A stretch of DNA of 64,000 bases from Auanema rhodensis (taxonomy: Eukaryota; Animalia; Nematoda). Every line of letters starts with the position of its first letter. Position 1 is the first letter of the stretch. Positions 1 through 64,000 of this stretch are shown in pieces. The position numbers were made by a program, and so were the translations under genes. Below the pieces are notes generated by a model. It did no database searches and was not told the DNA's origin. It saw only the letters and a program-made list of their open reading frames with translations. The stretch is from NCBI GenBank assembly GCA_964057225.1, contig OZ059899.1, positions 9,858,001 through 9,922,000 on the forward strand. Reading direction: 5' to 3'.

Positions 1-410
1 ATTTCTCTATGATTACATAAAACTCTCGTTTGATATACAAAATAGAGAGGAATAACGTTTCCAGGATATCAATGATATCGAATCTAGTGATATTGTGGAA
101 AAATGTAATGTCAGCTCCATAGTTTTTCTTTTAATTTCTCTCATCACAATAGTCTTAGTTTTTTTTTCATAAGAGTTTCTGAAATCTTAGTTGAACAAGG
201 CAGTATATATTTTTTTCTAGAATTCGAAAGCATTTGGGATGGAAATTAGAAAGAAAAGAACTAATTTTTCTTACTTTAAAACAAACAATAAGAAATAAAA
301 TGAAAAAGATTGTTAGATATCCAATTTAAACTTATACATTTACTTCGATGAAGAGCCTATTAGTTTGAAATTTTATGTCTTACAGTTCTCCAACAGAACA
401 GACTGATCCT

Positions 411-820
411 GATTTCTCTATGATTACATAAAACTCTCGTTTGATATACAAAAAGGAGAGGAATAACGTTTCCAGGATATCAATGATATCGAATCTAGTG
501 ATATTGTAGAAAAATGTAATGTCAGCTCCATAGTTTTTCTCTTAATTTCTCTCATCACAATAGTCTTAGTTTTTTTTCATGAGAGTTTCTGAAATCTTAG
601 TTGAACAAGGCAGTATATATTTTTTTCTGGAATTCGAAAGCATTTAGGATGGAAATTAGAAAGAAAAGAACTAGTTTTTCCTACTTTAAAACAAACAATA
701 AGAAATAAAATGAAAAAGATTGTTAGATATCCAATTTAAACTTATACATTTACTTCGATAAAGAGCCTATTAGTTTGAAATTTTATGTCTTACAGTTCTC
801 CAGCAGAACAGACTGATCCT
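411..820 (+). repeat. Example type A monomer (410 bp, no tRNA); about 75 copies
   Basis: Junction reads ttgaacaaggc-agtatatattttttt-ctggaattc. Copy number estimated by subtraction, not counted. Confidence 0.93.
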
Positions 821-1018
821 GATTTCTCTATGATTTCATAAAACTCTCGTTTGATATACAAAAAGGAGAGGAATAACGTTTCCAGGACATCAATGATATC
901 GAATCTAGTGATATTGTAGAAAAATGTAATGTCAGCTCCATAGTTTTTCTCTTAATTTCTCTCATCACAATAGTCTTAGTTTTTTTTCATAAGAGTTTCT
1001 GAAATCTTAGTTGAACAA

Positions 1019-1091
1019 GGCCGCGTGGCGCAATGGATAACGCGTCTGCCTACGGAGCAGAAGATTGTAGGTTCGAATCCTGCCGTGGTCG
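1019..1091 (+). tRNA. tRNA-Arg(ACG)
   Basis: 73 nt cloverleaf: acceptor GGCCGCG/CGTGGTC, anticodon arm TCTGC-CTACGGA-GCAGA, T arm GTAGG-TTCGAAT-CCTGC; A and B boxes present, no encoded CCA, T7 run just downstream. Confidence 0.96.
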
Positions 1092-1095
1092 TAAA

Positions 1096-1102
1096 TTTTT
1101 TT
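1096..1102 (+). terminator. RNA Pol III oligo-T terminator (example; present after the other copies except 10716)
   Basis: taaa-TTTTTTT-c immediately after the discriminator base. Confidence 0.85.
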
Positions 1103-1625
1103 CATTTCACTTGTCATTTATAAAAATCGAATTTATCTTCTTCAACGATTTGTTTTGCAATGTGTCATATGAATTTCATATTTGAACAAAACGTTTTTTA
1201 AGAAGTTTTTTTGTTGTCAACATATATATTTTCCTGGAATTCGAAAGCATTTGGGATGGAAATTAGAAAGAAAAGAACTAGTTTTTCCTACTTTAAAACA
1301 AACAATAAGAAATAAAATGAAAAAGATTGTTAGATATCCAATTTAAACTTATACATTTACTTCGATAAAGAGCCTATTAGTTTGAAATTTTATGTCTTAC
1401 AGTTCTCCAGCAGAACAGACTGATCCTGATTTCTCTATGATTTCATAAAACTCTCGTTTGATATACAAAAAGGAGAGGAATAACGTTTCCAGGACATCAA
1501 TGATATCGAATCTAGTGATATTGTAGAAAAATGTAATGTCAGCTCCATAGTTTTTCTCTTAATTTCTCTCATCACAATAGTCTTAGTTTTTTTTCATAAG
1601 AGTTTCTGAAATCTTAGTTGAACAA

Positions 1626-1698
1626 GGCCGCGTGGCGCAATGGATAACGCGTCTGCCTACGGAGCAGAAGATTGTAGGTTCGAATCCTGCCGTGGTCG
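1626..1698 (+). tRNA. tRNA-Arg(ACG)
   Basis: Same sequence as 1019-1091. Confidence 0.95.
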
Positions 1699-2034
1699 TA
1701 AATTTTTTTCATTTCACTTGTCATTTATAAAAATCGAATTTATCTTCTTCAACGATTTGTTTTGCAATGTGTCATAAGAATTTCATATTTGAACAAAACG
1801 TTTTTTAAGAAGTTTTTTTGTTGTCAACATATATATTTTCCTGGAATTCGAAAGCATTTGGGATGGAAATTAGAAAGAAAAGAACTAGTTTTTCCTACTT
1901 TAAAACAAACAATAAGAAATAAAATGAAAAAGATTGTTAGATATCCAATTTAAACTTATACATTTACTTCGATAAAGAGCCTATTAGTTTGAAATTTTAT
2001 GTCTTACAGTTCTCCAACAAAACAGACTGATCCT

Positions 2035-2280
2035 GATTTCTCTATGATTACATAAAACTCTCGTTTGATATAAAAGCATATTGGATAGAAATTTCGAAAG
2101 CATTTTGGATGAAAATTAGAAAGAAAAGAACTAGTTTTTCCTACTTTAAAACAAACAATAAGAAATAAAATGAAAAAGATTGTTAGATATCCAATTTAAA
2201 CTTATACATTTACTTCGATAAAGAGCCTATTAGTTTGAAATTTTATGTCTTACAGTTCTCCAACAGAACAGACTGATCCT
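2035..2280 (+). repeat. Example type C monomer (~245 bp); about 19 copies
   Basis: Core end ttgatat is followed directly by aaaagcatattggatagaaatttcgaaagc, skipping the pre-tRNA segment. Confidence 0.92.
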
Positions 2281-3709
2281 GATTTCTCTATGATTACATA
2301 AAACTCTCGTTTGATATACAAAAAGGAGAGGAATAACGTTTCCAGGATATCAATGATATCGAATCTAGTGATATTGTAGAAAAATGTAATGTCAGCTCCA
2401 TAGTTTTTCTCTTAATTTCTCTCATCACAATAGTCTTAGTTTTTTTTCATAAGAGTTTCTGAAATCTTAGTTGAACAAGGCAGTATATATTTTTTTCTGG
2501 AATTCGAAAGCATTTGGGATGGAAATTAGAAAGAAAAGAACTAGTTTTTCCTACTTTAAAACAAACAATAAGAAATAAAATGAAAAAGATTGTTAGATAT
2601 CCTATTTAAACTTATACATTTACTTCGATAAAGAGCCTATTAGTTTGAAATTTTATGTCTTACAGTTCACCAACAGAACAGACTGATCCTGATTTCTCTA
2701 TGATTACATAAAACTCTCGTTTGATATACAAAATAGAGAGGAATAACGTTTCCAGGATATCAATGATATCGAATCTAGTGATATTGTGGAAAAATGTAAT
2801 GTCAGCTCCATAGTTTTTCTTTTAATTTCTCTCATCACAATAGTCTTAGTTTTTTTTTCATAAGAGTTTCTGAAATCTTAGTTGAACAAGGCAGTATATA
2901 TTTTTTTCTAGAATTCGAAAGCATTTGGGATGGAAATTAGAAAGAAAAGAACTAATTTTTCTTACTTTAAAACAAACAATAAGAAATAAAATGAAAAAGA
3001 TTGTTAGATATCCAATTTAAACTTATACATTTACTTCGATAAAGAGCCTATTAGTTTGAAATTTTATGTCTTACAGTTCTCCAACAGAACAGACTGATCC
3101 TGATTTCTCTATGATTACATAAAACTCTCGTTTGATATACAAAAAGGAGAGGAATAACGTTTCCAGGATATCAATGATATCGAATCTAGTGATATTGTAG
3201 AAAAATGTAATGTCAGCTCCATAGTTTTTCTCTTAATTTCTCTCATCACAATAGTCTTAGTTTTTTTTCATGAGAGTTTCTGAAATCTTAGTTGAACAAG
3301 GCAGTATATATTTTTTTCTGGAATTCGAAAGCATTTAGGATGGAAATTAGAAAGAAAAGAACTAGTTTTTCCTACTTTAAAACAAACAATAAGAAATAAA
3401 ATGAAAAAGATTGTTAGATATCCAATTTAAACTTATACATTTACTTCGATAAAGAGCCTATTAGTTTGAAATTTTATGTCTTACAGTTCTCCAGCAGAAC
3501 AGACTGATCCTGATTTCTCTATGATTTCATAAAACTCTCGTTTGATATACAAAAAGGAGAGGAATAACGTTTCCAGGACATCAATGATATCGAATCTAGT
3601 GATATTGTAGAAAAATGTAATGTCAGCTCCATAGTTTTTCTCTTAATTTCTCTCATCACAATAGTCTTAGTTTTTTTTCATAAGAGTTTCTGAAATCTTA
3701 GTTGAACAA

Positions 3710-3782
3710 GGCCGCGTGGCGCAATGGATAACGCGTCTGCCTACGGAGCAGAAGATTGTAGGTTCGAATCCTGCCGTGGTCG
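3710..3782 (+). tRNA. tRNA-Arg(ACG)
   Basis: Same sequence as 1019-1091. Confidence 0.95.
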
Positions 3783-4316
3783 TAAATTTTTTTCATTTCA
3801 CTTGTCATTTATAAAAATCGAATTTATCTTCTTCAACGATTTGTTTTGCAATGTGTCATATGAATTTCATATTTGAACAAAACGTTTTTTAAGAAGTTTT
3901 TTTGTTGTCAACATATATATTTTCCTGGAATTCGAAAGCATTTGGGATGGAAATTAGAAAGAAAAGAACTAGTTTTTCCTACTTTAAAACAAACAATAAG
4001 AAATAAAATGAAAAAGATTGTTAGATATCCAATTTAAACTTATACATTTACTTCGATAAAGAGCCTATTAGTTTGAAATTTTATGTCTTACAGTTCTCCA
4101 GCAGAACAGACTGATCCTGATTTCTCTATGATTTCATAAAACTCTCGTTTGATATACAAAAAGGAGAGGAATAACGTTTCCAGGACATCAATGATATCGA
4201 ATCTAGTGATATTGTAGAAAAATGTAATGTCAGCTCCATAGTTTTTCTCTTAATTTCTCTCATCACAATAGTCTTAGTTTTTTTTCATAAGAGTTTCTGA
4301 AATCTTAGTTGAACAA

Positions 4317-4389
4317 GGCCGCGTGGCGCAATGGATAACGCGTCTGCCTACGGAGCAGAAGATTGTAGGTTCGAATCCTGCCGTGGTCG
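4317..4389 (+). tRNA. tRNA-Arg(ACG)
   Basis: Same sequence as 1019-1091. Confidence 0.95.
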
Positions 4390-5990
4390 TAAATTTTTTT
4401 CATTTCACTTGTCATTTATAAAAATCGAATTTATCTTCTTCAACGATTTGTTTTGCAATGTGTCATAAGAATTTCATATTTGAACAAAACGTTTTTTAAG
4501 AAGTTTTTTTGTTGTCAACATATATATTTTCCTGGAATTCGAAAGCATTTGGGATGGAAATTAGAAAGAAAAGAACTAGTTTTTCCTACTTTAAAACAAA
4601 CAATAAGAAATAAAATGAAAAAGATTGTTAGATATCCAATTTAAACTTATACATTTACTTCGATAAAGAGCCTATTAGTTTGAAATTTTATGTCTTACAG
4701 TTCTCCAACAAAACAGACTGATCCTGATTTCTCTATGATTACATAAAACTCTCGTTTGATATAAAAGCATATTGGATAGAAATTTCGAAAGCATTTTGGA
4801 TGAAAATTAGAAAGAAAAGAACTAGTTTTTCCTACTTTAAAACAAACAATAAGAAATAAAATGAAAAAGATTGTTAGATATCCAATTTAAACTTATACAT
4901 TTACTTCGATAAAGAGCCTATTAGTTTGAAATTTTATGTCTTACAGTTCTCCAACAGAACAGACTGATCCTGATTTCTCTATGATTACATAAAACTCTCG
5001 TTTGATATACAAAAAGGAGAGGAATAACGTTTCCAGGATATCAATGATATCGAATCTAGTGATATTGTAGAAAAATGTAATGTCAGCTCCATAGTTTTTC
5101 TCTTAATTTCTCTCATCACAATAGTCTTAGTTTTTTTTCATAAGAGTTTCTGAAATCTTAGTTGAACAAGGCAGTATATATTTTTTTCTGGTATTCGAAA
5201 GCATTTGGGATGGAAATTAGAAAAAAAAGAACTAGTTTTTCCTACTTTAAAACAAACAATAAGAAATAAAATGAAAAAGATTGTTAGATATCCAATTTAA
5301 ACTTATACATTTACTTCGATAAAGAGCCTATTAGTTTGAAATTTTATGTCTTACAGTTCTCCAACAGAACAGACTGATCCTGATTTCTCTATGATTACAT
5401 AAAACTCTCGTTTGATATACAAAATAGAGAGGAATAACGTTTCCAGGATATCAATGATATCGAATCTAGTGATATTGTGGAAAAATGTAATGTCAGCTCC
5501 ATAGTTTTTCTCTTAATTTCTCTCATCACAATAGTCTTAGTTTTTTTTTCATAAGAGTTTCTGAAATCTTAGTTGAACAAGGCAGTATATATTTTTTTCT
5601 GGAATTCGAAAGCATTTGGGATGGAAATTAGAAAGAAAAGAACTAGTTTTTCCTACTTTAAAACAAACAATAAGAAATAAAATGAAAAAGATTGTTAGAT
5701 ATCCAATTTAAACTTATACATTTACTTCGATAAAGAGCCTATTAGTTTGAAATTTTATGTCTTACAGTTCTCCAACAGAACAGACTGATCCTGATTTCTC
5801 TATGATTACATAAAACTCTCGTTTGATATACGAAATAGAGAGGAATAACGTTTCCAGGATATCAATGATATCGAATCTAGTGATATTGTGGAAAAATGTA
5901 ATGTCAGCTCCATAGTTTTTCTCTTAATTTCTCTCATCACAATAGTCTTAGTTTTTTTTCATAAGAGTTTCTGAAATCTTAGTTGAACAA

Positions 5991-6063
5991 GGCCGCGTGG
6001 AGCAATGGATAACGCGTCTGCCTACGGAGCAGAAGATTGTAGGTTCGAATCCTGCCGTGGTCG
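5991..6063 (+). tRNA. tRNA-Arg(ACG), C11A variant (possibly impaired)
   Basis: A at 6001 breaks the C11-G24 D-stem pair and alters the A box. Confidence 0.85.
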
Positions 6064-6597
6064 TAAATTTTTTTCTTTTCACTTGTCATTTATAAAAATC
6101 GAATTTATCTTCTTCAACGATTTGTTTTGCAATGTGTCATAAGAATTTCATAGTTGAACAAAACGTTTTTTAAGAAGTTTTTTTGTTGTCAACATATATA
6201 TTTTCCTGGAATTCGAAAGCATTTGGGATGGAAATTAGAAAGAAAAGAATTAGTTTTTCCTACTTTAAAACAAACAATAAGAAATAAAATGAAAAAGATT
6301 GTTAGATATCCAATTTAAACTTATACATTTACTTCGATAAAGAGCCTATTAGTTTGAAATTTTATGTCTTACAGTTCTCCAACAGAACAGACTGATCCTG
6401 ATTTCTCTATGATTACATAAAACTCTCGTTTGATATACAAAAAGGAGAGGAATAACGTTTCCAGGATATCAATGATATCGAATCTAGTGATATTGTAGAA
6501 AAATGTAATGTCAGCTCCATAGTTTTTCTCTTAATTTCTCTCATCACAATAGTCTTAGTTTTTTTTCATAAGAGTTTCTGAAATCTTAGTTGAACAA

Positions 6598-6670
6598 GGC
6601 CGCGTGGCGCAATGGATAACGCGTCTGCCTACGGAGCAGAAGATTGTAGGTTCGAATCCTGCCGTGGTCG
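6598..6670 (+). tRNA. tRNA-Arg(ACG)
   Basis: Same sequence as 1019-1091. Confidence 0.95.
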
Positions 6671-7450
6671 TAAATTTTTTTCATTTCACTTGTCATTTAT
6701 AAAAATCGAATTTATCTTCTTCAACGATTATTTTTGCAATGTGTCATAAGAATTTCATAGTTGAACAGAACGTTTTTTAAGAAGTTTTTTTGTTGTCAAC
6801 ATATATATTTTCCTGGAATTCGAAAGCATTTGGGATGGAAATTAGAAAGGAAAGAACTAGTTTTTCCTACTTTAAAACAAACAATAAAAAATAAAATGAA
6901 AAAGATTGTTAGATATCCAATTTAAACTTATACATTTACTTCGATAAACAGCCTATTAGTTTGAAATTTTATGTCTTACAGTTCTCCAACAGAACAGACT
7001 GATCCTGATTTCTCTATGATTACATAAAACTCTCGTTTGATATAAAAGCATATTGGATCGAAATTTCGAAAGCATTTTGGATGAAAATTAGAAAGAAAAG
7101 AATTAGTTTTTCCTACTTTAAAACAAACAATAAGAAATAATATGAAAAAGATTGTTAGATATCCAATTTAAACTTATACATTTACTTCGATAAAGAGCCT
7201 ATTAGTTTGAAATTTCATGTCTTACAGTTCTCCAACAGAACAGACTAATCCTGATTTCTCTATGATTACATAAAACTCTCGTTTGATATACAAAAAGGAG
7301 AGGAATAACGTTTCCAGGATATCAATGATATCGAATCTAGTGATATTGTAGAAAAATGTAATGTCAGCTCCATAGTTTTTCTCTTAATTTCTCTCATCAC
7401 AATAGTCTTAGTTTTTTTTCATAAGAGTTTCTGAAATCTTAGTTGAACAA

Positions 7451-7523
7451 GGCCGCGTGGCGCAATGGATAACGCGTCTGCCTACGGAGCAGAAGATTGT
7501 AGGTTCGAATCCTGCCGTGGTCG
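7451..7523 (+). tRNA. tRNA-Arg(ACG)
   Basis: Same sequence as 1019-1091. Confidence 0.95.
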
Positions 7524-10108
7524 TAAATTTTTTTCATTTCACTTGTCATTTATAAAAATCGAATTTATCTTCTTCAACGATTATTTTTGCAATGTGTCAT
7601 AAGAATTTCATAGTTGAACAAAACGTTTTTTAAGAAGTTTTTTTGTTGTCAACATATATATTTTCCTGGAATTCGAAAGCATTTGGGATGGAAATTAGAA
7701 AGAAAAGAACTAGTTTTTTCTACTTTAAAACAAACAATAAGAAATAAAATGAAAAAGATTGTTAGATATCCAATTTAAACTTATACATTTACTTGGATAA
7801 AGAGCCTATTAGTTTGAAATTTTATGTCTTACAGTTCTCCAACAGAACAGACTGATCCTGATTTCTCTATGATTACATAAAACTCTCGTTTGATATACAA
7901 AATAGAGAGGAATAACGTTTCCAGGATATCAATGATATCGAATCTAGTGATATTGTAGAAAAATGTAATGTCAGCTCCATAGTTTTTCTCTTAATTTCTC
8001 TCATCACAATAGTCTTAGTTTTTTTTCATAAGAGTTTCTGAAATCTTAGTTGAACAAGGCATTATATATTTTTTTCTGGAATTCGAAAGCATTTGGGATG
8101 GAAATTAGAAAGAAAAGAACTAGTTTTTCCTACTTTAAAACAAACAATAAGAAATAAATTGAAAAAGATTGTTAGATATCCAATTTAAACTTATACATTT
8201 ACTTCGATAAAGAGCCTATTAGTTTGAAATTTTATGTCTTACAGTTCTCCAACAGAACAGACTGATCCTGATTTCTCTATGATTACATAAAACTCTCGTT
8301 TGATATACAAAAAGGAGAGGAATAACGTTTCCAGGATATCAATGATATCGAATCTATTGATATTGTAGAAAAATGTAATGTCAGCTCCATAGTTTTTCTC
8401 TTAATTTCTCTCATCACAATAGTCTCAGTTTTTTTTCATAAGAGTTTCTGAAATCTTAGTTGAACAAGGCAGTATATATTTTTTTCTGGAATTCGAAAGC
8501 ATTTGGGATGGAAATTAGAAAGAAAAGAACTAGTTTTTCCTACTTTAAAACAAACAATAAGAAATAAAATGAAAAAGATTGTTAGATATCCAATTTAAAC
8601 TTATACATTTACTTCGATAAAGAGCCTATTAGTTTGAAATTTTATGTCTTACAGTTCTCCAACAGAACAGACTGATCCTGATTTCTCTATGATTACATAA
8701 AACTCTCGTTTGATATACAAAAAGGAGAGGAATAACGTTTCCAGGATATCAATGATATCGAATCTAGTGATATTGTAGAAAAATGTAATGTCAGCTCCAT
8801 AGTTTTTCTCTTAATTTCTCTCATCACAATAGTCTTAGTTTTTTTTCATAAGAGTTTCTGAAATCTTAGTTGAACAAGGCAGTATATATTTTTTTCTGGA
8901 ATTCGAAAGCATTTGGGATGGAAATTAGAAAGAAAAGAACTAGTTTTTCCTACTTTAAAACAAACAATAAGAAATAAAATGAAAAAGATTGTTAGATATC
9001 CTATTTAAACTTATACATTTACTTCGATAAAGAGCCTATTAGTTTGAAATTTTATGTCTTACAGTTCACCAACAGAACAGACTGATCCTGATTTCTCTAT
9101 GATTACATAAAACTCTCGTTTGATATACAAAATAGAGAGGAATAACGTTTCCAGGATATCAATGATATCGAATCTAGTGATATTGTGGAAAAATGTAATG
9201 TCAGCTCCATAGTTTTTCTTTTAATTTCTCTCATCACAATAGTCTTAGTTTTTTTTTCATAAGAGTTTCTGAAATCTTAGTTGAACAAGGCAGTATATAT
9301 TTTTTTCTAGAATTCGAAAGCATTTGGGATGGAAATTAGAAAGAAAAGAACTAATTTTTCTTACTTTAAAACAAACAATAAGAAATAAAATGAAAAAGAT
9401 TGTTAGATATCCAATTTAAACTTATACATTTACTTCGATAAAGAGCCTATTAGTTTGAAATTTTATGTCTTACAGTTCTCCAACAGAACAGACTGATCCT
9501 GATTTCTCTATGATTACATAAAACTCTCGTTTGATATACAAAAAGGAGAGGAATAACGTTTCCAGGATATCAATGATATCGAATCTAGTGATATTGTAGA
9601 AAAATGTAATGTCAGCTCCATAGTTTTTCTCTTAATTTCTCTCATCACAATAGTCTTAGTTTTTTTTCATGAGAGTTTCTGAAATCTTAGTTGAACAAGG
9701 CAGTATATATTTTTTTCTGGAATTCGAAAGCATTTAGGATGGAAATTAGAAAGAAAAGAACTAGTTTTTCCTACTTTAAAACAAACAATAAGAAATAAAA
9801 TGAAAAAGATTGTTAGATATCCAATTTAAACTTATACATTTACTTCGATAAAGAGCCTATTAGTTTGAAATTTTATGTCTTACAGTTCTCCAGCAGAACA
9901 GACTGATCCTGATTTCTCTATGATTTCATAAAACTCTCGTTTGATATACAAAAAGGAGAGGAATAACGTTTCCAGGACATCAATGATATCGAATCTAGTG
10001 ATATTGTAGAAAAATGTAATGTCAGCTCCATAGTTTTTCTCTTAATTTCTCTCATCACAATAGTCTTAGTTTTTTTTCATAAGAGTTTCTGAAATCTTAG
10101 TTGAACAA

Positions 10109-10181
10109 GGCCGCGTGGCGCAATGGATAACGCGTCTGCCTACGGAGCAGAAGATTGTAGGTTCGAATCCTGCCGTGGTCG
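10109..10181 (+). tRNA. tRNA-Arg(ACG)
   Basis: Same sequence as 1019-1091. Confidence 0.95.
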
Positions 10182-10715
10182 TAAATTTTTTTCATTTCAC
10201 TTGTCATTTATAAAAATCGAATTTATCTTCTTCAACGATTTGTTTTGCAATGTGTCATATGAATTTCATATTTGAACAAAACGTTTTTTAAGAAGTTTTT
10301 TTGTTGTCAACATATATATTTTCCTGGAATTCGAAAGCATTTGGGATGGAAATTAGAAAGAAAAGAACTAGTTTTTCCTACTTTAAAACAAACAATAAGA
10401 AATAAAATGAAAAAGATTGTTAGATATCCAATTTAAACTTATACATTTACTTCGATAAAGAGCCTATTAGTTTGAAATTTTATGTCTTACAGTTCTCCAG
10501 CAGAACAGACTGATCCTGATTTCTCTATGATTTCATAAAACTCTCGTTTGATATACAAAAAGGAGAGGAATAACGTTTCCAGGACATCAATGATATCGAA
10601 TCTAGTGATATTGTAGAAAAATGTAATGTCAGCTCCATAGTTTTTCTCTTAATTTCTCTCATCACAATAGTCTTAGTTTTTTTTCATAAGAGTTTCTGAA
10701 ATCTTAGTTGAACAA

Positions 10716-10788
10716 GGCCGCGTGGCGCAATGGATAACGCGTCTGCCTACGGAGCAGAAGATTGTAGGTTCGAATCCTGCCGTGGTCG
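10716..10788 (+). tRNA. tRNA-Arg(ACG), interrupted terminator
   Basis: Gene body identical; downstream run is TTTCTTT. Confidence 0.93.
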
Positions 10789-11568
10789 TAAATTTCTTTC
10801 ATTTCACTTGTCATTTATAAAAATCGAATTTATCTTCTTCAACGATTTGTTTTGCAATGTGTCATAAGAATTTCATATTTGAACAAAACGTTTTTTAAGA
10901 AGTTTTTTTGTTGTCAACATATATATTTTCCTGGAATTCGAAAGCATTTGGGATGGAAATTAGAAAGAAAAGAACTAGTTTTTCCTACTTTAAAACAAAC
11001 AATAAGAAATAAAATGAAAAAGATTGTTAGATATCCAATTTAAACTTATACATTTACTTCGATAAAGAGCCTATTAGTTTGAAATTTTATGTCTTACAGT
11101 TCTCCAACAAAACAGACTGATCCTGATTTCTCTATGATTACATAAAACTCTCGTTTGATATAAAAGCATATTGGATAGAAATTTCGAAAGCATTTTGGAT
11201 GAAAATTAGAAAGAAAAGAACTAGTTTTTCCTACTTTAAAACAAACAATAAGAAATAAAATGAAAAAGATTGTTAGATATCCAATTTAAACTTATACATT
11301 TACTTCGATAAAGAGCCTATTAGTTTGAAATTTTATGTCTTACAGTTCTCCAACAGAACAGACTGATCCTGATTTCTCTATGATTACATAAAACTCTCGT
11401 TTGATATACAAAAAGGAGAGGAATAACGTTTCCAGGATATCAATGATATCGAATCTAGTGATATTGTAGAAAAATGTAATGTCAGCTCCATAGTTTTTCT
11501 CTTAATTTCTCTCATCACAATAGTCTTAGTTTTTTTTCATAAGAGTTTCTGAAATCTTAGTTGAACAA

Positions 11569-11641
11569 GGCCGCGTGGCGCAATGGATAACGCGTCTGCC
11601 TACGGAGCAGAAGATTGTAGGTTCGAATCCTGCCGTGGTCG
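11569..11641 (+). tRNA. tRNA-Arg(ACG)
   Basis: Same sequence as 1019-1091. Confidence 0.95.
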
Positions 11642-12996
11642 TAAATTTTTTTCATTTCACTTGTCATTTATAAAAATCGAATTTATCTTCTTCAACGATT
11701 TGTTTCGCAATGTGTCATAAGAATTTCATAGTTGAACAAAACGTTTTTTAAGAAGTTTTTTTGTTGTCAACATATATATTTTCCTGGAATTCGAAAGCAT
11801 TTGGGATGGAAATTAGAAAGAAAAGAACTAGTTTTTCCTACTTTAAAACAAACAATAAGAAATAAAATGAAAAAGATTGTTAGATATCCAATTTAAACTT
11901 ATACATTTACTTCGATAAAGAGCCTATTAGTTTGAAATTTTATGTCTTACAGTTCTCCAACAGAACAGACTGATCCTGATTTCTCTATGATTACATAAAA
12001 CTCTCGTTTGATATACAAAAAGGAGAGGAATAACGTTTCCAGGATATCAATGATATCGAATCTAGTGATATTGTAGAAAAATGTAATGTCAGCTCCATAG
12101 TTTTTCTCTTAATTTCTCTCATCACAATAGTCTTAGTTTTTTTTCATAAGAGTTTCTGAAATCTTAGTTGAACAAGACAGTATATATTTTTTTCTGGAAT
12201 TCGAAAGCATTTGGGATGGAAATTAGAAAGAAAAGAACTAGTGTTTCCTACTTTAAAACAAACAATAAGAAATAAAATGAAAAAGATTGTTAGATATCCA
12301 ATTTAAACTTATACATTTACTTCGATAAAGAGCCTATTAGTTTGAAATTTTATGTCTTACAGTTCTCCAACAGAACAGACTGATCCTGATTTCTCTATGA
12401 TTACATAAAACTCTCGTTTGATATACAAAAAGGAGAGGAATAACGTTTCCAGGATATCAATGATATCGAATCTAGTGATATTGTAGAAAAATGTAATGTC
12501 AGCTCCATAGTTTTTCTCTTAATTTCTCTCATCACAATAGTCTTAGTTTTTTTTTCATAAGAGTTTCTGAAATCTTAGTTGAACAAGGCAGTATATATTT
12601 TTTTCTGGAATTCGAAAGCATTTGGGATGGAAATTAGAAAGAAAAGAACTAGTTTTTCCTACTTTAAAACAAACAATAAGAAATAAAATGAAAAAGATTG
12701 TTAGATATCCAATTTAAACTTATACATTTACTTCGATAAAGAGCCTATTAGTTTGAAATTTTATGTCTTACAGTTCTCCAACAGAACAGACTGATCCTGA
12801 TTTCTCTATGATTTCATAAAACTCTCGTTTGATATACAAAAAGGAGAGGAATAACGTTTCCAGGATATCAATGATATCGAATCTAGTGATATTGTAGAAA
12901 AATGTAATGTCAGCTCCATAGTTTTTCTCTTAATTTCTCTCATCACAATAGTCTTAGTTTTTTTTCATAAGAGTTTCTGAAATCTTAGTTGAATAA

Positions 12997-13069
12997 GGCC
13001 GCGTGGCGCAATGGATAACGCGTCTGCCTACGGAGCAGAAGATTGTAGGTTCGAATCCTGCCGTGGTCG
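12997..13069 (+). tRNA. tRNA-Arg(ACG)
   Basis: Same sequence as 1019-1091. Confidence 0.95.
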
Positions 13070-13849
13070 TAAATTTTTTTCATTTCACTTGTCATTTATA
13101 AAAATCGAATTTATCTTCTTCAACGATTATTTTTGCAATGTGTCATAAGAATTTCATAGTTGAACAAAACGTTTTTTGAGAAGTTTTTTTGTTGTCAACA
13201 TATATATTTTCCTGGAATTCGAAAGCATTTGGGATGGAAATTAGAAAGAAAAGAACTAGTTTTTTCTACTTTAAAACAAACAATAAGAAATAAAATGAAA
13301 AAGATTGTTAGATATCCAATTTAAACTTATACATTTACTTCGATAAAGAGCCTATTAGTTTGAAATTTTATGTCTTACAGTTCTCCAACAGAACAGACTG
13401 ATCCTGATTTCTCTATGATTACATAAAACTCTCGTTTGATATAAAAGCATATTGGATAGAAATTTCGAAAGCATTTTGGATGAAAATTAGAAAGAAAAGA
13501 ACTAGTTTTTCCTACTTTAAAACAAACAATAAGAAATAAAATGAAAAAGATTGTTAGATATCCAATTTAAACTTATACATTTACTTCGATAAAGAGCCTA
13601 TTAGTTTGAAATTTTATGTCTTACAGTTCTCCAACAGAACAGACTAATCCTGATTTCTCTATGATTACATAAAACTCTCGTTTGATATACAAAAAGGAGA
13701 GGAATAACGTTTCCAGGATATCAATGATATCGAATCTAGTGATATTGTAGAAAAATGTAATGTCAGCTCCATAGTTTTTCTCTTAATTTCTCTCATCACA
13801 ATAGTCTTAGTTTTTTTTCATAAGAGTTTCTGAAATCTTAGTTGAACAA

Positions 13850-13922
13850 GGCCGCGTGGCGCAATGGATAACGCGTCTGCCTACGGAGCAGAAGATTGTA
13901 GGTTCGAATCCTGCCGTGGTCG
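13850..13922 (+). tRNA. tRNA-Arg(ACG)
   Basis: Same sequence as 1019-1091. Confidence 0.95.
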
Positions 13923-14866
13923 TAAATTTTTTTCATTTCACTTGTCATTTATAAAAATCGAATTTATCTTCTTCATCGATTATTTTTGCAATGTGTCATA
14001 AGAATTTCATAGTTGAACAAAACGTTTTTTAAGAAGTTTTTTTGTTGTCAACATATATATTTTCCTGGAATTCGAAAGCATTTGGGATGGAAATTAGAAA
14101 GAAAAGAACTAGTTTTTCCTACTTTAAAACAAACTATGAGAAATAAAATGAAAAAGATTGTTAGATATCCAATTTAAACTTATACATTTACTTCGATAAA
14201 GAGCCTATTAGTTTGAAATTTTATGTCTTACAGTTCTCCAACAGAACAGACTGATCCTGATTTCTCTATGATTACATAAAACTCTCGTTTGATATACAAA
14301 AAGGAGAGAAATAACGTTTCCAGGATATCAATGATATCGAATCTAGTGATATTGTAGAAAAATGTAATGTCAGCTCCATAGTTTTTCTCTTAATTTCTCT
14401 CATCACAATAGTCTTAGTTTTTTTTCATGAGAGTTTCTGAAATCTTAGTTGAACAAGGCAGTATATATTTTTTTCTGGAATTCGAAAGCATTTAGGATGG
14501 AAATTAGAAAGAAAAGAACTAGTTTTTCCTACTTTAAAACAAACAATAAGAAATAAAATGAAAAAGATTGTTAGATATCCAATTTAAACTTATACATTTA
14601 CTTCGATAAAGAGCCTATTAGTTTGAAATTTTATGTCTTACAGTTCTCCAACAGAACAGACTGATCCTGATTTCTCTATGATTACATAAAACTCTCGTTT
14701 GATATACAAAAAGGAGAGAAATAACGTTTCCAGGATATCAATGATATCGAATCTAGTGATATTGTAGAAAAATGTAATGTCAGCTCCATAGTTTTTCTCT
14801 TAATTTCTCTCATCACAATAGTCTTAGTTTTTTTTCATAAGAGTTTCTGAAATCTTAGTTGAATAA

Positions 14867-14939
14867 GGCCGCGTGGCGCAATGGATAACGCGTCTGCCTA
14901 CGGAGCAGAAGATTGTAGGTTCGAATCCTGCCGTGGTCG
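14867..14939 (+). tRNA. tRNA-Arg(ACG)
   Basis: Same sequence as 1019-1091. Confidence 0.95.
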
Positions 14940-15719
14940 TAAATTTTTTTCATTTCACTTGTCATTTATAAAAATCGAATTTATCTTCTTCAACGATTAT
15001 TTTTGCAATGTGTCATAAGAATTTCATAGTTGAACAAAACGTTTTTTGAGAAGTTTTTTTGTTGTCAACATATATATTTTCCTGGAATTCGAAAGCATTT
15101 GGGATGGAAATTAGAAAGAAAAGAACTAGTTTTTTCTACTTTAAAACAAACAATAAGAAATAAAATGAAAAAGATTGTTAGATATCCAATTTAAACTTAT
15201 ACATTTACTTCGATAAAGAGCCTATTAGTTTGAAATTTTATGTCTTACAGTTCTCCAACAGAACAGACTGATCCTGATTTCTCTATGATTACATAAAACT
15301 CTCGTTTGATATAAAAGCATATTGGATAGAAATTTCGAAAGCATTTTGGATGAAAATTAGAAAGAAAAGAACTAGTTTTTCCTACTTTAAAACAAACAAT
15401 AAGAAATAAAATGAAAAAGATTGTTAGATATCCAATTTAAACTTATACATTTACTTCGATAAAGAGCCTATTAGTTTGAAATTTTATGTCTTACAGTTCT
15501 CCAACAGAACAGACTAATCCTGATTTCTCTATGATTACATAAAACTCTCGTTTGATATACAAAAAGGAGAGGAATAACGTTTCCAGGATATCAATGATAT
15601 CGAATCTAGTGATATTGTAGAAAAATGTAATGTCAGCTCCATAGTTTTTCTCTTAATTTCTCTCATCACAATAGTCTTAGTTTTTTTTCATAAGAGTTTC
15701 TGAAATCTTAGTTGAACAA

Positions 15720-15792
15720 GGCCGCGTGGCGCAATGGATAACGCGTCTGCCTACGGAGCAGAAGATTGTAGGTTCGAATCCTGCCGTGGTCG
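15720..15792 (+). tRNA. tRNA-Arg(ACG)
   Basis: Same sequence as 1019-1091. Confidence 0.95.
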
Positions 15793-17146
15793 TAAATTTT
15801 TTTCATTTCACTTGTCATTTATAAAAATCGAATTTATCTTCTTCATCGATTATTTTTGCAATGTGTCATAAGAATTTCATAGTTGAACAAAACGTTTTTT
15901 AAGAAGTTTTTTTGTTGTCAACATATATATTTTCCTGGAATTCGAAAGCATTTGGGATGGAAATTAGAAAGAAAAGAACTAGTTTTTTCTACTTTAAAAC
16001 AAACAATAAGAAATAAAATGAAAAAGATTGTTAGATATCCAATTTAAACTTATACATTTACTTCGATAAAGAGCCTATTAGTTTGAAATTTTATGTCTTA
16101 CAGTTCTCCAACAGAACAGACTGATCCTGATTTCTCTATGATTACATAAAACTCTCGTTTGATATACAAAAAGGAGAGGAATAACGTTTCCAGGATATCA
16201 ATGATATCGAATCTAGTGATATTGTAGAAAAATGTAATGTCAGCTCCATAGTTTTTCTCTTAATTTCTCTCATCACAATAGTCTTAGTTTTTTTTCATGA
16301 GAGTTTCTGAAATCTTAGTTGAACAAGGCAGTATATATTTTTTTCTGGAATTCGAAAGCATTTAGGATGGAAATTAGAAAGAAAAGAACTAGTTTTTCCT
16401 ACTTTAAAACAAACAATAAGAAATAAAATGAAAAAGATTGTTAGATATCCAATTTAAACTTATACATTTACTTCGATAAAGAGCCTATTAGTTTGAAATT
16501 TTATGTCTTACAGTTCTCCAACAGAACAGACTGATCCTGATTTCTCTATGATTACATAAAACTCTCGTTTGATATACAAAAAGGAGAGAAATAACGTTTC
16601 CAGGATATCAATGATATCGAATCTAGTGATATTGTAGAAAAATGTAATGTCAGCTCCATAGTTTTTCTCTTAATTTCTCTCATCACAATAGTCTTAGTTT
16701 TTTTTCATGAGAGTTTCTGAAATCTTAGTTGAACAAGGCAGTATATATTTTTTTCTGGAATTCGAAAGCATTTAGGATGGAAATTAGAAAGAAAAGAACT
16801 AGTTTTTCCTACTTTAAAACAAACAATAAGAAATAAAATGAAAAAGATTGTTAGATATCCAATTTAAACTTATACATTTACTTCGATAAAGAGCCTATTA
16901 GTTTGAAATTTTATGTCTTACAGTTCTCCAACAGAACAGACTGATCCTGATTTCTCTATGATTACATAAAACTCTCGTTTGATATACAAAAAGGAGAGGA
17001 ATAACGTTTCCAGGATATCAATGATATCGAATCTAGTGATATTGTAGAAAAATGTAATGTCAGCTCCATAGTTTTTCTCTTAATTTCTCTCATCACAATA
17101 GTCTTAGTTTTTTTTCATAAGAGTTTCTGAAATCTTAGTTGAACAA

Positions 17147-17219
17147 GGCCGCGTGGCGCAATGGATAACGCGTCTGCCTACGGAGCAGAAGATTGTAGGT
17201 TCGAATCCTGCCGTGGTCG
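17147..17219 (+). tRNA. tRNA-Arg(ACG)
   Basis: Same sequence as 1019-1091. Confidence 0.95.
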
Positions 17220-18573
17220 TAAATTTTTTTCATTTCACTTGTCATTTATAAAAATCGAATTTATCTTCTTCATCGATTATTTTTGCAATGTGTCATAAGA
17301 ATTTCATAGTTGAACAAAACGTTTTTTAAGAAGTTTTTTTGTTGTCAACATATATATTTTCCTGGAATTCGAAAGCATTTGGGATGGAAATTAGAAAGAA
17401 AAGAACTAGTTTTTCCTACTTTAAAACAAACAATGAGAAATAAAATGAAAAAGATTGTTAGATATCCAATTTAAACTTATACATTTACTTCGATAAAGAG
17501 CCTATTAGTTTGAAATTTTATGTCTTACAGTTCTCCAACAGAACAGACTGATCCTGATTTCTCTATGATTACATAAAACTCTCGTTTGATATACAAAAAG
17601 GAGAGAAATAACGTTTCCAGGATATCAATGATATCGAATCTAGTGATATTGTAGAAAAATGTAATGTCAGCTCCATAGTTTTTCTCTTAATTTCTCTCAT
17701 CACAATAGTCTTAGTTTTTTTTCATGAGAGTTTCTGAAATCTTAGTTGAACAAGGCAGTATATATTTTTTTCTGGAATTCGAAAGCATTTAGGATGGAAA
17801 TTAGAAAGAAAAGAACTAGTTTTTCCTACTTTAAAACAAACAATAAGAAATAAAATGAAAAAGATTGTTAGATATCCAATTTAAACTTATACATTTACTT
17901 CGATAAAGAGCCTATTAGTTTGAAATTTTATGTCTTACAGTTCTCCAACAGAACAGACTGATCCTGATTTCTCTATGATTACATAAAACTCTCGTTTGAT
18001 ATACAAAAAGGAGAGAAATAACGTTTCCAGGATATCAATGATATCGAATCTAGTGATATTGTAGAAAAATGTAATGTCAGCTCCATAGTTTTTCTCTTAA
18101 TTTCTCTCATCACAATAGTCTTAGTTTTTTTTCATAAGAGTTTCTGAAATCTTAGTTGAACAAGGCAGTATATATTTTTTTCTGGAATTCGAAAGCATTT
18201 AGGATGGAAATTAGAAAGAAAAGAACTAGTTTTTCCTACTTTAAAACAAACAATAAGAAATAAAATGAAAAAGATTGTTAGATATCCAATTTAAACTTAT
18301 ACATTTACTTCGATAAAGAGCCTATTAGTTTGAAATTTTATGTCTTACAGTTCTCCAACAGAACAGACTGATCCTGATTTCTCTATGATTACATAAAACT
18401 CTCGTTTGATATACAAAAAGGAGAGGAATAACGTTTCCAGGATATCAATGATATCGAATCTAGTGATATTGTAGAAAAATGTAATGTCAGCTCCATAGTT
18501 TTTCTCTTAATTTCTCTCATCACAATAGTCTTAGTTTTTTTTCATAAGAGTTTCTGAAATCTTAGTTGAACAA

Positions 18574-18646
18574 GGCCGCGTGGCGCAATGGATAACGCGT
18601 CTGCCTACGGAGCAGAAGATTGTAGGTTCGAATCCTGCCGTGGTCG
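18574..18646 (+). tRNA. tRNA-Arg(ACG)
   Basis: Same sequence as 1019-1091. Confidence 0.95.
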
Positions 18647-20410
18647 TAAATTTTTTTCATTTCACTTGTCATTTATAAAAATCGAATTTATCTTCTTCAT
18701 CGATTATTTTTGCAATGTGTCATAAGAATTTCATAGTTGAACAAAACGTTTTTCAAGAAGTTTTTTTGTTGTCAACATATATATTTTCCTGGAATTCGAA
18801 AGCATTTGGGATGGAAATTAGAAAGAAAAGAACTAGTTTTTCCTACTTTAAAACAAACAATAAGAAATAAAATGAAAAAGATTGTTAGATATCCAATTTA
18901 AACTTATACATTTACTTCGATAAAGAGCCTATTAGTTTGAAATTTTATGTCTTACAGTTCTCCAACAGAACAGACTGATCCTGATTTCTCTATGATTACA
19001 TAAAACTCTCGTTTGATATACAAAAAGGAGAGAAATAACGTTTCCAGGATATCAATGATATCGAATCTAGTGATATTGTAGAAAAATGTAATGTCAGCTC
19101 CATAGTTTTTCTCTTAATTTCTCTCATCACAATAGTCTTAGTTTTTTTTCATGAGAGTTTCTGAAATCTTAGTTGAACAAGGCAGTATATATTTTTTTCT
19201 GGAATTCGAAAGCATTTAGGATGGAAATTAGAAAGAAAAGAACTAGTTTTTCCTACTTTAAAACAAACAATAAGAAATAAAATGAAAAAGATTGTTAGAT
19301 ATCCAATTTAAACTTATACATTTACTTCGATAAAGAGCCTATTAGTTTGAAATTTTATGTCTTACAGTTCTCCAACAGAACAGACTGATCCTGATTTCTC
19401 TATGATTACATAAAACTCTCGTTTGATATACAAAAAGGAGAGGAATAACGTTTCCAGGATATCAATGATATCGAATCTAGTGATATTGTAGAAAAATGTA
19501 ATGTCAGCTCCATAGTTTTTCTCTTAATTTCTCTCATCACAATAGTCTTAGTTTTTTTTCATAAGAGTTTCTGAAATCTTAGTTGAACAAGGCAGTATAT
19601 ATTTTTTTCTGGAATTCGAAAGCATTTAGGATGGAAATTAGAAAGAAAAGAACTAGTTTTTCCTACTTTAAAACAAACAATAAGAAATAAAATGAAAAAG
19701 ATTGTTAGATATCCAATTTAAACTTATACATTTACTTCGATAAAGAGCCTATTAGTTTGAAATTTTATGTCTTACAGTTCTCCAACAGAACAGACTGATC
19801 CTGATTTCTCTATGATTACATAAAACTCTCGTTTGATATACAAAAAGGAGAGGAATAACGTTTCCAGGATATCAATGATATCGAATCTAGTGATATTGTA
19901 GAAAAATGTAATGTCAGCTCCATAGTTTTTCTCTTAATTTCTCTCATCACAATAGTCTTAGTTTTTTTTCATGAGAGTTTCTGAAATCTTAGTTGAACAA
20001 GGCAGTATATATTTTTTTCTGGAATTCGAAAGCATTTAGGATGGAAATTAGAAAGAAAAGAACTAGTTTTTCCTACTTTAAAACAAACAATAAGAAATAA
20101 AATGAAAAAGATTGTTAGATATCCAATTTAAACTTATACATTTACTTCGATAAAGAGCCTATTAGTTTGAAATTTTATGTCTTACAGTTCTCCAACAGAA
20201 CAGACTGATCCTGATTTCTCTATGATTACATAAAACTCTCGTTTGATATACAAAAAGGAGAGAAATAACGTTTCCAGGATATCAATGATATCGAATCTAG
20301 TGATATTGTAGAAAAATGTAATGTCAGCTCCATAGTTTTTCTCTTAATTTCTCTCATCACAATAGTCTTAGTTTTTTTTCATAAGAGTTTCTGAAATCTT
20401 AGTTGAATAA

Positions 20411-20483
20411 GGCCGCGTGGCGCAATGGATAACGCGTCTGCCTACGGAGCAGAAGATTGTAGGTTCGAATCCTGCCGTGGTCG
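20411..20483 (+). tRNA. tRNA-Arg(ACG)
   Basis: Same sequence as 1019-1091. Confidence 0.95.
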
Positions 20484-21837
20484 TAAATTTTTTTCATTTC
20501 ACTTGTCATTTATAAAAATCGAATTTATCTTCTTCATCGATTATTTTTGCAATGTGTCATAAGAATTTCATAGTTGAACAAAACGTTTTTTAAGAAGTTT
20601 TTTTGTTGTCAACATATATATTTTCCTGGAATTCGAAAGCATTTGGGATGGAAATTAGAAAGAAAAGAACTAGTTTTTTCTACTTTAAAACAAACAATAA
20701 GAAATAAAATGAAAAAGATTGTTAGATATCCAATTTAAACTTATACATTTACTTCGATAAAGAGCCTATTAGTTTGAAATTTTATGTCTTACAGTTCTCC
20801 AACAGAACAGACTGATCCTGATTTCTCTATGATTACATAAAACTCTCGTTTGATATACAAAATAGAGAGGAATAACGTTTCCAGGATATCAATGATATCG
20901 AATCTAGTGATATTGTAGAAAAATGTAATGTCAGCTCCAAAGTTTTTCTCTTAATTTCTCTCATCACAATAGTCTTAGTTTTTTTTCATAAGAGTTTCTG
21001 AAATCTTAGTTGAACAAGGCAGTATATATTTTTTTCTGGAATTCGAAAGCATTTGGGATGGAAATTAGAAAGAAAAGAACTAGTTTTTCCTACTTTAAAA
21101 CAAACAATAAGAAATAAAATGAAAAAGATTGTTAGATATCCAATTTAAACTTATACATTTACTTCGATAAAGAGCCTATTAGTTTGAAATTTTATGTCTT
21201 ACAGTTCTCCAACAGAACAGACTGATCCTGATTTCTCTATGATTACATAAAACTCTCGTTTGATATACAAAAAGGAGAGAAATAACGTTTCCAGGATATC
21301 AATGATATCGAATCTAGTGATATTGTAGAAAAATGTAATGTCAGCTCCATAGTTTTTCTCTTAATTTCTCTCATCACAATAGTCTTAGTTTTTTTTCATG
21401 AGAGTTTCTGAAATCTTAGTTGAACAAGGCAGTATATATTTTTTTCTGGAATTCGAAAGCATTTAGGATGGAAATTAGAAAGAAAAGAACTAGTTTTTCC
21501 TACTTTAAAACAAACAATAAGAAATAAAATGAAAAAGATTGTTAGATATCCAATTTAAACTTATACATTTACTTCGATAAAGAGCCTATTAGTTTGAAAT
21601 TTTATGTCTTACAGTTCTCCAACAGAACAGACTGATCCTGATTTCTCTATGATTACATAAAACTCTCGTTTGATATACAAAAAGGAGAGGAATAACGTTT
21701 CCAGGATATCAATGATATCGAATCTAGTGATATTGTAGAAAAATGTAATGTCAGCTCCATAGTTTTTCTCTTAATTTCTCTCATCACAATAGTCTTAGTT
21801 TTTTTTCATAAGAGTTTCTGAAATCTTAGTTGAACAA

Positions 21838-21910
21838 GGCCGCGTGGCGCAATGGATAACGCGTCTGCCTACGGAGCAGAAGATTGTAGGTTCGAATCCT
21901 GCCGTGGTCG
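21838..21910 (+). tRNA. tRNA-Arg(ACG)
   Basis: Same sequence as 1019-1091. Confidence 0.95.
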
Positions 21911-23182
21911 TAAATTTTTTTCATTTCACTTGTCATTTATAAAAATCGAATTTATCTTCTTCATCGATTATTTTTGCAATGTGTCATAAGAATTTCATAG
22001 TTGAACAAAACGTTTTTTAAGAAGTTTTTTTGTTGTCAACATATATATTTTCCTGGAATTCGAAAGCATTTGGGATGGAAATTAGAAAGAAAAGAACTAG
22101 TTTTTTCTACTTTAAAACAAACAATAAGAAATAAAATGAAAAAGATTGTTAGATATCCAATTTAAACTTATACATTTACTTCGATAAAGAGCCTATTAGT
22201 TTGAAATTTTATGTCTTACAGTTCTCCAACAGAACAGACTGATCCTGATTTCTCTATGATTACATAAAACTCTCGTTTGATATACAAAATAGAGAGGAAT
22301 AACGTTTCCAGGATATCAATGATATCGAATCTAGTGATATTGTAGAAAAATGTAATGTCAGCTCCAAAGTTTTTCTCTTAATTTCTCTCATCACAATAGT
22401 CTTAGTTTTTTTTCATAAGAGTTTCTGAAATCTTAGTTGAACAAGGCAGTATATATTTTTTTCTGGAATTCGAAAGCATTTGGGATGGAAATTAGAAAGA
22501 AAAGAACTAGTTTTTCCTACTTTAAAACAAACAATAAGAAATAAAATGAAAAAGATTGTTAGATATCCAATTTAAACTTATACATTTACTTCGATAAAGA
22601 GCCTATTAGTTTGAAATTTTATGTCTTACAGTTCTCCAACAGAACAGACTGATCCTGATTTCTCTATGATTACATAAAACTCTCGTTTGATATACAAAAA
22701 GGAGAGAAATAACGTTTCCAGGATATCAATGATATCGAATCTAGTGATATTGTAGAAAAATGTAATGTCAGCTCCATAGTTTTTCTCTTAATTTCTCTCA
22801 TCACAATAGTCTTAGTTTTTTTTCATGAGAGTTTCTGAAATCTTAGTTGAACAAGGCAGTATATATTTTTTTCTGGAATTCGAAAGCATTTAGGATGGAA
22901 ATTAGAAAGAAAAGAACTAGTTTTTCCTACTTTAAAACAAACAATAAGAAATAAAATGAAAAAGATTGTTAGATATCCAATTTAAACTTATACATTTACT
23001 TCGATAAAGAGCCTATTAGTTTGAAATTTTATGTCTTACAGTTCTCCAACAGAACAGACTGATCCTGATTTCTCTATGATTACATAAAACTCTCGTTTGA
23101 TATACAAAAAGGAGAGGAATAACGTTTCCAGGATATCAATGATATCGAATCTAGTGATATTGTAGAAAAATGTAATGTCAGC

Positions 23183-23510
23183 CGTTCCATGGTGGTTCCC
23201 CAGGGTTCCGGCTGGGTAACCACATGGAATTACTTTCTTTTCTTCCAAATATAAATGATAAAGAGTATAGAGAGAAAGGTTTATTCATGATAAAGTATAC
23301 AAATCACAATAATAAAAGTTACATAATGATTCCTAGTCGCAGCCCAAAGGACTCGTAAGGAAACCTTATATAGTATTCCTTACGAGCATAAAAAGTGGTT
23401 ATATCAGGTACGCGGAACTTGGTTCCGCTTGAATTGGGCTTTCTTTAATTAAACTTAATATGAAAAAGTGTTCGTTCATTGTTGCATTGAATTCCTGTTT
23501 CTCAAATGTA
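23183..23510 (-). repeat. 3' LTR, lacking its first 85 bp
   Basis: Reads identical to 23973-24300; similarity stops at ctcaaatgta; no polypurine tract on the minus strand before it. Confidence 0.87.
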
Positions 23511-23554
23511 TTTTGATTAAAAAAAACAGAAAAAGAAAAGATTGACAGAAAAAA

Positions 23555-23932
23555 AAAATATCGAAATACCTTTCTTTAAATGAATAAATATAAAAGAATT
23601 TCAAATTATTTTATGATAGTTATAAACAAAGTTTTTCCTCAAAAATGAATGAAAGATCTTAGAATATGGATAAAAATCGAAATGTTTCTTTTAAATGAGT
23701 GAATATAAAATTTCAAAATTAAGTTGTTTCAAAATATATCTTTTTAAATAAATGTATATAAGATTTCAGTATTAATTTATGAATCAAAATCAAAATAAAG
23801 TTCTTTGAATGAATGAAATAAAGAAGAGAAAGATTTCAAATTAAATTCATATAGCATAATCGAAATATAATTCTTTAATTAGATGTATGAAAGACAACAA
23901 AATCAAATTTATGTAGCGAAATATGGTTCTTA
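23555..23932. repeat. Degenerate ~50-70 bp tandem sub-repeats in the element leader
   Basis: Recurring atc(g/a)aaat...ttctttaaatgaat...atttcaaatt-like units beginning near 23560, 23676, 23728, 23788, 23859 and 23915. Confidence 0.65.
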
Positions 23933-23953
23933 GAGATTCGTCGGTTATAGACG

Positions 23954-23972
23954 AATCTCGGTGGAACCTCCA
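23954..23972 (-). promoter_or_regulatory. Primer-binding site for tRNA-Gln
   Basis: Minus strand TGGAGGTTCCACCGAGATT is complementary to the metazoan tRNA-Gln 3' end ...AATCTCGGTGGAACCT+CCA and directly follows the LTR end. Confidence 0.9.
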
Positions 23973-24069
23973 CGTTCCATGGTGGTTCCCCAGGGTTCCG
24001 GCTGGGTAACCACATGGAATTACTTTCTTTTCTTCCAAATATAAATGATAAAGAGTATAGAGAGAAAGG

Positions 24070-24075
24070 TTTATT
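24070..24075 (-). promoter_or_regulatory. Candidate LTR polyadenylation signal AATAAA
   Basis: Plus strand tttatt, about 80 nt downstream of the TATA candidate on the minus strand. Confidence 0.5.
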
Positions 24076-24155
24076 CATGATAAAGTATACAAATCACAAT
24101 AATAAAAGTTACATAATGATTCCTAGTCGCAGCCCAAAGGACTCGTAAGGAAACC

Positions 24156-24162
24156 TTATATA
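24156..24162 (-). promoter_or_regulatory. Candidate LTR TATA box TATATAA
   Basis: Minus strand TATATAAGG in mid-LTR, in the loop of an 11-bp inverted repeat. Confidence 0.5.
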
Positions 24163-24471
24163 GTATTCCTTACGAGCATAAAAAGTGGTTATATCAGGTA
24201 CGCGGAACTTGGTTCCGCTTGAATTGGGCTTTCTTTAATTAAACTTAATATGAAAAAGTGTTCGTTCATTGTTGCATTGAATTCCTGTTTCTCAAATGTA
24301 GCGTCAGCTATTTGTTTTTATAATGTTCCGTTTTATAAGCGATTGACGTTGTCAATCGCTCTACTTATAGGACACGTATGGAACACAGCTCCATAGTTTT
24401 TCTCTTAATTTCTCTCATCACAATAGTCTTAGTTTTTTTTCATAAGAGTTTCTGAAATCTTAGTTGAACAA

Positions 24472-24544
24472 GGCCGCGTGGCGCAATGGATAACGCGTCT
24501 GCCTACGGAGCAGAAGATTGTAGGTTCGAATCCTGCCGTGGTCG
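24472..24544 (+). tRNA. tRNA-Arg(ACG)
   Basis: Same sequence; 86 bp from LTR element copy 1. Confidence 0.95.
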
Positions 24545-25488
24545 TAAATTTTTTTCATTTCACTTGTCATTTATAAAAATCGAATTTATCTTCTTCATCG
24601 ATTATTTTTGCAATGTGTCATAAGAATTTCATAGTTGAACAAAACGTTTTTTAAGAAGTTTTTTTGTTGTCAACATATATATTTTCCTGGAATTCGAAAG
24701 CATTTGGGATGGAAATTAGAAAGAAAAGAACTAGTTTTTTCTACTTTAAAACAAACAATAAGAAATAAAATGAAAAAGATTGTTAGATATCCAATTTAAA
24801 CTTATACATTTACTTCGATAAAGAGCCTATTAGTTTGAAATTTTATGTCTTACAGTTCTCCAACAGAACAGACTGATCCTGATTTCTCTATGATTACATA
24901 AAACTCTCGTTTGATATACAAAATAGAGAGGAATAACGTTTCCAGGATATCAATGATATCGAATCTAGTGATATTGTAGAAAAATGTAATGTCAGCTCCA
25001 AAGTTTTTCTCTTAATTTCTCTCATCACAATAGTCTTAGTTTTTTTTCATAAGAGTTTTTGAAATCTTAGTTGAACAAGGCAGTATATATTTTTTTCTGG
25101 AATTCGAAAGCATTTGGGATGGAAATTAGAAAGAAAAGAACTAGTTTTTCCTACTTTAAAACAAACAATAAGAAATAAAATGAAAAAGATTGTTAGATAT
25201 CCAATTTAAACTTATACATTTACTTCGATAAAGAGCCTATTAGTTTGAAATTTTATGTCTTACAGTTCTCCAACAGAACAGACTGATCCTGATTTCTCTA
25301 TGATTACATAAAACTCTCGTTTGATATACAAAAAGGAGAGGAATAACGTTTCCAGGATATCAATGATATCGAATCTAGTGATATTGTAGAAAAATGTAAT
25401 GTCAGCTCCATAGTTTTTCTCTTAATTTCTCTCATCACAATAGTCTTAGTTTTTTTTCATAAGAGTTTCTGAAATCTTAGTTGAACAA

Positions 25489-25561
25489 GGCCGCGTGGCG
25501 CAATGGATAACGCGTCTGCCTACGGAGCAGAAGATTGTAGGTTCGAATCCTGCCGTGGTCG
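25489..25561 (+). tRNA. tRNA-Arg(ACG)
   Basis: Same sequence as 1019-1091. Confidence 0.95.
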
Positions 25562-27736
25562 TAAATTTTTTTCATTTCACTTGTCATTTATAAAAATCGA
25601 ATTTATCTTCTTCATCGATTATTTTTGCAATGTGTCATAAGAATTTCATAGTTGAACAAAACGTTTTTTAAGAAGTTTTTTTGTTGTCAACATATATATT
25701 TTCCTGGAATTCGAAAGCATTTGGGATGGAAATTAGAAAGAAAAGAACTAGTTTTTTCTACTTTAAAACAAACAATAAGAAATAAAATGAAAAAGATTGT
25801 TAGATATCCAATTTAAACTTATACATTTACTTCGATAAAGAGCCTATTAGTTTGAAATTTTATGTCTTACAGTTCTCCAACAGAACAGACTGATCCTGAT
25901 TTCTCTATGATTACATAAAACTCTCGTTTGATATACAAAATAGAGAGGAATAACGTTTCCAGGATATCAATGATATCGAATCTAGTGATATTGTAGAAAA
26001 ATGTAATGTCAGCTCCAAAGTTTTTCTCTTAATTTCTCTCATCACAATAGTCTTAGTTTTTTTTCATAAGAGTTTCTGAAATCTTAGTTGAACAAGGCAG
26101 TATATATTTTTTTCTGGAATTCGAAAGCATTTGGGATGGAAATTAGAAAGAAAAGAACTAGTTTTTCCTACTTTAAAACAAACAATAAGAAATAAAATGA
26201 AAAAGATTGTTAGATATCCAATTTAAACTTATACATTTACTTCGATAAAGAGCCTATTAGTTTGAAATTTTATGTCTTACAGTTCTCCAACAGAACAGAC
26301 TGATCCTGATTTCTCTATGATTACATAAAACTCTCGTTTGATATACAAAAAGGAGAGAAATAACGTTTCCAGGATATCAATGATATCGAATCTAGTGATA
26401 TTGTAGAAAAATGTAATGTCAGCTCCATAGTTTTTCTCTTAATTTCTCTCATCACAATAGTCTTAGTTTTTTTTCATGAGAGTTTCTGAAATCTTAGTTG
26501 AACAAGGCAGTATATATTTTTTTCTGGAATTCGAAAGCATTTAGGATGGAAATTAGAAAGAAAAGAACTAGTTTTTCCTACTTTAAAACAAACAATAAGA
26601 AATAAAATGAAAAAGATTGTTAGATATCCAATTTAAACTTATACATTTACTTCGATAAAGAGCCTATTAGTTTGAAATTTTATGTCTTACAGTTCTCCAA
26701 CAGAACAGACTGATCCTGATTTCTCTATGATTACATAAAACTCTCGTTTGATATACAAAAAGGAGAGGAATAACGTTTCCAGGATATCAATGATATCGAA
26801 TCTAGTGATATTGTAGAAAAATGTAATGTCAGCTCCATAGTTTTTCTCTTAATTTCTCTCATCACAATAGTCTTAGTTTTTTTTTCATAAGAGTTTCTGA
26901 AATCTTAGTTGAACAAGGCAGTATATATTTTTTTCTGGAATTCGAAAGCATTTGGGATGGAAATTAGAAAGAAAAGAACTAGTTTTTCCTACTTTAAAAC
27001 AAACAATAAGAAATAAAATGAAAAAGATTGTTAGATATCCAATTTAAACTTATACATTTACTTCGATAAAGAGCCTATTAGTTTGAAATTTTATGTCTTA
27101 CAGTTCTCCAACAGAACAGACTGATCCTGATTTCTCTATGATTACATAAAACTCTCGTTTGATATACAAAATAGAGAGGAATAACGTTTCCAGGATATCA
27201 ATGATATCGAATCTAGTGATATTGTAGAAAAATGTAATGTCAGCTCCAAAGTTTTTCTCTTAATTTCTCTCATCACAATAGTCTTAGTTTTTTTTCATAA
27301 GAGTTTTTGAAATCTTAGTTGAACAAGGCAGTATATATTTTTTTCTGGAATTCGAAAGCATTTGGGATGGAAATTAGAAAGAAAAGAACTAGTTTTTCCT
27401 ACTTTAAAACAAACAATAAGAAATAAAATGAAAAAGATTGTTAGATATCCAATTTAAACTTATACATTTACTTCGATAAAGAGCCTATTAGTTTGAAATT
27501 TTATGTCTTACAGTTCTCCAACAGAACAGACTGATCCTGATTTCTCTATGATTACATAAAACTCTCGTTTGATATACAAAAAGGAGAGGAATAACGTTTC
27601 CAGGATATCAATGATATCGAATCTAGTGATATTGTAGAAAAATGTAATGTCAGCTCCATAGTTTTTCTCTTAATTTCTCTCATCACAATAGTCTTAGTTT
27701 TTTTTCATAAGAGTTTCTGAAATCTTAGTTGAACAA

Positions 27737-27809
27737 GGCCGCGTGGCGCAATGGATAACGCGTCTGCCTACGGAGCAGAAGATTGTAGGTTCGAATCCTG
27801 CCGTGGTCG
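27737..27809 (+). tRNA. tRNA-Arg(ACG)
   Basis: Same sequence as 1019-1091. Confidence 0.95.
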
Positions 27810-30394
27810 TAAATTTTTTTCATTTCACTTGTCATTTATAAAAATCGAATTTATCTTCTTCATCGATTATTTTTGCAATGTGTCATAAGAATTTCATAGT
27901 TGAACAAAACGTTTTTTAAGAAGTTTTTTTGTTGTCAACATATATATTTTCCTGGAATTCGAAAGCATTTGGGATGGAAATTAGAAAGAAAAGAACTAGT
28001 TTTTTCTACTTTAAAACAAACAATAAGAAATAAAATGAAAAAGATTGTTAGATATCCAATTTAAACTTATACATTTACTTCGATAAAGAGCCTATTAGTT
28101 TGAAATTTTATGTCTTACAGTTCTCCAACAGAACAGACTGATCCTGATTTCTCTATGATTACATAAAACTCTCGTTTGATATACAAAATAGAGAGGAATA
28201 ACGTTTCCAGGATATCAATGATATCGAATCTAGTGATATTGTAGAAAAATGTAATGTCAGCTCCAAAGTTTTTCTCTTAATTTCTCTCATCACAATAGTC
28301 TTAGTTTTTTTTCATAAGAGTTTCTGAAATCTTAGTTGAACAAGGCAGTATATATTTTTTTCTGGAATTCGAAAGCATTTGGGATGGAAATTAGAAAGAA
28401 AAGAACTAGTTTTTCCTACTTTAAAACAAACAATAAGAAATAAAATGAAAAAGATTGTTAGATATCCAATTTAAACTTATACATTTACTTCGATAAAGAG
28501 CCTATTAGTTTGAAATTTTATGTCTTACAGTTCTCCAACAGAACAGACTGATCCTGATTTCTCTATGATTACATAAAACTCTCGTTTGATATACAAAAAG
28601 GAGAGAAATAACGTTTCCAGGATATCAATGATATCGAATCTAGTGATATTGTAGAAAAATGTAATGTCAGCTCCATAGTTTTTCTCTTAATTTCTCTCAT
28701 CACAATAGTCTTAGTTTTTTTTCATGAGAGTTTCTGAAATCTTAGTTGAACAAGGCAGTATATATTTTTTTCTGGAATTCGAAAGCATTTAGGATGGAAA
28801 TTAGAAAGAAAAGAACTAGTTTTTCCTACTTTAAAACAAACAATAAGAAATAAAATGAAAAAGATTGTTAGATATCCAATTTAAACTTATACATTTACTT
28901 CGATAAAGAGCCTATTAGTTTGAAATTTTATGTCTTACAGTTCTCCAACAGAACAGACTGATCCTGATTTCTCTATGATTACATAAAACTCTCGTTTGAT
29001 ATACAAAAAGGAGAGGAATAACGTTTCCAGGATATCAATGATATCGAATCTAGTGATATTGTAGAAAAATGTAATGTCAGCTCCAAAGTTTTTCTCTTAA
29101 TTTCTCTCATCACAATAGTCTTAGTTTTTTTTCATAAGAGTTTCTGAAATCTTAGTTGAACAAGGCAGTATATATTTTTTTCTGGAATTCGAAAGCATTT
29201 GGGATGGAAATTAGAAAGAAAAGAACTAGTTTTTCCTACTTTAAAACAAACAATAAGAAATAAAATGAAAAAGATTGTTAGATATCCAATTTAAACTTAT
29301 ACATTTACTTCGATAAAGAGCCTATTAGTTTGAAATTTTATGTCTTACAGTTCTCCAACAGAACAGACTGATCCTGATTTCTCTATGATTACATAAAACT
29401 CTCGTTTGATATACAAAAAGGAGAGAAATAACGTTTCCAGGATATCAATGATATCGAATCTAGTGATATTGTAGAAAAATGTAATGTCAGCTCCATAGTT
29501 TTTCTCTTAATTTCTCTCATCACAATAGTCTTAGTTTTTTTTCATGAGAGTTTCTGAAATCTTAGTTGAACAAGGCAGTATATATTTTTTTCTGGAATTC
29601 GAAAGCATTTAGGATGGAAATTAGAAAGAAAAGAACTAGTTTTTCCTACTTTAAAACAAACAATAAGAAATAAAATGAAAAAGATTGTTAGATATCCAAT
29701 TTAAACTTATACATTTACTTCGATAAAGAGCCTATTAGTTTGAAATTTTATGTCTTACAGTTCTCCAACAGAACAGACTGATCCTGATTTCTCTATGATT
29801 ACATAAAACTCTCGTTTGATATACAAAAAGGAGAGGAATAACGTTTCCAGGATATCAATGATATCGAATCTAGTGATATTGTAGAAAAATGTAATGTCAG
29901 CTCCATAGTTTTTCTCTTAATTTCTCTCATCACAATAGTCTTAGTTTTTTTTTCATAAGAGTTTCTGAAATCTTAGTTGAACAAGGCAGTATATATTTTT
30001 TTCTGGAATTCGAAAGCATTTGGGATGGAAATTAGAAAGAAAAGAACTAGTTTTTCCTACTTTAAAACAAACAATAAGAAATAAAATGAAAAAGATTGTT
30101 AGATATCCAATTTAAACTTATACATTTACTTCGATAAAGAGCCTATTAGTTTGAAATTTTATGTCTTACAGTTCTCCAACAGAACAGACTGATCCTGATT
30201 TCTCTATGATTTCATAAAACTCTCGTTTGATATACAAAAAGGAGAGGAATAACGTTTCCAGGATATCAATGATATCGAATCTAGTGATATTGTAGAAAAA
30301 TGTAATGTCAGCTCCATAGTTTTTCTCTTAATTTCTCTCATCACAATAGTCTTAGTTTTTTTTCATAAGAGTTTCTGAAATCTTAGTTGAATAA

Positions 30395-30467
30395 GGCCGC
30401 GTGGCGCAATGGATAACGCGTCTGCCTACGGAGCAGAAGATTGTAGGTTCGAATCCTGCCGTGGTCG
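30395..30467 (+). tRNA. tRNA-Arg(ACG)
   Basis: Same sequence as 1019-1091. Confidence 0.95.
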
Positions 30468-31247
30468 TAAATTTTTTTCATTTCACTTGTCATTTATAAA
30501 AATCGAATTTATCTTCTTCAACGATTATTTTTGCAATGTGTCATAAGAATTTCATAGTTGAACAAAACGTTTTTTGAGAAGTTTTTTTGTTGTCAACATA
30601 TATATTTTCCTGGAATTCGAAAGCATTTGGGATGGAAATTAGAAAGAAAAGAACTAGTTTTTTCTACTTTAAAACAAACAATAAGAAATAAAATGAAAAA
30701 GATTGTTAGATATCCAATTTAAACTTATACATTTACTTCGATAAAGAGCCTATTAGTTTGAAATTTTATGTCTTACAGTTCTCCAACAGAACAGACTGAT
30801 CCTGATTTCTCTATGATTACATAAAACTCTCGTTTGATATAAAAGCATATTGGATAGAAATTTCGAAAGCATTTTGGATGAAAATTAGAAAGAAAAGAAC
30901 TAGTTTTTCCTACTTTAAAACAAACAATAAGAAATAAAATGAAAAAGATTGTTAGATATCCAATTTAAACTTATACATTTACTTCGATAAAGAGCCTATT
31001 AGTTTGAAATTTTATGTCTTACAGTTCTCCAACAGAACAGACTAATCCTGATTTCTCTATGATTACATAAAACTCTCGTTTGATATACAAAAAGGAGAGG
31101 AATAACGTTTCCAGGATATCAATGATATCGAATCTAGTGATATTGTAGAAAAATGTAATGTCAGCTCCATAGTTTTTCTCTTAATTTCTCTCATCACAAT
31201 AGTCTTAGTTTTTTTTCATAAGAGTTTCTGAAATCTTAGTTGAACAA

Positions 31248-31320
31248 GGCCGCGTGGCGCAATGGATAACGCGTCTGCCTACGGAGCAGAAGATTGTAGG
31301 TTCGAATCCTGCCGTGGTCG
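31248..31320 (+). tRNA. tRNA-Arg(ACG)
   Basis: Same sequence as 1019-1091. Confidence 0.95.
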
Positions 31321-32674
31321 TAAATTTTTTTCATTTCACTTGTCATTTATAAAAATCGAATTTATCTTCTTCATCGATTATTTTTGCAATGTGTCATAAG
31401 AATTTCATAGTTGAACAAAACGTTTTTTAAGAAGTTTTTTTGTTGTCAACATATATATTTTCCTGGAATTCGAAAGCATTTGGGATGGAAATTAGAAAGA
31501 AAAGAACTAGTTTTTTCTACTTTAAAACAAACAATAAGAAATAAAATGAAAAAGATTGTTAGATATCCAATTTAAACTTATACATTTACTTCGATAAAGA
31601 GCCTATTAGTTTGAAATTTTATGTCTTACAGTTCTCCAACAGAACAGACTGATCCTGATTTCTCTATGATTACATAAAACTCTCGTTTGATATACAAAAA
31701 GGAGAGGAATAACGTTTCCAGGATATCAATGATATCGAATCTAGTGATATTGTAGAAAAATGTAATGTCAGCTCCATAGTTTTTCTCTTAATTTCTCTCA
31801 TCACAATAGTCTTAGTTTTTTTTCATGAGAGTTTCTGAAATCTTAGTTGAACAAGGCAGTATATATTTTTTTCTGGAATTCGAAAGCATTTAGGATGGAA
31901 ATTAGAAAGAAAAGAACTAGTTTTTCCTACTTTAAAACAAACAATAAGAAATAAAATGAAAAAGATTGTTAGATATCCAATTTAAACTTATACATTTACT
32001 TCGATAAAGAGCCTATTAGTTTGAAATTTTATGTCTTACAGTTCTCCAACAGAACAGACTGATCCTGATTTCTCTATGATTACATAAAACTCTCGTTTGA
32101 TATACAAAAAGGAGAGAAATAACGTTTCCAGGATATCAATGATATCGAATCTAGTGATATTGTAGAAAAATGTAATGTCAGCTCCATAGTTTTTCTCTTA
32201 ATTTCTCTCATCACAATAGTCTTAGTTTTTTTTCATGAGAGTTTCTGAAATCTTAGTTGAACAAGGCAGTATATATTTTTTTCTGGAATTCGAAAGCATT
32301 TAGGATGGAAATTAGAAAGAAAAGAACTAGTTTTTCCTACTTTAAAACAAACAATAAGAAATAAAATGAAAAAGATTGTTAGATATCCAATTTAAACTTA
32401 TACATTTACTTCGATAAAGAGCCTATTAGTTTGAAATTTTATGTCTTACAGTTCTCCAACAGAACAGACTGATCCTGATTTCTCTATGATTACATAAAAC
32501 TCTCGTTTGATATACAAAAAGGAGAGGAATAACGTTTCCAGGATATCAATGATATCGAATCTAGTGATATTGTAGAAAAATGTAATGTCAGCTCCATAGT
32601 TTTTCTCTTAATTTCTCTCATCACAATAGTCTTAGTTTTTTTTCATAAGAGTTTCTGAAATCTTAGTTGAACAA

Positions 32675-32747
32675 GGCCGCGTGGCGCAATGGATAACGCG
32701 TCTGCCTACGGAGCAGAAGATTGTAGGTTCGAATCCTGCCGTGGTCG
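32675..32747 (+). tRNA. tRNA-Arg(ACG)
   Basis: Same sequence as 1019-1091. Confidence 0.95.
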
Positions 32748-34101
32748 TAAATTTTTTTCATTTCACTTGTCATTTATAAAAATCGAATTTATCTTCTTCA
32801 TCGATTATTTTTGCAATGTGTCATAAGAATTTCATAGTTGAACAAAACGTTTTTTAAGAAGTTTTTTTGTTGTCAACATATATATTTTCCTGGAATTCGA
32901 AAGCATTTGGGATGGAAATTAGAAAGAAAAGAACTAGTTTTTTCTACTTTAAAACAAACAATAAGAAATAAAATGAAAAAGATTGTTAGATATCCAATTT
33001 AAACTTATACATTTACTTCGATAAAGAGCCTATTAGTTTGAAATTTTATGTCTTACAGTTCTCCAACAGAACAGACTGATCCTGATTTCTCTATGATTAC
33101 ATAAAACTCTCGTTTGATATACAAAAAGGAGAGGAATAACGTTTCCAGGATATCAATGATATCGAATCTAGTGATATTGTAGAAAAATGTAATGTCAGCT
33201 CCATAGTTTTTCTCTTAATTTCTCTCATCACAATAGTCTTAGTTTTTTTTCATGAGAGTTTCTGAAATCTTAGTTGAACAAGGCAGTATATATTTTTTTC
33301 TGGAATTCGAAAGCATTTAGGATGGAAATTAGAAAGAAAAGAACTAGTTTTTCCTACTTTAAAACAAACAATAAGAAATAAAATGAAAAAGATTGTTAGA
33401 TATCCAATTTAAACTTATACATTTACTTCGATAAAGAGCCTATTAGTTTGAAATTTTATGTCTTACAGTTCTCCAACAGAACAGACTGATCCTGATTTCT
33501 CTATGATTACATAAAACTCTCGTTTGATATACAAAAAGGAGAGAAATAACGTTTCCAGGATATCAATGATATCGAATCTAGTGATATTGTAGAAAAATGT
33601 AATGTCAGCTCCATAGTTTTTCTCTTAATTTCTCTCATCACAATAGTCTTAGTTTTTTTTCATGAGAGTTTCTGAAATCTTAGTTGAACAAGGCAGTATA
33701 TATTTTTTTCTGGAATTCGAAAGCATTTAGGATGGAAATTAGAAAGAAAAGAACTAGTTTTTCCTACTTTAAAACAAACAATAAGAAATAAAATGAAAAA
33801 GATTGTTAGATATCCAATTTAAACTTATACATTTACTTCGATAAAGAGCCTATTAGTTTGAAATTTTATGTCTTACAGTTCTCCAACAGAACAGACTGAT
33901 CCTGATTTCTCTATGATTACATAAAACTCTCGTTTGATATACAAAAAGGAGAGGAATAACGTTTCCAGGATATCAATGATATCGAATCTAGTGATATTGT
34001 AGAAAAATGTAATGTCAGCTCCATAGTTTTTCTCTTAATTTCTCTCATCACAATAGTCTTAGTTTTTTTTCATAAGAGTTTCTGAAATCTTAGTTGAACA
34101 A

Positions 34102-34174
34102 GGCCGCGTGGCGCAATGGATAACGCGTCTGCCTACGGAGCAGAAGATTGTAGGTTCGAATCCTGCCGTGGTCG
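34102..34174 (+). tRNA. tRNA-Arg(ACG)
   Basis: Same sequence as 1019-1091. Confidence 0.95.
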
Positions 34175-35364
34175 TAAATTTTTTTCATTTCACTTGTCAT
34201 TTATAAAAATCGAATTTATCTTCTTCATCGATTATTTTTGCAATGTGTCATAAGAATTTCATAGTTGAACAAAACGTTTTTTAAGAAGTTTTTTTGTTGT
34301 CAACATATATATTTTCCTGGAATTCGAAAGCATTTGGGATGGAAATTAGAAAGAAAAGAACTAGTTTTTTCTACTTTAAAACAAACAATAAGAAATAAAA
34401 TGAAAAAGATTGTTAGATATCCAATTTAAACTTATACATTTACTTCGATAAAGAGCCTATTAGTTTGAAATTTTATGTCTTACAGTTCTCCAACAGAACA
34501 GACTGATCCTGATTTCTCTATGATTACATAAAACTCTCGTTTGATATACAAAAAGGAGAGGAATAACGTTTCCAGGATATCAATGATATCGAATCTAGTG
34601 ATATTGTAGAAAAATGTAATGTCAGCTCCATAGTTTTTCTCTTAATTTCTCTCATCACAATAGTCTTAGTTTTTTTTCATGAGAGTTTCTGAAATCTTAG
34701 TTGAACAAGGCAGTATATATTTTTTTCTGGAATTCGAAAGCATTTAGGATGGAAATTAGAAAGAAAAGAACTAGTTTTTCCTACTTTAAAACAAACAATA
34801 AGAAATAAAATGAAAAAGATTGTTAGATATCCAATTTAAACTTATACATTTACTTCGATAAAGAGCCTATTAGTTTGAAATTTTATGTCTTACAGTTCTC
34901 CAACAGAACAGACTGATCCTGATTTCTCTATGATTACATAAAACTCTCGTTTGATATAAAAGCATATTGGATAGAAATTTCGAAAGCATTTTGGATGAAA
35001 ATTAGAAAGAAAAGAACTAGTTTTTCCTACTTTAAAACAAACAATAAGAAATAAAATGAAAAAGATTGTTAGATATCCAATTTAAACTTATACATTTACT
35101 TCGATAAAGAGCCTATTAGTTTGAAATTTTATGTCTTACAGTTCTCCAACAGAACAGACTAATCCTGATTTCTCTATGATTACATAAAACTCTCGTTTGA
35201 TATACAAAAAGGAGAGGAATAACGTTTCCAGGATATCAATGATATCGAATCTAGTGATATTGTAGAAAAATGTAATGTCAGCTCCATAGTTTTTCTCTTA
35301 ATTTCTCTCATCACAATAGTCTTAGTTTTTTTTCATAAGAGTTTCTGAAATCTTAGTTGAACAA

Positions 35365-35437
35365 GGCCGCGTGGCGCAATGGATAACGCGTCTGCCTACG
35401 GAGCAGAAGATTGTAGGTTCGAATCCTGCCGTGGTCG
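35365..35437 (+). tRNA. tRNA-Arg(ACG)
   Basis: Same sequence as 1019-1091. Confidence 0.95.
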
Positions 35438-36791
35438 TAAATTTTTTTCATTTCACTTGTCATTTATAAAAATCGAATTTATCTTCTTCATCGATTATTT
35501 TTGCAATGTGTCATAAGAATTTCATAGTTGAACAAAACGTTTTTTAAGAAGTTTTTTTGTTGTCAACATATATATTTTCCTGGAATTCGAAAGCATTTGG
35601 GATGGAAATTAGAAAGAAAAGAACTAGTTTTTTCTACTTTAAAACAAACAATAAGAAATAAAATGAAAAAGATTGTTAGATATCCAATTTAAACTTATAC
35701 ATTTACTTCGATAAAGAGCCTATTAGTTTGAAATTTTATGTCTTACAGTTCTCCAACAGAACAGACTGATCCTGATTTCTCTATGATTACATAAAACTCT
35801 CGTTTGATATACAAAAAGGAGAGGAATAACGTTTCCAGGATATCAATGATATCGAATCTAGTGATATTGTAGAAAAATGTAATGTCAGCTCCATAGTTTT
35901 TCTCTTAATTTCTCTCATCACAATAGTCTTAGTTTTTTTTCATGAGAGTTTCTGAAATCTTAGTTGAACAAGGCAGTATATATTTTTTTCTGGAATTCGA
36001 AAGCATTTAGGATGGAAATTAGAAAGAAAAGAACTAGTTTTTCCTACTTTAAAACAAACAATAAGAAATAAAATGAAAAAGATTGTTAGATATCCAATTT
36101 AAACTTATACATTTACTTCGATAAAGAGCCTATTAGTTTGAAATTTTATGTCTTACAGTTCTCCAACAGAACAGACTGATCCTGATTTCTCTATGATTAC
36201 ATAAAACTCTCGTTTGATATACAAAAAGGAGAGAAATAACGTTTCCAGGACATCAATGATATCGAATCTAGTGATATTGTAGAAAAATGTAATGTCAGCT
36301 CCATAGTTTTTCTCTTAATTTCTCTCATCACAATAGTCTTAGTTTTTTTTCATGAGAGTTTCTGAAATCTTAGTTGAACAAGGCAGTATATATTTTTTTC
36401 TGGAATTCGAAAGCATTTAGGATGGAAATTAGAAAGAAAAGAACTAGTTTTTCCTACTTTAAAACAAACAATAAGAAATAAAATGAAAAAGATTGTTAGA
36501 TATCCAATTTAAACTTATACATTTACTTCGATAAAGAGCCTATTAGTTTGAAATTTTATGTCTTACAGTTCTCCAACAGAACAGACTGATCCTGATTTCT
36601 CTATGATTACATAAAACTCTCGTTTGATATACAAAAAGGAGAGGAATAACGTTTCCAGGATATCAATGATATCGAATCTAGTGATATTGTAGAAAAATGT
36701 AATGTCAGCTCCATAGTTTTTCTCTTAATTTCTCTCATCACAATAGTCTTAGTTTTTTTTCATAAGAGTTTCTGAAATCTTAGTTGAACAA

Positions 36792-36864
36792 GGCCGCGTG
36801 GCGCAATGGATAACGCGTCTGCCTACGGAGCAGAAGATTGTAGGTTCGAATCCTGCCGTGGTCG
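36792..36864 (+). tRNA. tRNA-Arg(ACG)
   Basis: Same sequence as 1019-1091. Confidence 0.95.
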
Positions 36865-38218
36865 TAAATTTTTTTCATTTCACTTGTCATTTATAAAAAT
36901 CGAATTTATCTTCTTCATCGATTATTTTTGCAATGTGTCATAAGAATTTCATAGTTGAACAAAACGTTTTTTAAGAAGTTTTTTTGTTGTCAACATATAT
37001 ATTTTCCTGGAATTCGAAAGCATTTGGGATGGAAATTAGAAAGAAAAGAACTAGTTTTTTCTACTTTAAAACAAACAATAAGAAATAAAATGAAAAAGAT
37101 TGTTAGATATCCAATTTAAACTTATACATTTACTTCGATAAAGAGCCTATTAGTTTGAAATTTTATGTCTTACAGTTCTCCAACAGAACAGACTGATCCT
37201 GATTTCTCTATGATTACATAAAACTCTCGTTTGATATACAAAAAGGAGAGGAATAACGTTTCCAGGATATCAATGATATCGAATCTAGTGATATTGTAGA
37301 AAAATGTAATGTCAGCTCCATAGTTTTTCTCTTAATTTCTCTCATCACAATAGTCTTAGTTTTTTTTCATGAGAGTTTCTGAAATCTTAGTTGAACAAGG
37401 CAGTATATATTTTTTTCTGGAATTCGAAAGCATTTAGGATGGAAATTAGAAAGAAAAGAACTAGTTTTTCCTACTTTAAAACAAACAATAAGAAATAAAA
37501 TGAAAAAGATTGTTAGATATCCAATTTAAACTTATACATTTACTTCGATAAAGAGCCTATTAGTTTGAAATTTTATGTCTTACAGTTCTCCAACAGAACA
37601 GACTGATCCTGATTTCTCTATGATTACATAAAACTCTCGTTTGATATACAAAAAGGAGAGAAATAACGTTTCCAGGATATCAATGATATCGAATCTAGTG
37701 ATATTGTAGAAAAATGTAATGTCAGCTCCATAGTTTTTCTCTTAATTTCTCTCATCACAATAGTCTTAGTTTTTTTTCATGAGAGTTTCTGAAATCTTAG
37801 TTGAACAAGGCAGTATATATTTTTTTCTGGAATTCGAAAGCATTTAGGATGGAAATTAGAAAGAAAAGAACTAGTTTTTCCTACTTTAAAACAAACAATA
37901 AGAAATAAAATGAAAAAGATTGTTAGATATCCAATTTAAACTTATACATTTACTTCGATAAAGAGCCTATTAGTTTGAAATTTTATGTCTTACAGTTCTC
38001 CAACAGAACAGACTGATCCTGATTTCTCTATGATTACATAAAACTCTCGTTTGATATACAAAAAGGAGAGGAATAACGTTTCCAGGATATCAATGATATC
38101 GAATCTAGTGATATTGTAGAAAAATGTAATGTCAGCTCCATAGTTTTTCTCTTAATTTCTCTCATCACAATAGTCTTAGTTTTTTTTCATAAGAGTTTCT
38201 GAAATCTTAGTTGAACAA

Positions 38219-38291
38219 GGCCGCGTGGCGCAATGGATAACGCGTCTGCCTACGGAGCAGAAGATTGTAGGTTCGAATCCTGCCGTGGTCG
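38219..38291 (+). tRNA. tRNA-Arg(ACG)
   Basis: Same sequence as 1019-1091. Confidence 0.95.
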
Positions 38292-39645
38292 TAAATTTTT
38301 TTCATTTCACTTGTCATTTATAAAAATCGAATTTATCTTCTTCATCGATTATTTTTGCAATGTGTCATAAGAATTTCATAGTTGAACAAAACGTTTTTTA
38401 AGAAGTTTTTTTGTTGTCAACATATATATTTTCCTGGAATTCGAAAGCATTTGGGATGGAAATTAGAAAGAAAAGAACTAGTTTTTTCTACTTTAAAACA
38501 AACAATAAGAAATAAAATGAAAAAGATTGTTAGATATCCAGCTTAAACTTATACATTTACTTCGATAAAGAGCCTATTAGTTTGAAATTTTATGTCTTAC
38601 AGTTCTCCAACAGAACAGACTGATCCTGATTTCTCTATGATTACATAAAACTCTCGTTTGATATACAAAAAGGAGAGGAATAACGTTTCCAGGATATCAA
38701 TGATATCGAATCTAGTGATATTGTAGAAAAATGTAATGTCAGCTCCATAGTTTTTCTCTTAATTTCTCTCATCACAATAGTCTTAGTTTTTTTTCATGAG
38801 AGTTTCTGAAATCTTAGTTGAACAAGGCAGTATATATTTTTTTCTGGAATTCGAAAGCATTTAGGATGGAAATTAGAAAGAAAAGAACTAGTTTTTCCTA
38901 CTTTAAAACAAACAATAAGAAATAAAATGAAAAAGATTGTTAGATATCCAATTTAAACTTATACATTTACTTCGATAAAGAGCCTATTAGTTTGAAATTT
39001 TATGTCTTACAGTTCTCCAACAGAACAGACTGATCCTGATTTCTCTATGATTACATAAAACTCTCGTTTGATATACAAAAAGGAGAGAAATAACGTTTCC
39101 AGGATATCAATGATATCGAATCTAGTGATATTGTAGAAAAATGTAATGTCAGCTCCATAGTTTTTCTCTTAATTTCTCTCATCACAATAGTCTTAGTTTT
39201 TTTTCATGAGAGTTTCTGAAATCTTAGTTGAACAAGGCAGTATATATTTTTTTCTGGAATTCGAAAGCATTTAGGATGGAAATTAGAAAGAAAAGAACTA
39301 GTTTTTCCTACTTTAAAACAAACAATAAGAAATAAAATGAAAAAGATTGTTAGATATCCAATTTAAACTTATACATTTACTTCGATAAAGAGCCTATTAG
39401 TTTGAAATTTTATGTCTTACAGTTCTCCAACAGAACAGACTGATCCTGATTTCTCTATGATTACATAAAACTCTCGTTTGATATACAAAAAGGAGAGGAA
39501 TAACGTTTCCAGGATATCAATGATATCGAATCTAGTGATATTGTAGAAAAATGTAATGTCAGCTCCATAGTTTTTCTCTTAATTTCTCTCATCACAATAG
39601 TCTTAGTTTTTTTTCATAAGAGTTTCTGAAATCTTAGTTGAACAA

Positions 39646-39718
39646 GGCCGCGTGGCGCAATGGATAACGCGTCTGCCTACGGAGCAGAAGATTGTAGGTT
39701 CGAATCCTGCCGTGGTCG
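39646..39718 (+). tRNA. tRNA-Arg(ACG)
   Basis: Same sequence as 1019-1091. Confidence 0.95.
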
Positions 39719-41072
39719 TAAATTTTTTTCATTTCACTTGTCATTTATAAAAATCGAATTTATCTTCTTCATCGATTATTTTTGCAATGTGTCATAAGAA
39801 TTTCATAGTTGAACAAAACGTTTTTTAAGAAGTTTTTTTGTTGTCAACATATATATTTTCCTGGAATTCGAAAGCATTTGGGATGGAAATTAGAAAGAAA
39901 AGAACTAGTTTTTTCTACTTTAAAACAAACAATAAGAAATAAAATGAAAAAGATTGTTAGATATCCAATTTAAACTTATACATTTACTTCGATAAAGAGC
40001 CTATTAGTTTGAAATTTTATGTCTTACAGTTCTCCAACAGAACAGACTGATCCTGATTTCTCTATGATTACATAAAACTCTCGTTTGATATACAAAAAGG
40101 AGAGGAATAACGTTTCCAGGATATCAATGATATCGAATCTAGTGATATTGTAGAAAAATGTAATGTCAGCTCCATAGTTTTTCTCTTAATTTCTCTCATC
40201 ACAATAGTCTTAGTTTTTTTTCATGAGAGTTTCTGAAATCTTAGTTGAACAAGGCAGTATATATTTTTTTCTGGAATTCGAAAGCATTTAGGATGGAAAT
40301 TAGAAAGAAAAGAACTAGTTTTTCCTACTTTAAAACAAACAATAAGAAATAAAATGAAAGAGATTGTTAGATATCCAATTTAAACTTATACATTTACTTC
40401 GATAAAGAGCCTATTAGTTTGAAATTTTATGTCTTACAGTTCTCCAACAGAACAGACTGATCCTGATTTCTCTATGATTACATAAAACTCTCGTTTGATA
40501 TACAAAAAGGAGAGAAATAACGTTTCCAGGATATCAATGATATCGAATCTAGTGATATTGTAGAAAAATGTAATGTCAGCTCCATAGTTTTTCTCTTAAT
40601 TTCTCTCATCACAATAGTCTTAGTTTTTTTTCATGAGAGTTTCTGAAATCTTAGTTGAACAAGGCAGTATATATTTTTTTCTGGAATTCGAAAGCATTTA
40701 GGATGGAAATTAGAAAGAAAAGAACTAGTTTTTCCTACTTTAAAACAAACAATAAGAAATAAAATGAAAAAGATTGTTAGATATCCAATTTAAACTTATA
40801 CATTTACTTCGATAAAGAGCCTATTAGTTTGAAATTTTATGTCTTACAGTTCTCCAACAGAACAGACTGATCCTGATTTCTCTATGATTACATAAAACTC
40901 TCGTTTGATATACAAAAAGGAGAGGAATAACGTTTCCAGGATATCAATGATATCGAATCTAGTGATATTGTAGAAAAATGTAATGTCAGCTCCATAGTTT
41001 TTCTCTTAATTTCTCTCATCACAATAGTCTTAGTTTTTTTTCATAAGAGTTTCTGAAATCTTAGTTGAACAA

Positions 41073-41145
41073 GGCCGCGTGGCGCAATGGATAACGCGTC
41101 TGCCTACGGAGCAGAAGATTGTAGGTTCGAATCCTGCCGTGGTCG
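41073..41145 (+). tRNA. tRNA-Arg(ACG)
   Basis: Same sequence as 1019-1091. Confidence 0.95.
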
Positions 41146-42417
41146 TAAATTTTTTTCATTTCACTTGTCATTTATAAAAATCGAATTTATCTTCTTCATC
41201 GATTATTTTTGCAATGTGTCATAAGAATTTCATAGTTGAACAAAACGTTTTTTAAGAAGTTTTTTTGTTGTCAACATATATATTTTCCTGGAATTCGAAA
41301 GCATTTGGGATGGAAATTAGAAAGAAAAGAACTAGTTTTTTCTACTTTAAAACAAACAATAAGAAATAAAATGAAAAAGATTGTTAGATATCCAATTTAA
41401 ACTTATACATTTACTTCGATAAAGAGCCTATTAGTTTGAAATTTTATGTCTTACAGTTCTCCAACAGAACAGACTGATCCTGATTTCTCTATGATTACAT
41501 AAAACTCTCGTTTGATATACAAAATAGAGAGGAATAACGTTTCCAGGATATCAATGATATCGAATCTAGTGATATTGTAGAAAAATGTAATGTCAGCTCC
41601 AAAGTTTTTCTCTTAATTTCTCTCATCACAATAGTCTTAGTTTTTTTTCATAAGAGTTTCTGAAATCTTAGTTGAACAAGGCAGTATATATTTTTTTCTG
41701 GAATTCGAAAGCATTTGGGATGGAAATTAGAAAGAAAAGAACTAGTTTTTCCTACTTTAAAACAAACAATAAGAAATAAAATGAAAAAGATTGTTAGATA
41801 TCCAATTTAAACTTATACATTTACTTCGATAAAGAGCCTATTAGTTTGAAATTTTATGTCTTACAGTTCTCCAACAGAACAGACTGATCCTGATTTCTCT
41901 ATGATTACATAAAACTCTCGTTTGATATACAAAAAGGAGAGAAATAACGTTTCCAGGATATCAATGATATCGAATCTAGTGATATTGTAGAAAAATGTAA
42001 TGTCAGCTCCATAGTTTTTCTCTTAATTTCTCTCATCACAATAGTCTTAGTTTTTTTTCATGAGAGTTTCTGAAATCTTAGTTGAACAAGGCAGTATATA
42101 TTTTTTTCTGGAATTCGAAAGCATTTAGGATGGAAATTAGAAAGAAAAGAACTAGTTTTTCCTACTTTAAAACAAACAATAAGAAATAAAATGAAAAAGA
42201 TTGTTAGATATCCAATTTAAACTTATACATTTACTTCGATAAAGAGCCTATTAGTTTGAAATTTTATGTCTTACAGTTCTCCAACAGAACAGACTGATCC
42301 TGATTTCTCTATGATTACATAAAACTCTCGTTTGATATACAAAAAGGAGAGGAATAACGTTTCCAGGATATCAATGATATCGAATCTAGTGATATTGTAG
42401 AAAAATGTAATGTCAGC

Positions 42418-43620
42418 CGTTCCATGGTGGTTCCCCAGGGTTCCGGCTGGGTAACCACATGGAATTACTTTCTTTTCTTCCAAATATAAATGATAAAGAG
42501 TATAGAGAGAAAGGTTTATTCATGATAAAGTATACAAATCACAATAATAAAAGTTACATAATGATTCCTAGTCGCAGCCCAAAGGACTCGTAAGGAAACC
42601 TTATATAGTATTCCTTACGAGCATAAAAAGTGGTTATATCAGGTACGCGGAACTTGGTTCCGCTTGAATTGGGCTTTCTTTAATTAAACTTAATATGAAA
42701 AAGTGTTCGTTCATTGTTGCATTGAATTCCTGTTTCTCAAATGTATTTTGATTAAAAAAAACAGAAAAAGAAAAGATTGACAGAAAAAAAAAATATCGAA
42801 ATACCTTTCTTTAAATGAATAAATATAAAAGAATTTCAAATTATTTTATGATAGTTATAAACAAAGTTTTTCCTCAAAAATGAATGAAAGATCTTAGAAT
42901 ATGGATAAAAATCGAAATGTTTCTTTTAAATGAGTGAATATAAAATTTCAAAATTAAGTTGTTTCAAAATATATCTTTTTAAATAAATGTATATAAGATT
43001 TCAGTATTAATTTATGAATCAAAATCAAAATAAAGTTCTTTGAATGAATGAAATAAAGAAGAGAAAGATTTCAAATTAAATTCATATAGCATAATCGAAA
43101 TATAATTCTTTAATTAGATGTATGAAAGACAACAAAATCAAATTTATGTAGCGAAATATGGTTCTTAGAGATTCGTCGGTTATAGACGAATCTCGGTGGA
43201 ACCTCCACGTTCCATGGTGGTTCCCCAGGGTTCCGGCTGGGTAACCACATGGAATTACTTTCTTTTCTTCCAAATATAAATGATAAAGAGTATAGAGAGA
43301 AAGGTTTATTCATGATAAAGTATACAAATCACAATAATAAAAGTTACATAATGATTCCTAGTCGCAGCCCAAAGGACTCGTAAGGAAACCTTATATAGTA
43401 TTCCTTACGAGCATAAAAAGTGGTTATATCAGGTACGCGGAACTTGGTTCCGCTTGAATTGGGCTTTCTTTAATTAAACTTAATATGAAAAAGTGTTCGT
43501 TCATTGTTGCATTGAATTCCTGTTTCTCAAATGTAGCGTCAGCTATTTGTTTTTATAATGTTCCGTTTTATAAGCGATTGACGTTGTCAATCGCTCTACT
43601 TATAGGACACGTATGGAACA
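42418..43620 (-). mobile_element. Non-autonomous LTR retrotransposon, copy 2 (1203 bp)
   Basis: Same structure, site and CAGC TSD as copy 1; 3' LTR 42418-42745, PBS 43189-43207, 5' LTR 43208-43620. Confidence 0.9.
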
Positions 43621-43706
43621 CAGCTCCATAGTTTTTCTCTTAATTTCTCTCATCACAATAGTCTTAGTTTTTTTTCATAAGAGTTTCTGAAATCTTAGTT
43701 GAACAA

Positions 43707-43779
43707 GGCCGCGTGGCGCAATGGATAACGCGTCTGCCTACGGAGCAGAAGATTGTAGGTTCGAATCCTGCCGTGGTCG
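43707..43779 (+). tRNA. tRNA-Arg(ACG)
   Basis: Same sequence; 86 bp from copy 2. Confidence 0.95.
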
Positions 43780-44723
43780 TAAATTTTTTTCATTTCACTT
43801 GTCATTTATAAAAATCGAATTTATCTTCTTCATCGATTATTTTTGCAATGTGTCATAAGAATTTCATAGTTGAACAAAACGTTTTTTAAGAAGTTTTTTT
43901 GTTGTCAACATATATATTTTCCTGGAATTCGAAAGCATTTGGGATGGAAATTAGAAAGAAAAGAACTAGTTTTTTCTACTTTAAAACAAACAATAAGAAA
44001 TAAAATGAAAAAGATTGTTAGATATCCAATTTAAACTTATACATTTACTTCGATAAAGAGCCTATTAGTTTGAAATTTTATGTCTTACAGTTCTCCAACA
44101 GAACAGACTGATCCTGATTTCTCTATGATTACATAAAACTCTCGTTTGATATACAAAATAGAGAGGAATAACGTTTCCAGGATATCAATGATATCGAATC
44201 TAGTGATATTGTAGAAAAATGTAATGTCAGCTCCAAAGTTTTTCTCTTAATTTCTCTCATCACAATAGTCTTAGTTTTTTTTCATAAGAGTTTCTGAAAT
44301 CTTAGTTGAACAAGGCAGTATATATTTTTTTCTGGAATTCGAAAGCATTTGGGATGGAAATTAGAAAGAAAAGAACTAGTTTTTCGTACTTTAAAACAAA
44401 CAATAAGAAATAAAATGAAAAAGATTGTTAGATATCCAATTTAAACTTATACATTTACTTCGATAAAGAGCCTATTAGTTTGAAATTTTATGTCTTACAG
44501 TTCTCCAACAGAACAGACTGATCCTGATTTCTCTATGATTACATAAAACTCTCGTTTGATATACAAAAAGGAGAGGAATAACGTTTCCAGGATATCAATG
44601 ATATCGAATCTAGTGATATTGTAGAAAAATGTAATGTCAGCTCCATAGTTTTTCTCTTAATTTCTCTCATCACAATAGTCTTAGTTTTTTTTCATAAGAG
44701 TTTCTGAAATCTTAGTTGAACAA

Positions 44724-44796
44724 GGCCGCGTGGCGCAATGGATAACGCGTCTGCCTACGGAGCAGAAGATTGTAGGTTCGAATCCTGCCGTGGTCG
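44724..44796 (+). tRNA. tRNA-Arg(ACG)
   Basis: Same sequence as 1019-1091. Confidence 0.95.
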
Positions 44797-46068
44797 TAAA
44801 TTTTTTTCATTTCACTTGTCATTTATAAAAATCGAATTTATCTTCTTCATCGATTATTTTTGCAATGTGTCATAAGAATTTCATAGTTGAACAAAACGTT
44901 TTTTAAGAAGTTTTTTTGTTGTCAACATATATATTTTCCTGGAATTCGAAAGCATTTGGGATGGAAATTAGAAAGAAAAGAACTAGTTTTTTCTACTTTA
45001 AAACAAACAATAAGAAATAAAATGAAAAAGATTGTTAGATATCCAATTTAAACTTATACATTTACTTCGATAAAGAGCCTATTAGTTTGAAATTTTATGT
45101 CTTACAGTTCTCCAACAGAACAGACTGATCCTGATTTCTCTATGATTACATAAAACTCTCGTTTGATATACAAAATAGAGAGGAATAACGTTTCCAGGAT
45201 ATCAATGATATCGAATCTAGTGATATTGTAGAAAAATGTAATGTCAGCTCCAAAGTTTTTCTCTTAATTTCTCTCATCACAATAGTCTTAGTTTTTTTTC
45301 ATAAGAGTTTCTGAAATCTTAGTTGAACAAGGCAGTATATATTTTTTTCTGGAATTCGAAAGCATTTGGGATGGAAATTAGAAAGAAAAGAACTAGTTTT
45401 TCCTACTTTAAAACAAACAATAAGAAATAAAATGAAAAAGATTGTTAGATATCCAATTTAAACTTATACATTTACTTCGATAAAGAGCCTATTAGTTTGA
45501 AATTTTATGTCTTACAGTTCTCCAACAGAACAGACTGATCCTGATTTCTCTATGATTACATAAAACTCTCGTTTGATATACAAAAAGGAGAGAAATAACG
45601 TTTCCAGGATATCAATGATATCGAATCTAGTGATATTGTAGAAAAATGTAATGTCAGCTCCATAGTTTTTCTCTTAATTTCTCTCATCACAATAGTCTTA
45701 GTTTTTTTTCATGAGAGTTTCTGAAATCTTAGTTGAACAAGGCAGTATATATTTTTTTCTGGAATTCGAAAGCATTTAGGATGGAAATTAGAAAGAAAAG
45801 AACTAGTTTTTCCTACTTTAAAACAAACAATAAGAAATAAAATGAAAAAGATTGTTAGATATCCAATTTAAACTTATACATTTACTTCGATAAAGAGCCT
45901 ATTAGTTTGAAATTTTATGTCTTACAGTTCTCCAACAGAACAGACTGATCCTGATTTCTCTATGATTACATAAAACTCTCGTTTGATATACAAAAAGGAG
46001 AGGAATAACGTTTCCAGGATATCAATGATATCGAATCTAGTGATATTGTAGAAAAATGTAATGTCAGC

Positions 46069-47271
46069 CGTTCCATGGTGGTTCCCCAGGGTTCCGGCTG
46101 GGTAACCACATGGAATTACTTTCTTTTCTTCCAAATATAAATGATAAAGAGTATAGAGAGAAAGGTTTATTCATGATAAAGTATACAAATCACAATAATA
46201 AAAGTTACATAATGATTCCTAGTCGCAGCCCAAAGGACTCGTAAGGAAACCTTATATAGTATTCCTTACGAGCATAAAAAGTGGTTATATCAGGTACGCG
46301 GAACTTGGTTCCGCTTGAATTGGGCTTTCTTTAATTAAACTTAATATGAAAAAGTGTTCGTTCATTGTTGCATTGAATTCCTGTTTCTCAAATGTATTTT
46401 GATTAAAAAAAACAGAAAAAGAAAAGATTGACAGAAAAAAAAAATATCGAAATACCTTTCTTTAAATGAATAAATATAAAAGAATTTCGAATTATTTTAT
46501 GATAGTTATAAACAAAGTTTTTCCTCAAAAATGAATGAAAGATCTTAGAATATGGATAAAAATCGAAATGTTTCTTTTAAATGAGTGAATATAAAATTTC
46601 AAAATTAAGTTGTTTCAAAATATATCTTTTTAAATAAATGTATATAAGATTTCAGTATTAATTTATGAATCAAAATCAAAATAAAGTTCTTTGAATGAAT
46701 GAAATAAAGAAGAGAAAGATTTCAAATTAAATTCATATAGCATAATCGAAATATAATTCTTTAATTAGATGTATGAAAGACAACAAAATCAAATTTATGT
46801 AGCGAAATATGGTTCTTAGAGATTCGTCGGTTATAGACGAATCTCGGTGGAACCTCCACGTTCCATGGTGGTTCCCCAGGGTTCCGGCTGGGTAACCACA
46901 TGGAATTACTTTCTTTTCTTCCAAATATAAATGATAAAGAGTATAGAGAGAAAGGTTTATTCATGATAAAGTATACAAATCACAATAATAAAAGTTACAT
47001 AATGATTCCTAGTCGCAGCCCAAAGGACTCGTAAGGAAACCTTATATAGTATTCCTTACGAGCATAAAAAGTGGTTATATCAGGTACGCGGAACTTGGTT
47101 CCGCTTGAATTGGGCTTTCTTTAATTAAACTTAATATGAAAAAGTGTTCGTTCATTGTTGCATTGAATTCCTGTTTCTCAAATGTAGCGTCAGCTATTTG
47201 TTTTTATAATGTTCCGTTTTATAAGCGATTGACGTTGTCAATCGCTCTACTTATAGGACACGTATGGAACA
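46069..47271 (-). mobile_element. Non-autonomous LTR retrotransposon, copy 3 (1203 bp)
   Basis: Same structure; private A>G at 46489; 3' LTR 46069-46396, PBS 46840-46858, 5' LTR 46859-47271. Confidence 0.9.
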
Positions 47272-47357
47272 CAGCTCCATAGTTTTTCTCTTAATTTCTC
47301 TCATCACAATAGTCTTAGTTTTTTTTCATAAGAGTTTCTGAAATCTTAGTTGAACAA

Positions 47358-47430
47358 GGCCGCGTGGCGCAATGGATAACGCGTCTGCCTACGGAGCAGA
47401 AGATTGTAGGTTCGAATCCTGCCGTGGTCG
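47358..47430 (+). tRNA. tRNA-Arg(ACG)
   Basis: Same sequence; 86 bp from copy 3. Confidence 0.95.
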
Positions 47431-50342
47431 TAAATTTTTTTCATTTCACTTGTCATTTATAAAAATCGAATTTATCTTCTTCATCGATTATTTTTGCAAT
47501 GTGTCATAAGAATTTCATAGTTGAACAAAACGTTTTTTAAGAAGTTTTTTTGTTGTCAACATATATATTTTCCTGGAATTCGAAAGCATTTGGGATGGAA
47601 ATTAGAAAGAAAAGAACTAGTTTTTTCTACTTTAAAACAAACAATAAGAAATAAAATGAAAAAGATTGTTAGATATCCAATTTAAACTTATACATTTACT
47701 TCGATAAAGAGCCTATTAGTTTGAAATTTTATGTCTTACAGTTCTCCAACAGAACAGACTGATCCTGATTTCTCTATGATTACATAAAACTCTCGTTTGA
47801 TATACAAAATAGAGAGGAATAACGTTTCCAGGATATCAATGATATCGAATCTAGTGATATTGTAGAAAAATGTAATGTCAGCTCCAAAGTTTTTCTCTTA
47901 ATTTCTCTCATCACAATAGTCTTAGTTTTTTTTCATAAGAGTTTCTGAAATCTTAGTTGAACAAGGCAGTATATATTTTTTTCTGGAATTCGAAAGCATT
48001 TGGGATGGAAATTAGAAAGAAAAGAACTAGTTTTTCCTACTTTAAAACAAACAATAAGAAATAAAATGAAAAAGATTGTTAGATATCCAATTTAAACTTA
48101 TACATTTACTTCGATAAAGAGCCTATTAGTTTGAAATTTTATGTCTTACAGTTCTCCAACAGAACAGACTGATCCTGATTTCTCTATGATTACATAAAAC
48201 TCTCGTTTGATATACAAAAAGGAGAGGAATAACGTTTCCAGGATATCAATGATATCGAATCTAGTGATATTGTAGAAAAATGTAATGTCAGCTCCATAGT
48301 TTTTCTCTTAATTTCTCTCATCACAATAGTCTTAGTTTTTTTTCATGAGAGTTTCTGAAATCTTAGTTGAACAAGGCAGTATATATTTTTTTCTGGAATT
48401 CGAAAGCATTTAGGATGGAAATTAGAAAGAAAAGAACTAGTTTTTCCTACTTTAAAACAAACAATAAGAAATAAAATGAAAAAGATTGTTAGATATCCAA
48501 TTTAAACTTATACATTTACTTCGATAAAGAGCCTATTAGTTTGAAATTTTATGTCTTACAGTTCTCCAACAGAACAGACTGATCCTGATTTCTCTATGAT
48601 TACATAAAACTCTCGTTTGATATACAAAAAGGAGAGAAATAACGTTTCCAGGATATCAATGATATCGAATCTAGTGATATTGTAGAAAAATGTAATGTCA
48701 GCTCCATAGTTTTTCTCTTAATTTCTCTCATCACAATAGTCTTAGTTTTTTTTCATGAGAGTTTCTGAAATCTTAGTTGAACAAGGCAGTATATATTTTT
48801 TTCTGGAATTCGAAAGCATTTAGGATGGAAATTAGAAAGAAAAGAACTAGTTTTTCCTACTTTAAAACAAACAATAAGAAATAAAATGAAAAAGATTGTT
48901 AGATATCCAATTTAAACTTATACATTTACTTCGATAAAGAGCCTATTAGTTTGAAATTTTATGTCTTACAGTTCTCCAACAGAACAGACTGATCCTGATT
49001 TCTCTATGATTACATAAAACTCTCGTTTGATATACAAAAAGGAGAGGAATAACGTTTCCAGGATATCAATGATATCGAATCTAGTGATATTGTAGAAAAA
49101 TGTAATGTCAGCTCCATAGTTTTTCTCTTAATTTCTCTCATCACAATAGTCTTAGTTTTTTTTCATAAGAGTTTCTGAAATCTTAGTTGAACAAGGCAGT
49201 ATATATTTTTTTCTGGAATTCGAAAGCATTTGGGATGGAAATTAGAAAGAAAAGAACTAGTTTTTCCTACTTTAAAACAAACAATAAGAAATAAAATGAA
49301 AAAGATTGTTAGATATCCAATTTAAACTTATACATTTACTTCGATAAAGAGCCTATTAGTTTGAAATTTTATGTCTTACAGTTCTCCAACAGAACAGACT
49401 GATCCTGATTTCTCTATGATTACATAAAACTCTCGTTTGATATACAAAATAGAGAGGAATAACGTTTCCAGGATATCAATGATATCGAATCTAGTGATAT
49501 TGTAGAAAAATGTGATGTCAGCTCCAAAGTTTTTCTCTTAATTTCTCTCATCACAATAGTCTTAGTTTTTTTTCATAAGAGTTTCTGAAATCTTAGTTGA
49601 ACAAGGCAGTATATATTTTTTTCTGGAATTCGAAAGCATTTGGGATGGAAATTAGAAAGAAAAGAACTAGTTTTTCCTACTTTAAAACAAACAATAAGAA
49701 ATAAAATGAAAAAGATTGTTAGATATCCAATTTAAACTTATACATTTACTTCGATAAAGAGCCTATTAGTTTGAAATTTTATGTCTTACAGTTCTCCAAC
49801 AGAACAGACTGATCCTGATTTCTCTATGATTACATAAAACTCTCGTTTGATATACAAAAAGGAGAGAAATAACGTTTCCAGGATATCAATGATATCGAAT
49901 CTAGTGATATTGTAGAAAAATGTAATGTCAGCTCCATAGTTTTTCTCTTAATTTCTCTCATCACAATAGTCTTAGTTTTTTTTCATGAGAGTTTCTGAAA
50001 TCTTAGTTGAACAAGGCAGTATATATTTTTTTCTGGAATTCGAAAGCATTTAGGATGGAAATTAGAAAGAAAAGAACTAGTTTTTCCTACTTTAAAACAA
50101 ACAATAAGAAATAAAATGAAAAAGATTGTTAGATATCCAATTTAAACTTATACATTTACTTCGATAAAGAGCCTATTAGTTTGAAATTTTATGTCTTACA
50201 GTTCTCCAACAGAACAGACTGATCCTGATTTCTCTATGATTACATAAAACTCTCGTTTGATATACAAAAAGGAGAGGAATAACGTTTCCAGGATATCAAT
50301 GATATCGAATCTAGTGATATTGTAGAAAAATGTAATGTCAGC

Positions 50343-51544
50343 CGTTCCATGGTGGTTCCCCAGGGTTCCGGCTGGGTAACCACATGGAATTACTTTCTTT
50401 TCTTCCAAATATAAATGATAAAGAGTATAGAGAGAAAGGTTTATTCATGATAAAGTATACAAATCACAATAATAAAAGTTACATAATGATTCCTAGTCGC
50501 AGCCCAAAGGACTCGTAAGGAAACCTTATATAGTATTCCTTACGAGCATAAAAAGTGGTTATATCAGGTACGCGGAACTTGGTTCCGCTTGAATTGGGCT
50601 TTCTTTAATTAAACTTAATATGAAAAAGTGTTCGTTCATTGTTGCATTGAATTCCTGTTTCTCAAATGTATTTTGATTAAAAAAAACAGAAAAAGAAAAG
50701 ATTGACAGAAAAAAAAATATCGAAATACCTTTCTTTAAATGAATAAATATAAAAGAATTTCAAATTATTTTATGATAGTTATAAACAAAGTTTTTCCTCA
50801 AAAATGAATGAAAGATCTTAGAATATGGATAAAAATCGAAATGTTTCTTTTAAATGAGTGAATATAAAATTTCAAAATTAAGTTGTTTCAAAATATATCT
50901 TTTTAAATAAATGTATATAAGATTTCAGTATTAATTTATGAATCAAAATCAAAATAAAGTTCTTTGAATGAATGAAATAAAGAAGAGAAAGATTTCAAAT
51001 TAAATTCATATAGCATAATCGAAATATAATTCTTTAATTAGATGTATGAAAGACAACAAAATCAAATTTATGTAGCGAAATATGGTTCTTAGAGATTCGT
51101 CGGTTATAGACGAATCTCGGTGGAACCTCCACGTTCCATGGTGGTTCCCCAGGGTTCCGGCTGGGTAACCACATGGAATTACTTTCTTTTCTTCCAAATA
51201 TAAATGATAAAGAGTATAGAGAGAAAGGTTTATTCATGATAAAGTATACAAATCACAATAATAAAAGTTACATAATGATTCCTAGTCGCAGCCCAAAGGA
51301 CTCGTAAGGAAACCTTATATAGTATTCCTTACGAGCATAAAAAGTGGTTATATCAGGTACGCGGAACTTGGTTCCGCTTGAATTGGGCTTTCTTTAATTA
51401 AACTTAATATGAAAAAGTGTTCGTTCATTGTTGCATTGAATTCCTGTTTCTCAAATGTAGCGTCAGCTATTTGTTTTTATAATGTTCCGTTTTATAAGCG
51501 ATTGACGTTGTCAATCGCTCTACTTATAGGACACGTATGGAACA
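50343..51544 (-). mobile_element. Non-autonomous LTR retrotransposon, copy 4 (1202 bp)
   Basis: Same structure, one A fewer in a homopolymer; 3' LTR 50343-50670, PBS 51113-51131, 5' LTR 51132-51544. Confidence 0.9.
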
Positions 51545-51630
51545 CAGCTCCATAGTTTTTCTCTTAATTTCTCTCATCACAATAGTCTTAGTTTTTTTTC
51601 ATAAGAGTTTCTGAAATCTTAGTTGAACAA

Positions 51631-51703
51631 GGCCGCGTGGCGCAATGGATAACGCGTCTGCCTACGGAGCAGAAGATTGTAGGTTCGAATCCTGCCGTGG
51701 TCG
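51631..51703 (+). tRNA. tRNA-Arg(ACG)
   Basis: Same sequence; 86 bp from copy 4. Confidence 0.95.
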
Positions 51704-52647
51704 TAAATTTTTTTCATTTCACTTGTCATTTATAAAAATCGAATTTATCTTCTTCATCGATTATTTTTGCAATGTGTCATAAGAATTTCATAGTTGAACA
51801 AAACGTTTTTTAAGAAGTTTTTTTGTTGTCAACATATATATTTTCCTGGAATTCGAAAGCATTTGGGATGGAAATTAGAAAGAAAAGAACTAGTTTTTTC
51901 TACTTTAAAACAAACAATAAGAAATAAAATGAAAAAGATTGTTAGATATCCAATTTAAACTTATACATTTACTTCGATAAAGAGCCTATTAGTTTGAAAT
52001 TTTATGTCTTACAGTTCTCCAACAGAACAGACTGATCCTGATTTCTCTATGATTACATAAAACTCTCGTTTGATATACAAAATAGAGAGGAATAACGTTT
52101 CCAGGATATCAATGATATCGAATCTAGTGATATTGTAGAAAAATGTAATGTCAGCTCCAAAGTTTTTCTCTTAATTTCTCTCATCACAATAGTCTTAGTT
52201 TTTTTTCATAAGAGTTTCTGAAATCTTAGTTGAACAAGGCAGTATATATTTTTTTCTGGAATTCGAAAGCATTTGGGATGGAAATTAGAAAGAAAAGAAC
52301 TAGTTTTTCCTACTTTAAAACAAACAATAAGAAATAAAATGAAAAAGATTGTTAGATATCCAATTTAAACTTATACATTTACTTCGATAAAGAGCCTATT
52401 AGTTTGAAATTTTATGTCTTACAGTTCTCCAACAGAACAGACTGATCCTGATTTCTCTATGATTACATAAAACTCTCGTTTGATATACAAAATAGAGAGG
52501 AATAACGTTTCCAGGATATCAATGATATCGAATCTAGTGATATTGTAGAAAAATGTAATGTCAGCTCCATAGTTTTTCTCTTAATTTCTCTCATCACAAT
52601 AGTCTTAGTTTTTTTTCATAAGAGTTTCTGAAATCTTAGTTGAACAA

Positions 52648-52720
52648 GGCCGCGTGGCGCAATGGATAACGCGTCTGCCTACGGAGCAGAAGATTGTAGG
52701 TTCGAATCCTGCCGTGGTCG
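52648..52720 (+). tRNA. tRNA-Arg(ACG)
   Basis: Same sequence as 1019-1091. Confidence 0.95.
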
Positions 52721-53909
52721 TAAATTTTTTTCATTTCACTTGTCATTTATAAAAATCGAATTTATCTTCTTCAACGATTTGTTTTGCAATGTGTCATAAG
52801 AATTTCATAGTTGAACAAAACGTTTTTTAAGAAGTTTTTTTGTTGTCAACATATATATTTTCCTGGAATTCGAAAGCATTTGGGATGGAAATTAGAAAGA
52901 AAAGAACTAGTTTTTCCTACTTTGAAACAAACAATAAGAAATAAAATGAAAAAGATTGTTAGATATCCAATTTAAACTTATACATTTACTTCGATAAAGA
53001 GCCTATTAGTTTGAAATTTTATGTCTTACAGTTCTCCAACAGAACAGACTGATCCTGATTTCTCTATGATTACATAAAACTCTCGTTTGATATACAAAAT
53101 AGAGAGGAATAACGTTTCCAGGATATCAATGATATCGAATCTAGTGATATTGTAGAAAAATGTAATGTCAGCTCCATAGTTTTTCTCTTAATTTCTCTCA
53201 TCACAATAGTCTTAGTTTTTTTTCATAAGAGTTTCTGAAATCTTAGTTGAACAAGGCAGTATATATTTTTTTCTGGAATTCGAAAGCATTTGGGATGAAA
53301 ATTAGAAAGAAAAGAACTAGTTTTTCCTACTTTAAAACAAACAATAAGAAATAAAATGAAAAAGATTGTTAGATATCCAATTTAAACTTATACATTTACT
53401 TCGATAAAGAGCCTATTAGTTTGAAATTTTATGTCTTACAGTTCTCCAACAGAACAGACTGATCCTGATTGCTCTATGATTACATAAAACTCTCGTTCGA
53501 TATAAAAGCATATTGGATAGAAATTTCGAAAGCATTTTGGATGGAAATTAGAACGAAAAGAACTAGTTTTTTCTATTTTAAAACAAACAATAATAAACAA
53601 AATGAAAAGATTGTTAGATATCCAATTTTAACTTATACATTTACTTCGATGAAGAGCCTATTAGATTGAATTTTTATGTCTTACAGTTCTCCAACAGAAC
53701 AGACTTATCCTGATTTTTCTACGATTACATAAAACTCTCGTTTGATATACAAAAAGGAGAGGAATAACGTATCCAGGATATCAATGATATCGAATCTAGT
53801 GATATTGTAGAAAAATGTAATGTCAGCTCCATAGTTTTTCTCTTAATTTCTTTCATCACAATAGTCTTAGTTTTTTTTCATAAGAGTTTCTGAAATCTTA
53901 GTTGAATAA

Positions 53910-53982
53910 GGCCGCGTGGCGCAATGGATAACGCGTCTGCCTACGGAGCAGAAGATTGTAGGTTCGAATCCTGCCGTGGTCG
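53910..53982 (+). tRNA. tRNA-Arg(ACG)
   Basis: Same sequence as 1019-1091. Confidence 0.95.
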
Positions 53983-54762
53983 TAAATTTTTTTCATTTCA
54001 CTTGTCATTTATAAAAATCGAATTTATCTTCTTCAACGATTATTTTTGCAATGTGTCATAAGAATTTCATAGTTGAACAAAACGTTTTTTGAGAAGTTTT
54101 TTTGTTGTCAACATATATATTTTCCTGGAATTCGAAAGCATTTGGGATGGAAATTAGAAAGAAAAGAACTAGTTTTTTCTACTTTAAAACAAACAATAAG
54201 AAATAAAATGAGAAAGATTGTTAGATATCCAATTTAAACTTATACATTTACTTCGATAAAGAGCCTATTAGTTTGAAATTTTATGTCTTACAGTTCTCCA
54301 ACAGAACAGACTGATCCTGATTTCTCTATGATTACATAAAACTCTCGTTTGATATAAAAGCATATTGGATAGAAATTTCGAAAGCATTTTGGATGAAAAT
54401 TAGAAAGAAAAGAACTAGTTTTTCCTACTTTAAAACAAACAATAAGAAATAAAATGAAAAAGATTGTTAGATATCCATTTTAAACTTATACATTTACTTC
54501 GATAAAGAGCCTATTAGTTTGAAATTTTATGTCTTACAGTTCTCCAACAGAACAGACTAATCCTGATTTCTCTATGATTACATAAAACTCTCGTTTGATA
54601 TACAAAAAGGAGAGGAATAACGTTTCCAGGATATCAATGATATCGAATCTAGTGATATTGTAGAAAAATGTAATGTCAGCTCCATAGTTTTTCTCTTAAT
54701 TTCTCTCATCACAATAGTCTTAGTTTTTTTTCATAAGAGTTTCTGAAATCTTAGTTGAACAA

Positions 54763-54835
54763 GGCCGCGTGGCGCAATGGATAACGCGTCTGCCTACGGA
54801 GCAGAAGATTGTAGGTTCGAATCCTGCCGTGGTCG
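54763..54835 (+). tRNA. tRNA-Arg(ACG)
   Basis: Same sequence as 1019-1091. Confidence 0.95.
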
Positions 54836-56599
54836 TAAATTTTTTTCATTTCACTTGTCATTTATAAAAATCGAATTTATCTTCTTCAACGATTATTTTT
54901 GCAATGTGTCATAAGAATTTCATAGTTGAACAAAACGTTTTTTAAGAAGTTTTTTTGTTGTCAACATATATATTTTCCTGGAGTTCGAAAGCATTTGGGA
55001 TGGAAATTAGAAAGAAAAGAACTAGTTTTTTCTACTTTGAAACAAACAATAAGAAATAAAATGAAAAAGATTGTTAGATATCCAATTTAAACTTATACAT
55101 TTACTTCGATAAATAGCCTATTAGTTTGAAATTTTATGTCTTACAGTTCTCCAACAGAACAGACTGATCCTGATTTCTCTATGATTACATAAAACTCTCG
55201 TTTGATATACAAAATAGAGAGGAATAACGTTTCCAGGATATCAATGATATCGAATCTAGTGATATTGTAGAAAAATGTAATGTCAGCTCCATAGTTTTTC
55301 TCTTAATTTCTCTCATCACAATAGTCTTAGTTTTTTTTCATAAGAGTTTCTGAAATCTTAGTTGAACAAGGCAGTATATATTTTTTTCTGGAATTCGAAA
55401 GCATTTGGGATGGAAATTAGAAAGAAAAGAACTAGTTTTTCCTACTTTAAAACAAACAATAGGAAATAAAATGAAAAAGATTGTTAGATATCCAATTTAA
55501 ACTTATACATTTACTTCGATAAAGAGCCTATTAGTTTGAAATTTTATGTCTTACAGTTCTCCAACAGAACAGACTGATCCTGATTTCTCTATGATTACAT
55601 AAAACTCTCGTTTGATATACAAAAAGGAGAGGAATAACGTTTCCAGGATATCAATGATATCGAATCTAGTGATATTGTAGAAAAATGTAATGTCAGCTCA
55701 ATAGTTTTTCTCTTAATTTCTCTCATCACAATAGTCTTAGTTTTTTTTCATGAGAGTTTCTGAAATCTTAGTTGAACAAGGCAGTATATATTTTTTTCTG
55801 GAATTCGAAAGCATTTAGGATGAAAATTAGAAAGAAAAGAACTAGTTTTTCCTACTTTAAAACAAACAATAAGAAATAAAATGAAAAAGATTGTTAGATA
55901 TCCAATTTAAACTTATACATTTACTTCGATAAAGAGCCTATTAGTTTGAAATTTTATGTCTTACAGTTCTCCAACAGAACAGACTAATCCTGATTTCTCT
56001 ATGATTACATAAAACTCTCGTTTGATATACAAAAAGGAGAGGAATAACGTTTCCAGGATATCAATGATATCGAATCTAGTGATATTGTAGAAAAATGTAA
56101 TGTCAGCTCCATAGTTTTTCTCTTAATTTCTCTCATCACAATAGTCTTAGTTTTTTTTCATAAGAGTTTCTGAAATCTTAGTTGAACAAGGCAGTATATA
56201 TTTTTTTCTGGAATTCGAAAGCATTTAGGATGGAAATTAGAAAGAAAAGAACTAGTTTTTCCTACTTTAAAACAAACAATAAGAAATAAAATGAAAAAGA
56301 TTGTTAGATATCCAATTTAAACTTATACATTTACTTCGATAAAGAGCCTATTAGTTTGAAATTTTATGTCTTACAGTTCTCCAACAGAACAGACTGATCC
56401 TGATTTCTCTATGATTACATAAAACTCTCGTTTGATATACAAAAAGGAGAGGAATAACGTTTCCAGGATATCAATGATATCGAATCTAGTGATATTGTAG
56501 AAAAATGTAATGTCAGCTCCATAGTTTTTCTCTTAATTTCTCTCATCACAATAGTCTTAGTTTTTTTTCATAAGAGTTTCTGAAATCTTAGTTGAACAA

Positions 56600-56672
56600 G
56601 GCCGCGTGGCGCAATGGATAACGCGTCTGCCTACGGAGCAGAAGATTGTAGGTTCGAATCCTGCCGTGGTCG
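56600..56672 (+). tRNA. tRNA-Arg(ACG), last copy in the window
   Basis: Same sequence as 1019-1091. Confidence 0.95.
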
Positions 56673-59600
56673 TAAATTTTTTTCATTTCACTTGTCATTT
56701 ATAAAAATCGAATTTATCTTCTTCAACGATTTGTTTTGCAATGTGTCATAAGAATTTCATAGTTGAACAAAACGTTTTTTAAGAAGTTTTTTTCTTGTCA
56801 ACATATATATTTTCCTGGAATTCGAAAGCATTTGGGATGGAAATTAGAAAGAAAAGAACTAGTTTTTCCTACTTTAAAACAAACAATAAGAAATAAAATG
56901 AAAAAGATTGTTAGATATCCAATTTGAACTTATACATTTACTTCGATAAAGAGCCTATTAGTTTGAAATTTTATGTCTTACAGTTCTCCAACAGAACAGA
57001 CTGATCCTGATTTCTCTATGATTACATAAAACTCTCGTTTGATATACAAAATAGAGAGGAATAACGTTTCCAGGATATCAATGATATCGAATCTAGTGAT
57101 ATTGTAGAAAAATGTAATGTCAGCTCCATAGTTTTTCTCTTAATTTCTCTCATCACAATAGTCTTAGTTTTTTTTCATAAGAGTTTCTGAAATCTTAGTT
57201 GAACAAGGCAGTATATATTTTTTTCTGGAATTCGAAAGCATTTGGGATGGAAATTAGAAAGAAAAGAACTAGTTTTTCCTACTTTAAAACAAACAATAAG
57301 AAATAAAATAAAAAAGATTGTTAGATATCCAATTTAAACTTATACATTTACTTCGATAAAGAGCCTATTAGTTCGAAATTTTATGTCTTACAGTTCTCCA
57401 ACAGAACAGACTGATCCTGATTTTTCTACGATTACATAAAACTCTCGTTTGATATAAAAGCATATTGGATAGAAATTTCGAAAGCATTTTGGATGGAAAT
57501 TAGAACGAAAAGAACTAGTTTTTTCTATTTTAAAACAAACAATAATAAACAAAATGAAAAGATTGTTAGATATCCAATTTAAACTTATACATTTACTTCG
57601 ATAAAGAGCCTATTAGTTTGAAATTTTATGTCTTACAGTTCTCCAACAGAACAGACTGATCCTGATTGCTCTATGATTACATAAAACTCTCGTTTGATAT
57701 AAAAGCATATTGGATAGAAATTTCGAAAGCATTTTGGATGGAAATTAGAACGAAAAGAACTAGTTTTTCTATTTTAAAACAAACAATAATAAACAAAATG
57801 AAAAGATTGTTAGATATCCAATTTAAACTTATACATTTACTTCGATAAAGAGCCTATTAGTTTGAAATTTTATGTCTTACAGTTCTCCAACAGAACAGAC
57901 TGATCCTGATTTCTCTATGATTACATAAAACTCTCGTTTGATATAGAAGCATATTGGATAGAAATTTCGAAAGCATTTTGGATGGAAATTAGAACGAAAA
58001 GAACTAGTTTTTTCTATTTTAAAACAAACAATAATAAACAAAATGAAAAGATTGTTAGATATCCAATTTTAACTTATACATTTATTTCGATGAAGAGCCT
58101 ATTAGATTGAATTTTTATGTCTTACAGTTCTCCAACAGAACAGACTGATCCTGATTTTTCTACGATTACATAAAACTCTCGTTTGATATACAAAAAGGAG
58201 AGGAATAACGTTTCCAGGATATCAATGATATCGAATCTAGTGATATTGTAGAAAAATGTAATGTCAGCTCCATAGTTTTTCTCTTAATTTCTCTCATCAC
58301 AATAGTCTTAGTTTTTTTTCATAAGAGTTTCTGAAATCTTAGTTGAACAAGGCAGTATATATTTTTTTCTGGAATTCGAAAGCATTTGGGATGGAAATTA
58401 GAAAGAAAAGAACTAGTTTTTCCTACTTTAAAACAAACAATAAGAAATAAAATGAAAAAGATTGTCAGATATCCAATTTAAACTTATACATTTACTTCGA
58501 TAAAGAGCCTATTAGTTTGAAATTTTATGTCTTACAGTTCTCCAACAGAACAGACTGATCCTGATTGCTCTATGATTACATAAAACTCTCGTTCGATATA
58601 AAAGCATATTGGATAGAAATTTCGAAAGCATTTTGGATGGAAATTAAAACGAAAAGAACTAGTTTTTTCTATTTTAAAACAAACAATAATAAACAAAATG
58701 AAAAGATTGTTAGATATCCAATTTTAACTTATACATTTACTTCGATGAAGAGCCTATTAGATTGAATTTTTATGTCTTACAGTTCTCCAACAGAACAGAC
58801 TTATCCTGATTTTTCTACGATTACATAAAACTCTCGTTTGATATACAAAAAGGAGAGGAATAACGTTTCCAGGATATCAATGATATCGAATCTAGTGATA
58901 TTGTAGAAAAATGTAATGTCAGCTCCATAGTTTTTCTCTTAATTTCTCTCATCACAATAGTCTTAGTTTTTTTTCATAAGAGTTTCTGAAATCTTAGTTG
59001 AACAAGGCAGTATATATTTTTTTCTGGAATTCGAAAGCATTTAGGATGGAAATTAGAAAGAGAAGAACTAGTTTTTCCTACTTTAAAACAAACAATAAGA
59101 AATAAAATGAAAAAGATTGTTAGATATCCAATTTAAACTTATACATTTACTTCGATAAAGAGCCTATTAGTTTGAAATTTTATGTCTTACAGTTCTCCAA
59201 CAGAACAGACTGATCCTGATTTCTCTATGATTTCATAAAACTCTCGTTTGATATACAAAAAGGAGAGGAATAACGTTTCCAGGATATCAATGATATCGAA
59301 TCTAGTGATATTGTAGAAAAATGTAATGTCAGCTCCATAGTTTTTCTCTTAATTTCTCTCATCACAATAGTCTTAGTTTTTTTTCATAAGAGTTTCTGAA
59401 ATCTTAGTTGAACAAGGCAGTATATATTTTTTTCTGGAATTCGAAAGCATTTAGGATGGAAATTAGAAAGAAAAGAACTAGTTTTTCCTACTTTAAAACA
59501 AACAATAAGAAATAAAATGAAAAAGATTGTTAGATATCCAATTTAAACTTATACATTTACTTCGATAAAGAGCCTATTAGTTTGAAATTTTATGTCTTAC

Positions 59601-62600
59601 AGTTCTCCAACAGAACAGACTGATCCTGATTTCTCTATGATTTCATAAAACTCTCGTTTGATATACAAAAAGGAGAGGAATAACGTTTCCAGGATATCAA
59701 TGATATCGAATCTAGTGATATTGTGGAAAAATGTAATGTCAGCTCCATAGTTTTTCTCTTAATTTCTCTCATCACAATAGTCTTAGTTTTTTTTCATAAG
59801 AGTTTCTGAAATCTTAGTTGAACAAGGCAGTATATATTTTTTTCTAAAATTCGAAAGCATTTAGGATGGAAATTAGAAAGAGAAGAACTAGTTTTTCCTA
59901 CTTTAAAACAAACAATAAGAAATAAAATGAAAAAGATTGTTAGATATCCAATTTAAACTTATACATTTACTTCGATAAAGAGCCTATTAGTTTGAAATTT
60001 TATGTCTTACAGTTCTCCAACAGAACAGACTGATCCTGATTTCTCTATGATTTCATAAAACTCTCGTTTGATATACAAAAAGGAGAGGAATAACGTTTCC
60101 AGGATATCAATGATATCGAATCTAGTGATATTGTGGAAAAATGTAATGTCAGCTCCATAGTTTTTCTCTTAATTTCTCTCATCACAATAGTCTTAGTTTT
60201 TTTTCATAAGAGTTTCTGAAATCTTAGTTGAACAAGGCAGTATATATTTTTTTCTAAAATTCGAAAGCATTTAGGATGGAAATTAGAACGAAAAGAACTA
60301 GTTTTTTCTATTTTAAAACAAAGAATAATAAACAAAATGAAAAGATTGTTAGATATCCAATTTTAACTTATACATTTACTTCGATGAAGAGCCTATTAGA
60401 TTGAATTTTTATGTCTTACAGTTCTCCAACAGAACAGACTTATCCTGATTTTTCTACGATTACATAAAACTCTCGTTTGATATACAAAAAGGAGAGGAAT
60501 AACGTTTCCAGGATATCAATGATATCGAATCTAGTGATATTGTAGAAAAATGTAATGTCAGCTCCATAGTTTTTCTCTTAATTTCTCTCATCACAATAGT
60601 CTTAGTTTTTTTTCATGAGAGTTTCTGAAATCTTAGTTGAACAAGGCAGTATATATTTTTTTCTGGAATTCGAAAGCATTTAGGATGGAAATTAGAAAGA
60701 AAAGAACTAGTTTTTCCTACTTTAAAACAAACAATAAGAAATAAAATGAAAAAGATTGTTAGATATCCAATTTAAACTTATACATTTACTTCGATAAAGA
60801 GCCTATTAGTTTGAAATTTTATGTCTTACAGTTCTCCAACAGAACAGACTGATCCTGATTTCTCTATGATTACATGAAACTCTCGTTAGAAATACAAAAT
60901 AGAGAGGAATAACGTTTCCAGGATATCAATGATATCGAATCTAGTGATATTGTAGAAAAATGTAATGTCAGCTCCATAGTTTTTCTCTTAATTTCTCTCA
61001 TCACAATAGTCTTAGTTTTTTTTCATAAGAGTTTCTGAAATCTTAGTTGAACAAGGCAGTATATATTTTTTTCTGGAATTCGAAAGCATTTGGGATGGAA
61101 ATTAGAAAGAAAAGAACTAGTTTTTCCTACTTTAAAACAAACAATAAGAAATAAAATAAAAAAGATTGTTAGATATCCAATTTAAACTTATACATTTACT
61201 ACGATAAAGAGCCTATTAGTTTGAAATTTTATGTCTTACAGTTCTCCAACAGAACAGACTGATCCTGATTTTTCTACGATTACATAAAACTCTCGTTTGA
61301 TATAAAAGCATATTGAATAGAAATTTCTAAAGCATTTTGGATGGAAATTAGAACGAAAAGAACTAGTTTTTTCTATTTTAAAACAAACAATAATAAACAA
61401 AATGAAAAGATTGTTAGATATCCAATTTAAACTTATACATTTACTTCGATAAAGAGCCTATTAGTTTGAAATTTTATGTCTTACAGTTCTCCAACAGAAC
61501 AGACTGATCCTGATTGCTCTATGATTACATAAAACTCTCGTTTGATATAAAAGCATATTGGATAGAAATTTCGAAAGCATTTTGGATGGAAATTAGAACG
61601 AAAAGAACTAGTTTTTCTATTTTAAAACAAACAATAATAAACAAAATGAAAAGATTGTTAGATATCCAATTTAAACTTATACATTTACTTCGATAAAGAG
61701 CCTATTAGTTTGAAATTTTATGTCTTACAGTTCTCCAACAGAACAGACTGATCCTGATTTCTCTATGATTACATAAAACTCTCGTTTGATATAGAAGCAT
61801 ATTGGATAGAAATTTCGAAAGCATTTTGGATGGAAATTAGAACGAAAAGAACTAGTTTTTTCTATTTTAAAACAAACAATAATAAACAAAATGAAAAGAT
61901 TGTTAGATATCCAATTTTAACTTATACATTTACTTCGATGAAGAGCCTATTAGATTGAATTTTTATGTCTTACAGTTCTCCAACAGAACAGACTGATCCT
62001 GATTTTTCTACGATTACATAAAACTCTCGTTTGATATACAAAAAGGAGAGGAATAACGTTTCCAGGATATCAATGATATCGAAACTAGTGATATTGTAGA
62101 AAAATGTAATGTCAGCTCCATAGTTTTTCTCTTAATTTCTCTCATCACAATAGTCTTAGTTTTTTTTCATAAGAGTTTCTGAAATCTTAGTTGAACAAGG
62201 CAGTATATATTTTTTTCTGGAATTCGAAAGCATTTGGGATGGAAATTAGAACGAAAAGAACTAGTTTTTTCTATTTTAAAACAAACAATAATAAACAAAA
62301 TGAAAAGATTGTTAGATATCCAATTTAAACTTATACATTTACTTCGATAAAGAGCCTATTAGTTTGAAATTTTATGTCTTACAGTTCTCCAACAGAACAG
62401 ACTGATCCTGATTGCTCTATGATTACATAAAACTCTCGTTTGATATAAAAGCATATTGGATAGAAATTTCGAAAGCATTTTGGATGGAAATTAGAACGAA
62501 AAGAACTAATTTTTTCTATTTTAAAACAAACAATAATAAACAAAATGAAAAGATTGTTAGATATCCAATTTTAACTCATACATTTACTTCGATGAAGAGC

Positions 62601-64000
62601 CTATTAGATTGAAATTTTATGTCTTACAGTTCTCCAACAGAACAGACTGATCCTGATTTCTCTATGATTTCATGAAACTCTCGTTTGATATACAAAAAGG
62701 AGAGGAATAACGTTTCCAGGATATCAATGATATCGAATCTAGTGATATTGTAGAAAAATGCAATGTCAGCTCCATAGTTTTTCTCTTAATTTCTCTCATC
62801 ACAATAGTCTTAGTTTTTTTCATAAGAGTTTCTGAAATCTTAGTTGAACAAGGCAGTATATATTTTTTTCTGGAATTCGAAAGCATTTGGGATGGAAATT
62901 AGAAAGAAAAGAACTAGTTTTTCCTACTTTAAAACAAACAATAAGAAATAAAATGAAAAAGATTGTTAGATATCCAATTTAAACTTATACATTTACTTCG
63001 ATAAAGAGCCTATTAGTTTGAAATTTTATGTCTTACAGTTCTCCAACAGAACAGACTGATCCTGATTTCTCTATGATTACATAAAACTCTCGTTAGAAAT
63101 ACAAAATAGAGAGGAATAACGTTTCCAGGATATCAATGATATCGAATCTAGTGATATTATAGAAAAATGTAATGTCAGCTCCATAGTTTTTCTCTTAATT
63201 TCTCTCATCACAATAGTCTTAGTTTTTTTTCATAAGAGTTTCTGAAATCTTAGTTGAACAAGGCAGTATATATTTTTTTCTGGAATTCGAAAGCATTTGG
63301 GATGGAAATTAGAAAGAAAAGAACTAGTTTTTCCTACTTTAAAACAAACAATAAGAAATAAAATAAAAAAGATTGTTAGATATCCAATTTAAACTTATAC
63401 ATTTACTACGATAAAGAGCCTATTAGTTTGAAATTTTATGTCTTACAGTTCTCCAACAGAACAGACTGATCCTGATTTTTCTACGATTACATAAAACTCT
63501 CGTTTGATATAAAAGCATATTGGATAGAAATTTCGAAAGCATTTTGGATGGAAATTAGAACGAAAAGAACTAGTTTTTTCTATTTTAAAACAAACAATAA
63601 TAAACAAAATGAAAAGATTGTTAGATATCCAATTTAAACTTATACATTTACTTCGATAAAGAGCCTATTAGTTTGAAATTTTATGTCTAACAGTTCTCCA
63701 ACAGAACAGACTGATCCTGATTGCTCTATGATTACATAAAACTCTCGTTAGAAATACAAAATAGAGAGGAATAACGTTTCCAGGATATCAATGATATCGA
63801 ATCTAGTGATATTGTAGAAAAATGTAATGTCAGCTCCATAGTTTTTCTCTTAATTTCTCTCATCACAATAGTCTTAGTTTTTTTTCATAAGAGTTTCTGA
63901 AATCTTAGTTGAACAAGGCAGTATATATTTTTTTCTGGAATTCGAAAGCATTTGGGATGGAAATTAGAAAGAAAAGAACTAGTTTTTCCTACTTTAAAAC

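Follow-up and report, generated by a model that had tools for sequence, protein, structure and literature searches.

A tandem tRNA-Arg(ACG) gene array interleaved with gene-less monomers in the nematode Auanema rhodensis

Tandem tRNA-gene arrays in other organisms and at this locus

The closest described counterpart is found in another nematode, Nippostrongylus brasiliensis, which carries tRNA-Trp in a ~200-bp unit repeated about 150 times, and 90 copies of tRNA-Ser with an 80-bp spacer (PMC5765664). The likeness to the present locus, a stretch of 64,000 nucleotides from Auanema rhodensis (hereafter the window), lies in an animal host, long head-to-tail arrays, and a short unit consisting of one conserved tRNA gene and a species-specific spacer. 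However, a gene is reported in every Nippostrongylus unit, whereas only 38 of 133 complete monomers (about 29%) bear one here, the rest being 410- or 246-bp gene-less derivatives interleaved as parts of higher-order blocks. The present array also differs in its isoacceptor, Arg-ACG, and in the greater length of its unit (607 bp). Clustered tDNAs of Arabidopsis thaliana, namely a Ser-Tyr-Tyr array, Pro clusters and a tRNA-Cys cluster of 0.4-kb units, vary in copy number between accessions, with mobile-element traces in the Cys cluster (PMC7544208, PMC10701932, PMC12308677). These too are tandem units with canonical Pol III elements, but the clusters are shorter or made up of several genes, and no gene-less monomers are described among their units. 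They are also CG-methylated and mostly silent, whereas the present array, from an AT-rich eukaryote, bears no sign of CpG methylation: CpG is not depleted (o/e 0.90) and changes at CpG sites are not in excess.

More distant parallels exist. In the AT-rich Entamoeba genome, long tandem arrays with a unit of 0.5-1.8 kb hold nearly all of the tRNA genes, with up to five genes per unit and microsatellite-like STRs between them (PMC2652664); the array here has one gene, no STR spacer (TRF), and mostly gene-less units. The human 1q23.3 tRNA VNTR is likewise a copy-number-variable tandem repeat with tRNA genes, and is proposed as a boundary element (PMC4041453); its unit is 7.3 kb, GC-rich and CTCF-binding, with several tRNA genes and 9-43 units per allele, in contrast to units of 0.25-0.6 kb and 29% GC here. 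Complex satellites offer a further likeness, in head-to-tail monomers that are about 99% alike, higher-order copies that are 99.65-100% identical, greater monomer divergence toward one side, and an insertion, probably of a mobile element, amplified along with the higher-order unit; yet an ordinary satellite monomer is normally gene-less, and here one length variant holds an intact Pol III gene.

Monomer classes and higher-order blocks

The satellite spans the entire window head-to-tail and continues past both ends. Phasing by the TTCGAAAGC anchor placed 134 anchors on the + strand and none on the - strand, such that no inverted monomers occur in the window, and the 133 complete monomers comprise 76 of 408-411 bp (type A), 34 of 606/607 bp (type B), 19 of 244-246 bp (type C) and four of 1813/1814 bp (type D). 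Mean identity between monomers is 98.99% (a difference of ~1%). An earlier, sequence-only reading of this DNA had recognised the 607-, 410- and ~245-bp classes, but missed the longest, which is a 607-bp monomer with a 1207-bp insertion; its placement of every gene in a 607-bp monomer thus holds for 34 of the 38 genes (606/607 bp), the other four lying in 1813/1814-bp monomers. The main features are as follows.

1..64000, +, tandem array, base period about 410 bp, cut at both ends (TRF)
223..632, +, type A monomer, representative, 410 bp, without tRNA
633..1239, +, type B monomer, representative, 607 bp, type A plus a 197-bp tRNA module
1092..1215, +, 3' flank within the 197-bp module, with a T7 terminator 4 nt past the tRNA and then an AT-rich trailer
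1847..2092, +, type C monomer, representative, 246 bp
22879..24692, +, type D monomer, 1814 bp, type B plus the 1207-bp insertion
42114-43927, type D monomer
45765-47578, type D monomer
50039-51851, type D monomer
23183..24389, no strand assigned, 1207-bp non-coding insertion, copy 1, with an internal 327-bp direct repeat
42418..43624, no strand assigned, insertion copy 2, identical to copy 1
46069..47275, no strand assigned, insertion copy 3, one substitution
50343..51548, no strand assigned, insertion copy 4, 1206 bp, 1-bp indel
35586..42113, +, four consecutive copies (99.76% identical) of the 1427-bp higher-order unit A-A-B, followed by A-A ahead of a type D monomer
56821..64000, +, tRNA-free distal domain made up solely of A and C monomers, with a C-C-C-A-C block that recurs at 3848 bp

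Alignment blocks reduce these classes to one clean 197-bp presence/absence module, comprising the tRNA and its 3' flank, which distinguishes the 607-bp from the 410-bp unit, and one 1207-bp insertion. The type C monomer consists of the first ~226-230 bp of type A followed by ~16-20 bp that partially duplicate the start of the monomer. The monomers had been described as irregularly interspersed, but they are arranged in higher-order blocks, one example being 410-410-607 (1427 bp). Copies of these blocks are 99.65-100% identical (0-0.35% difference), and a 3.65-kb block has a copy 19 kb away that is 99.95% identical. The 1207-bp insertion is probably a non-autonomous mobile element, and as its four copies share one insertion site, with no more than one substitution or one indel between them, it was evidently copied along with the array. 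Toward the distal domain the pattern changes, in that the left half of its monomers carries a divergent haplotype; one 606-bp type B monomer, which houses gene 36, is a recombinant with this divergent left half.

The tRNA genes and their module

ARAGORN returned exactly 38 tRNA-Arg(ACG) genes in the window, all on the + strand, matching the count and common orientation reported from sequence alone.

1019..1091, +, gene 1
1626..1698, +, gene 2
3710..3782, +, gene 3
4317..4389, +, gene 4
5991..6063, +, gene 5, sole variant (C11A), with the 11-24 pair and the A-box match lost
6598..6670, +, gene 6
7451..7523, +, gene 7
10109..10181, +, gene 8
10716..10788, +, gene 9
11569..11641, +, gene 10
12997..13069, +, gene 11
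13850..13922, +, gene 12
14867..14939, +, gene 13
15720..15792, +, gene 14
17147..17219, +, gene 15
18574..18646, +, gene 16
20411..20483, +, gene 17
21838..21910, +, gene 18
24472..24544, +, gene 19, in type D monomer
25489..25561, +, gene 20
27737..27809, +, gene 21
30395..30467, +, gene 22
31248..31320, +, gene 23
32675..32747, +, gene 24
34102..34174, +, gene 25
35365..35437, +, gene 26
36792..36864, +, gene 27
38219..38291, +, gene 28
39646..39718, +, gene 29
41073..41145, +, gene 30
43707..43779, +, gene 31, in type D monomer
44724..44796, +, gene 32
47358..47430, +, gene 33, in type D monomer
51631..51703, +, gene 34, in type D monomer
52648..52720, +, gene 35
53910..53982, +, gene 36, in the recombinant monomer
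54763..54835, +, gene 37
56600..56672, +, gene 38

The Rfam tRNA score of 58.3 bits exceeds the gathering score of 29. As had been claimed, 37 of the 38 copies are base-identical, and the genes have a gaacaa leader and a taaattttttt trailer; TAAATTTTTTT follows 36 of the 38, and each gene has a T-run terminator. The minimum free energy fold is a cloverleaf for the common sequence and not for the C11A copy, the A box is matched in 37 of 38 genes, and the B box in all 38. By these sequence criteria every gene appears to be a competent type-2 Pol III unit, and the same features lead us to expect that the genes bind TFIIIC and that at least some are transcribed.

The description of the tRNA as an optional module is borne out, as it forms a discrete presence/absence unit, and SNP haplotypes are common to A and B monomers, with the module on backgrounds also seen in tRNA-less monomers. 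No B-box (TFIIIC-type) motif occurs in the window outside the 38 tRNAs, and together with the discreteness of the module this upholds the earlier proposal that the number of genes and TFIIIC sites can vary independently of array length. Because B boxes are confined to the module, TFIIIC-type site density ranges from two per 1.2 kb to none in 7 kb along one array, which could suggest that gene-bearing monomers are TFIIIC-bound boundary or organising elements within a satellite that is heterochromatic or associated with a centromere, at a density governed by exchange between monomer types. tDNAs act as barriers at S. pombe centromeres, and the proposed boundary role of the human VNTR (PMC4041453) points the same way. 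We nonetheless regard this structural role as improbable, given that the window bears no sign of heterochromatin, of a centromere, or of a boundary between two chromatin types, and that the genes lie throughout the homogenised core and not at its edge, the visible array edge (57-64 kb) being devoid of them.

The junction left where the module is absent, GGC|AGTATAT, in which GGC are tRNA bases 1-3, is common to all 74 captured tRNA-less junctions, which represent one and the same event. In the 20 bp past this junction the 607- and 410-bp types differ at four positions, so that a clean deletion from the 607-bp unit as it is today does not account for the event; the three tRNA bases could be retained by chance (1 in 64). 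SINEs and other mobile elements can give rise to satellites (PMC10702118, PMC6947457), and long identical repeats are difficult to assemble. Even so, it is very doubtful that the locus is a tandemly amplified tRNA-derived SINE or other mobile element, or an assembly artefact, instead of a genuine gene array. The tRNA has the full canonical cloverleaf, its terminator lies 4 nt downstream, and it does not resemble a diverged tRNA-like head joined to a body; the module has neither an A-rich tail nor a target-site duplication, and the four length classes, in consistent higher-order sequence and with many different SNP haplotypes, argue against a collapsed or invented assembly.

Uniformity of the genes and origin of the array

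The segregating SNPs previously attributed to the spacer are indeed concentrated there: among the 38 tRNA-bearing monomers 45 of 607 aligned columns vary, and just one of these falls in the tRNA. The comparison of tRNA with flank diversity that had been proposed gives a mixed answer. With all 38 monomers, variable sites are fewer in the tRNA (1/73) than in the flanks (43/534; one-sided p = 0.021), but removal of the one recombinant monomer lowers the flank count to 30/534 (p = 0.093), and an equal lack of variation is seen in 13.5% of all 73-bp windows. The conservation argument is thus weak, and the uniformity of the tRNA provides no clear evidence of selection; as monomers differ by only ~1%, and higher-order copies by 0-0.35%, recent amplification is enough to account for most of the identity. 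A degree of purifying selection or biased homogenisation may contribute, given the nominal result with all 38 monomers, a tRNA sequence identical across the six haplotypes of the 124-bp module 3' flank (the trailer), and the lack of decayed tRNA copies anywhere in the window, the older distal domain simply being without the module.

These data bear on whether the array is kept as a dosage reservoir, that is, for a large supply of tRNA-Arg(ACG), whose anticodon would be read as ICG and serve the codons CGU/CGC/CGA; this supply could be constitutive, or restricted to a tissue or stage in the manner of the Arabidopsis Ser-Tyr-Tyr cluster, which is reactivated in root-cap cells (PMC12308677). That precedent for a cell-type-specific role, the retention of cloverleaf, B box and terminator with only one damaging change, the nominal deficit of variable sites, and the identity of the tRNA across six trailer haplotypes would fit such selection. 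It appears unlikely, however, since the conservation signal is lost with a single monomer, 71% of monomers are gene-less and co-amplified in the same higher-order blocks, which is unexpected under dose selection alone, and a survey of eukaryotic genomes argues that selection on tRNAs does not explain swings in tDNA copy number (PMC2888827).

We consider it rather more probable than otherwise that this is a young array in which unequal exchange has multiplied both a unit with a tRNA gene and gene-less derivatives of it, a model whose observed basis is the unit types, shared junctions, higher-order blocks and near-identity. The starting point would have been a 607-bp unit in which a single ordinary nuclear tRNA-Arg(ACG) gene is framed by its 5' flank and 124 bp of 3' flank; unequal crossing-over would have multiplied this unit along with two shorter derivatives, one of 410 bp lacking the 197-bp module, and one of 246 bp whose right half is gone too, in an array that may still be turning over. 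The 410-bp form most likely had a single origin, by deletion from tRNA base 4 onward together with the 3' flank, and would then have spread, while recombination within monomers may have placed the module on mixed SNP backgrounds. Gene loss from a gene-bearing unit would be a likelier source of the optional module than gain of a gene by a satellite; we found no related array for comparison. The uniformity of the 38 copies would then stem mainly from the recency of copying, and their number would most likely be a by-product of array dynamics and not a selected dose. The A. rhodensis locus is, in these terms, a variant of the tandem tRNA-gene arrays already known in other organisms.

Architecture and higher-order organisation of the array

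The whole window lies inside the array and is made wholly of one AT-rich repeat (G+C 29% throughout), with periods of 410 bp and ~245 bp detected over its full extent by Tandem Repeats Finder. The conserved anchor used for phasing occurs 134 times on the + strand and never on the - strand; it delimits 133 complete monomers, which fall into four length types.

Monomer types among the 133 complete monomers
Type A: 408-411 bp, 76 copies, no tRNA gene
Type B: 606/607 bp, 34 copies, tRNA gene present
Type C: 244-246 bp, 19 copies, no tRNA gene
Type D: 1813/1814 bp, 4 copies, tRNA gene present

The similar monomers follow one another head to tail in a single orientation, as in satellite DNA, and as both window ends fall inside monomers, the array must exceed 64 kb. 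When all monomers were aligned with MAFFT, the alignment split into clean blocks: ~230 columns shared by A, B, C and D; a right half of ~180 bp that is missing in C; a 197-bp block limited to B and D, comprising the 73-bp tRNA and 124 bp of 3' flank; and a 1207-bp block limited to D. The C monomers stop after GATATA, and carry ~20 bp partly duplicating the start of the next monomer. The sequence-only reading had proposed that the tRNA gene is an optional module of the satellite, and the sharp edges of the 197-bp block, together with its presence or absence between monomer types, bear this out. The structural part of that interpretation, a module present or absent across monomers of one satellite, is therefore supported.

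The irregular interspersion of monomer types described in the same reading was not borne out, as the monomer string contains recurring multi-monomer motifs. These include long recurring runs of A-A-B (1427 bp), a B-B-C-A-A(-A) motif within the first 11 kb and a D-A-B motif; the last 7 kb combine runs of A with a C-C-C-A-C block that recurs at 3848 bp. Between copies of the 1427-bp unit the identity is 99.65-100%, against ~99.0% between monomers (mean identity among A monomers, 98.99%), the relationship that defines a higher-order repeat (HOR), and a 3.65-kb block has a second copy 19 kb away that is 99.95% identical. Such a pattern of identity is what unequal crossing-over leaves behind when it has acted recently and at several scales. 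The distal domain (56821-64000) is without tRNA genes, and its monomers carry a divergent haplotype only in their left ~200 bp, the right half agreeing with the main family. In a recombinant monomer at 53525, a divergent left half is joined to the tRNA module. More generally, SNP haplotypes are common to A and B monomers, which suggests that recombination within monomers has put the module on mixed backgrounds.

The tRNA-Arg(ACG) module: competence, junctions and variability

The tRNA-Arg(ACG) genes identified by ARAGORN number 38; every one lies on the + strand, and they are contained in 38 of the 133 complete monomers.

Reference copies of the tRNA gene
1019-1091, + strand, first tRNA-Arg(ACG) gene
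5991-6063, + strand, copy with the substitution C11A
56600-56672, + strand, last tRNA-Arg(ACG) gene

The number and limits previously read from the sequence (38 genes, 1019 to 56672) were exact, as was the observation that 37 of 38 copies are base-identical, the exception at 5991 being C11A. One gene per 607-bp monomer, as then stated, holds for 34 genes but fails for the other four of the 38, which reside in D monomers that had been overlooked. The gene matches the Rfam tRNA model RF00005 over its full length (58.3 bits, against a gathering threshold of 29), the minimum-energy fold of the common sequence is a cloverleaf, and the D arm, T loop and anticodon loop (U33, A34 C35 G36, G37) are canonical by inspection of 1019-1091 (+). 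The acceptor stem is not known from human tRNA-Arg; this, the low G+C and the wholly repetitive make-up of the window speak against a human origin. An A-box pattern is found in 37/38 copies, being missing from the C11A copy, while the B box GGTTCGANNCC is present in 38/38 and nowhere outside the 38 tRNAs on either strand of the whole window. A T7 terminator begins 4 bases 3' of the gene in 36/38 copies, with TAAATTTTTTT following 36/38; the exceptions are one copy in which T7 precedes a changed base, and one with an interrupted T run (TTTCTTT). The 60 bp upstream of the genes are almost invariant. On these sequence features, the genes are ordinary type-2 Pol III genes. In the C11A copy at 5991-6063 the 11-24 pair is broken, the A box no longer matches and the minimum-energy fold is not a cloverleaf; this copy is probably impaired. 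A tandem tRNA-derived SINE was considered and rejected, given the canonical tRNA, the terminator 4 nt downstream, and a module end of mixed AT with neither tail nor duplication.

All 74 captured junctions in tRNA-less A monomers (74/74) represent one and the same event. The A junction reads GAACAAGGC followed by AGTATAT, and retains the first three tRNA bases (GGC); the right-hand junction is single, and common to all B and D monomers. Because GGC is kept and the A junction is of single origin, derivation of A from B by one deletion is likely, whereas under the alternative of insertion the target would already have had the first three tRNA bases, a 1-in-64 coincidence. Within the 20 bp 3' of the junction there are four differences between A and B, from which it follows that the event was something other than a clean deletion from the B unit as it now stands.

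Variability was computed over the 38 gene-bearing (B and D) monomers of the window.

Variability of the tRNA and its flanks
tRNA: 1/73 columns variable, π 0.0007
Trailer (3' flank): 12/126 columns variable, π 0.018
Shared upstream part: 30/386 columns variable, π 0.010

The proposed check of tRNA against flank diversity gave a divided answer: the tRNA is nominally less variable than the pooled flanks (1/73 vs 43/534 variable sites; one-sided Fisher p=0.021), but the recombinant monomer at 53525 supplies much of the flank variation, and when it is left out the flanks fall to 30/534 and the difference to p=0.093. Selection on the tRNA was accordingly rejected as a conclusion from this test, whose nominal significance hangs on one monomer. 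Windows of 73 bp as invariant as the tRNA make up 6.1% with the recombinant, and 13.5% of windows around the unit without it; the zone of low variation reaches from ~130 bp upstream to ~50 bp downstream of the gene, and is not tRNA-specific. Monomers diverge by ~1%, so that 4 to 6 tRNA changes would be expected, and selection and recency are therefore inseparable within the window. One tRNA sequence nonetheless spans six trailer haplotypes, an identity which leans toward either constraint or homogenisation. If the array were a selected reservoir of gene dosage, both the uniformity and the apparent competence of the copies would be in keeping, but eukaryotes commonly have homogeneous tDNA clusters, whose swings in copy number have been argued not to stem from selection on tRNAs (PMC2888827); we regard this explanation as unlikely.

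CpG is not depleted across the window (observed/expected 0.90), and changes among monomers number 3 at 34 CpG sites, versus 42 at 153 other C/G sites, so that CpG positions show no excess of change. The footprint of heavy germline CG methylation is thus absent, although this is an indirect signature in the sequence and no sign of activity. The pattern fits an organism without methylation of repeats, like many invertebrates, and is without the mark of heavy germline CG methylation typical of the silent clustered tDNAs of Arabidopsis (PMC7544208). A role of the genes as structural TFIIIC sites could draw on the B box in every copy; this account seems very unlikely.

The 1207-bp insertion and other candidate features

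The D monomers are B monomers carrying a 1207-bp insertion.

Copies of the 1207-bp insertion, each inside a tRNA-bearing monomer
23183-24389
42418-43624
46069-47275
50343-51548

All four share one insertion site, GTCAGC^TCCATAG, which lies ~80 bp 5' of the tRNA. No more than one substitution or one indel separates the copies, so a single insertion has been copied along with the array. The insertion opens with 327 bp that recur with 100% identity 790 bp later, before a tail of ~90 bp; it has short GTTCCAT/ATGGAAC termini, several small hairpins and a possible 4-bp CAGC duplication, and contains no ORF >70 aa and no Rfam match. It is probably an unclassified non-autonomous mobile element copied along with the HOR. 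Classification as an LTR or TRIM element was rejected, because ~90 bp more element follows the second direct repeat and primer-binding-site or polypurine features are lacking. The satellite just before the insertion (23168-23182) matches 13/15 bases at 24294-24308, the boundary between the second direct repeat and the tail; the match may be accidental, or may record how the composite insertion formed. That the array as a whole should be a mobile element or an assembly artefact is hardly credible.

No protein gene, spliced gene model, toxin, virus or ORF >74 aa was found in the window, and its ORFs were rejected as protein-coding, being artefacts of repeat phase. Seven ORFs translated from the repeat were absent from the protein collection, and a word search with the most abundant of its ORFs found no match in protein collections. 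Each A or B monomer also has one weak, full-length match to the Rfam Y RNA model, scoring 23-26 bits where the gathering threshold is 38.

Weak Y RNA matches
24952-25045
57080-57173
63135-63228
Equal offset in other A and B monomers

These were attributed to chance, since the terminal stem is unpaired and the fold is no better than those of shuffles (z = +0.77). Neither a 20-mer common to 129 monomers nor 43 nt of the tRNA had an exact match among metagenome, prokaryotic genome or viral contigs, collections without a eukaryotic genome set, so these blanks weigh little on the matter of relatives. The first 18 bases of the tRNA were not found in a literature search, which also returned no report of Arg-ACG together with tandem arrays.

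Origin and significance of the array

Tandem tRNA-gene arrays are found increasingly often in long-read assemblies; they may be reservoirs of genes kept by selection, elements of chromatin, or by-products of the dynamics of repeats. Nippostrongylus brasiliensis has ~150 tandem copies of a ~200-bp tRNA-Trp unit, as well as 90 copies of tRNA-Ser spaced by 80 bp (PMC5765664), and in Arabidopsis there are Ser-Tyr-Tyr, Pro, and 0.4-kb-unit Cys clusters (PMC7544208, PMC10701932). In Entamoeba, almost all tRNA genes lie in arrays with STR spacers (PMC2652664), and a boundary-element role has been proposed for a human 7.3-kb tRNA VNTR (PMC4041453). Given the Nippostrongylus and Arabidopsis precedents, the present array is unsurprising to the specialist. 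It nevertheless departs from homogeneous arrays of the Nippostrongylus and Arabidopsis Cys type, whose defining feature is a gene in every unit, in that only 38/133 monomers have one; and from Entamoeba, whose genes are separated by microsatellite-like STRs, in being without STRs: besides the 245/410-bp periods, Tandem Repeats Finder reported nothing but a partial duplication of 24 bp x2.2. The most apt description is that of a tRNA-gene tandem array, part of which has become gene-less satellite; it may equally well be called a complex satellite, one of whose length variants is a gene.

The account we prefer, and consider fairly probable, is of a recent amplification by unequal exchange, in which a competent tRNA gene unit multiplied along with gene-less derivatives, such that tRNA gene copy number would be a by-product of array amplification. 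The fuller proposal, that active TFIIIC/Pol III sites stand within a (peri)centromeric or heterochromatic satellite, and that the ratio of 607- to 410-bp monomers, shifted by unequal exchange, tunes chromatin or a stage-specific supply of tRNA-Arg(ACG), appears distinctly unlikely on the features considered here; if true, the array would constitute a natural allelic series of a satellite with and without a Pol III gene. The result is a clean structural description of the array, rather than a demonstrated function. Gene-bearing and gene-less monomers are adjacent and ~99% identical outside the 197-bp module, and thereby offer a built-in control: long-molecule profiles of occupancy, nucleosomes, methylation or transcription could isolate what a single Pol III gene does to the chromatin of a satellite. 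More broadly, a tRNA-gene array part-converted to gene-less satellite represents one plausible route by which satellites originate.
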